DNA from: Mariniblastus sp.
Lineage (GTDB): Bacteria; Planctomycetota; Planctomycetia; Pirellulales; Pirellulaceae
Direction: 5' to 3'
DNA: 64,000 nucleotides
Assembly (NCBI GenBank): GCA_045105295.1
Contig: JBGCDK010000105.1
Coordinates: 3,445 to 67,444 of the forward strand
Shown: piece by piece, positions 1 to 64,000 of the stretch
Numbering within the stretch: the stretch's first letter is position 1
How the letters are laid out: each line of letters opens with the position of its first letter
Notes under the pieces: generated by a model
The model's database searches: none
Told to the model about the DNA's origin: nothing
The model's input: only the letters and a program-made list of their open reading frames with translations
Program-made: the position numbers and the translations under genes

Positions 1-902
1 GATTCGTCGAGGTCGATGATTTCGCATTCGCTCAGCCCGCGAAACCAAGTTTCCTGATGTCTGGCAAAACGACGTGTCCGTACGCGGACTTTCTCGATTG
101 TTTCTTCCATACCGATGTCTGTTTGCAATTGATCGATGGCTTCGCGATAGCCTACTGCTTGGGCGGCTGTTTTACCCAACGCAGTCCACTTTTTAAGTAG
201 CCCGTCAACCTCGTCGATCAGTCCAGCTTCGAACATTTGGCTGACTCGCTCTTCAATGCGGGAGTGCAGTGTTGGTCGAGGGTGGCGAAGCGTAAACACG
301 CGACACTGGTCGGCGGCGTGGCCTTCGTCAAATTCCATTTGCCAATGGCTGATGGGTTTGCCTGTTGTTTTGTAGACTTCTAAGGCTCTCACAATGCGTC
401 GATGGTCGTTAGGGTGGAGGTTGTGAGCCGCAACGGGGTCTGTCATTTGCAGTCGTTGGTGGAGAAAATCGCCTCCCATCTCTTTGACTTCTTTTTCGAT
501 CTCGTTGCGAAAATCCCAGTCTGCTTCGGGGCCTTCGAACATGCCACGCAGAAGACTTTTTAGATACAACGCTGTCCCACCAACGAAAATCACTTCTTTG
601 CCTCGACCTCGAATTTCTGCGATCGTTTCCAATGCAGCGTCGCGATACTGATTGACGCTAAACGATTCTGGTGGGTCGACAATGTCGATCAAGTGGTGTG
701 GGATTTCGGCACGCTGTTCGGAGGTGGGTTTGGCGGTGCCAATATCCATGCCTCGATAAATAGCCATCGAATCAAGCGAAATGATTTCCGCGTTTAATCG
801 TTTCGCCAGTTCAAGACTGACTTGGGTTTTGCCGCTGGCGGTCGCGCCCGTAAGAAACCAACATGCAAGCGCACGTTGGCATTTGATTTTGTTTTCATTC
901 AT
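1..902 (-). CDS. miaA: tRNA dimethylallyltransferase, 3' end runs off window start
   Basis: Manual translation from ATG at 902: MNENKIKCQRALACWFLTGATASGKTQVSLELAKRLNAEIISLDSMAIYRGMDIGTAKP, containing the MiaA P-loop and DSM.IY.GMDIGTAKP signature; absent from the ORF track because truncated. Confidence 0.95.
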   Translation of the reverse strand, partial: MNENKIKCQRALACWFLTGATASGKTQVSLELAKRLNAEIISLDSMAIYRGMDIGTAKPTSEQRAEIPHHLIDIVDPPESFSVNQYRDAALETIAEIRGRGKEVIFVGGTALYLKSLLRGMFEGPEADWDFRNEIEKEVKEMGGDFLHQRLQMTDPVAAHNLHPNDHRRIVRALEVYKTTGKPISHWQMEFDEGHAADQCRVFTLRHPRPTLHSRIEERVSQMFEAGLIDEVDGLLKKWTALGKTAAQAVGYREAIDQLQTDIGMEETIEKVRVRTRRFARHQETWFRGLSECEIIDLDE

Positions 903-1196
903 TTGTATTGCTCAATTGCGGATTTAAAGTCACAGGCAATTAGCGTGTTGGTTCAGCCGCAGCAATTCATACTAGGAATGCCTGAAATCTGAAATTATAG
1001 ATAGTCAGGCCTTCCGAAAAAGATGCTGATCGCAGGAAATCATCTTCCGGGGTAAATTGAAGTTGCGAGACCGTCAAATCGACAGCGCGTGCGAAACCAA
1101 GCCGCCCAAGAATCTTAGGTACCAAAGGCCAAATTGCAAACCTTTGAACGTTTACAATCCAGAAAATGGCGTTAGAAAAACGGCGATGCCAACCGA

Positions 1197-2042
1197 TTAA
1201 ACAGGTTGACCAACAACCGACCGTTCCATTGCCGATTTCAACTCTTGCAATTCGAACGGCTTGGACACAACGGCAGATACACCGGCTGCGTAGATGGATT
1301 CGAGTTCGTCCTCGCGTGGGTAATTCAGTAGCAAAACCATCCGCGTGGTAGGAAATTCAGATCGCAACCAATTCATCCGATTGGCAAGTGCATTTGACCA
1401 AGAGTCCGCGTCGACAACCAAAATTGAGACTAGTTTCTCACGATCGGCCACCCATGCTCCTCGTTCAACCCATCGCGATTCCCAGCCGAATTGGTTAACC
1501 GCGTCGGCAAGCATCTCATGCTGCGTGTTCGTCCAAGCACTGATACCAACGCACCGGATCAAGCCGCCGCCCGCGTTGGTCGGTCGAGAATGGGCAAAGT
1601 GCGGTGAGGGTACGACTGGATTTAGTCCTTCAGCTTTTCCAATTCGATCCGCGATCGACGAAGTCACTGGCGCGTGCCACTCAGTCAACTCTTCTTTGGC
1701 GAGTTGCTCTACAAATTTTTGATACCTGCCTTGCCACTGATGCCAATAGACGCGGATCAATCCTGGGTAGGGAGTTCCCGATCGAGTTTCGCCTTCGCAC
1801 CAACTTCCGAGCAATGAAACGATTGGCGTGTTGGAAAAATTGTTTTGTGCTTTTTCAACATCGGCTGAGTTGAATTGGTCACGGCGAGATTGAGCGATCA
1901 CGATTAAGTCAAATTTTGAATCGCTTACGGAATCGATTTTATTTATCGGGACAAGCGTCAGGGGAACGTCGATGCTCGAGATGATGGACTTAAAATCCGT
2001 GTGCCAAAAATCACCAGTGAATAGAATTGTGTGATTGTTCAT
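1197..2042 (-). CDS. Hypothetical protein with degenerate receiver-like domains
   Basis: 281 aa ORF; C-terminal ILVVD...MVLLLN...VVSKPF resembles REC beta3-beta5. Confidence 0.6.
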   Translation of the reverse strand: MNNHTILFTGDFWHTDFKSIISSIDVPLTLVPINKIDSVSDSKFDLIVIAQSRRDQFNSADVEKAQNNFSNTPIVSLLGSWCEGETRSGTPYPGLIRVYWHQWQGRYQKFVEQLAKEELTEWHAPVTSSIADRIGKAEGLNPVVPSPHFAHSRPTNAGGGLIRCVGISAWTNTQHEMLADAVNQFGWESRWVERGAWVADREKLVSILVVDADSWSNALANRMNWLRSEFPTTRMVLLLNYPREDELESIYAAGVSAVVSKPFELQELKSAMERSVVGQPV

Positions 2043-2300
2043 ATCGCCCTCAGCTTCTTGCTTGATGGATACGGAGAATTCGGCTGAGCTATCTCTTGCT
2101 CAGTAATTCAGTTTTGGTCTGCGTTGATTTAAACTTCAATTTACAGGAATCTAAGAATTGCCGCTCAGTGGATTGTCCACAAAAAAACAAATTAGTTGAT
2201 AATCGTTGACGCTAAAATGCGTGCAAACGCGAAATGGGTTCTAGTCAGCACTTCGGCGCGACTTGCTACCACGGCAGTGTTGCTGCCGACCAATACTGGG

Positions 2301-3257
2301 TTAGCCAACAAGGTTGGATGGCGAACCTGCCAAAAAGTTCTCTATGTTCTCTGCCACGGTTTCCATCAGCCGTTTTCTTGCTTCGATTGGCGTCCATGCG
2401 ATATGCGGCGTCAGGATGCAATTCGTCGCAGACAGCAAAGGATTGCCGTCGTCGATTGGCTCGGTGGATGCCACGTCCAACAATGCACCTGCAATCGTTT
2501 TTTGATTCAGCGCCGCAGCGAGATCTTGCTCGTTTACCAATCCTCCTCGAGCCGTGTTGATCAGAATTCCATTCGGTTTCATTTTAGAAATCAAATCTGC
2601 GTTCACAAACCCAGTAGTTTCTGGCGTCTGCGGACAGTGGAGGCTTATAAAATCCGATTGGGCGAAAACGTTCTCAACACTCAGCCATCGGAAACCTTCG
2701 GAATCAAGCGGATCCGTTTCCGTGCGACTATGAGCGATGACTTTCATCCCAAATGCTGTTGCGAGTTTGGCGGTGGCGCGACCAATTTTACCAAGCCCGA
2801 TGATTCCAAAGGTCTTGCCAAGTAATTCCTGGCTGGGAGAAAGCCAAAACGAGAAATTGTTGGACGCTTGCCATTGTCCGTCTTGGATCGCTGCGTTGTG
2901 CTCGGCTGGGCGATGAATGAAGCTTAGCAATGATGCGAAAACGAATTGCGCGACAGCTTGCGTGCTGTACTCGGGAACATTGGTAACCGGAATGTTTCTT
3001 GATCGGGCAAATTCAACATCGACAACGTTGAATCCAGTCGCGGTGACACCGATATATTTCAAGTTCGGTAACTGTGAGATGATCGATTCATCCAACACGA
3101 CTTTGTTGGTCAACAAAATGTCAGCATCCTGCGACCGAGCCACGGTTTCGTTTTTCGAAGTCCGCTCGTGAATCGTGACTTCGCCATGTTTCCGGACGGG
3201 ATCCCAAGAATTGTCGCCTGGGTTCAGTGTGTGGCCGTCGAGTACTACGATTTTCAT
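2301..3257 (-). CDS. D-2-hydroxyacid dehydrogenase (glycerate dehydrogenase/hydroxypyruvate reductase-like)
   Basis: MKIVVLDGHTLNPGD start, GIIGLGKIG NAD motif, LINTARG, LDV, TPHIAW; start moved to ATG 3257, which overlaps the upstream stop (ATGA). Confidence 0.9.
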   Translation of the reverse strand: MKIVVLDGHTLNPGDNSWDPVRKHGEVTIHERTSKNETVARSQDADILLTNKVVLDESIISQLPNLKYIGVTATGFNVVDVEFARSRNIPVTNVPEYSTQAVAQFVFASLLSFIHRPAEHNAAIQDGQWQASNNFSFWLSPSQELLGKTFGIIGLGKIGRATAKLATAFGMKVIAHSRTETDPLDSEGFRWLSVENVFAQSDFISLHCPQTPETTGFVNADLISKMKPNGILINTARGGLVNEQDLAAALNQKTIAGALLDVASTEPIDDGNPLLSATNCILTPHIAWTPIEARKRLMETVAENIENFLAGSPSNLVG

Positions 3258-3523
3258 GAGCTCAATACCAGATAGGCCACATAGGCCAAGTAAGACAGCC
3301 AAAGAAGTAGCAGCATCAACGCAAACAAAAACATCGCGACCTGTGGCTTGACTGGGCGAACAGGGGTGGCATCGGTGTCTAGATCGGAGTTGGCCTCCAA
3401 GCGAGCGTCTGCCGGTAGTGTTTCATCGCCATTGCCGGATGGCTTCGAATGAGTGGACGTCGAATCGCTTTCCGATTTTTCTTCACGTCGCCGCGGCTTG
3501 GGCTTGGATTTAGATTTTGCCAT
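3254..3523 (-). CDS. Small protein with disordered N-terminus and C-terminal transmembrane helix
   Basis: MAKSKSKPKPRRREEK...VAMFLFALMLLLLWLSYLAYVAYLVLSS; ATGA overlap with the downstream dehydrogenase. Confidence 0.7.
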   Translation of the reverse strand: MAKSKSKPKPRRREEKSESDSTSTHSKPSGNGDETLPADARLEANSDLDTDATPVRPVKPQVAMFLFALMLLLLWLSYLAYVAYLVLSS

Positions 3524-3814
3524 TAAAACTAGCGAGAAAAATTCGTAGGCGTTCAAGACATCAAATTTTACAACGTACGGGAACGCGAGTATACCGCGGA
3601 CTTGATTGCCAATGACCAACGTGAGATTTGAGCTCTCGTTTGCCAGGCGAAAAATCTAGAGGTCCTGAACGAACCGCTTCAATTAATACAGAACTGGAGC
3701 AAACATTTCTGAGCTTTCGACCAACAAACGCATAGGCAATTACCATGTCAAATCGCCCAAAGTTGAGTAACCGTCGTGTCGGTAACGGCTGATCTGGGAA
3801 GGTCCAAAATTGAT

Positions 3815-4264
3815 TCAGCCGCCACGTTGAGCGATTGAGTCGCAAATTTCGAAGTTGTTCTCGAAGACCTCGTCAAACGAGTAAACATTATCGAAATGTG
3901 ATCGCTTGTCACGGCTGGACTTTTTCATCAGGCCTGCTGAGATCATGTTGTACACGATGTCGCCAAAGCAATCGGTTTTGTCGATGTTCCAGTTCTTCAA
4001 TACGACTTTCGCCATATAACCAAACTGGTTCAGCGAATACTGCCGAATGGCTTCGCAAAGTTGCTGACCGGTCAGGTGGCGTTCCCGTCGCGCGCGGTGC
4101 ATTTGGGTTTCAATGTCGACTTCTGGATCTTCGTATCCTTCTGACTCAAGCTCCATCGAGTCAGCCGCGAATGATAAGGCTTCTCGAACAAACCAATAAG
4201 CTTCAACGGGATACCGGGGATCCTGGTTGACGAGTTGAAATAATAAAAATGAATCGTCAGTCAT
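3815..4264 (-). CDS. Minf_1886 family (Verrucomicrobia/Planctomycetes-restricted) protein
   Basis: DPRYPVEAYWFVREAL, HLTGQQLCEAIRQY...GYMAKVVL..W.I..T..FGDIVYNMI..G.M.KS..D....F..VY.FDE family pattern. Confidence 0.8.
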   Translation of the reverse strand: MTDDSFLLFQLVNQDPRYPVEAYWFVREALSFAADSMELESEGYEDPEVDIETQMHRARRERHLTGQQLCEAIRQYSLNQFGYMAKVVLKNWNIDKTDCFGDIVYNMISAGLMKKSSRDKRSHFDNVYSFDEVFENNFEICDSIAQRGG

Positions 4265-4366
4265 TTTTGTGCCGGAGATGAAGTGAATGGAAACGTGTGA
4301 ATAGCAACGTTGAGGAATTATCGGTCATTCTATCTATCGGGCACCGAAAACCAATCGCAAAAACAA

Positions 4367-5554
4367 TTACTTCTTTTCGCCTTGTCCACTTCGCCCACCA
4401 CCGCCGCCGCGACGTTTGCCGCGTCGGCGACCGCCCGTTTTCTTTACAGGGGCAGGTTTGTTGGCATCAGATTGAGCGTTGTTCTCGGATTTTGAACCTT
4501 TCGGCGAAACGGATTCTGGTGAAGAGTTCCCTTTATTGGCAGGTTTTTTCTTCGGCCCTGTAGCGGACACATCTTTGTTGGGATTATTTTCTTTCTTTGC
4601 AGGACGCTTGCTCTTCTGCGGCCGTGGCTTGTTGGGTTTCGTCGAATCTTCTGATTCACTTCGCGGACGACGTTTGGTGTTGGGAGCACCATCCCCCGTT
4701 TGCTTGGCAGATTTACTTGGCTCGCGAGAGTTTGAATTCGAATTTGATTTCTTGATGACGGTCAACACCTCGCTGGCGTCAATCACCATGCGACGATGAT
4801 CTTCTGTTTCGATCAATATCTGCTCAGTGATAATTCGATGGTTCAACACTTTGGCTTTTCCATCGCGTGTCACAATTTGTGCGCCGATCCGAGGAAGCTG
4901 TTTCTGAATTTCTTCGTAAGTGTCGAACTCATATCGCAAACAGCATTTAAGCCGGCCACAGCGACCTGAGATCTTGGTGGGGTCCAGCGTGGCTTTTTGA
5001 AGTTTTGCCATCTTCATCGAAACGGGCGGCATCGTCACAAGATGATTGTTGCAGCAAACCGGTTTGCCGCAGTCGCCGTAATCAGCCAACAGTTTGGCTT
5101 CATCGCGGACGCCAATCTGTTTCATCTCGATCCGCGTTTGAAAATCGCTGGCGAGAAGTTTTACAAGTTCGCGAAAATCGACTCGTTCCTCGGCGAGATA
5201 AAAAACGACCAATCGCTCTCCACCGAACAGCTGTTCGATGTCGACCAGTTTCATGTCCAGACCGAGCGTCTCAATGTGTTTTTGGCAGGCTGCCAATTTC
5301 GATTGACGCGAGCCATCAATGTCATCGATCGCGCCTAGATCCTCGGTGGATACTTCCCGGACGATTTGACCCGATGGAGCTTGGTCTAAATGGGAAAGCG
5401 CATCATCGGAGGCTTCGCAGAGGACTTGGCCAATTTCCAGCCCTCGGTCGGATCGGACAATCACTTCCATCGACCGCCGATACTCAATGTCATTGCGCGA
5501 CGTCATAGCGCCTATGCTGCGCATCAGACCATATCGAACGATGTATTTTGGCAC
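4367..5554 (-). CDS. ricT: PSP1-domain / RicT (YaaT, stage 0 sporulation family) protein with basic disordered tail
   Basis: YLAEERVDFRELVK, RIEMKQIGVRDEAK, CGKPVCC, ISGRCGRLKCCLRYE. Confidence 0.88.
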   Translation of the reverse strand: MPKYIVRYGLMRSIGAMTSRNDIEYRRSMEVIVRSDRGLEIGQVLCEASDDALSHLDQAPSGQIVREVSTEDLGAIDDIDGSRQSKLAACQKHIETLGLDMKLVDIEQLFGGERLVVFYLAEERVDFRELVKLLASDFQTRIEMKQIGVRDEAKLLADYGDCGKPVCCNNHLVTMPPVSMKMAKLQKATLDPTKISGRCGRLKCCLRYEFDTYEEIQKQLPRIGAQIVTRDGKAKVLNHRIITEQILIETEDHRRMVIDASEVLTVIKKSNSNSNSREPSKSAKQTGDGAPNTKRRPRSESEDSTKPNKPRPQKSKRPAKKENNPNKDVSATGPKKKPANKGNSSPESVSPKGSKSENNAQSDANKPAPVKKTGGRRRGKRRGGGGGRSGQGEKK

Positions 5555-5698
5555 CCAGTGCTCCGAGGAAGTGACGTTGGTTGGAAGGCGTGGAAGTTAA
5601 AACAATGCTGTTGAGGCAGTCATTGTGGTAAAAAACTGCCCGTTCATGATAGTCGAATTGGAATAAAATCCGAAACGATCAGACGCAAAGTCCATCAA

Positions 5699-7849
5699 TT
5701 AATCGGGAATCCACAATCCCGAGGGCTTGGATTCTTCTTCCGTCGCGGCTGGCTGCTGGGCGATCTGAGCCGTCGCAGGTGAGTCTTGGTCTGGTGTCCA
5801 AACACCACTTGCTGCAGGGGCTGTTGCCGGTTGCGGTGGAGCACCACGCAATGGTCCTCGGTCTGGCCCAATGCCGTAACGATCAAGCACACGCACGAGT
5901 TGATACTCTACCTGTGGATCGTTCAAGTGTTTCATCTGGATGGTTTGCAGAAGCTCGGTTAGGCCGTCGGTGATTCCACGCGACAAACGATATTCAAACT
6001 CTTGAACGTAGTACATTCCAACAGGGCGATCGGCTTTGGTCGCTTCTTCGCGAGCTTTCTCGAGATAGCCAAGAGCTTCCGTTTCGTCTTCTGAGAAATG
6101 CGCCATCATGGAATAAGACATGTCTCTCGGCATGGATTCCATTTCAGGTCGGCGAAGTGATTCATCGACGACTTTACGAAGCACCCGCATGTTGCCGATT
6201 TCCATCGCTTCCTGCTGGACCTTCAAAAGCTGGTTCTCTGTGAGCTTTGTGAAATCAAGATGCAACTGCAAAAGCGGTGAGCTAACGTGTTCCGTTTCTT
6301 CGATTTCAAGCGTTTCTGTATCTGAAAATCCAAGTTTCTTAAACAGTTCTTTGCCTAGCTGGTCATCAAAAACCTGACCTTGATTCGCGTTCTCAAGCGT
6401 GGCAATCATGGCTCGAATCGGAACTTCAAACTCCGATTTTTTTGCGGCTTCTTCAATCGGAAGGTTGTCGAGGAAGGTGATCTTGAGTTTGGGCCACTCT
6501 TCGGTCATTAAATGATAACGCTGGGCTTTCACAAGTTCCGCATGCTGTTTTCGAGTGACGCCCTCTGGCAAATGCCAACGCCATTCCAACAGCTCGCTCA
6601 TCTCATTGGATTTGCCGATCTCTTGCGGTGTGGGATCGCCGTTGAGAAATTGAGCAAACGTGTCGTCGACCAATTGCTTGACTTGTTCATAACGTCCGTC
6701 TTTGGATGTGATGACTTCGATACGAGCTGGACGGTCTGTCTGTTTTCCGTAGATCAACATTTCACCGACAACGGTCGGCACATTATCCAAAGCCAAGCCT
6801 TCCGCTGTGAGGACTTTGTCTCGGTCCAGCACCATGAACGTGTGACGTGGCGGTGGTCCTTCGCCGAACGGGTCGGCTTCGATTGGCTGAGAGGCCGCGA
6901 GTTTAGAATTTGAAATGGCGGCTTCGCTGACACCGTCCATCTCCGAAAGTTCAAACGTCACTCGTTCGATTGAAATTTCTTCGGTGGTGGATGAGGCGTC
7001 AAATGATTGAGCGATCGCTTCGGCTTCGACGGCTTTGATTTTTTCGATTCCGTCCAGTTTGCCGTACCGTCGGAGGCCAGCAACCAACGCTTCGGTGCGT
7101 CCAAGATATCCGTTAACCAACGCCAGTCCTTGTACCACGATCGGTTGGTCGGGAAACGCTTCATCGATCTTGGTGAGGAATTTCAAAGCCTTGCGGAATT
7201 GGCCTCGGTCGAGTGCGCGAAAAACGTTGATGTATTTCTTTTCCCACTCGACGCCCTCGATTGGAGGGCTAAGGGCAAAATCCTGTTTGAGAACAAGTGG
7301 AGCTTGGGGGTTGGCCAAAGTTTCGTGGACCATTTGCTGAAGTTCTGGGTCCGAATCGTTTTTAAGAGCTGACGCATATCTCAGGTGAGCTCGTCCGCCA
7401 ATCGTTTTGCCTTCGCTATAAAGCCCGACTCCCAGCATTTTGAACGCGTTGGCGAGGGAGATTGGAATCTCATTGCCAGTGATCGCATCCATTGCGTCTT
7501 GAAGCGATTCAACGGCTTGGTCAGTGTTACCTTCGGCAAGCTGAATCAAAGCGCGGTGGTGTAGGCCGGTCGAGTGTTTTGGGTTTGTCGAAAGGAACAA
7601 TTCGTTCGCTTCTCGTGCCTTTTCAATCTCGCCGTTGGAGATCAAAATGTGAGTCTTGATCGTCAACAAACAATCCTTGGGGCCTGATTTAGCCATTGCT
7701 CGGTCGATCTGATCGAGAGCAGCGACTGGCTGGCCAGATTTGTTTTTCGCCAAAACGTCGTTCAAGTCACCGATGATTCCTTTGCCGCAGCAGAATTTGA
7801 TTTTCTTGTCTGCGTGGCAAGGGCACTGCTGGTAAATGTCAATGTCCAT
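5699..7849 (-). CDS. SEC-C-like motif / TPR-repeat hypothetical protein
   Basis: N-terminal CPCHADKKIKFCC; helical TPR-like repeats; Pro/Ala-rich tail ending SGLWIPD. Confidence 0.7.
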   Translation of the reverse strand: MDIDIYQQCPCHADKKIKFCCGKGIIGDLNDVLAKNKSGQPVAALDQIDRAMAKSGPKDCLLTIKTHILISNGEIEKAREANELFLSTNPKHSTGLHHRALIQLAEGNTDQAVESLQDAMDAITGNEIPISLANAFKMLGVGLYSEGKTIGGRAHLRYASALKNDSDPELQQMVHETLANPQAPLVLKQDFALSPPIEGVEWEKKYINVFRALDRGQFRKALKFLTKIDEAFPDQPIVVQGLALVNGYLGRTEALVAGLRRYGKLDGIEKIKAVEAEAIAQSFDASSTTEEISIERVTFELSEMDGVSEAAISNSKLAASQPIEADPFGEGPPPRHTFMVLDRDKVLTAEGLALDNVPTVVGEMLIYGKQTDRPARIEVITSKDGRYEQVKQLVDDTFAQFLNGDPTPQEIGKSNEMSELLEWRWHLPEGVTRKQHAELVKAQRYHLMTEEWPKLKITFLDNLPIEEAAKKSEFEVPIRAMIATLENANQGQVFDDQLGKELFKKLGFSDTETLEIEETEHVSSPLLQLHLDFTKLTENQLLKVQQEAMEIGNMRVLRKVVDESLRRPEMESMPRDMSYSMMAHFSEDETEALGYLEKAREEATKADRPVGMYYVQEFEYRLSRGITDGLTELLQTIQMKHLNDPQVEYQLVRVLDRYGIGPDRGPLRGAPPQPATAPAASGVWTPDQDSPATAQIAQQPAATEEESKPSGLWIPD

Positions 7850-8091
7850 ATAATATTCCAGTGTAGTTATTGATGCGTTTCAAGCGGTCCGGTTTCACCG
7901 CATCGTTGGCAAATCCCAAACGTGTTTGGTGCCAAACTGGCAATCGTGCCATGTTGCGGGCGTTCTTTTGAAACGATTTGGATTTTTGCAAATCAGCTGT
8001 ATGAAAAATTCTTTAATCCCATACGTTAAATCTAAGGCAATCCTAAGCGTCAAGAAACCCTTGGATACGCGGAATACGAGAATCTAACTTT

Positions 8092-9855
8092 ATGTCTAAC
8101 AAAATGGTTGAGCCACTGGATGCTTGGTCTCTCAAAAATATTCGGAACATTGGCTATTCGCTAACCGAAACTGCCCGCCGGATGCCCAATTCCGTCGCCG
8201 TTGCGTGCCCCGCAAAAAAACAGCCGAAGAAGCTCAGGCCAGGTCAAAAGTTTCGATACGACACGATCACGTTTGGTGATCTGGACACTGCAAGTGACCA
8301 AATTGCTAACGGAATACGCAAACTCGGAGTTCAACCCGGGACTCGGCTTGCCTTGATGGTTCCTCCCGGGATCAGTTTTGTAAGTCACGTTTTCGGCCTC
8401 TTTAAGGCGGGAGTGGTCGTGATCCTGATCGATCCGGGCATGGGCCGGAAGAACATGATTCAGTGTCTTTCTGAGGCGGAGCCTCACGGCATCGTCGGAA
8501 TACCACTGGCTCAATTGGCGAGAACTATTTTTGGACGCAGGCTACCTCTCTGTAAAACCAACGTGGTTGTCGACGGATATTTTCCGTTCTGCACCAAGAG
8601 CTCAAGTTTTTCAAAATCTGATTCCGATTCAAATTCTAAGGATGGACTTCCTCGTCACGAGTCAATGTCGCGAGAAGATGAAGCCGCGATTATTTTTACA
8701 ACGGGCAGCACCGGCCCACCCAAAGGCGTCTTGTACCGCCATCGAAATTTTATCCAGCAATCTGATCAAATTCGTGATTATTTTGGCATCAAGCCAGGTC
8801 GAACGGATGTCTCAGGGTTCCCGTTGTTCGCTTTGTTTAATACGGCGATGGGCACAACGACGGTTTTTCCAGAAATGGACCCAACGCGACCAGCGGATGT
8901 TTATCCGCCAAACATCATCGATGCGGTGAATCAATTTTCTGCGGATCATTCATTTGGTTCTCCAGCACTTTGGAATACGGTTTCAAATTATTGCGAGGCC
9001 AACTCGGTCGTCCTGCCAACATTGAAAAGGATTCTTTCGGCCGGTGCACCTGTTCCTGCATCGGTGTTGGGGAGAGTCAAAAGTATCATCAGCCCAGATG
9101 GCGACGCATACACACCATACGGAGCGACCGAGGCGTTGCCGGTTGCGTGCAATTCCGCTTCTGTGATTCTCAGCGAAACGTCTGAAAAAACTGACAACGG
9201 AAATGGAACTTGCGTTGGCAATCGTTTCTCCGGGATTGACTGGAAAGTAATCAAAATTTCCGACGAACCGATTCTAAATATCGAGGACACCCAACCCGTC
9301 AGCCAAGGTGAAATTGGAGAGTTGATCGTCCGAGGCGCCGTCGTAACGGACCAGTACGTCACTCGAACCGAAGCCAACGCTGATCACAAAATTAGTGATC
9401 CGTCAGCGTCTGGTTCTGTCGATCCAGATAGCTCCCCAAAATTTTGGCATCGAATGGGCGACGTTGGCTATCTTGACGATCAAGACCGGTTTTGGTTTTG
9501 CGGTCGTAAGACCCACCGAGTCCGAACGAAAGACGGTGAGATGTACACGGTCCCTTGCGAGGCGATCATCAACACGCATGGTCAAGTTTACCGAAGTGCA
9601 CTTGTTGGCGTGGGGGAACCGGGGATGCAGGAGCCAGTGTTAATTATTGAGCCCGTTCCGTCAGCCTGGAGCAACGACAAAGCAAGCCAAGGCAGACTGA
9701 TTAGTGAAGTTCGAGAGATAGCCGGTCAGCATTGGCAAACCGAATCCATCAAGCATTTTTTGGTTCACAAATCATTGCCAGTCGACATTCGGCACAACTC
9801 AAAGATCTTTCGGGAGAAGCTTCGCGTTTGGGCGAAAGATGTTTTGGGCTGGTAA
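8092..9855 (+). CDS. oleC: OleC-like AMP-dependent ligase (fatty acid CoA ligase family / olefin beta-lactone synthetase)
   Basis: IFTTGSTGPPKGV, PYGATEALPV, WHRMGDVGYLD, WFCGRKTHRV, LPVDIRHNSKIFRE. Confidence 0.8.
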   Translation: MSNKMVEPLDAWSLKNIRNIGYSLTETARRMPNSVAVACPAKKQPKKLRPGQKFRYDTITFGDLDTASDQIANGIRKLGVQPGTRLALMVPPGISFVSHVFGLFKAGVVVILIDPGMGRKNMIQCLSEAEPHGIVGIPLAQLARTIFGRRLPLCKTNVVVDGYFPFCTKSSSFSKSDSDSNSKDGLPRHESMSREDEAAIIFTTGSTGPPKGVLYRHRNFIQQSDQIRDYFGIKPGRTDVSGFPLFALFNTAMGTTTVFPEMDPTRPADVYPPNIIDAVNQFSADHSFGSPALWNTVSNYCEANSVVLPTLKRILSAGAPVPASVLGRVKSIISPDGDAYTPYGATEALPVACNSASVILSETSEKTDNGNGTCVGNRFSGIDWKVIKISDEPILNIEDTQPVSQGEIGELIVRGAVVTDQYVTRTEANADHKISDPSASGSVDPDSSPKFWHRMGDVGYLDDQDRFWFCGRKTHRVRTKDGEMYTVPCEAIINTHGQVYRSALVGVGEPGMQEPVLIIEPVPSAWSNDKASQGRLISEVREIAGQHWQTESIKHFLVHKSLPVDIRHNSKIFREKLRVWAKDVLGW

Positions 9856-10021
9856 ATGTGTGTGTGGGCGTTAGACGGTTGACGAGTCGATGCTTCTTCG
9901 GGTAAGAATTGTGCCCCGTTGGGGGAATCCGTGACGTGTTTCCGGTGGTTCTGTTGTCGCTCAACCACCCGCCAATGGTTTTAACTTTTTCGAAGTATGA
10001 AAAACATTGGCTGGTTGTTGG

Positions 10022-10954
10022 TCAAACTTTCGTGGCACGCAACCGGTCAATCTCATCCAGAATCAGTCTTGCAAAATCAATCTCGAGAACTCGGCTGATC
10101 GCTTGCCAACCAGGGACGGCATTTACCTCCAAGACAACAGGCTTTCCAGTGCGATTGTCGTACATGAGATCGACTCCCGCAAAATGAGCTCCCAACGCGC
10201 GAGCGGACTTGATCGCGAGTTCACGTTCAATGCTAGATGAATCATGCGGCGAGCCTACTGCGCCTTGGCTGATATTTGTTATCCAACTTTCGTTGTTGGT
10301 TCGCTTCATCGAAAACACTTGGTCTCCAATCACAAACAAACGAACGTCAAAACCATCGTGAGGAATCAGCTCTTGTTGGTAAATGACTTCTCCTGATTCC
10401 ACCAACGACGCAAAAACGGATTCCGCGTCCGCTGCCGAGCTCAGTCGCTGAATTCCATAACCCATGCTTCCAAAAATTGGCTTTACAACCACGTCGCCGC
10501 CCAAGTTCTCAAAGTGCTTCATCGCGGCGTCGATCGTTTGGCTAACAAACGTTGAAGGAACGGCCACCCCCGCATCGCTTAGTTTCGCGAGGGAAAGGTA
10601 TTTGTCGACGGCGGCTTCGATGGATTTTGCTGGGTTGAGAACGATCGTTTCGGATTTCTCAAGTTGAGCCAATAAATCCATGCGAAAAACGATCTGTTGA
10701 AGCGAGCCAGCAGGCATCGTACGAACGATCACGACATCGGCATCAAGATTGAATTCGGATTGTGATTCATTGATCGAGCCAGCGAGTTCTTCAAATCGGA
10801 AACTAAAAATTGATTCGTCAGAACGGCAGGCGCGTTTGAGATCGAGATAATGCCAAGCCGTTGGTGAACTCAATACAGCGATTCGTTTCTTTTGTTGAAT
10901 AGCTAATTGGGTAATAGCCAAATCCGAATTCGAATCGTTGCTTGAGGGCTTCAT
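10022..10954 (-). CDS. RimK-family ATP-grasp glutamate ligase (methanopterin pathway Orf5-like)
   Basis: DKYLSL, VVKPIFGSMGYGI, YQQELI, DVRLFVIG, WITNISQG, GVDL, LEVNAVPGW; start moved to ATG 10954, just after the mch stop. Confidence 0.85.
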   Translation of the reverse strand: MKPSSNDSNSDLAITQLAIQQKKRIAVLSSPTAWHYLDLKRACRSDESIFSFRFEELAGSINESQSEFNLDADVVIVRTMPAGSLQQIVFRMDLLAQLEKSETIVLNPAKSIEAAVDKYLSLAKLSDAGVAVPSTFVSQTIDAAMKHFENLGGDVVVKPIFGSMGYGIQRLSSAADAESVFASLVESGEVIYQQELIPHDGFDVRLFVIGDQVFSMKRTNNESWITNISQGAVGSPHDSSSIERELAIKSARALGAHFAGVDLMYDNRTGKPVVLEVNAVPGWQAISRVLEIDFARLILDEIDRLRATKV

Positions 10955-10961
10955 CGAGAAG

Positions 10962-11918
10962 TTAGCCTTTGAAAGACGACACGAGAATGTCGTTTCGAAC
11001 TTCACCAGATTTGAAAACTTTGTTCGTCCGCTGATTTGTAATGGTGATCTGTGCAGGGCTGAACAACATTTTGTCTATCTTGTAAAAATCTCGCTCGTAG
11101 TGATTAAAGATATCAAGAAAGGGTGTCCCAAACTCATGAGAGCTGCAGCTTGGGATACGGTCAATTATTGACTCGATCATTTCGTCTTCGGTGTCCACTG
11201 TCAATTCAACTTTACCGCCGTACAGTACACAGTCATTTGTCCAGCCTAATGCCGTGAGATCGTCGTCAGCGATTGGAGGAATAGGAGCGTGACCAGTTCC
11301 TTCAATGATTGACCTTAGATCAAAATCAAGTTCATAAAGTTTATGAAGCGCAGTTTCGAGGCTTCTAGCGACAACCTGAATCGAACCTGGGTGGCTGGCC
11401 GTTCGGGCCACGCACAAGCAGATGTCCTTAGGATCTACCCCGCAACTGGCCGCGATTTTAACGATCACGGCCTCAGTCGGAAGCGTATTTGATTCCAAAA
11501 CACCAACGGCTTTTTCTCCGGTGCCCCCAAGATCATAGTCAGCAAGGATTTGTTCTTTGTTGCACAACATCCTCATGGGACCGCTGCACATTGCGAAAAA
11601 ATCGCCGTCGCTCATTGGCCATCCAGCATACTGCGATCCAATGCAACAGCGGAGCGGTTTGTTGGTGTGAACTTGGATTTGCGACCACATTGGATCGTGG
11701 CTTACGTATTCAACCGCTGCCAATCCAGACATGCAAATTTGACTGAGCAGCATTCCGCTACTGGGGGACCCGACTCGCCCGACCGCGAAATCCAGGACGG
11801 TCGCTCCGCCAATCTCCTCGACGTAGATCTCAAGATTTTCAGAATCGTTAATCGCCCTATTGACGAGCTCAAAGGCGATATTGTTTGTAGTTTCTGGGGA
11901 GGGCCAATCGTTGTTCAT
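10962..11918 (-). CDS. mch: Methenyltetrahydromethanopterin cyclohydrolase
   Basis: CIGSQYAGWP, MCSGPMR, VGVLES..LP, ARTAS..GSIQVVARSLETALHKL, GWTNDCVLYGG, FYKIDKMLFSPA; start at MNNDWP chosen. Confidence 0.93.
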   Translation of the reverse strand: MNNDWPSPETTNNIAFELVNRAINDSENLEIYVEEIGGATVLDFAVGRVGSPSSGMLLSQICMSGLAAVEYVSHDPMWSQIQVHTNKPLRCCIGSQYAGWPMSDGDFFAMCSGPMRMLCNKEQILADYDLGGTGEKAVGVLESNTLPTEAVIVKIAASCGVDPKDICLCVARTASHPGSIQVVARSLETALHKLYELDFDLRSIIEGTGHAPIPPIADDDLTALGWTNDCVLYGGKVELTVDTEDEMIESIIDRIPSCSSHEFGTPFLDIFNHYERDFYKIDKMLFSPAQITITNQRTNKVFKSGEVRNDILVSSFKG

Positions 11919-12214
11919 CAACGGATTGTAAAGAATTTCCGTTGAAGTTAAACAAGCCTTGTCTGTTGGTGTTTTTGCCCAACTATTTTGTTCATAGGCG
12001 CGATTCGCGAGCTCGTGTCGATTGGCTTTCTTTGTTGAGTGCAAAATACATGAAAACTTAACGATATCCTCATCGCGTCTTCAACGAATCATCCCTTTCC
12101 ATCGAGATACTAGGCTGCTCAAAAGATTCATGAACGATGGGTTCAAGAGTCTCACGTTCCCTCGAATTTCGACGGGAGAAAAATTACCTCATGCGAACGC
12201 AAAAAGAGAGTTTG

Positions 12215-13654
12215 ATGACAAAAAACAATCAGAAGCCCAATACGAAGGCTTGGTTTCTCGCCTTTACTTTAATTGGAGCCGCGGCATTGGGGGGCGCGCC
12301 GGAAAAGGCTTTCGGAGACGATGGCGAGGAAGGCCACGATCACTACCATGCGGTTCGGCCTATCAAGCCGGCCTCGGCCTACGCGCCCACGGCGATGCCC
12401 GATCGTATCATTCTCACGCTCAGCGAAGACCCGCGGACAACCCAATCCGTCAACTGGCGAACCTCTGTTGAGGTGGAAACTGGATTGGCCGAAATCGCGA
12501 TAGCCACAGCCGGTCCTAAATTTCGTGAAAACGCGAAACGTGTTCGGTCGACATCTCAAGCGCTCAAGTCGGATATCAACACAGCACATTATCACAGTGT
12601 TGTGTTTCGAGAATTGAAGCCGTCGACGGTGTACGCGTACCGAGTCGGCGACGGAACGAACTGGAGTGAGTGGTTTCATTTTCGAACGGCGAGCGAATCT
12701 CCGGAGCCGTTTTCATTCGTCTATTTTGGTGACGCGCAAAACGAAGTACGCTCCATGTGGTCACGTGTCATTCGTGAAGCACAACGCGAAGCCCCAAAAG
12801 CTGCTTTTTTGTTGCACGCCGGTGACTTGATCAACCATGCTGAGACAGATGCCGAATGGGGCGAATGGTTTGGCGCAGGAGCTTGGTTGAATGCGATGAC
12901 GCCTAGCATTGCGATTCCCGGAAATCATGAACATGTAAAAGACGCGGATGGCGTGCGACGTAAACTCTCTCATCACTGGCGAAACGTTTTCACGTTCCCA
13001 GAAAATGGCCCACGAGGTTTGGAGGAAACTTGCTACACGTTGACCTATCACAATATTCGCATCATCGGAATGAACTCGAACGAGATGCACGAGCAACAGG
13101 CTGTCTGGCTTGAGAAAGTTCTAAGCGAAAATGAATCGCAATGGGTCATCTGTACGTTTCATCATCCGGTCTTTTCGACTGGAAAAAAGCGTGACAATGC
13201 CGGGCTTAGGGCGATTTGGAAACCGATCTTTGATAAGTATAAAGTCGATTTGGTTCTCCAGGGCCATGACCATACTTATGGCCGCACTGGGTTCAAAGTC
13301 CCCAGTTCCGACGCATCTGCGAGTGACTTTAAGGCTGCTGGAGACACAACTGTCGGTGACACGAACGTAGCGACAGGCGTTTCCAAAGTTGATGAAGACG
13401 CCGGCACTGTTTACGTTGTCTCGGTAAGCGGTCCAAAGATGTACGAAAACACTCGGTTCGATTTTATGAAGCGGGTCGGTGAAGACACTCAGCTTTACCA
13501 GATCATCCACATCGATGGCGCGAAATTGAAGTTCGAAGCTCGCACGGCGTTGGGCAAAGTTTACGACGCTTTCGAACTTGAAAAGCAAGAAGGCAAACCC
13601 AATAAGCTGACCGACCTAGAGCCTGAAGTCCCACAAAACTTGCGACCACGTTGA
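12215..13654 (+). CDS. Secreted purple acid phosphatase-type metallophosphoesterase with FN3-like domain
   Basis: Signal peptide; GDAQ, GDLIN, GNHE, FHH, GHDH metal motifs; start at MTKNNQ chosen. Confidence 0.88.
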   Translation: MTKNNQKPNTKAWFLAFTLIGAAALGGAPEKAFGDDGEEGHDHYHAVRPIKPASAYAPTAMPDRIILTLSEDPRTTQSVNWRTSVEVETGLAEIAIATAGPKFRENAKRVRSTSQALKSDINTAHYHSVVFRELKPSTVYAYRVGDGTNWSEWFHFRTASESPEPFSFVYFGDAQNEVRSMWSRVIREAQREAPKAAFLLHAGDLINHAETDAEWGEWFGAGAWLNAMTPSIAIPGNHEHVKDADGVRRKLSHHWRNVFTFPENGPRGLEETCYTLTYHNIRIIGMNSNEMHEQQAVWLEKVLSENESQWVICTFHHPVFSTGKKRDNAGLRAIWKPIFDKYKVDLVLQGHDHTYGRTGFKVPSSDASASDFKAAGDTTVGDTNVATGVSKVDEDAGTVYVVSVSGPKMYENTRFDFMKRVGEDTQLYQIIHIDGAKLKFEARTALGKVYDAFELEKQEGKPNKLTDLEPEVPQNLRPR

Positions 13655-13715
13655 TTGACGTGAGTGATCTGGCAAGTCGTGCATGATGATGCTTGTCATC
13701 ACGATTCGAAAGTTC

Positions 13716-15194
13716 CTATTTAGTGCCTGGGATTGCACTGGCAGTCTCAGGCATTTTTTTCTGATCTTCTGTTTTCCTTGATTTTCCATAAAGTGCAAGG
13801 ATTGGATCCCGCATCACTAATTGTTCCCAGCGATCAAGTGGTTCGTTCCAGTTGCCTCCAATTTCGGATTCCAGCGGAACGATCCAGTCATCGGGCAGTT
13901 CTTCCTGAGTAAGATCAACCGTCGGATCGATTAAGAGTTGTGGTTTGCGTCCGTTCAGTGAGCATAGCGCGAAAACTCGAACTGCAATTCCAGATACTCC
14001 CCGTCTTTCAAAATCTCGGCCAACGAACCTTGCGAAATCCCTGATCATAAACGGGTCTCTGCCCATTCTTTTGAGCTGGTGAAGTTTGAAGTAGTTTCGC
14101 AAATCTACAATCGCAAACTCTCCTGTTTTGTCATCAATCGCATAGATTCGAATTGCCGTCGTTTTCCCTCGTAATTTCATGTGCCAGGAGAAATGGTGGT
14201 TTCTTTCGGTCCAGTTTGTTACTTCAGAATAAGCGAAATGTCGCAGCGGTAGCCACAGTTGCAGCAAAACAAAGGCAACCGCAAAACACCTCAGCAAGTA
14301 TCCAGTGAAAAGGTTCTTTTTTGCCGTGGTCGCAATCTGTTGGTCATAGTCGCTCTCCGATTTGAACAGCGAAGAAAAAACTTGTCGGGGCCAATCTGGT
14401 GAAAAGAAAATCATGGTCAAGAAAATCATGACCCACGGAAATACTCCGATGCGAAACAACGAGGCATTGGTTAGGTGAAATGCTAAAGTCAGCACGAATC
14501 CGAAAACGCGCGTCTTGGGAAACAGCAAGAAACCAACGATTAGTAGATCGAACAGCATTCCACCCCATACGAATGCGTATACGAACCATTGTTCCTGGCA
14601 AAACGATCCAATCAGGAAATGATCCTGCTTGCCAGCGAGCACCTGCTGCATAGGAAAGCCAGCGAGCCAGTCCGAATTGATCTTGGCAACGCCCCCGAAA
14701 AAATAAACCAGACCAATTTGGAATCGAAACAGCCACACAACCCAACGAGGAACCGTTGTTGGCCGCTTGAGACGAAACGAATCAAAGCTCATCGTTCGAT
14801 CAGATGGACACACGGCGAACAGGATTGCCAGCAAGCAGATTAGATAATAGTGATTTTGATAGGTCGCTTTATCCAGCATCGCGATGTAGATGAATCCTAC
14901 GGCGAACACCACGCTGGAAAAACGATAGAACACTCCAAACAACATTCCGAGTGCCGCCACCAGTGTGACCACGAAATGCAGGTGCAGGCCGCGACCTGGC
15001 CAAGGTTGGATCCAGTCGAACCCAAAGTACGGAAACAGATACTGCGGCTCATAATAGTTGAATGCTATTTTGTCGAGCACAAGATGCATCGTCAGCCAGA
15101 AAACCATCGTCGCCGCGAAAGCGATACGAATGAAAGCGACCGAGGATCCATCGACTTCTTCTTCGAGGTACTTGATCAACACAACTCCGGGCAA
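13716..15194 (-). CDS. HTTM domain / vitamin K-dependent gamma-carboxylase-like membrane protein
   Basis: LDKATYQNHYYL, FQIGLVYFFGGVAKINSDWL, FSWHMKLR; multiple TM helices; start codon uncertain. Confidence 0.85.
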   Translation of the reverse strand: MPGVVLIKYLEEEVDGSSVAFIRIAFAATMVFWLTMHLVLDKIAFNYYEPQYLFPYFGFDWIQPWPGRGLHLHFVVTLVAALGMLFGVFYRFSSVVFAVGFIYIAMLDKATYQNHYYLICLLAILFAVCPSDRTMSFDSFRLKRPTTVPRWVVWLFRFQIGLVYFFGGVAKINSDWLAGFPMQQVLAGKQDHFLIGSFCQEQWFVYAFVWGGMLFDLLIVGFLLFPKTRVFGFVLTLAFHLTNASLFRIGVFPWVMIFLTMIFFSPDWPRQVFSSLFKSESDYDQQIATTAKKNLFTGYLLRCFAVAFVLLQLWLPLRHFAYSEVTNWTERNHHFSWHMKLRGKTTAIRIYAIDDKTGEFAIVDLRNYFKLHQLKRMGRDPFMIRDFARFVGRDFERRGVSGIAVRVFALCSLNGRKPQLLIDPTVDLTQEELPDDWIVPLESEIGGNWNEPLDRWEQLVMRDPILALYGKSRKTEDQKKMPETASAIPGTK

Positions 15195-15267
15195 TGAATG
15201 TTAGCAAGCGAAATGTGATTTGAATTTCCGGTGTGCAGGTGTCGTTTGCAAACCGTGTATAGAGAAA

Positions 15268-15297
15268 GGCTTTGTTGCTCGCGGGAGCGACAAAGCC
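15268..15297. terminator. Hairpin between the DUF1559 operon and the HTTM gene, possible terminator
   Basis: GGCTTTGTTGCTC-GCGG-GAGCGACAAAGCC 13-bp stem with one G-U pair; only a short U-tract on the minus strand. Confidence 0.4.
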
Positions 15298-15392
15298 ATT
15301 CGTTTTGTTGGTAACGACTCACAAAAAACAAATGTTTGAGAGTTGTTTTAAGGCGCCGTGATAGGCCTACTTCAAGTAGTCACCCTCGGAAA

Positions 15393-15878
15393 TTAGTCGT
15401 CTTCAGGTTCGTTTCTTCGCCGTTTCTTCTTAGGTACGGCAATTAATTCAAACACGTTGTCTTGACCGCTGATGACTTCGACTTCCATTGTTTCTGGGCT
15501 AATGACGCAGCCATGTTTTTTGGGAAGTTCGGTGTCCGCGTCGACGTACTCTTCGTCCGGTCGCCAAGCTTCAGTCAACGTGATTTGGTGCGGCCCAACG
15601 ACTGCTCCGTCTTCATTGCCATAAGTCGTGAGCACAAATTTACCGTTTGTTATTTCTCCATAACCTCGTTTGCCAGTGAGGTTTTTTTCGTTCTTGATCA
15701 AAGGAGTGAAGGCGATGATTCCGTTTTGGAGTACCTCGCCGTTGCTTTTTTTGATCGTGCCCGAAGCTTTGGCGACTTCGAATCCGGTATCGTTACAGCC
15801 GAGTTGAGTCAGGCAAAAGGCCAGAAGAAATGCTGCGATAGAATATTTTAGCTTTGAGTGAGCTGATGTTTTGTTCAT
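15393..15878 (-). CDS. Small lipoprotein-like partner of DUF1559 proteins
   Basis: MNKTSAH...LTQLGC lipobox-like; G.I.F.P, G.I.NGKFVL.TYG.EDGAVVG.H.I pattern; ATG overlaps the DUF1559 stop. Confidence 0.75.
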   Translation of the reverse strand: MNKTSAHSKLKYSIAAFLLAFCLTQLGCNDTGFEVAKASGTIKKSNGEVLQNGIIAFTPLIKNEKNLTGKRGYGEITNGKFVLTTYGNEDGAVVGPHQITLTEAWRPDEEYVDADTELPKKHGCVISPETMEVEVISGQDNVFELIAVPKKKRRRNEPEDD

Positions 15879-16813
15879 TAGAATTCTCCAACGACGCCAC
15901 CGTCGAGACGGGACCCCAAATTGAAATAAGTTTGTGCGTCGATTGCGTCCGAGATGAAGTGTGTACTGCCATCGGCAAAACCAAACTGAGCTCCCTGTGG
16001 GTGAAAACTCCACGCACAGTCATCGTCGATCGCCGTCCAAAACTCGGATGCGTTTTGACCTAGCCAAGCGTTGATCCCGCGGCCGACTTCACCTGGTTTG
16101 CAGAAAATGGGTTCGTCCGCTTGAGGGGCACCGGCCCAAATGGGCCAGTCAGTTCCAGTTCGTCCTGGGTAGGACGATTCAGCAATGATCACGGTGTTGC
16201 TACTCCCGTCGATGACAGATGCAAACGTGGCCTCTTCGATACCGTTTGTCGAGAACGCATCGCGGCGTTTCATTAGCAAACCATCATTGGCTGGCCCGGA
16301 ATTTCCTTTGTAATCCGATGTTGCAAAACCCGCGTGTTCCTCTTTTAAATTTACTGTACCGTTGGGCGTCGAAACGGAAGCAGGTGCAAAATCTTGAAGA
16401 CTTGAGCTAGGGCATCGGAAGACAGGAATTCGAGTCGCTCCGTTAACGATAATCGCTCCAGTGCTGTCGAACGTGCGTTCAAATACTCCTGGATCGTCAC
16501 CAATTGCAGGAGCAAGACTGTCTGCCAAGTTTCCTTGTTCGATGAACGGCAAAATCAGAGCTCCCCAGCCCCATCCGTCATCGTCATTGCCTGCGTCATC
16601 ATCAACGGCGGTCATTGCACCAGGCGGGAAATGGCCATGAGCGCTTTCATAGTTGAGCATACCTAACGTCAGCTGACGTAAATTGTTTGCACACGTAACT
16701 CGCCTGGCTGCTTCGCGAACCTGCTGAACGGCAGGAAGCAACATTCCAATCAAAATGCCAATGATGGCAATGACCACCAAAAGCTCCACCAACGTAAATC
16801 CTTTTCTTCTCAT
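15878..16813 (-). CDS. DUF1559 prepilin-type N-terminal cleavage/methylation domain protein
   Basis: [38 protein letters not shown]; [15 protein letters not shown] (H-X9-DG). Confidence 0.95.
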
Positions 16814-17245
16814 CTAGCTGCTCCCAAGTGCAATTTGTAAACGTAAACACATCGTGTGTTGATTCGTCGCAGACTCAAAGGGAATACGATTTAGTCACAA
16901 CGCGGAACAGGATAGGGATCGTTGGTTAATATTCGGGGTGCCGCGGGTTAAGAAGCTGTTAAATTTTCGAGGGCTTTTGAAGCAGACAACCGGATGGTCG
17001 CTCAACAATTCGGAAACAATTTCGGGTTAGTTTGATTGCGAATCCGATCAGTAGCTTGAGCTTTCCGGCAAAATGGTGGAACGCCGAAGACCAAATAGAT
17101 TCCGCGGCGCTGCAGACCATAAGAAGAAAGCGCTGTGGGGGAAGATCGCACCTGAGAAGAGTGGGGAAAAGGAAAAGACAAGGGAAACTGCCTGTCCGTT
17201 TGCGTGAAATACGCTCCCATCCGCGTGGTGTGAACGTTGGTGCAC

Positions 17246-17275
17246 AAAAAAAGCCAGGTCCGAAGACCTGGCTTT
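17246..17275 (-). terminator. Rho-independent terminator of the DUF1598 gene
   Basis: AAAGCCAGGTC-CGAA-GACCTGGCTTT perfect stem, with A-tract giving U-tract on the minus strand, about 25 nt after the stop. Confidence 0.85.
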
Positions 17276-17300
17276 CAAGTTCAATCAATTTATCGACAGC

Positions 17301-18743
17301 TTAGTTCGCAGCGTTCCACCACCAGGAATCGCTCGTTCGCTTCATTGCTGTTTTTCCGACTTCTGCAATCTCACCAACGGTCTCAGTGTTTGCCGCAACC
17401 GCCCAAGAATCAACTTGGACTCCACCGGAGGCAGATACCAACCATGATTTGGCAATACGAACAAAGTTACACTGTGTTGGGACAACTTTTACAACTTCGC
17501 GACTTGGTGTGTTGACCGAGACACGAGACGTTCCCATGATGCTCGGAGTTTCCAATCCGACTTTTTCGCTCAATTGCTCGCGAGTAAGAATCGCAGCGAC
17601 AACAGAAAGATCCATTACATTTCGAAGCTCACGGAACGCAGGTTCTGCGTCGGCAAGTTCATCAAAACGCTCCGTCATCATCTCGGCCCATTTCTTCGCA
17701 AACCGATTTTCGGTTGCTGATTTTGAACGCTGACCGTTTTTGTCAAAATGACTTTCTTGTGTCAAAGCCTTAACGCCTTTGCCACGAATTTGCCAAACAA
17801 GATTGTCAGCAGTCTTCGCAACTGGCTCGTAGTTACATTCCATCCAGAAACGTGGAGCAGAACTCATACGCTGAGCTTGAGCGTTTTGAGCCATCTCCAT
17901 GAAGCTTGGGAATTTCTCGATTGGAGCTTTTTCAAAACCCATCGAAAGTCGCTTCATTTTGTAGTCAGCGGCAACGAGTACTTGTGAAAAACGACTGTCT
18001 TGTGGAATACCAGTCAAGCTCACTGTCTGGGCTCCCATCGCTTTTTCAACTTCTGGCTGCATTTTTTCGCTGAATGGGATCTTGTTCTTCTTCAGGTATC
18101 CGTAGAACTGCTGAAGCTGTTTGATTCCTGCTTCGGTTGGATCAATTGAAACCGAAACGCCTTGTCCACGTCGAGCGTTTTCAACTGAACGCATGGCGAC
18201 AAGGAAATCCTCAAGCTGAATGACCGGTGTGCCGGATGTTGAACCAACAACGATACCTTCGTCATTCAAACGAAATCCTTCGCCAGGACCGGCAAGGATA
18301 ATGTCGTTGGTTTCTGGTGAAGCGATGATGTATTCGATTCGCTGAAGACCAGCCATGAACGCAATTTCGCTTGACAGTTGCTGGCCAGATTCACGAGCTT
18401 CCGTGATTGCCTGCTCCAAGCCACGCAACGAAATCATTCGCAAACGGGTCTTGGCTTTGATGTTTGAATCAGACTTTCGAAGACCCGCTTCAAGCTTTTC
18501 TCGAACCGTGGCGCTCAGATTAGCTTGCCCAGTTGAAAGAACGCCTGCTGCATCGATCTTGATACCGCCTACAACACCATTCTGGAAGTTGAAGTTGTCG
18601 CCTCCCTGTCCATTGCCGTTGTTACCAGCGTTACCGCCAGCATTGCCACCAGCATTACCGTTGTCTTGGGCCGTGGCCGCAAGCGGAACGATAAGCATCG
18701 CGACGCAGAATAAGAAAGCTAACTTGGCAAAACGTGCCGACAT
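17301..18743 (-). CDS. DUF1598 domain-containing secreted protein
   Basis: Signal peptide; GG(I/V).IDA.GV, LR.ISL..LE, VS.DPT..G, VLVAADY.MKR, RFW pattern. Confidence 0.8.
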   Translation of the reverse strand: MSARFAKLAFLFCVAMLIVPLAATAQDNGNAGGNAGGNAGNNGNGQGGDNFNFQNGVVGGIKIDAAGVLSTGQANLSATVREKLEAGLRKSDSNIKAKTRLRMISLRGLEQAITEARESGQQLSSEIAFMAGLQRIEYIIASPETNDIILAGPGEGFRLNDEGIVVGSTSGTPVIQLEDFLVAMRSVENARRGQGVSVSIDPTEAGIKQLQQFYGYLKKNKIPFSEKMQPEVEKAMGAQTVSLTGIPQDSRFSQVLVAADYKMKRLSMGFEKAPIEKFPSFMEMAQNAQAQRMSSAPRFWMECNYEPVAKTADNLVWQIRGKGVKALTQESHFDKNGQRSKSATENRFAKKWAEMMTERFDELADAEPAFRELRNVMDLSVVAAILTREQLSEKVGLETPSIMGTSRVSVNTPSREVVKVVPTQCNFVRIAKSWLVSASGGVQVDSWAVAANTETVGEIAEVGKTAMKRTSDSWWWNAAN

Positions 18744-19106
18744 GATTGAACTCCTAGAAAAAAAGGCCTTGCCCCGTGGTCTTTATTATATCGTACTTAT
18801 TGGTCCGCAGTTTCAACCTCAACAACGCTGATATCTAGAAAGACGGTTCAACGGTGGCGAAAACGCGGTAAGATAACAATTGTGTAAAAGAAACTATCTT
18901 CCAAGACTAACCAGACACTCCAAAGATGGCAAGAAATTCCCGTAATTTGAGCACAATTTGCCGGGGCGTCTAAAATAGGAAAAGTCGGATTTACTGGGAG
19001 AATTGGGACGGCTTGCCAACCCAATGCCAAACTCGCCCATCCGTGCACAGTTTACGACCCCGAAAACCAACCAAATATCCTCTCAACGTAAGAGTACGTT
19101 TCCCTT

Positions 19107-21182
19107 ATGGGCAATGAAAGCAAACGACAAGCGCCAAATATCGCCTATCTCGTTATCCGAGACGGAAAGAAATGGTCAGACGTTTTTAGGTTGATGCCCG
19201 GTAGAACCGTCACAATCGGACGTTCCCCGACCAACCAGATCGTGATCAAAGAGGATCAGGCCAGCCGCCAACACTCTGAGATTTTCATGTCAGATGGCGA
19301 CTGGACCGTCCGTGACCTTGGCAGCCGCAATGGAACGGCCGTTGGTACCGAGCGAGTCAGCGGCGATTGGAAACTAAAGCCCGGTGACATTATCTGGATC
19401 GCCAGCACCCAAATGGCGTTTGTCACCGATCTTTCCTCAGCCTACAACCGAAAAGTTTTCTCTCGAGTCGAGATCGGATCCGAAACCGTTACGGGACTTG
19501 AGATCGACGACGAGTCCGACGAGCAACCTACCCTTGGCGAGCTTAAACTCACCGAGCCAACTCAAATTACACACCGTCGACAGAAGACTCGCTTTCTTCA
19601 GCCTGAAGACGAAGACGATCTCGAGGAAGAGTCCGACCCGTTGGAAGAACAGTCGGGCCCATCGCACGATGCAACGCGGCTTTGTCGACTCGCGTTTGAT
19701 CTTGCGAACGAGACCACTTCAAGAGCGATCGCTCAAATGGCGTTGGATTGTTTGGGGGACGTCACAAAAATCGACGCTGGTGCCGTGCTGATGATTCCAA
19801 AGAATCGACGCACCACCGTCGATCCTGAAAAACTGGATATCCTTGCTTGGAGAAGTGATCAACTTCCCGAGTACCAACGAGTTTCAAAATTTCTTGCAGA
19901 GACCGTCCTGCGCAGCGGCGAGGCTGTCCTAGCCCGTGATGTTCAGGACGACAGTTCACTTGGATTTCGAGACTCAGCGGGGCGGATTCATGCGACCAGC
20001 GTTATCGCGGCTCCGATTCGTATGAATAATCGAACCGTTGGTTTGGTGCACCTCTATTCAACCAATGCCAAAGAAGGTCTCAAACCTAAAGATCTCGAGT
20101 TCACTTTAGCCGTCGCCGAAACAGTCGGCATGGCGCTACGTACTCGCTACCGAGAACAAAAACTGGTGGAGGATCTTTCCAAAACCAAAACTCAAATCGA
20201 CCAATTGCGAAGTCAGTTGGGCGTCGAAAGCGAAATCGTCGGCGCGAGCCCTGCGATTTTCCGAGTTCACGAGCAGGTCGCCAAAGTCGCGCCGACCCCA
20301 GCCACCGTTTTGGTGCGGGGAGAAAGCGGCGTTGGCAAGGAACTAGTCGCGCGTGCCGTTCACTTTATGAGCGATCGAAGAAGTGGACCATTTGTCTGCC
20401 TCAACTGTGCCGCACTGACGGAATCGCTGCTAGAGAGCGAGCTTTTTGGGCACGAAAAAGGCGCGTTCACTGGAGCCACCGATCGAAAGATGGGAAAGTT
20501 TGAAGCGTCCGACAAAGGCACATTGATGTTGGACGAAATCGGGGAAATGAGCCCAAGCATTCAAGCGAAATTTCTCCGCGTCCTCGAAGGCCATCCTTTC
20601 GAACGCGTTGGCGGATCCAAAGCGATCAAGGTCGATGTCCGTGTGATCGCTGCGACCAACCGAGACCTCGAAGACGATGTACGCAAAGGCAAATTTCGAA
20701 AGGATCTCTTTTTTCGTTTGCATGTCGTTCGCATCGATGTGCCGCCGCTTCGACAGAGAGTCGAAGACATTCCAGAGTTGGCAGAGTATTTCCTTCAAAA
20801 ATACAAAGCCGAAACCGGGCGACGCATCACGGGGTTCTCACCCCAAGCCGAGCATCAGTTGAAACGCTACCGTTGGCCTGGAAATGTTCGCGAACTGAAA
20901 AACGTAGTCGAGCGTGCGGTCGTGTTGGCTCGCGGAGACGTGATTCAACTGGACGAGTTGATCCTTACCAATCTTTCAACCGCCAGCGAATCGCGGTTCG
21001 ACATGGGCACGATCGTTCAGGAATACCAACCGCAGTCATTAGAAGCGGTCGAGCAATTTCACATCGAAGCTACGTTGCGTTACACGGTTTGGAACAAAAG
21101 TAAAGCCGCACAAATACTAGGTGTAGAACGATCGACTCTTGATCGCAAAATCAAAAAGTACGGGATCCGGAAAACTATCTAG
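19107..21182 (+). CDS. Sigma-54-dependent activator, FHA-GAF-AAA+-Fis HTH
   Basis: FHA IGRS...ASRQH...DLGSRNGT; GAF; [18 protein letters not shown]; [22 protein letters not shown]. Confidence 0.93.
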
Positions 21183-21300
21183 GGCAAGTCTGAAAGGAGT
21201 GTCCAACCTCCGGACTTGTTGTCGGGCACGAGCATCCCGCTGGAACATGTTTTGTCAGGCAGTCAGGGATGTGCAGTAGAAACGATGCCGAGGCAGAATC

Positions 21301-21408
21301 AAACCAGACCGAAGGAGGCGGGACGGCAAGGTAGAAACCAGATCGAAAGAGTAGGGTCGCATGGTAAAAACCAGATCGAATGAAGAGGGTCGGCAAGGTA
21401 AAACCAAA
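21301..21408. repeat. Imperfect 33-34 bp tandem repeat, about 3 units
   Basis: AAACCAGACCGAAGGAGGCGGGACGGCAAGGTAG / AAACCAGATCGAAAGAGTAGGGTCGCATGGTAA / AAACCAGATCGAATGAAGAGGGTCGGCAAGGTAA. Confidence 0.75.
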
Positions 21409-21428
21409 CACCAAACCGAGCGGGCATC

Positions 21429-21452
21429 GTAGGACGGACATTCCTGTCCGTC
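21429..21452 (+). repeat. GTAG-tagged REP-like palindrome
   Basis: GTAG-GACGGACA-TTCC-TGTCCGTC perfect 8-bp arms in an intergenic region between convergent genes. Confidence 0.7.
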
Positions 21453-21484
21453 GCCCCTTCAACGCCCCCAAGACTGCCACCTAA

Positions 21485-22303
21485 CTATGGTTCGTCAAGC
21501 AATTTCAAATGCACCAACAGCTGCGTTTCTGAATCAGGGATCTCTCTCGCAATTTCAGGAGTAAACGCATCGGCGGTTCCATCGGCTCTCAACTGTGCCA
21601 AGTGTCGCTGGATAATGCTTCGCGTTTGTGGATCGCCGGTCAAAAGAAAATGAACCCACAACCACGACTCCGCATAGTCTGTCTGAGTCATTTCGCTGGG
21701 AGACTTAAGCGACTCAAGTCTCAGCATGTTTGGTTTCCATTTGCCTTGTTCCAACGCATTGGACAAATGATAGATGTGTGCACCATTGGCACCGCCGCGT
21801 CCTCGCGGAACTTCGAAATACTCAGCGATCCCCTCGTCCAACCAAAGCGGAATGTTGGGCACAACGCTATGAAGGTAACCATGCGTTACCTCGTGTCTTA
21901 GATCTTCGCCAATCCGGGTTCCCCAATACGCAAAAACATTGAGGCTCGTATCGTTCTTGACAAAGAACGCGCGCCGATTGGGAAACTGCGGGTGATTGTT
22001 CGTCATGTACTCGCGGTAACGCTCTTCGTCTTCGAACAAATAAACGTTGATTGGTTCGTCCGAGGTTGGGACGTCCAACAGGTTTGAAATGTCATCGCGG
22101 CGAGACGCAAGCTCGCTGAGCAAACGGTGATCTTTTGGCATGTGGAAATCAGAGTGGACGACCAACTGTTCGCGAACCGTCTGCAATCCGCTTGGTAGAC
22201 CACCCCGTCCACCGGTTGCCGCGCAGCCTAAGCATAGACCCAACAAAAGGGGCACACCGCTCAATAAAGAGAACGTGGATTTCGAGTTGAACGGCAGTGC
22301 CAA
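21485..22303 (-). CDS. DUF1570 domain protein, putative zinc metallopeptidase-like lipoprotein
   Basis: CLGC lipobox-like; HEVTH (HExxH) and WLDEGIAEYF. Confidence 0.8.
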   Translation of the reverse strand: MALPFNSKSTFSLLSGVPLLLGLCLGCAATGGRGGLPSGLQTVREQLVVHSDFHMPKDHRLLSELASRRDDISNLLDVPTSDEPINVYLFEDEERYREYMTNNHPQFPNRRAFFVKNDTSLNVFAYWGTRIGEDLRHEVTHGYLHSVVPNIPLWLDEGIAEYFEVPRGRGGANGAHIYHLSNALEQGKWKPNMLRLESLKSPSEMTQTDYAESWLWVHFLLTGDPQTRSIIQRHLAQLRADGTADAFTPEIAREIPDSETQLLVHLKLLDEP

Positions 22304-22524
22304 AAAATGACGTCCCGAAAATATGATTGTTATCTCTCAACTCAGCCAGCCACAAAATGTTGACAGGGGGTACAGAGCAGAGCTGAACGTAAAACCGAAT
22401 TGATTGAAGGTTGGATAGGCTTCTAGGTTGTCTTTTTCAATCAGGCTTAAAAAAAAATTGCTTTTCAAACGTTGTAATTCCAAGCCAGTTTTTTCGGGCT
22501 TGTTCGTCCCAGCCTGAGTTCATT

Positions 22525-22547
22525 GACAGGCAGGATGCCTATACCAC
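22525..22547 (-). repeat. GTGG-tagged REP-like palindrome
   Basis: Minus strand GTGG-TATAGGCA-TCC-TGCCTGTC; intergenic. Confidence 0.55.
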
Positions 22548-22895
22548 CCCCGTTCGAAAAGTTGTCGTCTTTCCAAAACTCGCTTGTTCAATGTTGGGCG
22601 GAAGGTACCAAAACATAGCAGCTGGCCAAATGTCAAAACGTTTCTTGCTGATTGGCCAGGTGGTTCATTGAAAAAAGGCTCTGAGCTGGCGGCATCCTTT
22701 GATTGAGTTATCAAAAAACTAAAACACAACATTGTTGTGTTTGCAAAAGCTTGCTAGCGACGTTTGGAGCAGTCTGAGAGTCAGCAAAATACATCACTGG
22801 ACGGCGGTACCAAGTTTTGACAGACTTCTGCGAAATTTAATTTTCGGAATATTCCGATATTGGGCTAACAGAGTCTGTTTTGACGGAACAAAAAG

Positions 22896-23549
22896 ATGAA
22901 GCTTGTCATTAACTACATTTTAGTTTTCGCGATCTCGATAACTTTCGCTTCTTGCGAATTGAATGCTCAGGATTTTGGAATATTTTCTGGTGGCGGAATT
23001 CCTTCGAAATACGCACAAAAAACAGACGTTCCCAAAAAGCCGCTGATTCGTTGGCCAAAAATGACGGATTTTACGAGAGAGTACCAAGCTCCCAAAGAGC
23101 CACTTATTCGATGGCCAAAAATGACGGACTTTACAAAAGACGATTCAACCGAGCAAACGGCTCGCCCATTCTCAAGTCTCTTTAAAAAACCAAGCTTCGA
23201 ATTCTTAAAAAGAAAACCAAACTTGTTTGGTGGCGACTCAGGTGAAGGAGCGGTTCGACCGTTTGCGGGATTGGCTGATCTGATGCCTAAACGAGATCCC
23301 AACAAGCCAAGTTTCTTCGCTCAAATGAACGCGAAATCAAAAAGCTTGATGGATAGAACGACGGGCAAGATCGCAAGTTGGGGTAAAAAAGCCGAGGAGC
23401 CACAGGCAAAAGCATTCGGTACATGGGATGCAGTGACTCGCGACATGCGATCAATCCAAGCCAAGCAAAATGGTATCCAGCCTACGGTACCGGCACAGCC
23501 GAATATCCGTACCGCAGACGCAGTTGAAAAACCTCGTGTTCGGTTTTAA
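22896..23549 (+). CDS. Secreted hypothetical protein with 20-aa tandem repeat
   Basis: Signal peptide ending LNA-Q; PKKPLIRWPKMTDFT and PKEPLIRWPKMTDFT. Confidence 0.7.
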   Translation: MKLVINYILVFAISITFASCELNAQDFGIFSGGGIPSKYAQKTDVPKKPLIRWPKMTDFTREYQAPKEPLIRWPKMTDFTKDDSTEQTARPFSSLFKKPSFEFLKRKPNLFGGDSGEGAVRPFAGLADLMPKRDPNKPSFFAQMNAKSKSLMDRTTGKIASWGKKAEEPQAKAFGTWDAVTRDMRSIQAKQNGIQPTVPAQPNIRTADAVEKPRVRF

Positions 23550-23601
23550 GCAGATCGTGAGAGGTAAATGAAATCTAGGCGAAGTTTGCCGGCAAAAATG
23601 A

Positions 23602-25764
23602 TCAGAGTCCCATTTCTTTGATCAAGTGTTTGGCCCCATAAACCTTGTCCGTGATCCAAAGTACGTAACGAATGTCTACACCGATTGAGCGGCTGTAGTT
23701 TGTGTTCCAAGCGAAATCGTTGATGGTGGCTTCAAACGCGCGGTCGAAATTGACTCCAACCAATCGCCCGTTGCCGTCAAGAATTGGACTTCCCGAGTTG
23801 CCACCAGTGGTGTCCGTGTCGTAAAGAATTGCGATTGGAATGTCCTTTAATTTTGGATGAGCGTAATCACCAAAGTCCTTACTCTCATGCATGTCGATGA
23901 TCGCTTGAGGAGTCACAAACGGAGCGACGCCGGTCGTTTTGGCAATCACACCGGTCAACGTGGTCGCAGGTGATTTGTAAACGGCGTCTTCTGGCGAATA
24001 GCCTCTCACGGTTCCAAACGTCATGCGAAGTGTCGCGTTTGCGTCAGGGACGAATTGAGTTTTAAGGAACTGTTGTTTCACTGAGATGAGTTCGCCATAA
24101 AGCTTGCCAAGCTCACCCTCGCGTTGTTTACCAAGGTTACGAAGTCGCAAATACTCTGGGTGCAACCGAATCGACCATTGGAGAAAAGTGTCGTCGATCT
24201 GTTCAAGTTCGTGGGGTGTCTTCGAAAAACACTCTTTGAGAAACGATTCGTCGTTTAACTTGCTGCCAGCGTATAAATCATCAAGCGAAAGTCCGTTGGT
24301 TTCTGGGATCGCTTGTTTAGCTGACTCGAATTGCTTGAACAGATTACCAAGCATGATTTTATCTGTCGCTAAATCAAGATCCTTGCGAGCAAGCATTGTT
24401 CGTTGAATTGTTTGATCGAAATTCCGATCCATATACGCTGGCTCGCGATCGAGATCATCCTCTTGCCGTTCAACCGCTGCATCGTAAAGAGTGAACGCAA
24501 AACGCAGCATTTGGCTGGTGAGGCGTAGGTTTTGAAAGTTCGCTTCTTGAACGGCGGTTTCGGCTCGCAACGCATATGCTGCGTCAATGCTTGGAAGTAC
24601 ATTGCCAAATCGTTTTTTCAACTCAGGATCGGAATCTATAAATTGTTGAAGTTTGACCTCTTCCGATTTCCGCGTTGAAACAATCTTGGCACGCTTGAGC
24701 CCTTTTAACTGGCCTCTCGATCGTTTTTCTGTGTTCGCAAGACTTCGAATTCGAGACAGCAGCTTCAATGCGACGGCTCTGTCTTTTTCACCGGCTGCCT
24801 GCATCGTGGCGATCTGTCGGCCATATAGATTGACGATGTAAGGCAATCGGATATTCTCTTCGTAGCTCAGAAAACTGGCCGTTTTGTGACGAGCCGTTCG
24901 GCCGGGATAGCCAAGCAACATGACGTAGTCCGATTCGTTTGCACCTTGGGGAGCGACTTGGATGAAACGTTTCGGTTTGTAAGGAACATTTTCAGCCGCG
25001 TAATCAGACGTCGATCCATCGGGAGCAACGTAGGCTCGCATGAAAGAAAAATCTCCCGTGTGCCGCGGCCATTCCCAGTTGTCGACATCGCCACCGAAAT
25101 TTCCAACTGAGGAAGGAGGTGCGAAAACAAGTCGAACGTCTTTGATGTAGGTGTAGAGAAATAAAACGTAAGTCTTGCCGGCAAACATTTCAGCGACTTC
25201 GGCACGAATGCCTGGGGTTTTTGCTTCGGCTGCTTTCTCAAGTTCTTTTCGCTTCCGATCGATGGCTTTGGTACGGGCAACAAAACTCATACCATCTGCG
25301 ACGACGGAAAGGACTTGATCGGAGACGTCAGAAAATGATTCCGTGACTCGAACCGTGTAACCGGTCGCGGGAATTTCTTCACCAAGTGTTTTGGCTTGGA
25401 ATCCATCGGCCAGATAGTCGTGATCGGTCGAGCTTGCCGATTGGATCGCGCGATAGGCACAGTGATGGTTGGTGATGATGAGGCCAGTTGGCGAAACGAA
25501 AGAGCCCGTGCAACCGTTGACGCGACAGATGCCGTCAATCAAGCAAGTCTTGTTGGGATTGAAGATGTCTTCTGGGGCCATTTTTAGTCCCTTGGCATTC
25601 AAATCGAGCTTGCCAATTTCGCTGACGGGATACATGCCTTCATCAGCAACGCCGTTAGTAGTCGCAATGCAATTGATGAAAAAGATCATTGCAGCAACAA
25701 GGGCACCAATGAAATATGTGCGTGAATTTACTGATTGCCGAAACATGTTCATGATGTATCTCAT
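23602..25764 (-). CDS. S46 family dipeptidyl peptidase
   Basis: ADEGM, TNHHC, NWEWPRHTGDFS, PDANATLR, TTGGNSGSP, FDR. Confidence 0.95.
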   Translation of the reverse strand: MRYIMNMFRQSVNSRTYFIGALVAAMIFFINCIATTNGVADEGMYPVSEIGKLDLNAKGLKMAPEDIFNPNKTCLIDGICRVNGCTGSFVSPTGLIITNHHCAYRAIQSASSTDHDYLADGFQAKTLGEEIPATGYTVRVTESFSDVSDQVLSVVADGMSFVARTKAIDRKRKELEKAAEAKTPGIRAEVAEMFAGKTYVLFLYTYIKDVRLVFAPPSSVGNFGGDVDNWEWPRHTGDFSFMRAYVAPDGSTSDYAAENVPYKPKRFIQVAPQGANESDYVMLLGYPGRTARHKTASFLSYEENIRLPYIVNLYGRQIATMQAAGEKDRAVALKLLSRIRSLANTEKRSRGQLKGLKRAKIVSTRKSEEVKLQQFIDSDPELKKRFGNVLPSIDAAYALRAETAVQEANFQNLRLTSQMLRFAFTLYDAAVERQEDDLDREPAYMDRNFDQTIQRTMLARKDLDLATDKIMLGNLFKQFESAKQAIPETNGLSLDDLYAGSKLNDESFLKECFSKTPHELEQIDDTFLQWSIRLHPEYLRLRNLGKQREGELGKLYGELISVKQQFLKTQFVPDANATLRMTFGTVRGYSPEDAVYKSPATTLTGVIAKTTGVAPFVTPQAIIDMHESKDFGDYAHPKLKDIPIAILYDTDTTGGNSGSPILDGNGRLVGVNFDRAFEATINDFAWNTNYSRSIGVDIRYVLWITDKVYGAKHLIKEMGL

Positions 25765-25889
25765 TTGGACGGGATATAGTTGACCGTTTTGCTTGATGAT
25801 TGCCTGCCTCGATCTTTATATCAAGCTGCGGGTAAAATATAATCCCGTGATCAAGAAATTTTGGTACACCAAATAGCCAAAGACAAACC

Positions 25890-25947
25890 GGTTCAGTAAA
25901 GCCAACGGTTCAATAAAGTCACGGGGCCAGTAAAGCCAAGGGTTTAA
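25890..25947. repeat. Three 17-bp direct repeats plus a partial copy in a divergent promoter region
   Basis: GGTTCAGTAAAGCCAAC / GGTTCAATAAAGTCACG / GGGCCAGTAAAGCCAAG / GGTTTAA. Confidence 0.7.
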
Positions 25948-25992
25948 CCCATGCAGCCCCACCTTAGCCATTCGAAAGTTTTGGAAATTCAA

Positions 25993-28179
25993 ATGAAATC
26001 TGCGACCATCTCTCTATTACTGTGGGCAGCTTTGTTTTCAGTAGTTAGCTGCCACGCCAAGCAAGCCACTGAAAAGGTGCAGGACACAAAACAAGATCAG
26101 GCTAAATCCAGTGAGGCAGGGGGCGATTTTGTCGGAATCGAACGGGCCTTTTCTCGCTTGCGATTTGATCGCCCTGTTTATTTGACGAATGCTGGAGACG
26201 GCAGTGATCGAATTTTTGTCGTTGAACAAGCCGGTGTCGTTCGGTGGTTCAACAAAAATGATGAGAACCCAACAAGCCAGATTTTTCTCGATTTGACCGA
26301 CCGCGTCAGTCGAAGCAGTAATGAAGAGGGCTTGATCGGATTCGCGTTCCATCCCGATTTCAAGAACAACGGTTTCGTCTATTGTCACTGGTCATCCGAA
26401 CGTGATCGCCCTGAAAAGACGGAAGGGCAAAAACGTCCGGTCGCTCCCAATATCGTCGCACGATACAAGATCTCTGATGACCCAAATGTTTGTGACGCGG
26501 ATTCGGAAAAAGTGATCATGAAAATTGCTCAACCGTACCCAAACCACAACGGCGGCGCAATGGCGTTTGGCAAAGATGGCTATTTGTATCTCTCACTAGG
26601 TGACGGTGGTTTCCGGAACGATCCTCTAGGTAACGGTCAGAATCTCAGCACGTTGCTGGGAGCGATTTTGCGAATTGATATCGATTCAGAATCCGACGGA
26701 AAATCGTACGCCATTCCCAAAGACAATCCGTTCATTGATACACCAGACGCAAGGCCGGAAATTTTTGCATTGGGACTAAGAAACGTTTGGCGTTTTTCGT
26801 TTGATCGCAAAACGGGCGATCTATGGGCTGCCGACGTTGGGCAAGAGTTGATCGAAGAAGTCAACATTATCGAAAAGGGTGGCAACTACGGCTGGAAGCG
26901 ATTCGAAGCCAACAAAGACTTCGCAACCGACGTTGAGCTTGCAATTCAGCAGCACGACAAGCCCGTCGCATTCTACGGACACGAGTGGGGCGGTTCGATC
27001 ACAGGTGGCAACGTTTACCGTGGTGAAAAGTATCCGGAGTTGGACGGGTCTTATTTCTTCGGCGACTACATGACAGGAAATCTCTGGCGGACTCGCAAGG
27101 ATGCCAAGGGAAAGTATCAAACGGAACTGATTCGAAGAACCGGACGCAGCATCGCTTCGTTTGGAGAAGACGAACAAGGCGAAGTCTATCTGCTTAGTTT
27201 TGATGGCGGTATTTATCAGATCGTTCCAGCCGAGAAACCAGAAGAGACTTTCAAGAACTGGCCAAAGAAACTTTCTGAGACAGGATTGTTCGCATCGATA
27301 CCAGACAAGAAAGTCGCCGATCATTTGATCGCATACGAAGTCAACGCACCGTTTTGGTCTGATGAAGCTGAAAAGTCTCGCTACTTTGTTTTGCCAGAAG
27401 GAAAGTCACTTGGTTACCGCGCGGAAGGAAGTTGGGAAGTTCCCGTTGGAACGACGATCGTCAAGAACTTCAAAAAGGGCAAGGGCCGATGGTTGCGTAT
27501 GCTGGAAACTCGTTTGATCAAACGGACTGACCAAGGTTGGGAATCGGCGACCTATGTTTGGGATAAGAAAAACAAAGACGCGGAATTATTCGTCGAAGGG
27601 AAGCAATTTGAGATTTGGGAAAAACAAGTCAAGTCTTGGCACGCTCCGTCGGCATCAGAATGTGCAAGCTGCCACGTCGATGCAGCAGGATACGTTCTCG
27701 GCCTCAATACGGCTCAGCTTAATCGAGATGGTTCAGGCAGCGGAGTAAATCAAATTTCTGAGTGGGCAAAAAATGGTTATGTCAGTTTGCCTGATTCACT
27801 TTCGAAAGATCTGGATGTTTCAAAGCTTCCGAAGTATTGCAATCCGTTTGATAAGTCAGCAGATTTAGAGACTCGAGCCCGTGTTTATCTTGATGTTAAC
27901 TGTGCAATGTGTCATCAACCCAAGGGGCCAGGCAATGCAAATATTGATTTGCGATTCGCAACATCGCTTGAAGGCACTAAGTCAATCAATGCGAATCCAG
28001 GGCAAGGTGATTTGGGAATCGCTGACGCTAAATTGATTGCGCCGGGTAAACCGGAAAGTTCCTTGATGGTTCAGCGGATTAAAACATTGAACGAAGGACG
28101 GATGCCGAGTATTGGAAGCAACTTGGTTGACGAGAAAGCTGTTGAGTTGTTGAGTGAGTGGATAAAAGGAATGAATTGA
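25993..28179 (+). CDS. PQQ-dependent sugar dehydrogenase (GSDH) fused to C-terminal diheme cytochrome c domain
   Basis: NHNGG...FGKDGYLY.SLGDGG, GLRNVWRFSFD, ADVGQ..EE; CASCH and CAMCH; VVSC lipobox-like; start at MKSATI chosen. Confidence 0.88.
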   Translation: MKSATISLLLWAALFSVVSCHAKQATEKVQDTKQDQAKSSEAGGDFVGIERAFSRLRFDRPVYLTNAGDGSDRIFVVEQAGVVRWFNKNDENPTSQIFLDLTDRVSRSSNEEGLIGFAFHPDFKNNGFVYCHWSSERDRPEKTEGQKRPVAPNIVARYKISDDPNVCDADSEKVIMKIAQPYPNHNGGAMAFGKDGYLYLSLGDGGFRNDPLGNGQNLSTLLGAILRIDIDSESDGKSYAIPKDNPFIDTPDARPEIFALGLRNVWRFSFDRKTGDLWAADVGQELIEEVNIIEKGGNYGWKRFEANKDFATDVELAIQQHDKPVAFYGHEWGGSITGGNVYRGEKYPELDGSYFFGDYMTGNLWRTRKDAKGKYQTELIRRTGRSIASFGEDEQGEVYLLSFDGGIYQIVPAEKPEETFKNWPKKLSETGLFASIPDKKVADHLIAYEVNAPFWSDEAEKSRYFVLPEGKSLGYRAEGSWEVPVGTTIVKNFKKGKGRWLRMLETRLIKRTDQGWESATYVWDKKNKDAELFVEGKQFEIWEKQVKSWHAPSASECASCHVDAAGYVLGLNTAQLNRDGSGSGVNQISEWAKNGYVSLPDSLSKDLDVSKLPKYCNPFDKSADLETRARVYLDVNCAMCHQPKGPGNANIDLRFATSLEGTKSINANPGQGDLGIADAKLIAPGKPESSLMVQRIKTLNEGRMPSIGSNLVDEKAVELLSEWIKGMN

Positions 28180-28637
28180 TTCCTTTTATGTGTTTGGGAG
28201 GGCGCGAAGCGGTTGAGCGCAGTGCAAGGGCTGATGTGCGTTTCCATTTGCGTGCTGGAAGCAGCGCGGTCCAGCGCGGTCAGCGCGTTACTTGCTGGTA
28301 ATAGAGCGTCCAACACTCAACGACCAATACAATGGCGGACAACTGTGCATGCCACAAAACGTCCGCCATTAGATTTTGGCGACGAGAACCACGCCAAAAT
28401 TAGGGTTGGCCGACTTTAGAAAATTTTCTTGAGATATTCAGACCCGCGCCAATGGTCTGACTATCGCCGATTGAACAGACATTTCCACAAAAATGCTTGA
28501 TGATCGTCGCACCTCGCCAAAGATCAGCAATAGTTCGGAGAGACTATTCCAATGGAAATGGAACTCGCCTTAAATTTGTTGTCGCTCTAACCAGGGGTGA
28601 TGAGCCAAGTGATCGTTCAGTCAAGGCCTAACTAAAG

Positions 28638-29903
28638 ATGGATCAAATAGCAGACTCAAGCAGTACCGGCAATTTCCAAGTTGCGTCTCAGGTTTCACCA
28701 AAGCCTCATGGATTCCGACCAACTGTCGACACCGTGAGTTTCATGAATGAACAGGACGAGTTGCGCACTTCGAAGATCATGATCATCGATGATGAGCAGT
28801 TGGTTATTCGTGTTGTCAGACGCTTTCTTTCATCTGATGGGTACGAGAATTTTTTCACAGTGACGGACCCCCGTGACGCTCTCGAAGCAATCGATCGTGA
28901 GAAACCGGATGTCGTGCTATTGGACATCATGATGCCGCACATCACTGGTTTAGATCTATTGAAGGTCAGGCAGAAAACACCAGCGTTTCAGCCGATCCCG
29001 TTCATCATTCTGAGTGCAAATTCGGAGAATCAGATCAAACGTGAAGCTCTGCAACTCGGGGCGACTGACTTTTTGAGCAAGCCTGTCGATCCGAGTGATT
29101 TGATCCTTCGGGTTCAAAATGCTTTAACAGTTAAACGTCACCATGATCACTTGGCCAACTATGCGGTAGAGCTTGAAAAACAGGTCCGAGAGCGTACGCA
29201 TCAAATCGAGAAATCTCGTGAGCAGATCATCCATTGCTTGGCTCGTGCAGCGGAATATCGCGACAACGAGACGGGTGAACACGTTATTCGAGTTGGAAAG
29301 TACTGTGCTGTGATTGCGGAGCAACTTGGGTTTGGTCCTGAGTATTGCCATGAGATAGAGCTTGCCGCTCAGTTGCACGACGTGGGCAAAATTGGAATTC
29401 CAGATTCCGTGTTGTTGAATCCAGGGAAACTGAACAACGCAGAATTTGAAGTCATGAAAACGCATTGCGGGTTGGGCATGCAAATCATGGAGCCGCTGGC
29501 CGATTCTGAGGGCGAGCGAATCCGCCGGCACACCGACATGGGCGGATTCATCATGGACGGCGTTGACTCGCCGATGTTGGAACTGGCCGCGACCATCGCG
29601 CGAACTCACCACGAAAAGTGGGATGGAACGGGATATCCATTTCAGCTGAAGGGTGATGCGATTCCGATCGAAGGCCGGATCTGCTGTGTCGCAGACGTTT
29701 ACGATGCACTTTGCAGCGAGCGTCCGTACAAGCCAAAATTCCCGATTAAAAAATGCCTGGAGATCATGATCTCCGAACGTGGCACTCGTTTTGATCCAAT
29801 TGTTTTGGACGCGTTCTTTGAGCGAATTGATGATGTCGAAACCATTCGCAAAGCGTACGACGACAAGCACAAGGTTGAGTTGATCGAAGGTCAAAAGGCG
29901 TAG
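28638..29903 (+). CDS. Response regulator with HD-GYP c-di-GMP phosphodiesterase domain
   Basis: REC IIDD..LLDIMMP..KP; LHDVGKIG, HHEKWDGTGYP, ADVYDAL...RPYK. Confidence 0.93.
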   Translation: MDQIADSSSTGNFQVASQVSPKPHGFRPTVDTVSFMNEQDELRTSKIMIIDDEQLVIRVVRRFLSSDGYENFFTVTDPRDALEAIDREKPDVVLLDIMMPHITGLDLLKVRQKTPAFQPIPFIILSANSENQIKREALQLGATDFLSKPVDPSDLILRVQNALTVKRHHDHLANYAVELEKQVRERTHQIEKSREQIIHCLARAAEYRDNETGEHVIRVGKYCAVIAEQLGFGPEYCHEIELAAQLHDVGKIGIPDSVLLNPGKLNNAEFEVMKTHCGLGMQIMEPLADSEGERIRRHTDMGGFIMDGVDSPMLELAATIARTHHEKWDGTGYPFQLKGDAIPIEGRICCVADVYDALCSERPYKPKFPIKKCLEIMISERGTRFDPIVLDAFFERIDDVETIRKAYDDKHKVELIEGQKA

Positions 29904-30027
29904 GCAAGTGAGGCCACGCTTGGACGCGACGCGACTTTGATCAAACAGCTGGGCTAAACGATTCGCACGATCCAGAAATTTGATTTTGAAATCGCGATTC
30001 CGTTTGCATAGCCGCCGGCGATGTCCA

Positions 30028-30909
30028 CTATGGCAGGGTCAAGCGATTGGCAAATTTACCCTTTGGCGGTGCACCTACCAAAGCCGGTGCTTTGCCGTCA
30101 TCAGCGTAAAGCGTGCCGTTGCTTCGCATGCCATAAAGCGTGTAGCCATATTGTTTGAGTAGGGCACACATGTCTTCGCGGTTGGTACCACTTCGGCCAA
30201 GTGCTTCGCGATTGGCTTCGGTGATAAAAACTGGTGGGTTGTCACACGTGAGCAGATTCTTTGCGCCTTTGAATGCTTCGTGCTCGAAACCTTCGCAGTC
30301 GACTTTCATTAGTGAAATCTCGCCTTTGTGCTGGGCCAAATCTTCGTCTAGCGTTACGACTTTTACCGTTTCTGTTGTGTTGTTGGCAACGTCGTCGCCT
30401 TCAGTAGCTACATAGCCAAGTGCACTTTCGCGTTCTGGGTCGCCTTCGATGACGAAAGTGACTTCGCCGGGCTCACTGCCGATTGCGACTTCACGAACGG
30501 TGATGTTGTCCATCGCATTCAAAGCGATGTTCTCTTTCAAGATACCAGCAATACGTTTGGCCGGTTCATAGCAAATGTTTTTGGAACTTTTGACTGCCAT
30601 CAAAGTCGCGAACCAACCAAAGTTGGATCCAACATCGACTGTGGTGTCCTCTGGTTTGATGACGGTTGTCATGAAGTTCGTTAGCGACGGTTCGAAAATC
30701 CCGTCGTAGACAACTTGCAAGAACAAGCGGTCCGGGATCATTACGAACTTGCGCCCATCATTGGCAACGACCTCGCCGCCTTTTTCGGATGGCAGCAACG
30801 CCGCGCCGATTTTGCGTTTTAGGTAGCGAGGCAGAACCGCACGCACGCCACTCACGAGCCATGGAACTTTGCGTGTCAGTCCTGCAAATTTTGTGAATAT
30901 ACCAGCCAT
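30028..30909 (-). CDS. FkbM family methyltransferase
   Basis: VDVGSNFGWF, YEP, TLDE, MKVDCEGFE. Confidence 0.9.
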   Translation of the reverse strand: MAGIFTKFAGLTRKVPWLVSGVRAVLPRYLKRKIGAALLPSEKGGEVVANDGRKFVMIPDRLFLQVVYDGIFEPSLTNFMTTVIKPEDTTVDVGSNFGWFATLMAVKSSKNICYEPAKRIAGILKENIALNAMDNITVREVAIGSEPGEVTFVIEGDPERESALGYVATEGDDVANNTTETVKVVTLDEDLAQHKGEISLMKVDCEGFEHEAFKGAKNLLTCDNPPVFITEANREALGRSGTNREDMCALLKQYGYTLYGMRSNGTLYADDGKAPALVGAPPKGKFANRLTLP

Positions 30910-30969
30910 CTTGAACCTCGATCTATCTCGAATAACGCTTTGATTTTGTTGCTTTGGTTCGTGTTGAAC

Positions 30970-31827
30970 CTAGACTGCTTCAGTTTCTTGTTTTGTCTGA
31001 TGCACCCAGTCGCTAGATGACTCGTACCCCAAATCGATCAGTTGCTTGCCACCGTATTCGTTGAATGCTTCTCTGGCTGCTTGATTGAAATGGTTTTTCC
31101 AGTCACCAGCGATACCCTTGCGAATGAAGTTGCCTTTTTGGGTCTGGCCAGGTTTACGACCTGTCAATTTTTCAAAACTGTAGGCCGATATAATGCCCGC
31201 CAGTTTTTCTTGGTCCATTTTTGAACCGGTCAAATGAGTGACCGCGCGGTTCATCGTCCCCGTCGCGTCATCCAACAGGTCTTCATATTTTACTACCAAA
31301 GCGTCCTTATCTTTCCAGGAATCAACGTAGCTTGACCAAGTGCAGCGGTAACTCCACGCCTTCGAGAAATCGGTAAACATGTATTCGATAAACCGAGGTA
31401 GGTTGGTTTCAATATCGTCGTAGTCTTTGAACTGCAGAAAGTTTCGTTTCTTTTCAACGGCGTAGGGCAAGTTCGCGTTGTTGTTAAATAGGAAATGGTA
31501 ATACGACGAAACCATGATGTCCCGGCCATCACGCATGACAACGGAGACGTTGTGAAATCGTTTGCTGTAGAGGAACACGCCGTGCATGATGCACGTTTCA
31601 AATTTTGGTGGGTTGTAATTTCGAGCAAACGGTAGTTCCAAACACTCGGCTAACATTTGGCTATACCACGTGCCACCTGATTTAGGAAATTCAGTGACGA
31701 GATACAGTGGAAGTGACTTTGAAAATCCGTTCCACATCAAAATTCGTTTCACGCCGCGAGCGCGCATCACCCACCGAGATGGGGCTTTCTCGACTTCGAC
31801 AATGTTGGGATTGGCTTTAGTGTTCAT
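30970..31827 (-). CDS. PAPS-dependent sulfotransferase (Sulfotransfer_1)
   Basis: EFPKSGGTW (5'-PSB), RDGRDIMVS (3'-PB), KYEDL, FIRKGIAGDWKNHF. Confidence 0.9.
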   Translation of the reverse strand: MNTKANPNIVEVEKAPSRWVMRARGVKRILMWNGFSKSLPLYLVTEFPKSGGTWYSQMLAECLELPFARNYNPPKFETCIMHGVFLYSKRFHNVSVVMRDGRDIMVSSYYHFLFNNNANLPYAVEKKRNFLQFKDYDDIETNLPRFIEYMFTDFSKAWSYRCTWSSYVDSWKDKDALVVKYEDLLDDATGTMNRAVTHLTGSKMDQEKLAGIISAYSFEKLTGRKPGQTQKGNFIRKGIAGDWKNHFNQAAREAFNEYGGKQLIDLGYESSSDWVHQTKQETEAV

Positions 31828-31854
31828 GGTAATGATGTGTGTTGGGCGAATTTT

Positions 31855-33228
31855 CTAAGCGGTTCGGGGAAGTTTGCTTGATTTCGTGTTCGAGTCAGTC
31901 AATGACTGAGCCAGTTGGTTGATCAAGTTTTTCCAGCGAACCAGCTGCACTTCTTTGACCAAGTGTTGCTGTGCGAATAGCTTGGCTGGCTCTCTCATTG
32001 CTTCAATTTTATCTCGATTGTGATAAGCAGTCAGGATCGTTTCTTTGAGAGCTTCGGGGGCTTCACCACGGCAAGCGTAGCCAAGATTATTTTCGACAGT
32101 CATCTGGTACAGTCGACTCTCCTCTTCAATCACCATCAGCAATGGGCAGCCCATCGCGAGGTAGCTGCTGGTTTTGCAAGGATGAGCAACGCGAAAAACG
32201 TCGGGCATGAGACTCACAATGGCAAGGTCGGCGGCTTGAATGATTTTGTCTGCTACTGCGACCGGCTGATGCGGGTAGAACAAAACGGTTTTACCGTTCA
32301 GATCTCCCGCCATTTCTATCAAGCGTTTCTTTGCGGCTCCTTCGCCCAGAATGACAATCTCAATGTCAGTTTGATCGGCGAGTAACTGCGCCGCACGAAC
32401 GACATTGTCGAGAGCTTGAAACATGCCAACGTTGCCGGCGTAGACCAAGCGAAACTTTCCTGGTGTCCGCTGGAATTCAGAAGGTACTTCGGAAGGCTCG
32501 TTTCCAAAACTGGTCGGGTTAAAGTCACTAATGATGTGCATTTTTTGCTTGGCAGCGTCCAGCCGTGGCGTTACTTGGCCGGCTGCGTCTTTGTAGCGTT
32601 CTAAAAACGTGTTTGCCATGTCTTGCGACAGCACAACGACAGCGTCAGCGGAATCACAGGTTCGACGGTCAAGTGTGCGGGCGATTTTTGCTTTGATGCT
32701 GCCCTTTTTTAGTTTGCCAGTGTAGGTCGAAGACTCTGGATGGATGTCCATGCAATAGTAAACAAATTTTGAGCCACGAAGCTTGGCAGCGGCGCTAAGT
32801 ACAAAACCGGAAATGACAGGCGGAAAAGTCAGCCCCATCACCAGGTCGTACTTCTTTCGTCGAATCACGATGTGACAAAAAGCGAAACTTAAAAACATCA
32901 AAAAATGCATCAGTCGCAACAACGGGTTACGCGACTTTTCAAGTGGCAACCAACAACGCAAAACGTTGAGTTTGCCGACCGTTTGACGAGATGGCTGTCG
33001 CGGAATTTCCACGGTTGGTTTGTAGCATGGTTGGCTGGTGTAAACCGAAACGTCGTGTCCGGCGTCGGCCCAGGAGTCACAGATGGATCGCAGGATCGAT
33101 GCAACGGGGGGCGTGTCTGGCCAAAAATACCGATGAACAACCAGCACGTTCAAGGCGCGCACATCAACGTCGGAAGTTGTGGCACTTCGGAGCGCGGGTT
33201 GATTCGGATCTTGGATTGTTTGTGACAT
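31855..33228 (-). CDS. Glycosyltransferase family 4, WbuB-like
   Basis: YFWPD, T.PP, MDIHPE, YAGNVG..Q.L, PCKTSSYLAMG.P. Confidence 0.88.
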   Translation of the reverse strand: MSQTIQDPNQPALRSATTSDVDVRALNVLVVHRYFWPDTPPVASILRSICDSWADAGHDVSVYTSQPCYKPTVEIPRQPSRQTVGKLNVLRCWLPLEKSRNPLLRLMHFLMFLSFAFCHIVIRRKKYDLVMGLTFPPVISGFVLSAAAKLRGSKFVYYCMDIHPESSTYTGKLKKGSIKAKIARTLDRRTCDSADAVVVLSQDMANTFLERYKDAAGQVTPRLDAAKQKMHIISDFNPTSFGNEPSEVPSEFQRTPGKFRLVYAGNVGMFQALDNVVRAAQLLADQTDIEIVILGEGAAKKRLIEMAGDLNGKTVLFYPHQPVAVADKIIQAADLAIVSLMPDVFRVAHPCKTSSYLAMGCPLLMVIEEESRLYQMTVENNLGYACRGEAPEALKETILTAYHNRDKIEAMREPAKLFAQQHLVKEVQLVRWKNLINQLAQSLTDSNTKSSKLPRTA

Positions 33229-33256
33229 TTTGTGAGAAGATTGAGGTGGGGCTGAC

Positions 33257-34384
33257 TTAGTTGAACTTCTTCCAAGTCGTTCGGTTGATGTAGTTGGTGT
33301 AGCTCAACACGATGCGAGAGACCTTCTTTGAGAAATTGTCGACATCGTAATCAGCAACGACTCGGAACTGGCGATTCTCAAAATCGAATTGGGAAACAAC
33401 GACGTCGATTGAGTGCATGACGTCATCTTTTTTCAAACCCGTCATGATCAACACGCCTTCGTCCATTCCTTCGGGGCGCTCGTGTGCTTGGCGAATGGTG
33501 ATTGCGGGAAAGTTCAGGATGGACGACTCTTCGGTGATCGTGCCGCTATCGGAAATCACACAGTAGGCTTCCATTTGCATTTTGATGTAATCGAAGAATC
33601 CCATTGGTTTCAGGAACTGCACGCGTGGGTCCATATCGTCGCGATTTAGTTGTTCCAGTTTCTTCCGCGTGCGCGGGTGAGTCGAAACAATGACGGGCAT
33701 GTCGTACTTCTGTGTGATTGCGTTGAGCGAATCCAACATGTCATTAAAGTTTTGTTCCGAATCGACGTTCTCTTCGCGGTGAGCGCTGACGATAAAGAAT
33801 TTTTGTTTTTCAACACCCAAACGTGTGAGGATGTCGGACGCTTTGATGTCGTCCATGTTGTGCATCAAGATCTCTTTCATAGGAGACCCCGTTTTCACAA
33901 TAGTGTCTGGACGAATCCCTTCAGCCAAGAGGTAGCGGCGGGCGTGCTCGGTCAACGGCATGTTGATGTCGCTTAAGTGATCAACAATTTTTCGGTTCAA
34001 TTCTTCGGGAACGCGTTGGTCGAAACATCGGTTTCCGGCTTCGAAATGAAACACAGGAATCTTTCGACGTTTGGCCGCGATGACAGCGAGACAACTGTTG
34101 GTGTCACCATAAAGCAAGATCGCATCTGGCTGCTCGATCTCCATCACGTCGTCGGATTTTGCGATCACGGCGCCGATCGTGTGGGCGACGCTTTTGCCGG
34201 CTACTTCGAGAAAGTGATCTGGTTTGGGAACACCGAGGTTCTCGAAAAAGACTTCATTCAATTCGTAGTCATAGTTCTGGCCGGTGTGAACCAGCACATG
34301 GTCGACAAATTTTTCAAGCTCGGCAATGACGCGACTTAGTTTGATAATCTCTGGGCGCGTGCCCACAATGGTCATGACTTTCAT
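33257..34384 (-). CDS. Non-hydrolysing UDP-sugar 2-epimerase, FnlC/QnlB (WbjD/Cap5G)-type
   Basis: GTRPEIIKLS, HTGQNYDYELNEVFF, EAGNRCFDQRVPEE, SDSGTITEESS, RQAHERPEG. Confidence 0.9.
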   Translation of the reverse strand: MKVMTIVGTRPEIIKLSRVIAELEKFVDHVLVHTGQNYDYELNEVFFENLGVPKPDHFLEVAGKSVAHTIGAVIAKSDDVMEIEQPDAILLYGDTNSCLAVIAAKRRKIPVFHFEAGNRCFDQRVPEELNRKIVDHLSDINMPLTEHARRYLLAEGIRPDTIVKTGSPMKEILMHNMDDIKASDILTRLGVEKQKFFIVSAHREENVDSEQNFNDMLDSLNAITQKYDMPVIVSTHPRTRKKLEQLNRDDMDPRVQFLKPMGFFDYIKMQMEAYCVISDSGTITEESSILNFPAITIRQAHERPEGMDEGVLIMTGLKKDDVMHSIDVVVSQFDFENRQFRVVADYDVDNFSKKVSRIVLSYTNYINRTTWKKFN

Positions 34385-34522
34385 TGAATCTCTCTCGGAT
34401 GTTTGGCAGCCGTTGGTAGTTGGCTGAAGTAACGTGGTTTAGGGTTGTAAATTTTTCATCGCGCAAAACGACACAGACGCCGTCGACGATAGTCAGTCAG
34501 CCGAATAGTGGCTGGGTTTTGT

Positions 34523-35659
34523 TTATTGGTTCAGCGAATCAATCAAGGCTTCGGAAGTGTACGCAATTTGCTCTTCGGTCAGCCCAATCCAAGTCGGCAA
34601 GCAGATGCCGCGGTGGAAACACTCGACTGAGTTCGGGAACTCAACACTGTCGTAGCCGAGATGTTCGTAGCACGGCTGCTGATGGAGCGGGTAAAACACA
34701 CTTCGCGGTTCGATCCCACGGGCACCCATGTAGTCCATTGTTTTCTGCGCGTCGTCAACGAAAACAATGACACGGAATGGAATGTGTTGGAAATCGTCTC
34801 GAAGTTTCAAGAATTCGACGTGATCGGATAAATGTTCACGATACAGCCGATAGATTTTTTGCTTTTCCGTGATAATGTGATCGAGCTTGCTTAGTTGTGA
34901 ACAACCAAGCGCAGCTTGCATGTCGGTGATGCGAAAGTTGTACCCAATCTCGGGATGCACAAATGTGCCGCTGCGAATGCGGCCTTGGTTTCGCATGTAA
35001 ACCATTTTGTCGTAAACCTCTTGGTGAGGTGTCACAATAAATCCGCCTTCGGCTGTGGTTATCGTTTTGTCTGCGTAAAACGAAAATGTCCCAACGTCGC
35101 CGTAGGTGCCTAGGTGTTTCGTGCCATTGGTGACGGCAAGGGATTGGGCAGCGTCTTCGACCAACAACAAATTGTTGTCGTCACAGAACTGTTTGACCTC
35201 TTCGATGTTGCTACACGCGGTGCCGAACAAATGCGCGATCACCATGCCTTTTGTTTTCGGCGTGAGTTTGATCTTGCTCAGGTCGATCGTCATGTCGTCG
35301 TAGGACGGAATGTCGACAAACACTGGAGTCGCACCAGCCATTTCCACCGCATTGGCAGACGCAATAAAGGTAACGTTCTGCACTAGCATTTCGTCGCCAG
35401 CACCGATGCCTAGAGCCTTGAGTGCGAGATAGATGGCCAGTGTTCCATTGCATGCGAACACGCCGTGCGGGCTGCCGATAATTTCCAACAGCTCACTGTG
35501 GAATCGTTTGGCGAATGGACCTTCGGCGATGTAGTTGTTTTCGAAAACGGGCGCGATGAAATCGTAATCGCTTTTGTCGACGAAAGATCGAAACTGCGGC
35601 ACGTGCATTTTTGGTTTAACATCACTTGAATTGTCAGCTGGAATTTTGTCTGTGGCCAT
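34523..35659 (-). CDS. DegT/DnrJ/EryC1/StrS aminotransferase
   Basis: CNGTLA, EDAAQS, SFYADKTITTAEGG, GYNFRITDMQAALG. Confidence 0.92.
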   Translation of the reverse strand: MATDKIPADNSSDVKPKMHVPQFRSFVDKSDYDFIAPVFENNYIAEGPFAKRFHSELLEIIGSPHGVFACNGTLAIYLALKALGIGAGDEMLVQNVTFIASANAVEMAGATPVFVDIPSYDDMTIDLSKIKLTPKTKGMVIAHLFGTACSNIEEVKQFCDDNNLLLVEDAAQSLAVTNGTKHLGTYGDVGTFSFYADKTITTAEGGFIVTPHQEVYDKMVYMRNQGRIRSGTFVHPEIGYNFRITDMQAALGCSQLSKLDHIITEKQKIYRLYREHLSDHVEFLKLRDDFQHIPFRVIVFVDDAQKTMDYMGARGIEPRSVFYPLHQQPCYEHLGYDSVEFPNSVECFHRGICLPTWIGLTEEQIAYTSEALIDSLNQ

Positions 35660-35711
35660 GGTGCACTCGTTATTGACGAGGAGAAAGGAAAAGTCTGTTT
35701 CAGGGATTGGT

Positions 35712-36599
35712 CTAACGTTTGATTTTGTCGTAGAGAGTTTCGCTTGCCAGTTCGGCGAGCATCTCTTGCCATGAAGGCACTGTGAGTTTCATTTTGTCTC
35801 GAAGCAAAGTCCCGTTCAGCGAAGCCTTGCATACGAAGTCCGACTCGGGAACAATCTCAACATCCATTTTGAATGCGTCACGTGCGAGGCACAGTAAATC
35901 GAATTTGGAAATGGCTTCGGGGGACGACAGTTGGTGGAGACCGTTGATGTCGGGATGCGATTCAATGATGTCGCCAACAACCTTGCTCATCACGATCGTG
36001 GAAACGCCTGTGTAAAGTGCGTTTGTGAATCCCTTGATCGTTTTGCCGTTTTGCTGCAAAAACCATTCGAGCAACTCGGAAAACACGTCGAGTTCACGTC
36101 CGATGAAACTGGAGCGGATCGTTAGCGAATGGTCGTATCGAATTTCGCCAAGTGCTTTTGTTTGGCCGTATTCATCTTCTGCAGTTGTGATGCTTTGCTC
36201 GTCGTAGTCGCCTTTGGTTCCATCAAAAACACAATCGGTACTAAAGTGAATCACTCTCGCGTTGTTTTTCAGGCCCCAGTCTGCAAGTCGATGCGGCAAC
36301 AATGCGTTGACCGTGATCGCCTCAAGTGGAACCTTAACCTCAGGCCGACGTTTTGTGATGCCGACGCAGTTGAGGACGACGTCGGGGGAAACGCTATGCA
36401 TGATGCCGCGGAGTTTGTCAAAATCGTGAACGTCAACGTTGTCGATAATCCGATCGGTTTCGAACAAGCCGGTATCTGCGAAACAGTTGCGAGAACGATG
36501 CAGCGTGCCGAAAACCGTGCCGAATCGTTCGGACAATAGTTCAAAGAGTTTGTGCCCGATCAAGCCGGAAGCACCAAGAATTAAAATGCGTTTTCCCAA
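35712..36599 (-). CDS. RmlD-like NAD(P)H-dependent sugar 4-reductase (QnlA/WbvR-like)
   Basis: GASGLIG, NCVG, STDCVFDG, YGQTKALGE. Confidence 0.85.
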   Translation of the reverse strand: MGKRILILGASGLIGHKLFELLSERFGTVFGTLHRSRNCFADTGLFETDRIIDNVDVHDFDKLRGIMHSVSPDVVLNCVGITKRRPEVKVPLEAITVNALLPHRLADWGLKNNARVIHFSTDCVFDGTKGDYDEQSITTAEDEYGQTKALGEIRYDHSLTIRSSFIGRELDVFSELLEWFLQQNGKTIKGFTNALYTGVSTIVMSKVVGDIIESHPDINGLHQLSSPEAISKFDLLCLARDAFKMDVEIVPESDFVCKASLNGTLLRDKMKLTVPSWQEMLAELASETLYDKIKR

Positions 36600-36729
36600 A
36601 GTTCAGTACTCTTTTTTCAATGTTTAGGTTTTGAGTGGATCGAGTGGAGATCGCTTGCTCGAGAAAGGTCTGAATAGAGCAAGCAGAAATCATTTGCAAG
36701 ATCTTCGGCTTGTACTCGGAACTGAAAGC

Positions 36730-37764
36730 CTACGCAGAAGCCGTAATTCCCAACTCGGTTTTGATCTCCGGAAGTGACAACAGGAGTTCCTTTGTCTCTT
36801 CAACGTTCAACATTTTTCCGCTGTCCGATGCGTAGTCTTGAGTCGCGTCAAGTTCCGGATCGCCTTGAGTGAAGTATTTTGAATAATCAAGATCCCGTTC
36901 GTCCATTGAGATCCGGAAGAAATCACCCATGTCCTCGGCGCGACGAAGTTCTTCTGCACTGGCGAGTACTTCATGAAGTTTCTCGCCATGGCGTGTTCCG
37001 ATATGGTGAACGTCGACTGTGCTTTCGAATAATTCTTTCAAAGCAACGACGAGGGTATCGATCGTGCATGCGACAGCTTTCTTGATGAAAATGTCGCCTT
37101 GTTGTGCGTTAGTGAACGCGAATTGGACCAGTTCAACTGATTGGCTGAGCGGTAACATAAATCGAGTCATGCGCGGGTCGGTCACGGTGATCGCGGAGTT
37201 TTCTTTGATCTGGCGAATGAACAGTGGAATCACTGATCCGCGGGAGTACATCACATTACCGTAACGAACTGAGCAGACTTTTGTGTCGGATTTCTTGAGA
37301 CGCCGCGCGAAAGATTGAGCGACTTTTTCCATCAATGCCTTGGTCATGCCCATCGTGTTGACGGGATAGACGGCTTTGTCTGTTCCGAGGCAAACGCAGC
37401 AATCGACTTTATGGTTCACGGCTGCGTCAACAACGTTAAAACTGCCTGTCACGTTGGTCGCGACGGCTTCCATCGGGAAGAACTCGCACGACGGAACTTG
37501 CTTGAGTGCGGCAGCGTGGAAGACAAGGTTAACGCCCTCCATCGCCGAATCGATGCTGGACTTGTTACGAATGTCGCCGATGTAAAACTTAAGACGTGGA
37601 TTGGCAAGACGAACACGCATGTCTTCTTGTTTCCATTCGTCGCGGCTAAAAATTCGGATCTCGCCAAACCCTTGCTTTAACAAATGCATGACCATTGTTT
37701 TTCCGAAGGAGCCGGTGCCGCCGGTGATGAGAACAGTTTTATTTGAGTTGTCAGTTGTAGTCAT
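36730..37764 (-). CDS. fnlA: UDP-GlcNAc 4,6-dehydratase/5-epimerase, FnlA/WbjB/Cap5E-type
   Basis: GGTGSFG, HAAALKQVPSCEFFPMEA, DKAVYPVNTMG..KALMEK, RYGNVMYSRGSVIP, RHGEKLHE. Confidence 0.88.
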   Translation of the reverse strand: MTTTDNSNKTVLITGGTGSFGKTMVMHLLKQGFGEIRIFSRDEWKQEDMRVRLANPRLKFYIGDIRNKSSIDSAMEGVNLVFHAAALKQVPSCEFFPMEAVATNVTGSFNVVDAAVNHKVDCCVCLGTDKAVYPVNTMGMTKALMEKVAQSFARRLKKSDTKVCSVRYGNVMYSRGSVIPLFIRQIKENSAITVTDPRMTRFMLPLSQSVELVQFAFTNAQQGDIFIKKAVACTIDTLVVALKELFESTVDVHHIGTRHGEKLHEVLASAEELRRAEDMGDFFRISMDERDLDYSKYFTQGDPELDATQDYASDSGKMLNVEETKELLLSLPEIKTELGITASA

Positions 37765-37978
37765 TGAAGTGTCTCGAAATCGTGATCGCGTACAGCGAAA
37801 CCAAAAAATGGAAGGCAAGTTGAATTGCCAACGGAAAACCGTGGTGGGTGGACAGTCGCTCAGGACGAGCGATTTTATTGTGAATGGTGGGTGAGGGGTA
37901 GGTTCTATCGTAATCAGGAAAAAAAAGTGTGGGTTGAGAAATTGAAACAGCTTCGCGATGTGGACATTTCAGTTCTTG

Positions 37979-39247
37979 CTATTTGGCAAGTCGAGGGTGT
38001 CCAAATTTTGAAAAGTAACCCAGCAAAAACCACATCACGCACGCGGTGAAAGCTTGGGTAAAGTACAGCTGAGTCAAGCAGCCCAACGCGGCGAAGACGA
38101 GAATAGCAGACCAGGCTTGAAACAATAATTGTTGATCGTGAGAAACAAGCGGCTTGTATCGGTTGGCGCGAACAAATGAGATGCCAAGCAACGCGACGAA
38201 GGAAAGCATTCCAACAAGCCCGCCTTTGAGTCCAAAATCTAAAAATTGATTGTGTGGTAGGTAGAGTTTGGGAACCGCAAAGGCTTTACCGCCGGAAGTC
38301 TCGGCTCGCTCTGGGACAAACATGCGGCCAACAATCGGGCTTTCTCCGATGAAAGTAATTGCCTCCATGGCGTAGTGGGCCCGGTTTCCATCACCTTGCT
38401 GGCGACCTTTTACGTTGCCTACTCGTTTTGCAATTACTGTTTTTTGAAAAAGACTGTCATCACTTGTGTCGCCCATCTGCGAGAGCACGAAGAGCGTACC
38501 GGCACAGGCGAGAAGGACGATGCCAAACGATGGCTTCTTGTTTCGAAACATCACAACGACCAAGAACATCACCCACCCCGTTCGTGACCAGTTGATGATC
38601 ATGAAAGCGACGTGTGCGAGTATCGCGCCCCAGTACAGTTGCTTGTTTCTAAAGGATTGACCAACGAATAAAACAAATGCGAATGAAAGTGCGAGTGTAA
38701 ACGGGAAGTAGTTTCGGAACTGCGGTAGCACCATTGAGAGTTTTTGAATGTCCTTGATCAGGTTGCCAAAATTCAATCCCGAGATTCGCAACAACATCAA
38801 AAATGCGAAAGGGATGAAGATGGAAACGCCAATGACGAGTAAGCGTACGCCTTTATCGACCATGGCTTGATCGACCAAACGATGGGCCCCGAAAAAGAAG
38901 CACAGGATTGGCAAAATCGCCTGGCAATAATAAATGACGTTGAGCTTTCCTGGCTTCAACAGCATCCCGGTGATCATCGATATAGAAAAACTGAGAAGCA
39001 GGACCAGAACACAGATCGCTTCGCTGGTCAGATTGATTTCCAGTTTGGGTAGCGTGACAATGATTGACCAACCGACAGCAACGATCGCAAGGAGAGCGAC
39101 CAAATGAATTGACAGCCCCGACTCCCATGCCGCGAACGACGATTCGCTACCGATGGCAGCATCGATCAAATTCAATCGCATCGTCGATGGATTGATAAAG
39201 ATCGGTACCGCCGAGAGGGCGAATAAAAGATAGACAAGCTGACGCAT
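37979..39247 (-). CDS. Wzy-type polymerase / O-antigen ligase family membrane protein
   Basis: Multiple TM helices; SRTG, GNRAHY, PHNQFLD..LKGGLVG; directly after the flippase. Confidence 0.75.
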   Translation of the reverse strand: MRQLVYLLFALSAVPIFINPSTMRLNLIDAAIGSESSFAAWESGLSIHLVALLAIVAVGWSIIVTLPKLEINLTSEAICVLVLLLSFSISMITGMLLKPGKLNVIYYCQAILPILCFFFGAHRLVDQAMVDKGVRLLVIGVSIFIPFAFLMLLRISGLNFGNLIKDIQKLSMVLPQFRNYFPFTLALSFAFVLFVGQSFRNKQLYWGAILAHVAFMIINWSRTGWVMFLVVVMFRNKKPSFGIVLLACAGTLFVLSQMGDTSDDSLFQKTVIAKRVGNVKGRQQGDGNRAHYAMEAITFIGESPIVGRMFVPERAETSGGKAFAVPKLYLPHNQFLDFGLKGGLVGMLSFVALLGISFVRANRYKPLVSHDQQLLFQAWSAILVFAALGCLTQLYFTQAFTACVMWFLLGYFSKFGHPRLAK

Positions 39248-39254
39248 TGGAAAT

Positions 39255-40748
39255 CTATAAAGACAGTTTGAAGCGCGACAATCGGAATCCGATTTGCAAT
39301 TGCCGCTGATCGTTAAGTTCGAATTTGAAAAGTGTTAGGAGTGGGAAAGCCAACATCAACGACAGTCGCACAATGAATGTCCAATCCCAGATTTGGCTGG
39401 GGAGGAAAAGCACAGAGCATGCAATGGCTGCCGAAAGGAGCAGGATCAAACCGTTGGTTCGAGTCTGCCAATGGATTTCTTTTTGAAACGACACCAGAAC
39501 AAACATCGTAGTTGCCATGCAGACATAAGTAATTACTGTCGCGATGGCAGAGCCCATGATTCCCAATTGGGGAATTAAACAAAGGTTACAACCGATGTTA
39601 ACCGCAAAACCGAAACCGGAAGCCATCGCAATCAAGCCTGTTCGTCGCTGGTATAAAAGCGGCTGGTTGAAAGCCATGAATCCTGAGAGAGCCACAATGC
39701 CGACCAGAACGACTCGGAAAACGTGGATCGAATCGGTGTAGTCTTTTCCTGTGCCCATTTTGATCAGACTCAGCAATTCTGGAATGAATAGTATCCCCGC
39801 TGTTGCAGTGAAAAGGATCAAGTAGAAGTAGATCGTCGCAAATTTTCCATACTGCTGACCAGCATCGGGTTCGTCGGCCGTTCGAAAGTATCGAGGCATC
39901 CACGCAGCACGAATTCCCATGATCACGATTGAAAGAAATCCAGCCAGCGAATACCCGATCTCATACACACCCAGTTCTGATTTTGTTACATATTCCTGAA
40001 GCATCAATCGGTCGGCGCTCATCACCGCCCACATGAAAAATGCGTGAGGAAGAGTCGGCCAGCAATAGAATCCAATCTCGCGCCAGTTGAAACCAGCAAT
40101 AGTTGGCAGCGAGCGGCGAAAGAGCAGTACACCACTGATTACCGTCCATCCAGCGAACGAAATCGTTTCGCCTATGATGGCTCCAAATAAGCCCCACTTG
40201 CACCAGGATACGAGATAGATGACCAGCAAGGTTGTGGTGAGGAATTGTAAAAACGTAAACGCGCGGTATTTGAAGGGCTCTTCACGAATGTTCAGCCAGG
40301 ATTCAACGATGTTCGTGCCGCCACGTAAGAATCCAGTTGTAATCGCACAGGCAATTAAGCCAAACGAAATCGGATTGGATGACCATTGTTGCAATCCGTA
40401 ACCAGCCAGTAACAACAGTCCGAACAATGGCAGCCCTGCCAACATCCGCCCGACCCAAAACGTCGTAACGAGGGAGTCACCGTTTTCACCGTATTGATTG
40501 TGGAATCGCCGGGTCGCGAATCCCAAGCCGAACGTCAGCAGTGTAAAACTGGCGATCGATATCGCTTGAAGGATTCCCCATTCGCCCATTTCGGGTTTTG
40601 TGAAAACTGCGATGTAGTACGGAATCAATACGATGCGAGCGCCTTTGGTCAGCAGATCGCCCAACGCATAGATCAGCGAACTGCCGAGAAAGCTTGGTCG
40701 TTTTTTCTTGGGTTTGATTTCGTTTGCACTTAGATCGTTGGAGCTCAT
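39255..40748 (-). CDS. wzx: Wzx-type oligosaccharide flippase
   Basis: About 14 TM helices; ADRLML....ELGVYEIGY pattern. Confidence 0.85.
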   Translation of the reverse strand: MSSNDLSANEIKPKKKRPSFLGSSLIYALGDLLTKGARIVLIPYYIAVFTKPEMGEWGILQAISIASFTLLTFGLGFATRRFHNQYGENGDSLVTTFWVGRMLAGLPLFGLLLLAGYGLQQWSSNPISFGLIACAITTGFLRGGTNIVESWLNIREEPFKYRAFTFLQFLTTTLLVIYLVSWCKWGLFGAIIGETISFAGWTVISGVLLFRRSLPTIAGFNWREIGFYCWPTLPHAFFMWAVMSADRLMLQEYVTKSELGVYEIGYSLAGFLSIVIMGIRAAWMPRYFRTADEPDAGQQYGKFATIYFYLILFTATAGILFIPELLSLIKMGTGKDYTDSIHVFRVVLVGIVALSGFMAFNQPLLYQRRTGLIAMASGFGFAVNIGCNLCLIPQLGIMGSAIATVITYVCMATTMFVLVSFQKEIHWQTRTNGLILLLSAAIACSVLFLPSQIWDWTFIVRLSLMLAFPLLTLFKFELNDQRQLQIGFRLSRFKLSL

Positions 40749-41398
40749 GGCGTTGTGCTCGACGAAGTTGATCCAGTCGAAGTCCGCTCCGTATCGGATG
40801 CGCCACCGATTCCCAGCACGCTAACAATTGTCAGCCAAATGAGTTTGACATCGAAAAGGACCGACGATTTTTCCACGTACTGTTTCGCAAGTTTGATTTT
40901 CGCTGGTGCGACTTCATTCAAGTAAGCAGCTTGCGGATCCGCGGCTTGCGCGAGAATGTCTTCCTCGTGCCGGAACGCAATCGAATCAAGCCCGGTGATC
41001 CCTGGCCTGACCGAAAGCATGACTTTGTAGTCTTCGCGGAAAATTTCAACGTACTTTGGAACTTCTGGACGTGGGCCGACGAAACTCATGTCACCGAATA
41101 GAACATTGAACAACTGCGGTAGTTCGTCCAGTTTCGTCTTTCGCATGATCCGACCGATTCCGGTAATTCTTGGATCGCGATCCACGGTGACTTGGGCTCC
41201 CAAGTTTGGTGCGTCGACAACCATGGAACGAAATTTGAAAATTCGAAAAGGCTTGAAATTCAACCCAACACGTTCTTGGCTGAAAATGACTGGGCCTTTG
41301 GAAGTCAGTTTGACAACGACGGCGCATATCAACATCGGTAGCAGGAAGATAGCAATCCCAACCAAAGCCAAACCAATGTCAAACAGCCGCTTGGTCAC
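40745..41398 (-). CDS. Initiating phosphoglycosyl transferase (bacterial sugar transferase)
   Basis: KRLFDI, FKFRSM, DPRITGIGRIMRKTKLDELPQL, VGPRPE, VRPGITG. Confidence 0.93.
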   Translation of the reverse strand: MTKRLFDIGLALVGIAIFLLPMLICAVVVKLTSKGPVIFSQERVGLNFKPFRIFKFRSMVVDAPNLGAQVTVDRDPRITGIGRIMRKTKLDELPQLFNVLFGDMSFVGPRPEVPKYVEIFREDYKVMLSVRPGITGLDSIAFRHEEDILAQAADPQAAYLNEVAPAKIKLAKQYVEKSSVLFDVKLIWLTIVSVLGIGGASDTERTSTGSTSSSTTP

Positions 41399-42570
41399 TT
41401 TTGGTTTGCCTCGCCAATGCGATTGACGTTACTGATCACGTAATTCATTTGCTCGTCGGTCATGCCGGGAAACAAGGGGACCGATATGATTTGCTCGTAA
41501 ATTCTACTAGCCGTTGGCATGCTTTCAAGTGTGTACCCGTATCGGTCTCGGTATAACGGGTGTAGGTGCAGCGGTGTGTAATGAACGCTCGTGCTGACGC
41601 CTGAAGCGTTTAGTTGCTCAATGAATTGCCCGCGATCAATGGTGAGGTTCTGCTGGTTAATCTTGATGACGAACAAATGCCATGAATGATCAACGTGAGG
41701 TTGGACTTCTAACGTGGTGACGAATGGTGATCCATCAAAGGCTTCGGTGTAAGCCAACGCGATCCGCTTTCTTTCAACGCAGAATTTTTCGGCTTGATGA
41801 AGCTGGCCAATTCCGATTGCAGCAGCAACATCGGAAAGGTTGTACTTGAAACCTGCTTCGAGGATTTCGTAGAACCATTTTCCATTTTTTGAAAACCGAT
41901 TCCATGCGCCGCGATCAAGCCCGTGCAGGCTCATGATTCGCATGCGGTTTGCAACCGCTTCGTCGTCTGTGGTGATCATTCCACCTTCGCCGGTCGTGAT
42001 CGTTTTGTTGGCGTAAAATGAGAAACAGCTGACGTTGCTCGATGATCCAATCGTTCGACCACGGTATTTTGCTGGGAACGCATGGGCGGCGTCTTCGACG
42101 ATTCCAAGGCCGTGCTGTTTTGCGACGGCTTCAATCTCGTCCATCTCACAAGGGTGACCTGCGTAGTGGACGGGCATGACGGCTTTTGTTTTTGAGGTAA
42201 TTTTCGCAATCATGTCATCGACGTCGATGTTGAAATCGCCTTCGCGGCAATCAACGAGAACAGGAGTTGCGCCAAGATGAATGACGACTTCTGCGGTGGC
42301 GGCAAACGTCAGCGTTGGGACTAGAACTTCATCGCCCGGTCCAACACCAAGTGCTTCTAATGCGAGGTGCAATCCCGCAGTGGCACTGTTGACCGCGATC
42401 GCGAATTTGGCTCCTACCATTTCGGCAAATTCTTGCTCGAACTGCTTGGCCTTTGGCCCCGAGGTGAGCCAGCCGGACTTAAGCGTTTCGATGACGCTGT
42501 CGATTTCTTCTTGTCCGATTTGGGCTTTGAAGAATGGAATTTCCATTTCGACGTTTGTTTTTTGGATCAT
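41395..42570 (-). CDS. DegT/DnrJ/EryC1/StrS aminotransferase
   Basis: SGWLTSGP, NSATAGLH, EDAAHA, SFYANKTITTGEGG, GFKYNLSD; start at MIQKTN chosen. Confidence 0.93.
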   Translation of the reverse strand: MIQKTNVEMEIPFFKAQIGQEEIDSVIETLKSGWLTSGPKAKQFEQEFAEMVGAKFAIAVNSATAGLHLALEALGVGPGDEVLVPTLTFAATAEVVIHLGATPVLVDCREGDFNIDVDDMIAKITSKTKAVMPVHYAGHPCEMDEIEAVAKQHGLGIVEDAAHAFPAKYRGRTIGSSSNVSCFSFYANKTITTGEGGMITTDDEAVANRMRIMSLHGLDRGAWNRFSKNGKWFYEILEAGFKYNLSDVAAAIGIGQLHQAEKFCVERKRIALAYTEAFDGSPFVTTLEVQPHVDHSWHLFVIKINQQNLTIDRGQFIEQLNASGVSTSVHYTPLHLHPLYRDRYGYTLESMPTASRIYEQIISVPLFPGMTDEQMNYVISNVNRIGEANQK

Positions 42571-42571
42571 T

Positions 42572-43504
42572 TCAAGACCACCATTCTCTAAGGTCGGGGA
42601 TTCTCGTTTTGAGCAATTCGATTTGGTTTTCAATTATCGAACGTGAGTCAGAATCGAGGAGATGCCGAATTCCTGGTTTCGCCGACGTGGCTGTTTCAGA
42701 TTTTTCGCCGCCTGCGTTGTTTTCACTATACAGCAAACGCTTAATTAATTTTGATTGGTGGAGCCGAGTAAGCAAACCGTTTGCGCCCATGCGACGTAGC
42801 AAAAATGAAGTGCTGGTGGCAGCTCTGGCAAGCAATTTTGATTTGGGTGTGATCGCTGAATTGATTACTTCTTCAGCGCCTTCGGGTTGATAGGTTGCGT
42901 CGACGCCAAGGAATTCAAAGACTTCCTCCAAGACTTGGGAATGTTCGTTGCTCAACCGTTCGACAACGAATAGGTAGATTTGGTCGGATGGGAAGAGTTC
43001 AAAGAACGGCTTTAGGCGGTCCTCGAGGCAAACGCTTTCGAGCAAAGTCGCATCGTCGCAAGTCGTAAGTTCGCCGCGTTTTTTTCGATGCGAGTAACCG
43101 GATCCCATGATTGGGCCAATTGGTTCGTTTAAGCAGTTTCCAATTTCGCCAATCTCAAGACCACGTCGGATTCCAAAAGAGTGAAATGATTTCAACAGGT
43201 CGAATGGATCGCGCACGTTGATGATCAATTTTAAATTGGGATCGTAGGCTTTGATGGCCGACGCAATTTCTGGCGAAAGGTAGTAGTTGGCTGAGAACTC
43301 GCCGATGGCTTTAGCGGCAGATTCATCGCTGGGTTGTTCGAACTGCGATTCGTACCAATCCTGACCGTTGGCCAAGTTTGTGTTGAAGTACTCAGTCTCT
43401 TTGACTTTCGACAGCGCGATCTCGGGGTGTGATTGCAAAAGTTGGAACAGCCAACTGGTCGCGCACCTCCCCGGTCCAATATTGATAAAAGTCGGTTTGG
43501 GCAT
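42572..43504 (-). CDS. PAPS-dependent sulfotransferase
   Basis: IGPGRCATSWL..LL.SHPEI, KETEYF, WYESQF, GEFSANY, RDP..LLKS. Confidence 0.85.
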   Translation of the reverse strand: MPKPTFINIGPGRCATSWLFQLLQSHPEIALSKVKETEYFNTNLANGQDWYESQFEQPSDESAAKAIGEFSANYYLSPEIASAIKAYDPNLKLIINVRDPFDLLKSFHSFGIRRGLEIGEIGNCLNEPIGPIMGSGYSHRKKRGELTTCDDATLLESVCLEDRLKPFFELFPSDQIYLFVVERLSNEHSQVLEEVFEFLGVDATYQPEGAEEVINSAITPKSKLLARAATSTSFLLRRMGANGLLTRLHQSKLIKRLLYSENNAGGEKSETATSAKPGIRHLLDSDSRSIIENQIELLKTRIPDLREWWS

Positions 43505-43514
43505 GTCTAAAAAC

Positions 43515-45446
43515 TCAAGTCGCGATCTTTACCGAACGATTTCCTTTTCGTTCTGGCGATTTGAATTCCGGGACGAGGCTCTCCAACGCCGTCATGATTT
43601 TTTCTGGTGAGGAGTAGGCCACGTCGCGCAACATCGAGACAGCGGAGTCCATTTCCTCAAGCGAGTAAAACCGATGGTATGCCGACAAGATTTTTTCGTG
43701 GCTGGTCGGAATCGATTGCTCTTCTTCGTAGTAAAGTTCTTCGTAGAGTTTCTCGCCTGGACGAGATCCAGTGTATTCGATGTCGATGGAATCAGCGGCC
43801 AATCCAGCCAGGCGAATCAGGTCTCGGGCCATGTCCTCGATTCGAACGGGTTCCCCCATTTCAAGCACAAAAATTTCGCTGCCTTTGCCCATCGACGCCG
43901 CCTGCAGCACCAATTGCGAAGCTTCAGGAATGGTCATGAAGAATCGAGTCATGCGAGGGTCAGTGATCGTAATAGGACCACCAGCTCGAATTTGCTCTTG
44001 GAACAATGGCACCACGCTTCCAGCAGATCCTAGAACGTTCCCGAAACGAGTCGTAATAAACTTGGTCTCAGAGACGGTTCCTTTGGCCAAGCAATATCGC
44101 TCAGCCAAGTGTTTCGTGCAGCCCATGACGCTGGTCGGATTGACGGCCTTGTCAGTTGAGATCAAAACAAATTTTTCGACACCAACTTGAGCCGCATTGT
44201 CCGCGAGGATTTTGGTTCCGCCGATATTATTAAGTACCGCTTCGCCAATGTTTTGCTCTGAAAGTGGAACGTGTTTGTGAGCCGCAGCATGAAAGACGAC
44301 TTGGGGGCGATAGGTCGAAAACAACTCTTCCATTCGTCGCTCATCTGTCATGCTCGCGATTCGTGGAGTGATTTTTAAACCAGGAGTTTGTTTTCGAAGC
44401 TCTCGTTCGATATGGAAAATTCTATTTTCGCCACGACCTAAAAGAATCAATTCCTCGGGTGCAAATTTTGCAAGCTGACGACAAAGTTCAGACCCAATGC
44501 TTCCGCCGGCTCCGGTGACCAAGACACGTTTGCCTCGAATCAAACTGGCGATCAAATCAAGATCCAGTCTTGCTGGCTCGCGACGCAAGAGGTCCTCGAA
44601 TTGGACTTCTCGGATTGGCATTTGATCATTACCGCGAAGCTGCTGCTCCAAGCCGGGAACGATTCGTACGTCGACTTCGGCTTCGGAAGCTGAGTCGAGC
44701 AACGCGCGAAGCTGTCTGGCTGGAACGGTTCCGTTTGCAAGGAACACAGTCTTGGCGCGATACGTTTTCGCGATTTCTTTCAAGTCTTCCAGCGAACCAA
44801 CTACGCGGAGGTCACTAAAACGACGGGTTTTGTCTAAACGTTTAGGCGAGACGAGTCCAACGATTCGGAATCCGAGACCTTGTTGAGAGTTGATTAAGTG
44901 CGCAAGTTTTGCTGACTCCATCTCTGCACCAATGATCAGGGCAGCATCGCGAGATTTTCTACCTCGATCCAATGGAGCAATTCTTTCGTCCCAAACGCGC
45001 CAGAATGATCGCAAGGTTCCCAGTGCAACAACACTGAGCACCCAATCGAAAACCAGTACCGATCGCGGAATTTGATAAGGCAATACGAAGTGGTCGATCG
45101 CAATGATCAACAACATCGATGCGGTCGAGGCTCGGATGAGCGAAATGAAATCGGAGAACGTTACGTAACGCCACCAGCCGTGAAAGTTTCTCAGGGCGTA
45201 ATAGACGCAGACCTTAACGCCGACAACTAGCGGCAGGCCCGCCCAGAATTTTTTCCAAACTTGGTCTACGTTGATTGGAAAGTCGACGTCTAATCGGATG
45301 AGGAAAGCGCCAAGGAATACGAGACCAAAGACGACCGCATGGCCAAGCACGAGAAGTGGCAAACGATGGTCTTTGGCGAAGTTAACTGTTTTGGTGAGAG
45401 TACTCTCACGAACCGGGTGATCGGTTGTGTTTAAGTCAGGATGCAT
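43515..45446 (-). CDS. Membrane-bound UDP-GlcNAc 4,6-dehydratase, CapD/PglF/WbpM-type
   Basis: N-terminal TM helices; TGAGGSIGSE, HAAAHKHVP, STDKAVNPTSVMG.TK, RFGNVLGSAGSV, RPGEKLYEEL. Confidence 0.93.
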   Translation of the reverse strand: MHPDLNTTDHPVRESTLTKTVNFAKDHRLPLLVLGHAVVFGLVFLGAFLIRLDVDFPINVDQVWKKFWAGLPLVVGVKVCVYYALRNFHGWWRYVTFSDFISLIRASTASMLLIIAIDHFVLPYQIPRSVLVFDWVLSVVALGTLRSFWRVWDERIAPLDRGRKSRDAALIIGAEMESAKLAHLINSQQGLGFRIVGLVSPKRLDKTRRFSDLRVVGSLEDLKEIAKTYRAKTVFLANGTVPARQLRALLDSASEAEVDVRIVPGLEQQLRGNDQMPIREVQFEDLLRREPARLDLDLIASLIRGKRVLVTGAGGSIGSELCRQLAKFAPEELILLGRGENRIFHIERELRKQTPGLKITPRIASMTDERRMEELFSTYRPQVVFHAAAHKHVPLSEQNIGEAVLNNIGGTKILADNAAQVGVEKFVLISTDKAVNPTSVMGCTKHLAERYCLAKGTVSETKFITTRFGNVLGSAGSVVPLFQEQIRAGGPITITDPRMTRFFMTIPEASQLVLQAASMGKGSEIFVLEMGEPVRIEDMARDLIRLAGLAADSIDIEYTGSRPGEKLYEELYYEEEQSIPTSHEKILSAYHRFYSLEEMDSAVSMLRDVAYSSPEKIMTALESLVPEFKSPERKGNRSVKIAT

Positions 45447-45693
45447 AACACGAGGAGGGAGGAGAGCTCGGATGAATTCTTGTCCCTAGTTATAGTTGGA
45501 ACTCCCCCCCAAAGCTAACGGGTAAAATGGTCTGGTGGACATTTTGTGCATTGCAATGACGGTAAATGTAGAAGAACTGTTAGCGTCCAATCATTCGTAA
45601 TTTCTACGCTAGCTCCCTTAGCTCAAATCTTTGTACTTCGATAAAACGGGTTACAACGCAAAATTTGGGCCCAAAAAAGTGCAATTGGGTATG

Positions 45694-45725
45694 CAAAAAA
45701 AGCACGCCCTTTTGAGACGTGCTTT
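45694..45725 (-). terminator. Rho-independent terminator after wza-like gene
   Basis: Minus strand AAAGCACGTCT-CAAAA-GGGCGTGCTTT followed by T-run. Confidence 0.75.
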
Positions 45726-45778
45726 CAAGCGTTTTAACTTTTTAGTGTCCCGAAACAATCTGGACAGTTGGGGAATGT

Positions 45779-47047
45779 CTAGTTGCGGAACAAGTTGAAG
45801 ATTCCACCAAACTGGAAGATTGAAGCGATCGAGTTGATCGCCAATTCGTTCTTGCGATACTCCAAAACAATCAAATCACCTGGTTGGATGATGACTCGTT
45901 CTGATGGGTTGGCCAAGGCGTAACGAAGGTCAACGTCGATTGCGACCTGCTCACAACCACACTTTCGAAGAACCGTAACCTGTGTTGCAGGCATGATGCT
46001 TCCGATTCCGCTGAACGAACCGTTGCCACTTGAACCAGCCGCTGCTGACACGCTTCCACCAGCCATCGACATGGCTTCAAGAACGTCGATGTCGTAGTCA
46101 CGTGGAAGTGGGAATCGTCCGCCATCAAGCAAACCACCGGTGTAGAACACGTCTCGCTCGCGGCCTTCGATGTAAACCACGTCGCCGTCTTCGAGTGTAA
46201 TGTCAGCTTCTGACAAAGTCGGGAACAGTCCGATTTCACCCTTGATCGGGATACGCACTATGTTGGCTTGGTCCATCGTTGTCGCCTGCATGTTGTCAGG
46301 TGAAGCTCCGATGGCTTGAACGATTGAACCCGCGTTTGGATTGTTCATTCCACCACGCAGCACGACGATTTCGTTCTTGGCTCGCTCGCTTGGCATTCCG
46401 CCCGTTTCACTCAAAGCGTGAAGGACATCATTTTCATAGGCGTCTAGCTCGATAGAGAATGATTCTGTTTGTTTTGACTCATCCAGGTAAACCTGATTCT
46501 TGTTCAAGTTGTTCTGAAGATTTTGGCTTCCGCCGCCGTCTTCACGAATAACGAGCACGTTGTACGTTCGTGGCTTCATCAACGTCACGAGCGTTTTTTC
46601 GGTGCCTTCCAAGAGGATTTTTTCCTTCTGGGTGTACGCAGCAACGATCTTACTTTCAGCTTCACCGATCGTTAAACCGGCAACGCGAACGGGAGCAATC
46701 AAAGGCAACGAGATGTAGCCGTCGTCACGAATTGGAACTGGGTAACCCAAAGCCGGTCGTCCACCTTGGGCGTCTGGGAAGTTCACAGGGATCGGCGTTT
46801 CTTTGTCCCCAGTGATGCCTTGGATGTAGATACCAAGGGTGTCGCCCTTGTCGAGAATGTACTCAGTTGGGGGCGTGCGACGGAGCGTCAGAAAGTTGAT
46901 CTGAGTTTCCGTGTCCGGCTTACAACAACTCGCATTGAGCACATCGCGGGCAGGTGTCAAGTTTGTAGGCCCATAGCTTTTACAGCCAACGAGACTTACT
47001 AAGCCTCCGATGAGCAGAAGGGTAGTCAGTTTAGGAACGTTCCGCAT
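45779..47047 (-). CDS. wza: Polysaccharide export (OPX/Wza-like) lipoprotein with SLBB domains
   Basis: LVGC lipobox; EYILDKGDTLGIYI, GYPVPIRDDGYISLPLI, SLBB repeats, C-terminal amphipathic helix. Confidence 0.85.
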   Translation of the reverse strand: MRNVPKLTTLLLIGGLVSLVGCKSYGPTNLTPARDVLNASCCKPDTETQINFLTLRRTPPTEYILDKGDTLGIYIQGITGDKETPIPVNFPDAQGGRPALGYPVPIRDDGYISLPLIAPVRVAGLTIGEAESKIVAAYTQKEKILLEGTEKTLVTLMKPRTYNVLVIREDGGGSQNLQNNLNKNQVYLDESKQTESFSIELDAYENDVLHALSETGGMPSERAKNEIVVLRGGMNNPNAGSIVQAIGASPDNMQATTMDQANIVRIPIKGEIGLFPTLSEADITLEDGDVVYIEGRERDVFYTGGLLDGGRFPLPRDYDIDVLEAMSMAGGSVSAAAGSSGNGSFSGIGSIMPATQVTVLRKCGCEQVAIDVDLRYALANPSERVIIQPGDLIVLEYRKNELAINSIASIFQFGGIFNLFRN

Positions 47048-47306
47048 TGTCCGATTCTCCAGAAAGTTTTGTCCGCACCTGTCTTACGAAAAGTGCAGGT
47101 CGTAACGCTTATTTCTGTAATTTCGGGTGTCTCCGTTTTAACCGTGAATCAGCCTCAATAACGTCGCGTTGTTCCGGTGAGTTGAAGTTTGCGGGTGAGC
47201 GAGACTCTTATGCTATCACGAGGGGGCTGCTAACTCGCGTACGAAATCGAGAACCCTCGTGCTGAAACGCAAAACGGTGGGCAAGATCACGACGAAAAGA
47301 GCGCAT

Positions 47307-47337
47307 AAAAAAAGCGTCCTTGGATGAAGGACGCTTT
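47307..47337 (-). terminator. Rho-independent terminator after the first Gly-rich paralogue
   Basis: AAAGCGTCCTT-GGATG-AAGGACGCTTT perfect 11-bp stem with A-tract. Confidence 0.85.
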
Positions 47338-47361
47338 CTCGTGATATGAGCTTTATCGAGA

Positions 47362-47961
47362 TTACTCAGCAGGACTTGCGTCGTCGCCACCCGTTGCGAT
47401 GGCTACAACACCACCGATGAGGCCAAGACGAAGCAGGCGTCGATTTCCTAGCAAGCCGCCTCCGCCGCCTCCAAATCCGCCGCCGCCAATTCCACCACCA
47501 CAGCTTGAGCAAGGTGCTGCTGAAAAATTGTCATAAGCTGCGCCAACGTTTGACTGCATTCCGAGGTTGCAAGTTGAGCAACCACCAGCTGAGAACGGTT
47601 GAACGTCGAATGAGTTTCCGCCAACGTAACCGTCAGCTGAGCCGAACATCTGATAAACACCAGGTTCAACGTTTGTGAAAGCGAACGAACCGTCTTCGTT
47701 TGCTTTGACACTGTCAATGACAACGCCGTTGTTGGAAAGTGTTACTCTCGCTTCGAGTGGCGTTTCTTTGCCTTCGATTTTCGTGAAAGCTTTACCGACC
47801 AATTGTCCGTCTTTGTCTATCTTTACTGACGTGACTTCTTTCTTGACAGTCTCTACAACGTCTTTGACAGGAGTTTGAGCAACTTTTGACTCTTGGGCGA
47901 ATGCTGTTGAGACAACAAATGCAGCTAGGCAAGCAAAAGAGACGAGTGTCTTACGAATCAT
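47362..47961 (-). CDS. Secreted carboxypeptidase-regulatory-like (prealbumin-fold) protein with Gly-rich C-terminal motif, paralogue 1
   Basis: Signal peptide AFA-Q; ARVTL..NG..I..VKANEDGSFAFTNVEPGVY; tail GGGLLGNRRLLRLGLIGGVVAIATGGDDASPAE. Confidence 0.8.
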   Translation of the reverse strand: MIRKTLVSFACLAAFVVSTAFAQESKVAQTPVKDVVETVKKEVTSVKIDKDGQLVGKAFTKIEGKETPLEARVTLSNNGVVIDSVKANEDGSFAFTNVEPGVYQMFGSADGYVGGNSFDVQPFSAGGCSTCNLGMQSNVGAAYDNFSAAPCSSCGGGIGGGGFGGGGGGLLGNRRLLRLGLIGGVVAIATGGDDASPAE

Positions 47962-48012
47962 GGTGTGAACCTCAGGAGTTTACGCTTGGTGTGTTTAGGG
48001 GTTAGGAAAAGT

Positions 48013-48033
48013 GAGGACCCAAATTGAGTCCTC
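48013..48033 (-). terminator. Hairpin between the two paralogues, possible terminator or processing site
   Basis: Minus strand GAGGACTC-AATTT-GGGTCCTC followed by ACTTTTCC. Confidence 0.4.
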
Positions 48034-48149
48034 CTCGTCGGCCCTATTCTACTTAGGGTACGCCCCTGGTCAACGTTCCATTTCACATTAGTGAAGAAAT
48101 AAACGTCTTAATGCGTAAAACCAGCAAAAACCACCATTTTTTCTTCTGA

Positions 48150-48710
48150 TTACTCGTCAGGGCTTGAGTCGTCACCTGATGCGATGGCAATAACGCCACC
48201 AATCAAGCCAAGACGAAGCAAGCGACGATTGCCAAGCAGTCCACCACCGCCGAAACCTCCACCGCCACCACCAATTCCACCGCCAGGAGCAGCAGAAAAT
48301 GTGGAATAAGGAACACCAGAGTTGGCTTGGAGAAGCAATGGTGCTTGTCCACCAGTCGCGAACGGTTGAACATTGTAGGAAGAACCTCCAAAGTAACCGT
48401 CTGACGAACCGAACATCTGGTAAACACCAGGCTCAACGTTTGCGAAAGAGAACGAGCCGTCTTCTTTAGCTGTAACAGTGTCAATTACGACTCCGTTGGC
48501 GGAAAGCGTGACTTTGGCTTTGAGTGGTGTTTCTTTGCCTTCGAGTCGAGCAAACGCTTTACCAACAAGTTTGCCGTCTTTGTCAATTTCGACTTTTGCG
48601 ATTTCGGCTTTTTTGGCTTCGGCTGGAGCGGCCTTTTCGGCTTCTTGAGCGAAAGAAGTTGAAGCAAACGCTGCTGCGATTGCAAGGGAAAATAGCACTT
48701 TGCGGATCAT
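48150..48710 (-). CDS. Secreted carboxypeptidase-regulatory-like protein with Gly-rich C-terminal motif, paralogue 2
   Basis: Start MIRKVLFS matches paralogue 1 MIRKTLVS; EDGSFSFANVEPGVYQMFGS; tail GGGLLGNRRLLRLGLIGGVIAIASGDDSSPDE. Confidence 0.8.
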   Translation of the reverse strand: MIRKVLFSLAIAAAFASTSFAQEAEKAAPAEAKKAEIAKVEIDKDGKLVGKAFARLEGKETPLKAKVTLSANGVVIDTVTAKEDGSFSFANVEPGVYQMFGSSDGYFGGSSYNVQPFATGGQAPLLLQANSGVPYSTFSAAPGGGIGGGGGGFGGGGLLGNRRLLRLGLIGGVIAIASGDDSSPDE

Positions 48711-48989
48711 GTTGAGAAACCTTCGTGGTGTAGTGTCTATGTCGGAGCGATATGGGCTTGACACCGCTCGAATGTCGTAGGTGGTTCGAATTTTAAATTC
48801 TGTGTTCGGCATTGCAATCCCTTTCAAATACTTTTAGCGAAAAATGTAGCCTAGTCCTGAAAATCGCCAATCTCGCCCAGAAAGTTGGCCATTCATTCGG
48901 TTATTCAGGCAAAATTGCCGTAAGGGGATAGCGATCCGAGATTACCTTAGAAGCTTAATTTCCTCGGTATTCTTCCATAAAGAGCGCTA

Positions 48990-51713
48990 ATGGCCTTTGT
49001 TTTTGCCATCCTTCTCGCTTTAGCGGTTTTCGCCGCTCCGTGGCCAATCGGCGGCAATTGGGCCTTCACGCGCTTGGCTCTACTACTAGTTACGTTTAGT
49101 GGTTTGATTGGGGCAGTACTATGCCAATTCAAATCGTCACAAAGTCATGACACTCGGCGGACTGTGGTTTGGATGCTGTTGCTGATTGGTATCGCGTTTA
49201 CCTATTTTCAATCTTCCGACCTGAGTTCCTCTGTCCAAGCCCGGTTTGGCAAAGAAAACTCCGCCGTCAATATTTCGAAACGAATGGATGATACTTCGGA
49301 TGCTACTGCAACATCCAATACAAGTGACGGTCTGGCTCAACGACCAGTTTCGGTCTACCCCGGCGCAACGCGCGAAAAATTGGTTGACCTGATTCTCGGA
49401 GTCGGCTTGTTTTTCGCAGCCAGTGTTTTGTTGATCGAAAGAAAATCAATTCTTGCGATTCTTATCTCGCTCGCATCGGTGGGGGTGGCGATAAGCTTTT
49501 TTGGCGTCATTCAAAACCTTTCTTGGAATGGAAAACTTTTCTGGAGCTACGAACTGCTTTCCGGGGGTGGTCCATTCGGGTCGTTCGTGAACAAGAACAA
49601 CGCAGCTGGCTTTATGTTGATCAGTTTCAGCGCAACGATATTTTTCATTGCCAACCAGTTGTTGATTTGGAATCGAAGACAAGAGCCAGGTGGTTTGGTA
49701 TTGTCGTCTGTCGATTGGGAAAGTGAGCAACGAGAAAGTGAATCCTGGATCAAGCGATTCATGTCGATGGTCGCGTTGGTCGAACCCAAGCATCTCTACA
49801 TTGGAGCAGGCGTTGCCATAATCTTTGCAGGCGTTTTTGCATCACTCTCACGGGGTGGGATGGTTGCACTGGCGGGCGCGACGATCGTTGCCATCATTAG
49901 TGTGGGAAACATCAATCGAAAACTGGCCGCAGTGTTAGCCATTGCGTTGATCGGCTCTGGCGTTGCGTTCCTAAAATATTCTGAACAAGACGTTGGGATT
50001 TCAGATTCTTTGGAATCGCTCGCGGACATCAGCAACGCTGCCGCTCCAAGGTTGGCTCATTGGCAAGACGCATGGCCTTTCGCCATGGAGAATCTCGCGT
50101 TGGGGAGTGGAAATGGAACCTACCGTTACGTTTCTCCTTCGTTTCAATCTTTCTTTTTCCCGCGGACCTATGCCCACGCAGAGTCGATTTACCTCGAGAC
50201 GATTGTCGAAATGGGAGTCGGCGGCGTATTGCTACTGTTGCTTGTGATTGGAGTTTGTTTTTCGGGGTCGCTTAGACTGCTAACACGACGAGAGACTTTT
50301 GACCGTGCACTTGGCGTGACTGGCCTGACGTGTCTTACGGGGCAAGTGATTTCTTCGGCGTTTGATTTTGGAATGTATCAACCAGCAAATACCGTCGCGA
50401 TGGCGGTGTTGATGGGAGCGGTCGTTGGTCGTGCAAGCCAGCCTGAAACTCGCAACAAACCGAACACGGTCATGAGTGCACGAGTGGTAATCCTCGGCGG
50501 ACTGATGCTTATGCTGTTTTGTACTGGCTGGGCTAGTTACAATTCTTACGGGATCGAATCGCGGAAAAGCGCCACCCGAGCGATCAAGTTTTTAAATCGC
50601 AACAGACAGAAAGACGTTTCTGTCGGGCGAAACTCGCTGGACGAAATCGAGGCTCAATTAACAACAGCGATTGAAATTGTTCCCGACGATTTCAAGGCTC
50701 ATTTCCAGCTTGGCGAATTGTACGTTGCCAAGTACCGAGTCATCCAAGCCAAAAAAGTTACCGAGTCGTTAAAGGAAGAACTGAAGGCTCTCAAAGAATC
50801 AGGTGCCAGCCAAGAACAGTTGGCGTCGCTTGACATGCTTTCGAGTATTGATGCTCCAGCCGTTTGGGCCTCGACTTCGATATCGGCACTTCACCGCGAA
50901 GTCCGATTTCGAGATAGGAACAACCCAACCCTTGCTGAAGAAATTCGCAACGACGAAGGTGTCCAAGAATTTCTTAAGCCGGCTTGGGAATCTTTCTTGA
51001 AAGCCGAATCAATTTGCCCTCGTGTCGGTCATACGAAATTTCGATTGGCACAGTTGAGTGCCCTCTTCGATCCTGATCTGGAAATTGAATCCAAATATCT
51101 CGTTTCGGCACTGTCTCGTTCGCATTCGAGCACTCAGCTGAGATTTGATTGTGGGCTACTGGCGCTCAGCAGTGGTGATCAAGAGTTGGCCGTGGAATTG
51201 TGGGCAAAATGCCTTTCGACGCCCCACTTGAACGCTCAAGAAAAGGTAATTGTGGAGTTGTCCAAAACCGAACTGCCCATGAAATTGCTGTTTGAACGGG
51301 TTCTCCCGCAAAACCCGCTTAACCTGCTTCGTGTTGCACGGAAATACTTCCGAGAGCCTCGACTGGAGCTTCCAAAGCGAATGCTGCTGGTTCATACTAG
51401 ACGCGTAATTGATAAAAACACTGAACTTTCCGACGCTGACCGTTTTTTCTTTTTAGGCGAAACGGATAGACTGGTGGATCAATTCGAAGCTGCAGCTGAG
51501 AACTACAAGAAAGCTCTCGACGCAGACCCCGCAAGGATTGCATGGCGATTTGAGTATGCAAAATGTTTGCACCAGATCGGTAATTTTGATGAAGCAGTAC
51601 GCCAACTCAAAATTTGCGAATTAGAACCAAGCAAAATCCACTCTTTCATCAAACCACTTTTGGACCGAATACGCAAAGACCGCGCAAACGCAACTGAAAA
51701 AGTTCGTTTTTAA
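48990..51713 (+). CDS. O-antigen ligase (Wzy_C) family protein with large C-terminal TPR region
   Basis: Multiple TM helices; GSFVNKNNAAG, SLSRGG, RLAHW, GSGNGTY, HAESIYLE; TPR-like repeats in the last ~350 aa. Confidence 0.85.
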   Translation: MAFVFAILLALAVFAAPWPIGGNWAFTRLALLLVTFSGLIGAVLCQFKSSQSHDTRRTVVWMLLLIGIAFTYFQSSDLSSSVQARFGKENSAVNISKRMDDTSDATATSNTSDGLAQRPVSVYPGATREKLVDLILGVGLFFAASVLLIERKSILAILISLASVGVAISFFGVIQNLSWNGKLFWSYELLSGGGPFGSFVNKNNAAGFMLISFSATIFFIANQLLIWNRRQEPGGLVLSSVDWESEQRESESWIKRFMSMVALVEPKHLYIGAGVAIIFAGVFASLSRGGMVALAGATIVAIISVGNINRKLAAVLAIALIGSGVAFLKYSEQDVGISDSLESLADISNAAAPRLAHWQDAWPFAMENLALGSGNGTYRYVSPSFQSFFFPRTYAHAESIYLETIVEMGVGGVLLLLLVIGVCFSGSLRLLTRRETFDRALGVTGLTCLTGQVISSAFDFGMYQPANTVAMAVLMGAVVGRASQPETRNKPNTVMSARVVILGGLMLMLFCTGWASYNSYGIESRKSATRAIKFLNRNRQKDVSVGRNSLDEIEAQLTTAIEIVPDDFKAHFQLGELYVAKYRVIQAKKVTESLKEELKALKESGASQEQLASLDMLSSIDAPAVWASTSISALHREVRFRDRNNPTLAEEIRNDEGVQEFLKPAWESFLKAESICPRVGHTKFRLAQLSALFDPDLEIESKYLVSALSRSHSSTQLRFDCGLLALSSGDQELAVELWAKCLSTPHLNAQEKVIVELSKTELPMKLLFERVLPQNPLNLLRVARKYFREPRLELPKRMLLVHTRRVIDKNTELSDADRFFFLGETDRLVDQFEAAAENYKKALDADPARIAWRFEYAKCLHQIGNFDEAVRQLKICELEPSKIHSFIKPLLDRIRKDRANATEKVRF

Positions 51714-51793
51714 GTTCATTGGAATTCGTTTCGACTCCTCCACTTCCACAGTTCTACTACCTCGATTGACAGCTTAAACGGAGCCCCGCTCAG

Positions 51794-54103
51794 ATGTCTC
51801 TAATCAACGTCGATTTTCCCAACGGTCCAAACCATCCCAGTGCGGGCCACAACGGTATGCAACAGGCAGCTGGTCAAAAAACAGACGCTTATAGTCTTGA
51901 TCTTTTCGATTTGGTCAAAAGGAAATTCTGGATCATTCAGTTTTTCGTCTTGTTGGGTATTGGGCTTTCGTTGTTGTATTACTTCAAAGCTCCAAAAACC
52001 TATGAGTCGATTGCGACAATTTTTGTCGATGAGAAATCGGCTCCAATGGCCGGCGACTCAGATGGCTTTTCAAACGAAAGCTCAATAGAAAAGTATCTCG
52101 TTACTTTAAAGAGTACGAAGATCCTCAAGCCTGCCATTGCCTCTGGTAATTTTCACGACCTTGATACATTTGCCGACTGCGATGACATCCTTTACTTCCT
52201 CCGTGAAGAAGACGCTCTCTCCGCTAAACCAGCAGATGCGAAATCGACATCGGGTGTTATCAAGCTCTCGTTCCAAGGCAGCTCGCCAGAGGAATGCCAA
52301 GCCGTGCTCGACGAAATCGTGGCAACGTTTGACGAACACATTCTGTCGACCACCAAGAATATTGGTGGAGAGACAGCAAAATTGGTCACTGATATCAAGG
52401 ATCAAATGCTGACTCAGCTAGAAGAGGTTGATGCTGAGATCCGTGAATTGATGGTTCGGCCTGAACTTCTCAACATCGACGGGCGAGTCGTTAATCCGCA
52501 CCAAATGCAGCTGGGGTTGCTTCATCAGGAACTACACGATGTTCGAAGCGAGCGTCGAAAGATTCTTGCTCGCGTCGAAAATGTCAAAAAGGATTTGGCA
52601 CTCGGGAAAATGCCTGAGGATTTGGTCGTCGAGATCATGAGTGAGTCGGTCGACAAATCAACGGGTGCTTACGCAACGGTTCAGAGCCAATTTGTTGAGC
52701 TGAAAATCAAAGAGCAAGAGCTGTTGAATCAGTTCGGCCCCGATCACCCTGATGTCCGCTCGATTCGGAACAAAATCGAAACTGTCGACCAAATGCGTTT
52801 ACAAGAGCTTGCCGCAATGCGAGGGAGTAAGCGTCAGAACGACGGTGAAGCATCGACTCAAAATCTGGTCGCTGATTTTCTGAATCAGATGCAACGCAAA
52901 GTCGCGATGCTGAATTCAGAAGAGAAAAGCTTGGACGAATCAATTCAGGCAGAGCAACAGGAATCGACTTCTGTTTCTGCTTTGGTTGAAAACCTAAACA
53001 GCCTCCAGCGTAAGCGTGAGCGATTGGAAAACGGATCAGCCGCGATCATCGAACGATTGGGCGAGATTAACGCGTTGAAAGAACACTTGTGGCGTAACCT
53101 TGCTGTACTTGATCCTCCATCGTTGGGCGAAAAAGTTGCTCCAAGTTTGCCGATCAGCTTGGCTGCTGGATTTTTCCTTGGTTCATTGTTGGGGCTTCTG
53201 TTCGCAGGATTCAAAGACATCGCCGAGAAAACGTTCCGCTCATCTGACGACGTTGGCAAAATGTTGAACACCCGCGTGATTGGACACGTCAGCATGTTCC
53301 AAAAACTTAGAGCGAAACAACGGAACAGTCAGTTTCCAAACGTACAGGCCGAGGTCGTTACGATGCACGCACCCGCGGCTCAGTCGAGCGAGTCCTACCG
53401 GGCCATCCGAACCTCGATCTTTTTTAAGGCTCAGGAAACAGGAGCCAAGGTCATCCAGGTCACGAGTCCGACTCCTGGCGATGGAAAATCTACGACAATT
53501 TCAAACTTGGCGGCTTCGATCGCCCAGTCAGGCCGGCGTGTTTTGCTAATCGACGCAGACATGCGAAAGCCAGTCCAGCATAAACTGTTCGGAGTCACGA
53601 ATGATTTTGGATTGACCTCCGCGATCAGTGGCGAAATGGATCCTGAAGAAGTCATCCAGCCAATCCAGGCAGAGTATTTGTCGATCGTGACCGCCGGCCC
53701 GATTCCAAACAATCCGGCCGAGCTACTGACGTCCGCTCGATTTGCTGCGATCATCGAAGAGTACAGAAGCCAATTCGATTTTGTCTTGATCGACACGCCT
53801 CCAATGCTTGCCGTCACCGACCCAAGCATCGTCTGCGGTCATGTCGATCTGGTCTATCTTGTGATGCGAATTCGAAATGGTGTTAGAACGAGTGCTTTGC
53901 GAGCCAAAGAGATTATCGACTCGATGGGAATCGAACTCGGTGGTGTCGTCATCAACGGTTTGCGTCGCCGTGACCAGAAAACTTACGAGTACTCGGGACA
54001 GTACGGTTACGGTACGAATCAATACGGTCGTGGGAATAAGGCTGCTGCATCGGTACCAGCAGCAAGGACGGCACGAAAAAAACGACCCAGTTCGCGAGTA
54101 TAG
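51794..54103 (+). CDS. wzc: Polysaccharide co-polymerase tyrosine autokinase
   Basis: Two TM helices flanking coiled coil; TSPTPGDGKST, LIDADMR, LIDTPP; Tyr cluster YEYSGQYGYGTNQY. Confidence 0.93.
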   Translation: MSLINVDFPNGPNHPSAGHNGMQQAAGQKTDAYSLDLFDLVKRKFWIIQFFVLLGIGLSLLYYFKAPKTYESIATIFVDEKSAPMAGDSDGFSNESSIEKYLVTLKSTKILKPAIASGNFHDLDTFADCDDILYFLREEDALSAKPADAKSTSGVIKLSFQGSSPEECQAVLDEIVATFDEHILSTTKNIGGETAKLVTDIKDQMLTQLEEVDAEIRELMVRPELLNIDGRVVNPHQMQLGLLHQELHDVRSERRKILARVENVKKDLALGKMPEDLVVEIMSESVDKSTGAYATVQSQFVELKIKEQELLNQFGPDHPDVRSIRNKIETVDQMRLQELAAMRGSKRQNDGEASTQNLVADFLNQMQRKVAMLNSEEKSLDESIQAEQQESTSVSALVENLNSLQRKRERLENGSAAIIERLGEINALKEHLWRNLAVLDPPSLGEKVAPSLPISLAAGFFLGSLLGLLFAGFKDIAEKTFRSSDDVGKMLNTRVIGHVSMFQKLRAKQRNSQFPNVQAEVVTMHAPAAQSSESYRAIRTSIFFKAQETGAKVIQVTSPTPGDGKSTTISNLAASIAQSGRRVLLIDADMRKPVQHKLFGVTNDFGLTSAISGEMDPEEVIQPIQAEYLSIVTAGPIPNNPAELLTSARFAAIIEEYRSQFDFVLIDTPPMLAVTDPSIVCGHVDLVYLVMRIRNGVRTSALRAKEIIDSMGIELGGVVINGLRRRDQKTYEYSGQYGYGTNQYGRGNKAAASVPAARTARKKRPSSRV

Positions 54104-54166
54104 TTTCTGATCGCACACTCGATTGAAATTACCAAGCGAAAATTTAAGCCTTTCGTTTGCGACAAA

Positions 54167-54206
54167 TTGACGCCTTTCTTGATAAAGTTTAGCGTCAACT
54201 TTTTTT
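54167..54206 (+). terminator. Possible terminator after wzc
   Basis: TTGACGC...GCGTCAA arms followed by a T-run; large interrupted stem. Confidence 0.4.
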
Positions 54207-54443
54207 GCTAATCTGAATCCGGTTCACGATTGGCTCAATAAAGCCGTTTTTTGAAGCATCATCTTGTCGGCCGCGTATTGTTGTGTTTGAGTAAAATGGA
54301 CACGGTCAGGTCATTCTTGATGGTTGGGAAGAACACGAATGGGTTTGACACTGAATCCACTGGTTCTAGAATAGCGTCAGATAAAGCCGATATTTACATG
54401 GCATAAGCCATTGTCGGAAATCTTTTTGAAGTGAGTAAAGTCC

Positions 54444-54659
54444 ATGTTTGAATTTGAAACACCACAAACTTTCCTGTTAGCGTTTGGGATGCCTGGTCTT
54501 CCCGAAATGTTAATCATCGGTGCGATATTTTTGTTGATCTTCGGTGGTGCAAAACTGCCAAGCCTGATGCGAAATCTTGGCCGTAGCGTCAACGAATTCA
54601 AGACAGGAATCAAAGAGACGCCTTCGGACGCAAGCATCGAAGACAACACAGAAGCGTAA
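54444..54659 (+). CDS. tatA: Twin-arginine translocase TatA/TatE family subunit
   Basis: GLPEMLIIGAIFLLIFGGAKLPSLMRNLGRSVNEFK. Confidence 0.9.
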   Translation: MFEFETPQTFLLAFGMPGLPEMLIIGAIFLLIFGGAKLPSLMRNLGRSVNEFKTGIKETPSDASIEDNTEA

Positions 54660-54749
54660 TTTTCTGATACGAGCTTTCCAGTCTCTCTTGGCGAACTTCT
54701 TTTGCCTCGTCAGAATTCGAAAGTCACCATAGTCGAGAGCATAGCTTTA

Positions 54750-55040
54750 ATGATCGCATTTTTTGGAATTGGAACGCCCGGAATTGGCGAAGCAATTTTG
54801 ATTGGAGTGGTCGCAGTTGTCCTGTTCGGCAAACGACTTCCCGAAGTTGCCCGTTCACTTGGCAGTTCCTATCAGCAGTTCCGAAAGGGGCTTTCTGACA
54901 TTCAAAACTCCATCAAAGAAGACATCGATTTGGATTTGGAGTCCGGCCCCTCTACAAGACTGCCCGACTACAGCGATGTACAGGACTACGACGAACCGAC
55001 CGCGCCCAAGTTTGAGCCGCCAGTCGAAGAGGTCAGTTAG
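54750..55040 (+). CDS. Second TatA/TatB family subunit
   Basis: GIGEAILIGVVAVVLFGKRLPEVARSLGSSYQQFRKG; start at ATG 54750. Confidence 0.88.
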   Translation: MIAFFGIGTPGIGEAILIGVVAVVLFGKRLPEVARSLGSSYQQFRKGLSDIQNSIKEDIDLDLESGPSTRLPDYSDVQDYDEPTAPKFEPPVEEVS

Positions 55041-55103
55041 GACGCTCACCTGGGCAATGGGGTTTGCTACACGTTCATGAAGGTCGCTCGAGTCTTCTTT
55101 TCC

Positions 55104-55147
55104 GACTCTTTCATTTTCAACTTTTTCATTTTCGACTTTTTCAATTC
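55104..55147. repeat. Three 15-bp pyrimidine-rich tandem repeats
   Basis: GACTCTTTCATTTTC / AACTTTTTCATTTTC / GACTTTTTCAATTC. Confidence 0.7.
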
Positions 55148-55479
55148 GGAAATCATCGTTGATGACAAGCCAGAGGGATACCGGTACGGCCCTTGGGACT
55201 GAGAATCCCACCGAGGCGAAAAAAGGCCCGTGCCAATGATACGGAACTTGAATTGAGTCAACTGAGCGAATAGGTCGATGGCTTACTCGGAATCGACAGG
55301 CAACCATTCCGTAATTGCACTCGTTCGAGTCGCTTCGTCGCCGTCAAGCGGATCAGAACCATTTCCACCGAACACTTTGTCCAACGCCGTGGTCGCGAAC
55401 ATCCGCACTGCCGAAGTTTCAAAAAATCCACGAAACACTCGGACGCCGGTTATGGCAATTCTATCGCGATCCGACCGTA

Positions 55480-56292
55480 TCATTGCCCTTCGATCCGTTT
55501 GATCACCTCGCTCAAAACATCGTCTTTCATTTCGATCGTGTTGCTCCGATCAGGGAACCGACCGTCAACCACATCGGCAGCGTACTCTTGAAACGCAGCG
55601 ACTCTTTCTTGCTGAAGCCGTTTATGTTCGGCACTGAAATCACGATACGATTTCGCATGACGGGGGAGCCGTTCGTCATAGTCTCCCAAGATATCATCCG
55701 AGAAAAGAAACTGCGTGTCGCAACCGTCACCAGAGCCGAGCGACATCAAAATCATAGAAGTGTTTTTAGATAGGTAGCTCGCCAGCTGATGCGGCACACA
55801 TTCCAGTTCTGCCGCGTAAGCCCCGGCTTCCTCAAGCCGTTTCATTTGACGAAAGAGCTCAACCGCTTCATCGGGCTTTTTACCAATCGCACGATAACCG
55901 GTCCAAGTCACGTGCCTCGGGACCATCCCCAGATGGCCAACAACTGGAACACGCTCGTTCGCCATGGCTTGGATAATTTCGAGGCTCCCCGAGCAGTAGA
56001 CTGAACTTGCGCCAGCCTCCAATGCTTCAAACGCGATCTTGATGGCTTCTGAGCTCGACGCCATGCCGTTTGGCGAAGCGCACGAGATAAAACTGGTCGG
56101 AGCGGCGGCGACGATTTTTGGCAGGCGTGCCTGGGCTTCGGGAGAATCGAAACTGCAGCTCAGCAAATCAATTCCGGCTTGTTCGGCGGCGGTGGCTTCT
56201 TCCGAAGATTTTACATGAACATGTGTCAAGCAACGTTGACCTTTTAGTTTTTGCAAATCGTAGACCGTGTATCGTTTTCTTGGTCGAAGCAT
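55480..56292 (-). CDS. Divergent PanB-like (ketopantoate hydroxymethyltransferase family) protein
   Basis: VPVVGHLGMVP, LEEAGAYAAELECVP, SLGSG..CDTQFLFSDDILG; N-terminal metal motifs altered; start at MLRPRK chosen. Confidence 0.8.
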   Translation of the reverse strand: MLRPRKRYTVYDLQKLKGQRCLTHVHVKSSEEATAAEQAGIDLLSCSFDSPEAQARLPKIVAAAPTSFISCASPNGMASSSEAIKIAFEALEAGASSVYCSGSLEIIQAMANERVPVVGHLGMVPRHVTWTGYRAIGKKPDEAVELFRQMKRLEEAGAYAAELECVPHQLASYLSKNTSMILMSLGSGDGCDTQFLFSDDILGDYDERLPRHAKSYRDFSAEHKRLQQERVAAFQEYAADVVDGRFPDRSNTIEMKDDVLSEVIKRIEGQ

Positions 56293-56367
56293 TTCGTAGC
56301 CCTGAGTCTTTCGGTAGAAGTTTCGTCCGCATCGTTTCGTGATCGGGAATTGTAGCAAACGAGAAAC

Positions 56368-56398
56368 AAAAAAACGCCCGTCTAAGATGACGGGCGTT
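56368..56398 (-). terminator. Rho-independent terminator after the YceI gene
   Basis: AACGCCCGTC-TAAGAT-GACGGGCGTT perfect stem with A-tract. Confidence 0.8.
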
Positions 56399-56488
56399 AG
56401 AAATTTGGTTGCCAAAAAGATGGCTGATCGGTGCAGCAGGCACTTGGAAGTTTTCTACCAAACGCGAACTGAAGTCAGGTCGATCAAC

Positions 56489-57481
56489 TTACTTGCCGTT
56501 GCCACCGCGTTGACCGCCTCTTTGTCCGCTCCCACGCTGTCCACGCTCGGAACGCATCTTCTCGAAGAACTCATTGAATTCCTTTTTCGAAACGGATTCG
56601 TCACCGTCAGCGTCCATTCGCTTAAGTCGATCCTGCATGCCGCTTTCGACTTCATCCATTGAGATTTTTCCATCGCTGTTCTTGTCTTGTTGTTTGAAGA
56701 ACACATCTGGGTTCCACCCGCCACGACCACCGGCTCCCCGACCACCTCTAGCAGCTGGAGCAGCACCTGCAGTTGTTTTTTCGCCAACAGAAAGATTGAT
56801 GGCGACTTCTTTGGCGACTCGGTCAACCATGTTTCCCATGCCGAAAGAAGTTCGGTCCAGTTTAAATTCTGATTTTGCTGTAACGCCAGCTTCCGTTTTC
56901 TTCATGGCAACAGGAAGAGTGATTTCGTTGGTCTTTCCCATGATTGTCAGATCGCCAACAACATTCAAAGTGCCTTCTTTTTCATCGGCAGCAACACTTT
57001 TACTTTCGAATTTAGCCGTTGGGTATTTTTTGGCATCAAAGAAATCTTCGTTGAGTAAATGCCCGGTCAGTTTCTCACCGGCTTCTGTCCAGATCGAGTC
57101 GATTTGAAATTCCATCGAAAGCGATTTGATCGACGAGCCATCCTCAGTCAATGACAACGATCCATTGAATTTTTTAAATCCACCCAAACGCGCGTTCGGG
57201 TCTTCGCCAGACTCAACGATGTGGGTACCGACAAAGTCGATCTTGGTATTCTCTGGTGTCAGTGCCGCTGTTCCGTCATTGAACTCGATAACGACTGGCT
57301 TGGATTCCTGGGTTCCACCGCGTCGTCCGCGCTGGCCTCGTTGCCGTCGACCACCCTCGGGCCGAGCATCATCTGCAGTTTTAGCAGCGGGCTTCGACTC
57401 TTTCTCGGCAGTGTCTTGTGCATGAATATTTGTTGAACCCGCAATCAGCATCGCGAACGATAAGTAGATTAATTTTTTCAT
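56489..57481 (-). CDS. Secreted YceI-family protein with C-terminal EF-hand pair
   Basis: Signal peptide; HLLNEDFFDAKKYPTAKFES, GDLTIMG.T.EI, LDRTSFGM; DKNSDGKISMDE and DADGDESVSKKE; start at MKKLIY chosen. Confidence 0.85.
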   Translation of the reverse strand: MKKLIYLSFAMLIAGSTNIHAQDTAEKESKPAAKTADDARPEGGRRQRGQRGRRGGTQESKPVVIEFNDGTAALTPENTKIDFVGTHIVESGEDPNARLGGFKKFNGSLSLTEDGSSIKSLSMEFQIDSIWTEAGEKLTGHLLNEDFFDAKKYPTAKFESKSVAADEKEGTLNVVGDLTIMGKTNEITLPVAMKKTEAGVTAKSEFKLDRTSFGMGNMVDRVAKEVAINLSVGEKTTAGAAPAARGGRGAGGRGGWNPDVFFKQQDKNSDGKISMDEVESGMQDRLKRMDADGDESVSKKEFNEFFEKMRSERGQRGSGQRGGQRGGNGK

Positions 57482-57909
57482 TTGAAGTTCCATTGTTGGA
57501 GAAATTGGACGACGGATTATCGACTATTCGAACCCGCAGTGGAACTCTAGCTGCAGAAAATTGCCTCCAAAAAATCGGCAGTTTTGCAAACTCGAACAGT
57601 TTCTCATCCTCTCATTTTCCTTTTTCACAAACAAAATTTACCAGCGGAATAAGTGTTGCTGAATGGTTTGGTGAATTTGTTCACTTCAAGATTTTTTGGC
57701 GCGATTCTGTGAATGCAAAATAAAAGCGTGAGGCTTGCAGGATTGGGGGAACGACTGAAACGGTAATCGTGTTGTGTCTCCTATCGTGTTGTAAATATGT
57801 AAAACCAAATCCGTGGGCAGAGAAAAGTTGAAAAAGTGCTTTCGGATAAAATAGACAAGGAGTAATATTGAAAAAGCAATTTTCGAAACCGCTCTAATTG
57901 GTTTATCCG

Positions 57910-58521
57910 ATGACGAATCTTCCTGATCAACCAAACGAAAATTTCAAAGAGCTGATTCGTAAAGCGAGAGAAGGCGATGAAAATGCGCTAGGGGAATTGC
58001 TTCAAAACTTCCGAGACTACTTGCTGAAAATTTCGATAGAGGAATTGGGGAACGGACTCAATGGAAAAGTAGGGGCCTCCGATGTTGTTCAGGAGGCAAC
58101 GATGACGGCGATTAAGAATTTTAAGCAATTTAAAGATCATGATTCACCAGCACTCAGGGCTTGGCTTCGAACGATCTTATTGAATCAAGTCAAACAACAC
58201 ATTCGAACTTTTAAGGGAACGCAGAAACGCCAATTAGATCGTGAATGCTCTCTGCAGCTTAATTCCTCTACTGAAATTCCAGTTGTTGATCCTCACTTAA
58301 CCCCGCAATCCAACGCGTTGAGCTTGGAAAAATCTGCCGGTTTGATCCGGGCAATGCGAGAGCTGCCAGATGAATATCAGCAAGTCATCCGGCTTCGTTC
58401 GTTCGAGGTTTTGGATTTCGCAACGATTGGCGAGGCAATGTCTCGGTCCGCCGATGCTGCTAAAAAGTTGTGGACAAGAGCAATTCTGAAACTCCAACAA
58501 GTGATGGCTAGAGAAGAGTAG
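57910..58521 (+). CDS. ECF sigma factor, planctomycete-specific subfamily (TIGR02984-like), copy 1
   Basis: ARxGDxxALGxLL...RDYL, GASDVVQE, AWLRTIL.N, LP..YQQVI.LR. Confidence 0.9.
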   Translation: MTNLPDQPNENFKELIRKAREGDENALGELLQNFRDYLLKISIEELGNGLNGKVGASDVVQEATMTAIKNFKQFKDHDSPALRAWLRTILLNQVKQHIRTFKGTQKRQLDRECSLQLNSSTEIPVVDPHLTPQSNALSLEKSAGLIRAMRELPDEYQQVIRLRSFEVLDFATIGEAMSRSADAAKKLWTRAILKLQQVMAREE

Positions 58522-58826
58522 GCATAGGTCGTGTTTCGAAAGCGATCGCCTATGCTTGGTTGCCTCAATCGTTTGGTGGGCAATTTTTGTCGTGCGCCTT
58601 TCGCCTGTCGAGTCTAGTTTCTGTTCTTCGGGCTAAGAGACCGATATAAACGTAGGCATTGAAGCGGTTTCTGGCTTCGCAAGCACACTAGACCGTTCAG
58701 TTGCCCCGGCATCCCAACAACAAGTCAATAAAAACGACAAAACCGAGATTTTTCGTGTCCGTTTGCGGTCCGTTTGGCACTTGGTGGAGTAGAAGGCTAT
58801 GTTCAGAAGTCAAAAAGGGGGCGCTC

Positions 58827-59435
58827 GTGGTAAAAAACAACGAAGGTGAATTCGAATTTTTAACACTGCTGGAACAAGCCCGTCACGGTGATGCCGTTGC
58901 CACCGGCCGACTCCTTCAGCATCACCGCAATTATCTACTGCTGATCGCTAACCAAGAACTCGATAGTGTTATCGCTCAGAAATTTGGAGCGTCAGACATT
59001 GTTCAGGAATCTTTGCTAACTGCTCACCAGCAATTTGGTAGGTTTCAGGGCAAAGAGAAAAAGCAGCTTGTAGCTTGGTTGCGTCAAATTTTGATCAACG
59101 ACCTAAATCAGGCTCGGCGAACATTTAAGGGAACTCAAAAACGCCAAGTCGATCGTGAACAGCCATTACAATCCAGTTCGTCTCATGTTCGCCCATTGGT
59201 GGATCAAGAATTGACTCCGCAAACCAATGCCTTGGCCGTGGAGCAACGCTGCCATCTCAGATTAGCGATTGCCGCTCTGCCGGCGGATTATCAAAAAGTC
59301 ATAGAGCTTCATTCATTCGACAAAATGGAGTTCAGTGAGATTGGTAAAATAATGGAGCGTTCATCTGAAGCCTGCCAGAAGTTGTGGACTCGAGCCGTGC
59401 TCAAGCTACGAGATCATTGGGGACAAATGACTTGA
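58827..59435 (+). CDS. ECF sigma factor, planctomycete-specific subfamily (TIGR02984-like), copy 2
   Basis: ARHGD.VATG.LL..HRNYL, GASDIVQE, AWLRQIL.N, LPADYQKVI; GTG start after a GGGGG RBS-like run. Confidence 0.9.
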   Translation: MVKNNEGEFEFLTLLEQARHGDAVATGRLLQHHRNYLLLIANQELDSVIAQKFGASDIVQESLLTAHQQFGRFQGKEKKQLVAWLRQILINDLNQARRTFKGTQKRQVDREQPLQSSSSHVRPLVDQELTPQTNALAVEQRCHLRLAIAALPADYQKVIELHSFDKMEFSEIGKIMERSSEACQKLWTRAVLKLRDHWGQMT

Positions 59436-59496
59436 CGCAGTCGCCATAGCCATTTTTGTTTTAGATAATTGCGAGACAATTTTAAACGAGCTAGGA

Positions 59497-62400
59497 ATGC
59501 CGAACGAACGAGATGGAGGCCCATCGAGCGACGACTCAATTTCAAACGAATCGCTCAATGCCTTGTATGAAAAAATCATTAATCAAAAGGACGATAATGG
59601 CGCACTGGACCCCGATGTTATCGGGGCACGCCAAGTCCTCGCGATCATCGAGCAGATACGTGATATCGAAAAAGGGGATACGGCTCGGGCCAACGAAACT
59701 CGGCGAAACGAGGAAAACTTTAAAGAGTACATCAATGACGACTCTGAGTCTTGGCCGTCAAAAATTGGTCGGTTTGAATTGCAAGAACCGATTGGCCGTG
59801 GTGGTTTCGGTGTTGTGTTTTTAGCTCACGACCCAAACCTTGGGCGCGATATCGCTTTGAAAATTCCGCGCCCCGAAGTCGTGACAACACCCGAGTTGAA
59901 ATCACGTTTTGTCCGAGAGGGGCGTGCTTCGGCGGCTCTCTCGCATCCAAACATCGTTCCTGTTTTTGAATCGGGGCAAGTCGGATCCATCTGTTATTTG
60001 GCCAGTCAATTTGTAGATGGCGAAACCCTTGAGCAATGGCAGTCGAATCAGGAAACGATCGCCTTAGCCCCTGCCGCTAAAATCGTTTCGACCTTGGCGG
60101 AAGCGATTTCTCACGCGCATCAACGCGGTATTCTTCATCGGGACATCAAGCCTGCCAATGTGATGCTTGCCCAAAATGATGAAAATGACGTTTCAGGTAA
60201 AGTCAGGATCATGGATTTTGGATTGGCCAAAGTCATTGGTGAGTCGAGTGAATTTTCGCGAACAAATGCGATCGTCGGAACGCCTGCCTACATGTCGCCA
60301 GAGCAAGCCAATCAAAAAGACGCGACAGAAGCCAGTGACATTTACTCATTGGGAGCCATTCTTTTCCAGTTACTCACTGGGAAACCACCGTTGCTGAAGG
60401 AGAGTTTCTTGGAAACGATTTCGGCGGTGGCAAATGAGGACGCCGTTCCTCCCAGTAAATTTAGAAACGACATACCCAAAGACCTCGATGCAATCACGCT
60501 TAAGTGCTTGGAAAAGGACCCCCGAAAACGTTACCGTTCTGCATTTGATCTGCACCGAGATTTGAACGCGTGGCTTGGTGGCAAACCGGTCGTGGCTCGC
60601 AGGCCCTCATTGCCCGAGAGGTGCAACCGCTGGATTAAATCTAATCGAGTTTTGGCGGTTTCGATGGCAACTGTCTTCGCAATACTGACTTGCGCGACAA
60701 TTGTGAGCGGTTATTTCGCCTATCGTTCCAATATTGATCAGCGATCGGCGACGGTTGCCAATGGGATCGCGAAAGATAAAACCAAGATCGCAATCAAGCA
60801 GACTGATCGGGTTTCAGAGGCGGTGCAGAGGCTGTTTGTTTCTTTGGCACGTGAACCATCGCTTCAGAAAGCTGAGTTCGCTGAGTTGCGAGAAAGACTA
60901 TATGTTTCGGCGAGCGAGTTTGTTAAGGAGCTCCACGTCGAGCAAGAGGACGACCCGCACCTTCAAGATCGGTATTTTAAATTGCTGGTTTGGGCGGCAC
61001 AAGTTTATAGCGAACTTGGCCGTAGCTCCGCCGGTCTTGCAACATTGAAAGAAGCCGAGGCTTTGATTGAGAAAATGGCGGAATCGAACGTCAACAATGA
61101 TCAATCGGCATACCAGCTAAACATCGTGAGGTCGATTCGTGCGAGGGTGTTACTTGATGCGGGGCATGCAGATGAGGCACTCGCGGAATCCCTCATTGCG
61201 CTAGATTTTGCTGAGCAGCAGTACTATTTGAACCTTGAAGACGACGTTAAAGCAGGTGTTCTTTTCAAGGAACTTGACTACGCCTGTGGACTGGCTCTCA
61301 AGGCTGGCGATTTTGCAAATCACAAAAGTCTTACCGATCGGTTCGAGAATGCTCTGACTGCGATCCATAAATCTGATCCTTTGGATTGGCCAGTTGATCG
61401 ACACTGTGCGGCATGTTTAACTCAAATAGCCAACGTTGCACTGAATGTTGGGAATGATGCCTCGGCTGAATCTTTGGTGAACAAAGCACTGGGGATTTGG
61501 CGGGAACTTGGAGCTAAGGAAGAATCGACTATCCACGCTGGTTGTGGGGCGAGCTCAGCAACGAGTAGTCAGATGGCAACCGTTTTGCAACGCTTGGCAG
61601 TTGCAAAATCAAATCAAGGGAAACTTGAGAAAGCCGAGGAACTGTTTCAGGCATACCAAAAAATGATCTCGCATCCTGACTTGCAACATGACCTTTCTAA
61701 TTTGAAGGCACTTGTTGCAAGTCATTACGATCTAGCACTCGTGGCGTTCAGACAGTCAAAATATCAAGACTGCATTGACCGATGCAAACAATGCATCGAC
61801 GGTTCGAAGCAGATTGCATTGAAGGCTCCTGAATCGGATGCGGCCTATGAAGCATTAAAAGCACAGCACATACTGCATGTCGCCTACTGTCGTTTGGGGA
61901 AACTGGAGGACGGCGAAAGAGAACTGTTGCTAGCGGTCGAAAAAGGCGAAGCGTTATTAAATCGCGATCCAAGCAATGAAAGATTTCAAGCCGAGCTTGG
62001 ATCAATCTTCTGCAATGCGGGCTACTTTTACATAAAAGAGCGCAAGGATCCTGCACGTGCATTGGAGTTGGCGGATAAAGCCGTTGCCAGCGCAGAGGCG
62101 TCATACCAAAAAGGGAAGTTCACGCTGGCCTACAACCGATACTGTGTCGCTTTGATGAATCGAGCGATGGCAGGACGCAATAATGGTGATGCCATTTCCG
62201 AGGTAGAGTATTTGGAGCGTTTTCTCAAGATCGGTCAACAAGATGATCGCTACCAAAAGATTCGACAAACAATGATGCGAGCCTACTGTTCGGCTTTCCA
62301 GTTTGATAAAGCCATCGAGCAGATGGAGGTTTTGTTAAACGAAGACTCTGTTGCACACCAACGTTTTGATATTGCGAAAGCGATTGCGCAAGCGCTCAGC

Positions 62401-62598
62401 GAGTTGGACAATGAAGAAGTAAAAGCAAAACATGATGTTGAAAAATTCATTAACGAGATGTCGAAAGCCGCGATAGAACTCCTCAATGATTTGAAAGCAG
62501 AGAATTATCAACGTGGTGGGAAAGCGATAGAAGAGTTGTTGAAAGAAAACAGCTTCAACCCATTGCGAGAGCTACCCGAATTTCCAGGAAACTCATAA
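59497..62598 (+). CDS. Hanks-type Ser/Thr protein kinase with TM helix and TPR-like C-terminal region
   Basis: GRGGFGVV, ALKIP, HRDIKPAN, DFGL, GTPAYMSPEQ; TM VLAVSMATVFAILTCATIVSGYFAY. Confidence 0.95.
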   Translation: MPNERDGGPSSDDSISNESLNALYEKIINQKDDNGALDPDVIGARQVLAIIEQIRDIEKGDTARANETRRNEENFKEYINDDSESWPSKIGRFELQEPIGRGGFGVVFLAHDPNLGRDIALKIPRPEVVTTPELKSRFVREGRASAALSHPNIVPVFESGQVGSICYLASQFVDGETLEQWQSNQETIALAPAAKIVSTLAEAISHAHQRGILHRDIKPANVMLAQNDENDVSGKVRIMDFGLAKVIGESSEFSRTNAIVGTPAYMSPEQANQKDATEASDIYSLGAILFQLLTGKPPLLKESFLETISAVANEDAVPPSKFRNDIPKDLDAITLKCLEKDPRKRYRSAFDLHRDLNAWLGGKPVVARRPSLPERCNRWIKSNRVLAVSMATVFAILTCATIVSGYFAYRSNIDQRSATVANGIAKDKTKIAIKQTDRVSEAVQRLFVSLAREPSLQKAEFAELRERLYVSASEFVKELHVEQEDDPHLQDRYFKLLVWAAQVYSELGRSSAGLATLKEAEALIEKMAESNVNNDQSAYQLNIVRSIRARVLLDAGHADEALAESLIALDFAEQQYYLNLEDDVKAGVLFKELDYACGLALKAGDFANHKSLTDRFENALTAIHKSDPLDWPVDRHCAACLTQIANVALNVGNDASAESLVNKALGIWRELGAKEESTIHAGCGASSATSSQMATVLQRLAVAKSNQGKLEKAEELFQAYQKMISHPDLQHDLSNLKALVASHYDLALVAFRQSKYQDCIDRCKQCIDGSKQIALKAPESDAAYEALKAQHILHVAYCRLGKLEDGERELLLAVEKGEALLNRDPSNERFQAELGSIFCNAGYFYIKERKDPARALELADKAVASAEASYQKGKFTLAYNRYCVALMNRAMAGRNNGDAISEVEYLERFLKIGQQDDRYQKIRQTMMRAYCSAFQFDKAIEQMEVLLNEDSVAHQRFDIAKAIAQALSELDNEEVKAKHDVEKFINEMSKAAIELLNDLKAENYQRGGKAIEELLKENSFNPLRELPEFPGNS

Positions 62599-62675
62599 GG
62601 CAACGCGATCACAACTCTCCAAGTCCCGAGATCGAGTTGCTGATCAATAACTTAACACCAGTCCTTTTTCAAAAA

Positions 62676-64000
62676 TCAATTTTGCCCCGGCTTTACACGG
62701 ACCAAACCTGCCGTTGCACTTGCTGAAACGGCACGGTGCATCAAAGAATCTATCAGCCCGGATGCTGAAGGACCATTCACGCTGTCTCGGCAATTGAACA
62801 AAACAGCCCAGATGAATCCATCAGAACGTCGAACGAGTATTGTGCTTGTTCCGGGCAGTGAACCAGTGTGGTACGCGTTGAAGATGTTCGGTTTGTTGGC
62901 CGGATCTCGTTTGAAAATTGACCAACCAAATCCGTAATAACGCTGTTGGTTGGTTCGCTTAAAATAAGTTGGTGCCGCAAAAACAGAATCAATCGCAGAT
63001 TTGCTCATCAGTGGTGAACGGTTCGGATTGTCAAATGCGGACGCGAATCTGACTAGGTCCGAAGCGCTACTGATCCAGCCGCCGTGAGAGTCCAGTGCCT
63101 CCTGATTCCAACTGCCGTACTGTGCTTTTACCCGTTTCGTACCGCCAACAACGGACGATGTGAAATTCTGTTTGCGCAAGTAATATTTGACTTCATCTTT
63201 TGCACGAAGGCCTTCCAGCGATCGCCCCAAGATGGTTCGATCCGCCCCCACGGGGTGCAGGATTTTTTCTTGGACATACTCTTCGTAATTCTGGCCCGAG
63301 ATTTTTTCGATGACTCTGCCCAGCAAGCAGTATCCGAAATTTGAGTAAGCCATCTTTTCGCCAGGCTGAAAATCCAACGGCCGCGACATCATGTAACCAA
63401 TGATATCCATTTGGTTGATAGGCAGTCTTTTTTGAAACGACTTGGCCACGGCTGATGATCGAAACATGGGATCAAACGAAGCCGAACGATCAAATCCTGC
63501 CGTGTGATGAAGCAACTGCTCAATTGTGATCTTTTTAAAATCAGGTTCGATCGGTTTGGGGGTTGTTGATTTGGGATACTCAGGGAGGAAATCCAAAACG
63601 TCGAAAACTTTGTCAGTCAGTTTCAACTGATCTCGATCAATTAGCTGGGCGATTGCCGCGCCAGTGAGTGGTTTGGAGATGCTCGCAATTCGCAACAACG
63701 AATCCGGGTTCATTTTTATTTTTCGTTCTAGATCAGAGAATCCAAAACCTCGCTCGTAGATGATTTTCCCTTCATAGCCAACGGCGACGGTTGCGCCGGG
63801 CAACTGATGTTTCAGCAAAAATGAAATGAAGAGCTTATCCAACGCCGCTGAAGAATCCGACGTTACGCCTGTTGCTGGGATGTCGTACGTAGTTTTCCAA
63901 ATCGTGCCTAGCGTCGTGGAATCTTTTTGTTCTGTTTTCGACCGCGATTGAGCCCATGTCGACGCCGAAGTGCAAAAGACGATTGAAAGACCCGTTAATA
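62676..64000 (-). CDS. Serine hydrolase (class C beta-lactamase-like), 5' end runs off window
   Basis: ASISK (SxxK), HHTAG, YSN, HTGSLPG; frame stays open to 64000 with a signal-peptide-like segment (LTGLSIVFCTSASTWAQ). Confidence 0.9.
   Translation of the reverse strand, partial: LTGLSIVFCTSASTWAQSRSKTEQKDSTTLGTIWKTTYDIPATGVTSDSSAALDKLFISFLLKHQLPGATVAVGYEGKIIYERGFGFSDLERKIKMNPDSLLRIASISKPLTGAAIAQLIDRDQLKLTDKVFDVLDFLPEYPKSTTPKPIEPDFKKITIEQLLHHTAGFDRSASFDPMFRSSAVAKSFQKRLPINQMDIIGYMMSRPLDFQPGEKMAYSNFGYCLLGRVIEKISGQNYEEYVQEKILHPVGADRTILGRSLEGLRAKDEVKYYLRKQNFTSSVVGGTKRVKAQYGSWNQEALDSHGGWISSASDLVRFASAFDNPNRSPLMSKSAIDSVFAAPTYFKRTNQQRYYGFGWSIFKRDPANKPNIFNAYHTGSLPGTSTILVRRSDGFIWAVLFNCRDSVNGPSASGLIDSLMHRAVSASATAGLVRVKPGQN

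Follow-up and report, generated by a model that had tools for sequence, protein, structure and literature searches.

A planctomycete Wzx/Wzy-type gene cluster with two sulfotransferases, predicted to make a sulfated amino-sugar polysaccharide

The question raised by this 64,000-nucleotide stretch of Mariniblastus sp. DNA (the window) is what its 13 co-oriented minus-strand genes between positions 30028 and 45446 make together, and what two different sulfotransferases do among them. Inspection of open reading frames with Pfam and NCBIfam profile searches located on that strand every gene named in the original prediction, and added to its list a GT4 glycosyltransferase that it had missed (Table 1). 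No intergenic gap exceeds 160 nt, neighbouring genes overlap or almost touch at three junctions, and the predicted membrane topology of the gene products agrees with each assigned role. The stretch is probably the biosynthetic core for a Wzx/Wzy-dependent, Wza/Wzc-exported sulfated polysaccharide, built from two cassettes each with its own sulfotransferase; the sugar identities, sulfation sites and fate of the polymer given below are those that we infer.

Table 1. Genes of the run and of its export-related surroundings, in window coordinates (TM, transmembrane segments).
Product	Position	Strand	Profile evidence and features
FkbM-family SAM methyltransferase, 293 aa, last gene of the run	30028..30909	-	TIGR01444 90 bits (cut-off 38); Methyltransf_21 58 bits; weak RfbT match
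ST1, SULT-like PAPS sulfotransferase, 285 aa	30970..31827	-	Sulfotransfer_1 72 bits
GT4 glycosyltransferase, 457 aa	31855..33228	-	Glyco_trans_4_4 and Glycos_transf_1; WcaI-family model 121 bits, under cut-off
Non-hydrolysing WecB-type UDP-HexNAc 2-epimerase, 375 aa	33257..34384	-	Epimerase_2 311 bits; TIGR00236 249 bits (cut-off 210)
DegT_B, second sugar aminotransferase, 378 aa	34523..35659	-	DegT 293 bits; catalytic Lys in SFYADK
RmlD-like 4-ketoreductase, 295 aa	35712..36599	-	RmlD_sub_bind 83 bits; GASGLIGH and YGQTK intact
CapE/FnlA-type UDP-GlcNAc 4,6-dehydratase/5-epimerase	36730..37818	-	Polysacc_synt_2 319 bits and Polysacc_syn_2C
Wzy polymerase, 422 aa	37979..39247	-	Wzy_C 35.4 bits (cut-off 31.7); ~10 TM
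Wzx flippase, HfsF-like, 497 aa	39255..40748	-	Polysacc_synt_3 23.6 bits (cut-off 23); ~11 TM
PglC-type small polyprenyl-phosphate sugar-1-phosphate transferase, 217 aa	40745..41398	-	Bac_transf 204 bits; one N-terminal TM
DegT_A, sugar 4-aminotransferase	41395..42570	-	DegT_DnrJ_EryC1 437 bits; catalytic Lys in SFYANK
ST2, heparan-sulfate-type PAPS sulfotransferase, soluble, 310 aa	42572..43504	-	Sulfotransfer_1 33 bits (cut-off 22)
CapD/PglF/WbpM-like UDP-GlcNAc 4,6-dehydratase, membrane-anchored, 643 aa	43515..45446	-	Polysacc_synt_2 380 bits; CoA_binding_3 N-domain; 4 N-terminal TM
OPX (Wza-like) outer-membrane polysaccharide export protein	45779..47047	-	Poly_export 46 bits (cut-off 28)
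Wzy_C-family membrane protein with TPR tail, 907 aa, possible glycan ligase	48990..51713	+	Wzy_C 63 bits and TPR repeats
PCP-2a/BY-kinase (Wzc-like) co-polymerase, 769 aa	51794..54103	+	Wzz and P-loop AAA_31/ParA; 2 TM

Two further MAGs of Pirellulaceae keep the order of the whole run, with proteins 79–95% identical, and each half is found again as a cassette in many other loci, so that the arrangement goes beyond chance. Comparison across 20 related loci divides the run into conserved cassette A, composed of the CapD/PglF-like dehydratase, ST2, the ArnB/Spr1654-like aminotransferase DegT_A and the PglC-like initiating transferase, and conserved cassette B, composed of the CapE/FnlA-type dehydratase, the RmlD-like reductase, DegT_B, the 2-epimerase, GT4, ST1 and the FkbM methyltransferase. 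The cassettes are separable, genome G523 carrying cassette B with ST1 and lacking ST2. Cassette B is a conserved unit: the order RmlD-like reductase, DegT_B, epimerase, GT4, ST1, FkbM is repeated in a further locus, and the reductase/aminotransferase/epimerase trio is 60–79% identical in five. Loci of this kind that carry sulfotransferases are rare: ST2 was detected in 5 of 251 species genomes of Pirellulaceae and in 2 of 301 across the phylum. The source of the present one is an uncultured organism represented by a MAG.

Cassette A is tightly packed. The dehydratase, 85% identical in the two MAGs, is the gene immediately 5′ of ST2 in the majority of the related loci compared; DegT_A probably starts at the ATG at 42570, 1 nt past the ST2 stop (a longer TTG open reading frame reaches 42633), and the end of DegT_A shares 4 nt with the start of the initiating transferase. 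The block resembles the PglF/PglE/PglD/PglC set for bacillosamine in Campylobacter jejuni in combining a dehydratase, a 4-aminotransferase and a small phosphoglycosyl transferase, and also resembles the AATGal modules WbgZ/X/Y of Shigella sonnei and Plesiomonas O17, WcfR/WcfS of the Bacteroides fragilis PSA locus and Spr1654 of Streptococcus pneumoniae, none of which includes an N-acetyltransferase. The nearest solved structures to DegT_A are ArnB (307 bits) and the AATGal-forming Spr1654 (6EWJ, 244 bits), with PglE at just 130 bits. AATGal-type modules that lack an N-acetyltransferase are the basis of zwitterionic polysaccharides; domain searches detected no N-acetyltransferase within the window, so amines may stay free here, which would allow the polymer to be zwitterionic. 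The extra tailoring enzyme of the bacillosamine operon is the PglD acetyltransferase, whereas cassette A has a PAPS sulfotransferase between the dehydratase and the aminotransferase. We know of no characterised AATGal or bacillosamine initiating module with a sulfotransferase, and a literature search likewise returned none.

ST2 adjoins the initiating-transferase gene, or is separated from it by DegT alone, in 15 of 15 loci, one of them from Nitrospirota. GPGRCATSW, KETEYF and R98-P100-S106 are invariant in its family, and its AF2 model (pLDDT 86) matches best the fold of 3RNL, the NDST1 sulfotransferase domain and the heparan sulfate (HS) 3-OSTs. With its PAPS motifs invariant and glycosaminoglycan sulfotransferases as the best match to its model, ST2 is, as modelled, a glycan-type sulfotransferase. 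It shares with the animal HS enzymes (NDST sulfotransferase domain, 3-OST-1/3/5) a common fold and the motif layout GxxK/RxGT(T/S)...HP(D/E)...(K)E..FF...R(D/N)P..(R/L)..S, but identity is just ~20%, the lysine of the 5′-PSB loop is replaced by arginine, and residues 220–260 form an additional basic helical C-terminal region. ST2 is also cytoplasmic, and its substrate is probably a nucleotide- or lipid-linked monosaccharide, in contrast to the finished polymer used by the animal enzymes.

ST1 belongs to a different fold class. Its family-invariant motifs are PKSGGTW, RDGRDIMVS and RKGIAGDWKNHF, and the top fold matches of its AF2 model (pLDDT 85) are cytosolic SULTs; its nearest solved structures are small-molecule SULTs. 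The originally predicted pair of different PAPS-dependent sulfotransferases is thus borne out by retained PAPS-binding motifs and confident sulfotransferase folds of two classes. The catalytic histidine of cytosolic SULTs is essential, and ST1 has valine at the column where it aligns (column 84, equated with the SULT histidine through motif spacing and the model). Among ST1 and its 120 best homologues, 36 of 121 sequences have Val, Thr or Ala at this column and the rest His, and the loss maps to essentially one clade. ST1 might therefore be catalytically impaired or otherwise employed, in PAPS/PAP binding or scaffolding, which would leave a single sulfate on the product. We regard this as unlikely: the three PAPS-binding motifs are invariant across a subfamily that has diverged to ~50% identity, which argues for retained PAPS-dependent activity, and His82, which precedes the column by two residues and is on the same strand, could replace the lost base in this protein. 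The His-less subfamily is, moreover, found only together with the cassette-B trio, adjacent to it in six loci and on the same contig in one more, and a blind prediction for G523 proved correct; where the locus or genome has no trio, the ST1 homologue keeps the histidine in 15 of 15 cases. Such a stable link to one sugar pathway suggests adaptation to a new acceptor, not decay.

The acceptors of both enzymes could in principle lie outside the polysaccharide, in a lipid, a small molecule or protein tyrosine, with their placement in the locus regulatory or historical. Among enzymes of solved structure, those nearest to ST1 act on steroids and phenols, and the bacterial sulfotransferases NodH and Stf0 use glycolipids or lipo-oligosaccharides (PMC11625862). 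We nevertheless consider this highly improbable, since each sulfotransferase is tied to one sugar cassette over 20 loci from at least two phyla, with overlapping or nearly abutting junctions, and ST2 is closer, in its model, to glycosaminoglycan sulfotransferases than to any small-molecule enzyme. Nor did domain searches detect lipid or secondary-metabolite genes in the run.

The sugar genes of cassette B resemble those of Staphylococcus aureus cap5/cap8, Pseudomonas aeruginosa O11 (CapD/WbpM with CapE-F-G/WbjB-C-D, equivalent to FnlA-B-C) and Vibrio cholerae O37 (WbvB/WbvR/WbvD), in which a membrane CapD-type dehydratase for the D-sugar accompanies three enzymes for an L-configured 6-deoxy-HexNAc (a CapE/FnlA-type enzyme with MGMTK, a 4-reductase and a 2-epimerase), and a WbuB-like GT4 adds the L-sugar. 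The dehydratase here, which probably starts at Met19 of the listed open reading frame, carries MGMTK, the Met-for-Tyr triad; it scores 418 bits against the FnlA model, under the equivalog cut-off of 730, and is 71% identical to FnlA of the canonical FnlABC sets in a planctomycete locus that, like one other, combines FnlA/FnlB/FnlC with the His-bearing type of ST1. The ‘FnlA-type triad’ of the original prediction held as to an FnlA/CapE-type enzyme, a reductase and an epimerase, but not as to a canonical FnlA/FnlB/FnlC set. The reductase is short, resembling the WbvR type and not CapF/FnlB; its closest solved structures are RmlD reductases, and it is 60–68% identical in five loci. A lysine-bearing aminotransferase, DegT_B, lies between reductase and epimerase and is conserved with both (66–85% identical across cassette-B loci), its closest solved structures being GDP-perosamine synthase (207 bits) and PglE (164 bits). 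The epimerase, 76–79% identical across these loci, matches the NeuC model at just 87 bits. With this reductase and inserted aminotransferase, the canonical L-FucNAc route is not encoded, and the product would not be plain L-FucNAc, L-QuiNAc or L-RhaNAc; two of the enzymes each require the 4-keto group, so it cannot be named. The FkbM methyltransferase is 94% identical in the two MAG genomes and adjoins ST1 in three further loci.

A full Wzx/Wzy system, as originally predicted, is completed by the OPX and PCP/BY-kinase genes alongside the run. Wzx and OPX are 82% and 84% identical, respectively, in the two MAGs, the position of OPX is unchanged in three other loci, and the Wzc-like gene is kept beside the locus in ten. 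The Wzy_C–TPR gene, kept in 12, introduces a tentative alternative that leaves the chemistry unchanged: its 907-aa product might ligate the sulfated glycan to lipid A-core, as in an O-antigen, or to two small secreted proteins (47362–48827), so that the polymer would not be, or not only be, free capsule or EPS. In nearly all relatives the locus is bordered by this gene and by one or more small secreted CarboxypepD_reg-like genes, and the initiating module is PglF/PglE/PglC-like, as is the one that serves protein glycosylation in Campylobacter and Neisseria. However, a dedicated Wzy accompanied by a BY-kinase of Wzc type and an OPX of Wza type is the hallmark of an exported high-molecular-weight polymer, and the genome encodes six Wzy_C proteins, so a ligase cannot be assigned to the locus. 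Ligation and export are also not mutually exclusive: Escherichia coli with group 1 capsules attaches the capsular repeat unit to lipid A-core as well.

The product of the exported pathway is most likely a polymer of disaccharide repeats with a predicted chemistry as follows. CapD would convert UDP-GlcNAc to UDP-4-keto-6-deoxy-GlcNAc, which DegT_A would aminate at C4 to a 2-acetamido-4-amino-2,4,6-trideoxyhexose, most likely of the AATGal/FucNAc4N type, and the PglC-like enzyme would move this first sugar as a sugar-1-phosphate onto undecaprenyl phosphate. ST2, translationally coupled between dehydratase and aminotransferase, would sulfate the first sugar or its lipid-linked form. The CapE/FnlA-type dehydratase, RmlD-like reductase, DegT_B and 2-epimerase would yield an L-configured 6-deoxy-HexNAc derivative, to be joined to the first sugar by the lone GT4 and to receive a sulfate from ST1 and a methyl group from FkbM. 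Neither sulfotransferase has a signal peptide, nor does the methyltransferase, and all three are soluble, so sulfation and methylation would be cytoplasmic, preceding flipping of the disaccharide unit by Wzx, polymerisation by Wzy and export through Wzc/Wza. SAM would be the methyl donor, and the sulfate donor PAPS would come from CysD/CysNC/CysC: the genome search suggested by the original prediction found cysD and cysNC (a cysN–cysC fusion) on one contig and a separate cysC on another. Three modifying enzymes face only about two free O/N positions if both sugars of the disaccharide are 6-deoxy amino sugars. Domain searches detected no glycosyltransferase in the window besides GT4 and the initiating transferase. 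A glycosyltransferase or sugar encoded elsewhere may contribute, the modifications may be incomplete, or one of them may fall on an amine; the 4-amino sugar may be N-sulfated.

Sulfotransferase-bearing surface-polysaccharide loci are already known in other bacteria, and the original prediction overstated the novelty of this one, as Wzx/Wzy loci with sulfotransferase pairs from two families have been published in Synechocystis (PMC8205485) and Actinoplanes (PMC13390465). Synechan, the product of the xss cluster of Synechocystis sp. PCC 6803, was chemically shown to be sulfated, with sulfation proposed on the cytoplasmic repeat unit, and strains deleted for the sulfotransferase gene xssA neither accumulate EPS nor form blooms (Maeda et al. 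2021, PMC8205485). Like the present locus, xss is of Wzx/Wzy type with PCP, OPX and two sulfotransferases of different subfamilies. The xss cluster has eight glycosyltransferases for a neutral-hexose and rhamnose octasaccharide unit and has no amino-sugar pathway, aminotransferase or methyltransferase, whereas the locus described here, from another phylum, has one glycosyltransferase, two aminotransferases, two 4,6-dehydratases and an FkbM methyltransferase, with each sulfotransferase embedded within a sugar-specific cassette. The wps-1 locus of Actinoplanes missouriensis, whose sulfated product is predicted (PMC13390465, 2026), shares Wzx/Wzy/Wzz, two sulfotransferases of different families (one of heparan-sulfate type) and a SAM methyltransferase; it differs in its Gram-positive host, in a GH26 hydrolase and a kinase-like protein, and in having neither the CapD/DegT/PglC module nor a CapE-type L-sugar cassette. 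Read from its sequence, the present locus would be a planctomycete gene set for an exported polymer of rare amino sugars, expected to carry two sulfates and one methyl group.

The locus comprises 13 consecutive open reading frames on the minus strand, separated by intergenic gaps of at most 160 nt. Pfam and NCBIfam assignments bear out the gene list of the original prediction, from which only a GT4 glycosyltransferase was missing; the observation is confirmed, and its interpretation as a Wzx/Wzy cluster for a sulfated amino-sugar polysaccharide is supported in part, with the chemistry deduced throughout from sequence. The first six genes of the run are tightly coupled: 10 nt separate the end of the CapD/PglF-like dehydratase gene from the start of the gene for the heparan-sulfate-type sulfotransferase (ST2), the likely start of the first aminotransferase (DegT_A) is an ATG at 42570, 1 nt past the ST2 stop, and the initiating-transferase and wzx genes each begin with a 4-nt overlap of the preceding stop.

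The assignment to the Wzx/Wzy class holds, as an initiating transferase, Wzx, Wzy and a PCP and OPX pair are all present. The initiating transferase matches Bac_transf (204 bits) and TIGR03025 (235 bits) across its catalytic domain. Wzx (Polysacc_synt_3, 23.6 bits) and Wzy (Wzy_C, 35.4 bits) score barely above their cut-offs of 23 and 31.7, and have approximately 11 and 10 transmembrane segments, respectively. A hydropathy scan is consistent with all of the assigned roles, giving four transmembrane segments for the CapD-like protein, two for the Wzc-like protein, one plus a second hydrophobic stretch near the C terminus for the initiating transferase, and none for the SULT-like sulfotransferase (ST1), ST2 or the FkbM methyltransferase. 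The 64-kb window contains no glycosyltransferase besides GT4 and the initiating transferase, and no acetyltransferase of the hexapeptide or GNAT type. No composition signal for recent horizontal transfer is seen, the GC content being flat at 0.48–0.50 over the locus and its flanks; promoter and terminator scans gave counts at or below the shuffled expectation and are uninformative on operon limits.

Features of the locus and its surroundings in the window
Feature	Position	Strand	Assignment or evidence
MCH gene overlapping RimK-like ATP-grasp gene	10022-12044	-	MCH, 359 bits
HTTM-domain protein	13716-15194	-	HTTM, 263 bits; vitamin-K-dependent gamma-carboxylase lumenal domain, 125 bits
Thirteen-gene run	30028-45446	-	Pfam, NCBIfam
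Run, genes 1–6 in order of transcription		-	CapD/PglF-type dehydratase, ST2, DegT_A, Bac_transf initiating transferase, Wzx, Wzy
Run, genes 7–13 in order of transcription		-	CapE/FnlA-type dehydratase, RmlD-like reductase, DegT_B, WecB-type 2-epimerase, GT4, ST1, FkbM
ST1	30970-31827	-	SULT-like sulfotransferase
Four-enzyme block of cassette B	33257-37818	-	
ST2	42572-43504	-	Heparan-sulfate-type sulfotransferase
OPX, Wza-like	45779-47047		Directly upstream of the run; Poly_export, 46 bits
Small secreted paralogue	47362-47961		Weak CarboxypepD_reg domain
Small secreted paralogue	48150-48827		Weak CarboxypepD_reg domain
Wzy_C-TPR protein, 907 aa	48990-51713	Opposite to the run	
PCP/BY-kinase, Wzc-like	51794-54103	Opposite to the run	Wzz and P-loop kinase domain

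Two small secreted paralogues are encoded in the interval that separates the OPX gene from the divergent Wzy_C-TPR gene, and at least one small secreted homologue occupies the same position in L004, L005, L009, L011, L013–L015, L020 and L021 of the related loci that were compared. Nearly all relatives keep the Wzy_C-TPR gene next to the locus, and the whole genome encodes six Wzy_C proteins. Elsewhere in the window are a protein that joins an HTTM domain to a vitamin-K-dependent gamma-carboxylase lumenal domain, here in a planctomycete, and a methenyl-tetrahydromethanopterin cyclohydrolase gene (MCH) overlapping a RimK-like ATP-grasp gene, a pair that resembles a portion of a C1 module linked to H4MPT.

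The presence of two different PAPS-dependent sulfotransferases is upheld: both proteins carry PAPS-binding motifs and a sulfotransferase fold, and they belong to two classes. ST1 has the three PAPS-binding signatures of cytosolic SULTs (PKSGGTW, RDGRDIMVS and RKGIAGDWKNHF); each of the three, as well as RKGIAGDW, is invariant across 20 homologues. Its AlphaFold2 model (pLDDT 85) matches SULT2B1, SULT1C and SULT1E1, with cytosolic SULTs retrieved at a probability of 1.00. ST2 is defined by GPGRCATSW (with Arg for Lys), KETEYF and the residues R98, P100 and S106, which are invariant across 23 homologues, and it keeps an invariant KETE(Y/F)F where the glutamate of heparan-sulfate sulfotransferases stands. 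The ST2 model (pLDDT 86) matches the bacterial sulfotransferase 3RNL, the sulfotransferase domain of NDST1 and heparan 3-O-sulfotransferases at a probability of 1.00, and the glycosaminoglycan-type and 3RNL matches outrank every small-molecule enzyme. The C-terminal helices of ST2 are basic (muH 0.54 for one helix, net charge +8), a weak hint of membrane binding. The same genome encodes PAPS supply: contig C60 carries cysD and a cysN-cysC fusion, C94 a free-standing cysC, and C41 a cysH-like gene; because PAPS genes are common in bacteria, this finding is permissive, not diagnostic. Four more Sulfotransfer_1 genes lie outside the window in this genome (contigs C21, C92, C124 and C93).

Comparison with 20 related loci from genomes and metagenomes places ST2 in the module that makes and attaches the first sugar. 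In all 15 loci that bear it, including one from a Nitrospirota MAG (L006), the ST2 gene adjoins the initiating-transferase (PGT) gene, at most with a DegT gene between them; this constancy makes ST2 part of the first-sugar module. Seven of these loci have the order ST2, DegT, PGT seen in the window. The full order CapD, ST2, DegT_A, PGT (cassette A) recurs in L004, L005, L009, L013 and L021, and L017 has ST2, DegT and PGT with no CapD gene within the stretch examined. In five others (L010, L011, L015, L019 and L020) an SDR fused to the transferase takes the place of the aminotransferase, so that the 4-keto group is presumably reduced, and in the remaining three (L006, L014 and L018) ST2 directly abuts a small PGT gene. 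ST2 also persists where C4 undergoes reduction in place of amination (L010, L011, L015 and L018–L020), so an amine is not a strict requirement for its presence. In trees, the ST2 proteins with aminotransferase context form two supported clades apart from those beside the reductase–PGT fusion; a single alignment column separates the context groups (Cys159 versus Leu/Met), too little to read N- versus O-specificity.

Two of the compared loci show further variation. The metagenome contig L017 encodes four sulfotransferases, a hexapeptide transferase and a polysaccharide deacetylase, and has an FkbM gene immediately upstream of ST2-DegT-PGT. L020 is pared down to CapD, ST2, an SDR-PGT fusion, Wzx, Wzy and ST1, and neither a glycosyltransferase nor an OPX gene lies nearby; this minimal variant was read on 25 contigs (50 blocks in the index), and so comes from an abundant organism.

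A membrane 4,6-dehydratase, a 4-aminotransferase and a small PGT encoded together constitute an initiating module of the bacillosamine/AATGal type. DegT_A scores 307 bits against ArnB, 244 bits against the AATGal-forming Spr1654 and 130 bits against PglE, and no PglD-type N-acetyltransferase is encoded in the 64-kb window, so the module is compatible either with the AATGal branch, in which the amine stays free, or with a new branch in which it is N-modified; the acetyltransferase found in one relative (L013) belongs to the LacA/Maa O-acetyl type. The far greater closeness of DegT_A to ArnB and Spr1654 than to PglE, together with the lack of a PglD-type gene, suggests that the first sugar is probably a 2-acetamido-4-amino-2,4,6-trideoxyhexose of the AATGal type.

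The second sugar would be made by cassette B. A block of the RmlD-like reductase, the second aminotransferase (DegT_B) and the 2-epimerase, hereafter the trio, is conserved at 60–79% identity in L018, L022, L023, L024 and L026, usually with an FnlA-type gene before it and GT4, ST1 and FkbM after it; L024 is an exact copy of the gene order of the window from 36599 to 30028. ST1 comes after Wzy or GT4 in every locus compared. The FnlA-type triad of the original prediction stands as regards its FnlA/CapE-type dehydratase and its 2-epimerase. The dehydratase has a Met-for-Tyr triad (MGMTK) and a Polysacc_syn_2C domain (59 bits); its score of 418 bits against the FnlA model TIGR04130, below the equivalog cut-off of 730, places it in the family and not among the equivalogs, and it is 71% identical to the FnlA of canonical FnlABC sets in L010. 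The 2-epimerase matches TIGR00236 (249 bits). The remainder of the triad does not stand: the reductase is a 295-residue RmlD_sub_bind protein and not a bifunctional FnlB/CapF-type enzyme of approximately 370 residues, such as the FnlB-like gene product of 366–374 residues that occupies this slot in L010 and L019, and the conserved DegT_B inserted within the block speaks against a plain triad completed by FnlC only.

Two alternative assignments within the block were rejected. DegT_B as a 3-dehydratase of the ColD/E1 type would explain the need for an additional reductase, but it bears the PLP lysine (SFYADK), and its matches to aminotransferases score far higher than that to ColD. A hydrolysing NeuC/LegG-type role for the epimerase, in a nonulosonic-acid route, is contradicted by a WecB-model score above the cut-off, with only 87 bits for NeuC; the window contains no NeuB-like synthase. 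The 4-reductase also looks functional (YGQTK). The MGMTK triad and the identity to canonical FnlA point to an L-configured 6-deoxy-HexNAc derivative as the second sugar; as both a reductase and a lysine-bearing aminotransferase follow the FnlA-type gene, the product of the cassette cannot be named. We know of no route that fits the four-enzyme block, in which two enzymes compete for one 4-keto group.

The FkbM protein scores well above the cut-offs of TIGR01444 (89.9 versus 37.7 bits) and PF05050 (58.5 versus 22.7 bits); no solved structural relative was found, and the methylation may be on O or on N. Among the relatives, two genes show possible inactivation: the RmlD-like gene of L022 is split into open reading frames of 120 and 198 residues (6435-7380), and the ST1 gene of a further genome, G491, has an in-frame TGA (C67:15504-16334). 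In L023, two sulfatase genes (18436-20807) lie approximately 2 kb downstream of the cassette-B cluster, past one DUF5722 gene, so that synthesis and removal of sulfate esters are encoded close together.

The ST1 proteins associated with the trio differ from their relatives at one position. Most ST1 homologues have a GH(H)LYS segment fifteen residues ahead of the RDGRD motif, and from spacing and flanking similarity we infer that its histidine corresponds to the catalytic histidine of cytosolic SULTs, a segment that HMMER left unaligned. In the ST1 model the residue directly follows the strand 80–83; the window ST1 has Val84 at this position (IMHGVFLY), with His82 nearby. Val, Thr or Ala replaces the histidine in 35 of the 120 best homologues of the window ST1, the remainder keeping it, and the His-less proteins form essentially one clade (seen among homologues P0082–P0123, and usually also accompanied by an FkbM gene) that requires two parsimony changes. 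Wherever the context is visible (the window, L018, L022, L023, L024 and L026), a His-less ST1 is found beside the trio; a further member, P0087, is on the same contig as L009, and the His-less ST1 of L025 is on a contig too short to show trio context. Conversely, the histidine is kept in all 15 ST1 proteins from loci or genomes without the trio. A blind prediction from this pattern held: among 13 further genomes, only G523 has an orthologue of DegT_B, and the ST1 of that genome has the sequence ILHGVYRY at this site. As the clade has a single origin, these cases amount to one evolutionary association, not to 21 independent ones. G523 has cassette B and ST1 but lacks ST2, from which it follows that the two sulfotransferases belong to separate modules. 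Without the histidine, ST1 may act on another acceptor, use another base (His82) or be less active.

In the pathway that we propose, the PglC-like enzyme would transfer the first sugar to undecaprenyl phosphate, ST2 would act on this sugar or on its lipid-linked form, and the single GT4 would link the second sugar to the first, so that the repeat should be a disaccharide. ST1 would sulfate and FkbM methylate the second sugar. As ST1, ST2 and FkbM are predicted to be cytoplasmic, modification would precede flipping by Wzx, with polymerization by Wzy and export by Wzc and Wza to follow; the same order of cytoplasmic modification and then export has been proposed for synechan (PMC8205485). Two 6-deoxy amino sugars offer approximately two free O or N positions to three modifying enzymes, a shortage that may be explained by modification of an amine, by partial or terminal modification, or by a glycosyltransferase or sugar supplied from elsewhere.

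Following the first of these explanations, we tentatively raise the reading, on balance an unlikely one, that at least one of the sulfotransferases N-sulfates the 4-amino group of the 2-acetamido-4-amino-2,4,6-trideoxyhexose, giving a sulfamate at the nucleotide-sugar or lipid-linked stage; by analogy, N-sulfation would then fill the role of N-acetylation in the bacillosamine pathway. The case is one of stoichiometry: the first sugar offers only O3 and N4, and O3 is taken by the glycosidic bond; no N-acetyltransferase is encoded; the fold class of ST2, which is locked to the initiating module, includes heparan N-sulfotransferase; and the ST1 clade lost its general-base histidine at precisely the point at which the pathway gains a second aminotransferase. 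If true, the locus would yield an amino-sugar polymer of bacterial origin that is N-sulfated, possibly N-sulfo/N-methyl, and an amine acceptor would constitute a new bacterial reaction.

Sulfotransferase genes are embedded in this Wzx/Wzy locus much as they are in the synechan xss and Actinoplanes wps-1 clusters. Synechan xss encodes two sulfotransferases and the sulfate of its product is chemically proven (PMC8205485); wps-1 encodes two sulfotransferases of different families and a methyltransferase (PMC13390465). Pontiella, a PVC relative, is reported to have exopolymers that are mostly N-sulfated, and has a cluster with a sulfotransferase and a 4-aminotransferase (PMC7356697). A literature search found no paper on a sulfotransferase-bearing Wzx/Wzy locus in Planctomycetota. 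The distinctive features here are a sulfotransferase inside the initiating amino-sugar module, a conserved L-sugar cassette with a His-less sulfotransferase, and a single glycosyltransferase. The acceptor is known for very few bacterial carbohydrate sulfotransferases, LpsS among them; a review of such enzymes names NodH, M. loti KpsS and Stf0 (PMC11625862).

The ST2-bearing form of the locus is rare in the phylum. ST2 was found in 2 of 301 genomes sampled across Planctomycetota and in 5 of 251 Pirellulaceae species genomes (3 of 126 genera), and all five of these carriers have ST1 on the same contig; the ST1 family is present in 14 of the 251. Two MAGs titled 'uncultured Pirellulaceae bacterium' share the gene order at 79–95% amino-acid identity (94% for FkbM). 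The window itself belongs to the MAG of an uncultured organism. The only isolate with a related locus is strain K23_9, which has a complete genome (CP036526) and is listed in Pirellulaceae; it is the provisional 'Stieleria marina', the culture of which has been lost (PMC12254169).

Two portable, testable units emerge. One is a cassette for the initiating sugar into which a heparan-type sulfotransferase is built; the other is an L-sugar cassette that combines an FkbM methyltransferase with a SULT-like sulfotransferase of the His-less type. The synthesis of sulfated glycans would profit from enzymes able to sulfate defined amino sugars in UDP- or lipid-linked form. Planctomycetes have been studied as consumers of sulfated algal glycans; going by this locus, some Pirellulaceae are predicted to produce a sulfated polymer at their surface as well, which would bear on adhesion, on interactions with phages and grazers, and on marine sulfur–carbon cycling.

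Follow-up and report, generated by a model that had tools for sequence, protein, structure and literature searches.

A PanB-fold protein family with a rebuilt active site, systematically annotated as PanB in Verrucomicrobiota and Pirellulaceae

A gene in a Mariniblastus sp. contig (JBGCDK010000105.1) encodes a member of a PanB-fold family whose active site has been rebuilt, and which is systematically misannotated. The analysis covered a stretch of 64,000 nucleotides of this contig, which we call the window. The encoded PanB-like protein is almost certainly not the ketopantoate hydroxymethyltransferase of the cell. As a tentative assignment that may well prove wrong, we suggest that the window's family carries out a tetrahydrofolate-linked transfer of a one-carbon unit (formaldehyde or hydroxymethyl) without the participation of a keto acid. 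The gene and the signal that separates it from its upstream neighbour are located as follows.

55480-56292, minus strand: PanB-like gene (P0001), an open reading frame whose translation has 270 amino acids, followed by a stop codon.
56373-56398, minus strand: intrinsic terminator of the upstream YceI/EF-hand gene, with a 10-pair stem that includes 7 G-C pairs, and a T run.

The start codon is the ATG at 56290-56292, and the N-terminal residues M-L-R-P-R-K that it opens are conserved in every relative of the protein. A TTG at 56415 that would give a longer frame was rejected as an unused start, given that all relatives begin with these six residues. The upstream YceI/EF-hand gene ends in its own terminator, and the PanB-like gene therefore forms its own transcription unit. 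Between this terminator and the start codon, no Rfam element or riboswitch matched near its gathering score. Neighbouring genes in the window provide no functional hint; apart from the YceI/EF-hand protein, they encode a protein of the TatA type, a Wzy/Wzc pair for polysaccharide export, and two ECF sigma factors together with a Ser/Thr kinase.

The protein belongs to Pfam family PF02548 (125.8 bits), with the match confined to residues 61-248. It falls below the cut-off of the NCBI panB equivalog TIGR00222 (97.3 bits versus 207.55) and below that of NF001452 (110.8 bits versus 272). An AF2 model (pLDDT 96) predicts a complete (beta/alpha)8 barrel with eight strands, for which the best Foldseek matches are the PanB structures 3VAV and 1M3U (TM 0.72, 24-25% identity). 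Next in rank, at E about 1e-8 and TM about 0.5, come dimethylmalate lyase, methylisocitrate lyase and carboxyPEP mutase. The protein thus combines membership in PF02548 with a predicted PanB fold and the barrel of the ICL/PEP-mutase superfamily, in agreement with the superfamily placement offered by the original prediction, which had been made from the DNA letters alone. A HMMER search against solved structures matched five PanB entries only, and these only from residue 60-78 on; judging by these matches, there is no solved structure outside canonical PanB.

A word-indexed search returned 2,861 relatives, and the best 120 of these 2,861 are all 72-78% identical to the window's protein over the full length. 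Many of the best 120 are named '3-methyl-2-oxobutanoate hydroxymethyltransferase' by their source. The expectation that automated annotation would call such genes panB is borne out, as pipelines apply this name although the NCBIfam equivalog cut-off is not reached. These sequences form a narrow family, 70-78% identical across Verrucomicrobiota and Pirellulaceae, for which we count 449 loci when one genome per species (GTDB) is considered, nearly all of them in Verrucomicrobiota, with the addition of Pirellulaceae. An exhaustive HMMER search of representatives clustered at 50% identity uncovered many further full-length relatives at 35-48% identity, which also are without LVGDS, D84 and K112/E114 (E. 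coli PanB numbering). In a tree that includes canonical PanBs (IQ-TREE quick search, LG+C20), a long branch with support of 100 separates this divergent clade from canonical PanB. The narrow family is monophyletic and short-branched, and is nested well inside the divergent clade (support 99). The protein is thus a PanB paralogue, as had been proposed, from a lineage clearly split from true PanB. A literature search found nothing on a 'PanB-like' family or on PanB paralogues of this kind.

The motif changes that distinguish the protein from PanB were checked in three ways, namely by HMMER alignment to 1M3U, which also fixed the E. coli residue numbering, by MAFFT alignment to the genome's own canonical PanB, and by hhalign comparison of a 20-sequence family profile with a 22-sequence canonical PanB profile (probability 99.9, E 1e-34). 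In PanB, we take D45, D84 and E114 to be the Mg ligands, S46 and K112 to contact the keto acid, and E181 to be the proton acceptor (1M3U complex, UniProt P31057). The corresponding segments of the PanB-like protein are the following.

56206-56226, minus strand: T23-H-V-H-V-K-S29 at the end of strand beta1, replacing PanB T-A-Y-D (hhalign).
56137-56160, minus strand: S45-C-S-F-D-S-P-E52 at the end of beta2, replacing LVGDS and the long loop and helix (MAFFT and hhalign).
56071-56085, minus strand: S70-C-A-S-P74 at the end of beta3, with A72 in place of PanB Mg ligand D84 (hhalign).
55990-56001, minus strand: V98-Y-C-S101 in beta4, with Y99 in place of PanB K112 and S101 in place of E114 (HMMER and hhalign).
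55927-55938, minus strand: G-H120-L-G in beta5, kept from PanB, where the His is H136 (HMMER, MAFFT and hhalign).
55900-55917, minus strand: R126-H-V-T-W-T131 in the loop after beta5, with the divergent-clade hallmarks T129 and W130.
55792-55809, minus strand: E162-L-E164-C-V-P in beta6, in which E164 corresponds to the PanB proton acceptor E181 (HMMER and hhalign).
55693-55743, minus strand: the beta7-beta8 block with S184, D192, Q194 and D200, common to canonical PanB.
55642-55665, minus strand: P210-R-H-A-K-S-Y-R217, with the divergent-clade hallmarks R211 and H212.

The substitutions at TAYD, ADLPF and VKIEG that the original prediction had noted by eye are all recovered, with these motifs lying opposite H26-V27-K28-S29, C71-A72-S73-P74-N75 and V98-Y99-C100-S101-G102, respectively. 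Two Mg2+ ligands of PanB, Asp84 and Glu114, are thus absent (A72, S101), as is the substrate-binding Lys112 (Y99). Among 33 sequences of the wider clade, the D84 column holds G, A, S, N or C and never an acidic residue, and Y99 is present in 24 of the 33 and invariant in the narrow family. The prediction for the LVGDS segment holds only in part. The region after this position, comprising the beta2 loop and helix, is indeed much shorter, by 16-17 residues, but the Asp-Ser pair that was thought to be replaced is placed by hhalign, with a one-residue gap, opposite D49-S50 of the family; the MAFFT alignments differ. The first Mg ligand (D45) and Ser46 may therefore be retained as D49-S50, a pair that is invariant in the narrow family and is not conserved in the wider clade.

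The two elements that had been described as kept are indeed present. H120 is the equivalent of H136 in the GHLG motif, and its column holds His in all 33 wider-clade sequences as well as in canonical PanB. Likewise, the proton acceptor Glu181 is retained as E164 within ELECVP, and this residue is found in 33 of 33 wider-clade sequences, alongside E162 in 32 of 33, where canonical PanB has Val. Other positions show the same pattern of gain: T129 (22/33) and W130 (24/33) stand where canonical PanB has His and Thr, and R211 (29/33) and H212 (33/33) stand where it has Phe and Ser or Lys. D192 and D200 are invariant in all 46 aligned sequences, including canonical PanB. Overall, the divergent clade shares H120, E164, D192, D200 and the glycines with canonical PanB and has gained Y99, T129, W130, E162, S184, R211 and H212. 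The hallmarks Y99, W130, E162, R211 and H212 are all carried by the window's protein, and the narrow family alone has the H-x-H-x-K-S, S-C-S-F-D-S and Y-C-S motifs. As judged from these alignments, most of PanB's Mg2+ and keto-acid site is lost.

A canonical panB, for which the original prediction had proposed a search elsewhere in the genome, is present. The assembly (6.8 Mb, 175 contigs, 90.5% complete) holds a second PF02548 match of 361.6 bits on another contig, with the motifs AYD, LVGDS, DMPF, KLEGG, HVG and LECIP, and the PanB-like gene is hence not the only PanB homologue of this organism. A panC gene is also present, outside the window's contig. Likewise, in each of four complete verrucomicrobial genomes the paralogue (about 118 bits) is accompanied by a canonical PanB (about 300 bits). 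These observations bear on the idea that the protein still works as a ketopantoate hydroxymethyltransferase, as an isozyme whose active site is unorthodox. Such an isozyme would be in keeping with the PF02548 membership, the PanB fold, the retention of E164 and H120 and possibly that of D49-S50. However, other residues stand in place of the substrate Lys and of two of the three Mg ligands, the score on the equivalog model is 97 against 208 bits, the same genome has a canonical panB, the branch apart from PanB is long and fully supported, and the distribution is patchy and accessory. We consequently judge this explanation to be very improbable.

Conservation within the narrow family is extensive. 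Among 194 distinct family sequences, 102 of the 270 positions are at least 99% invariant, and these include H24, H26, K28 and S29, which are not conserved in the wider clade; S45, C46, S47 and D49 are likewise invariant across the narrow family. Because the altered motifs consist of residues that are at least 99% invariant in these 194 sequences, the changes cannot be attributed to chance or decay. Invariant positions are enriched at the catalytic face, taken here as the C-terminal end positions of the eight strands and the positions that directly follow (36 of 66, compared with 66 of 204 elsewhere; Fisher p = 0.002). The invariant residues on this face include H24, H26, K28, S29, S45, C46, S47, D49, S70, Y99, C100, S101, H120, R126, E162, E164, S184 and D200. 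Nei-Gojobori estimates of dN/dS have a median of 0.095 over 501 pairs and range from 0.04 to 0.19 for the least saturated pairs. Together with the confident model of a complete barrel and its PanB fold matches, these patterns are what a functioning enzyme or a ligand-binding protein would show, and not what a decaying copy would.

The original prediction had left open whether the protein has a different chemistry or is non-catalytic, and the dN/dS of about 0.1 together with the invariant polar residues on the catalytic face leans towards catalysis. A PanB-fold protein without catalytic activity, such as a binding or regulatory subunit that joins decameric PanB or senses a folate- or pantothenate-related metabolite, would account for the loss of most canonical catalytic and metal residues and for the presence of a canonical PanB wherever complete genomes could be checked. 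The high invariance would also fit a protein locked in a large oligomer. However, the invariant polar residues are over-represented on the catalytic face instead of being evenly spread, H120 and the general base E164 persist, and relatives of the protein are terminal genes of oxygenase operons (see below), as would be expected of enzymes. In addition, canonical PanB is nearly universal, and its co-occurrence with the family says little. We therefore consider a non-catalytic role to be unlikely.

The invariant cluster of H24, H26, K28, C46, D49 and C100 could constitute a new metal or substrate site. This raises the prospect of an enzyme of the ICL/PEP-mutase type, a C-C lyase or transferase that depends on a metal and acts on another oxo or hydroxy acid, perhaps without any involvement of folate. 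Such an enzyme would have rebuilt a site for a transition metal, rather than Mg2+, from H24, H26 and D49, possibly with E162/E164 or H120, and these new ligands would replace D45, D84 and E114. In favour of this proposal, H24, H26, D49, S50, C46, C100, E162 and E164 are invariant and located at C-terminal strand ends, D49-S50 is aligned with PanB D45-S46 by hhalign, and dimethylmalate lyase and methylisocitrate lyase of the ICL/PEPM group are the next-best fold matches. Moreover, the documented metal dependence of PanB itself extends to Zn, Co and Mn, with which the enzyme is also active (PMC7770189). Conversely, the surrounding clade does not conserve the His pair or D49, so that the site would have to be a recent reinvention, Y99 takes the place of the Lys that binds the keto acid, and no neighbouring genes indicate an acid substrate; the putative site is deduced from sequence positions. 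We view a lyase or transferase of this kind as the main rival of our preferred assignment, though a doubtful one.

Gene neighbourhoods were surveyed by clustering all open reading frames within six genes on either side of 81 narrow-family loci and by assigning Pfam domains at the first and second positions on either side. The survey of the subfamily that the original prediction had called for gave a divided answer, with no conserved partner for the narrow family (81 loci) and with oxygenase operons for a sister sub-clade. No partner is conserved at the first two positions or within six genes at these 81 loci, and the largest neighbour cluster is a sulfatase found at scattered positions in 21 of them. 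Domains tallied at the first two positions include PrmA (7), RibD (7), Cys/Met PLP enzyme (4), Pro_racemase (4), Dus (4) and P450 (2), and the PrmA, RibD, Dus, Cys/Met PLP and proline-racemase-type neighbours reflect clade-local synteny in small clades only. Oxygenase, Rieske and reductase partners were not found beside the window's gene or at its 80 closest loci. Recurrent fusions were also absent. Two longer proteins were seen, one with an unannotated N-terminal extension and one in which a single FAD_binding_3 monooxygenase is joined to a family fragment on a 2.3-kb contig.

For members of the sister sub-clade (P0128-like), which are 42-44% identical to the window's protein, the order that recurs is LacI (divergent), FA_desaturase-type di-iron oxygenase, Rieske ferredoxin, ferredoxin reductase and PanB-like gene. 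At least one oxygenase component is present at 24 of 80 metagenome loci, and at 17 of the 36 loci with at least three upstream genes. The vicinity often also includes dehydrogenases of the sugar or inositol type and isomerase-like barrels. A sister member within the window's genus lies in a same-strand string of genes for an FA_desaturase-type membrane di-iron oxygenase, a ferredoxin reductase, the PanB-like protein, LysE and AlaE, and this string adjoins IolB/IolC/IolG/IolJ-type genes. In a published report on the msm (methanesulfonate monooxygenase) region, an uncharacterised 'PanB' is located beside a GcvT-like gene and is associated with 'C1-moiety transfer' (PMC4433239).

We return to our preferred assignment, the folate-linked one-carbon transfer. 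PanB binds, and even cleaves, methylene-THF (PMC4814558). The enzyme has two substrates, and the residues lost from the family are those that the 1M3U complex places on its Mg-ketopantoate side; by elimination, the retained half would be the best candidate for handling methylene-THF. To our knowledge, no experiment or structure shows which residues of PanB bind folate, and we know of no folate-bound PanB structure.

Under this proposal, the family would have descended from PanB through the divergent clade, which would have dropped the half of the site that binds Mg2+ and the 2-oxo acid (beta2-beta4, with D84, K112 and E114). H136, the base E181, the Asp-Gln-Asp block of beta7/beta8 and the C-terminal P..K motif would have been kept, and Y99, W130, E162, R211 and H212 would have been gained by the clade. 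A C1 unit at the oxidation level of formaldehyde would then be moved to or from tetrahydrofolate. In place of alpha-ketoisovalerate, the donor or partner might be free formaldehyde or a labile hydroxymethyl or hemiaminal compound, for which no Mg-enolate would be needed. E164 could serve as acid/base, and Y99, W130, R211 and H212 could line the pterin and glutamate site. From these residues we infer both folate binding and one-carbon chemistry. In its most specific form, a still more speculative proposal that we consider unlikely to be right in full, the protein would be a THF-dependent enzyme that captures formaldehyde or hydroxymethyl groups, a folate counterpart of Fae, the formaldehyde-activating enzyme of the H4MPT pathway, derived from PanB by deletion of the keto-acid site. 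It might then act as a stand-alone C1 scavenger in polysaccharide-degrading Verrucomicrobiota and some Pirellulaceae, and the sister sub-clades might employ their PanB-like proteins in the last step of oxidative demethylation operons.

Four observations argue for the one-carbon assignment, namely the terminal position of the 42-44% identical sister sub-clade in oxygenase operons, the 'PanB' beside a GcvT-like gene in the msm region, the binding and cleavage of methylene-THF by PanB, and the scarcity of Fae in the verrucomicrobial order that carries the family most often, in which 1 genome out of 201 was found to have it. Several others argue against it. The narrow family is without an oxygenase partner, and the operons belong to its 42-44% identical relatives. 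Formaldehyde and tetrahydrofolate condense spontaneously. The window's genome carries two fae genes, and a second formaldehyde-activating route is therefore not obviously needed. Furthermore, the invariant His/Cys/Asp/Lys cluster that is specific to the family does not follow from this assignment, and points to a new metal site or to a particular co-substrate.

Comparisons of gene content allowed three other proposals to be set aside. A general role as a FolB substitute was ruled out, as FolB is missing from carriers and non-carriers alike (0 of 41 Pirellulales genomes with a score above the cut-off). Complementarity with Fae, which is present in 39 of 41 Pirellulales, was rejected because the presence of Fae does not separate carriers from non-carriers. 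Finally, the existence of an isofunctional sister variant in non-carriers was rejected, since a clade-wide profile finds the same 68 of 201 genomes only. The tests that failed to DISCRIMINATE were thus those for FolB (41 Pirellulales), Fae (41 and 201 genomes) and the clade-wide profile (201 genomes).

Within the window's genus, a full-length copy of the gene is present in 5 of 24 other genomes and a fragmentary copy in 2 more (7/24), and a relative with 41% identity occurs in one further genome. When 400 Planctomycetota were drawn evenly, only four other genomes had members of the divergent clade; among the remaining matches at or below 198 bits, the 4 loci inspected were canonical PanBs. In one verrucomicrobial order the PanB-like gene occurs in 68 of 201 genomes, and in an even draw of the phylum Verrucomicrobiota it occurs in 2 of 301. 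The Pirellulaceae copies form three separate groups, one of which lies inside Verrucomicrobiales sequences (FastTree, moderate support), and the copy of the window's organism groups with Pirellulaceae. The gene is accessory and patchy, a pattern that fits horizontal transfer or repeated loss. At the same time, the family is about 75% identical between phyla, compared with 40-50% for canonical PanBs of the same phylum. It is among the most constrained proteins common to these bacteria, yet it is accessory.

For more than 2,800 relatives from one search, and in 449 species genomes, the name of a vitamin B5 enzyme is almost certainly wrong, and it distorts metabolic reconstructions of Verrucomicrobiota and Planctomycetota. 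We know of no dedicated enzyme that loads free formaldehyde onto tetrahydrofolate. If the folate-linked assignment is true, it would fill this long-noted gap and connect folate metabolism with the demethylation, by oxidation, of methylated sugars, osmolytes and sulfonates.

Among known systems, PanB itself (EC 2.1.2.11; 1M3U, 1OY0, 1O66/1O68, 3EZ4 and 3VAV) is the closest. It shares with the PanB-like protein the (beta/alpha)8 fold and C-terminal helical extension, H136 and E181, the G-x-G..D.Q..D..G block of beta7/beta8 and the P..K.Y motif, whereas the PanB-like protein is only 24-26% identical to it and has a 7-residue insertion in the C-terminal helix. With the divergent clade, whose members are annotated as PanB, the window's protein shares the hallmarks Y99, T129, W130, K138, E162, S184, R211 and H212. 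Its family differs from the rest of this clade in being a slowly evolving subfamily confined to Verrucomicrobiota and Pirellulaceae, with H-x-H-x-K-S, S-C-S-F-D-S-P-E and Y-C-S motifs of its own and without oxygenase, Rieske or reductase partners. The ICL/PEP-mutase lyases (3FA3 for 2,3-dimethylmalate, 9HGQ for 2-methylisocitrate and 4IQD, a carboxyPEP mutase) have the barrel superfamily in common with the protein, but identity is 10-13%, TM is about 0.5 and no metal-ligand motifs are shared. Fae and the GcvT-type domains with which demethylating oxidases bind folate trap a C1 unit at the formaldehyde level on a pterin carrier. They would be functional analogues only of the proposed role, given that their folds are unrelated to that of the PanB-like protein and that Fae uses H4MPT.

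The PanB-like gene of the window has the following genes around it.

48990-54103, forward strand: polysaccharide export pair
56489-57493, reverse strand: secreted-looking protein of unusual make-up, a YceI-like domain fused to an EF-hand, upstream of the PanB-like gene
57898-62598, forward strand: two paralogous planctomycete-type ECF sigma factors, then a Ser/Thr protein kinase

The first gene of the export pair codes for an O-antigen-ligase-like protein (Wzy_C; 907 aa) that contains TPR repeats, and the second for a Wzz/Wzc-type chain-length determinant and tyrosine-kinase ATPase (769 aa). TPR repeats are also carried by the 1033-aa Ser/Thr kinase. The YceI/EF-hand fusion has Gly/Arg-rich low-complexity segments on its flanks. 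One further genome of the genus (locus L005) also has a YceI homologue as the neighbour of its PanB-like gene, but there the two are divergently oriented.

Some metagenome-assembled genome records with members of the PanB-like family (loci L016, L048 and L086) bear the titles Chitinophaga pinensis, Akkermansia muciniphila or Klebsiella sp. These labels are probably unreliable, and in the tree the copies concerned cluster with Verrucomicrobiota sequences. Two proteins have unusual architectures. In P0272 (532 aa, from a metagenome contig of 2.3 kb), a FAD_binding_3 flavin monooxygenase is linked to a PanB-like fragment that is 74% identical to the window's protein; the two parts could be truly fused or could come from a gene call that ran two genes together. 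P0121 (542 aa) carries the PanB-like unit twice in tandem.

Genes for Fae, the H4MPT formaldehyde-activating enzyme, occur twice in the window's genome, both outside the window.

C103:63882-64355: first fae gene
C43:50901-51395: second fae gene

Among related Pirellulales, 39 of 41 genomes have Fae, but in the verrucomicrobial order in which the PanB-like family occurs most frequently only one genome of 201 does. Canonical FolB (PF02152) scored over the cut-off in none of the 41 Pirellulales genomes searched, and in 10 of 14 control genomes; members of this order must make or obtain folate or pterin via another route.

A sister sub-clade of PanB-like proteins is associated with a recurrent operon, found in G023 (a genome of the window's genus) and at metagenome loci L130-L205.

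L095:8617-13097 (G023) and metagenome loci L130-L205, recurrent gene order: divergent LacI; then membrane di-iron oxygenase of the FA_desaturase type, Rieske ferredoxin, ferredoxin reductase, PanB-like protein

In G023, IolB/IolC/IolG/IolJ-type genes and LysE/AlaE exporters adjoin the operon. Our search of the literature found no report of this oxygenase/PanB-like arrangement, which is a candidate system for the oxidative demethylation of methylated sugars or inositols.
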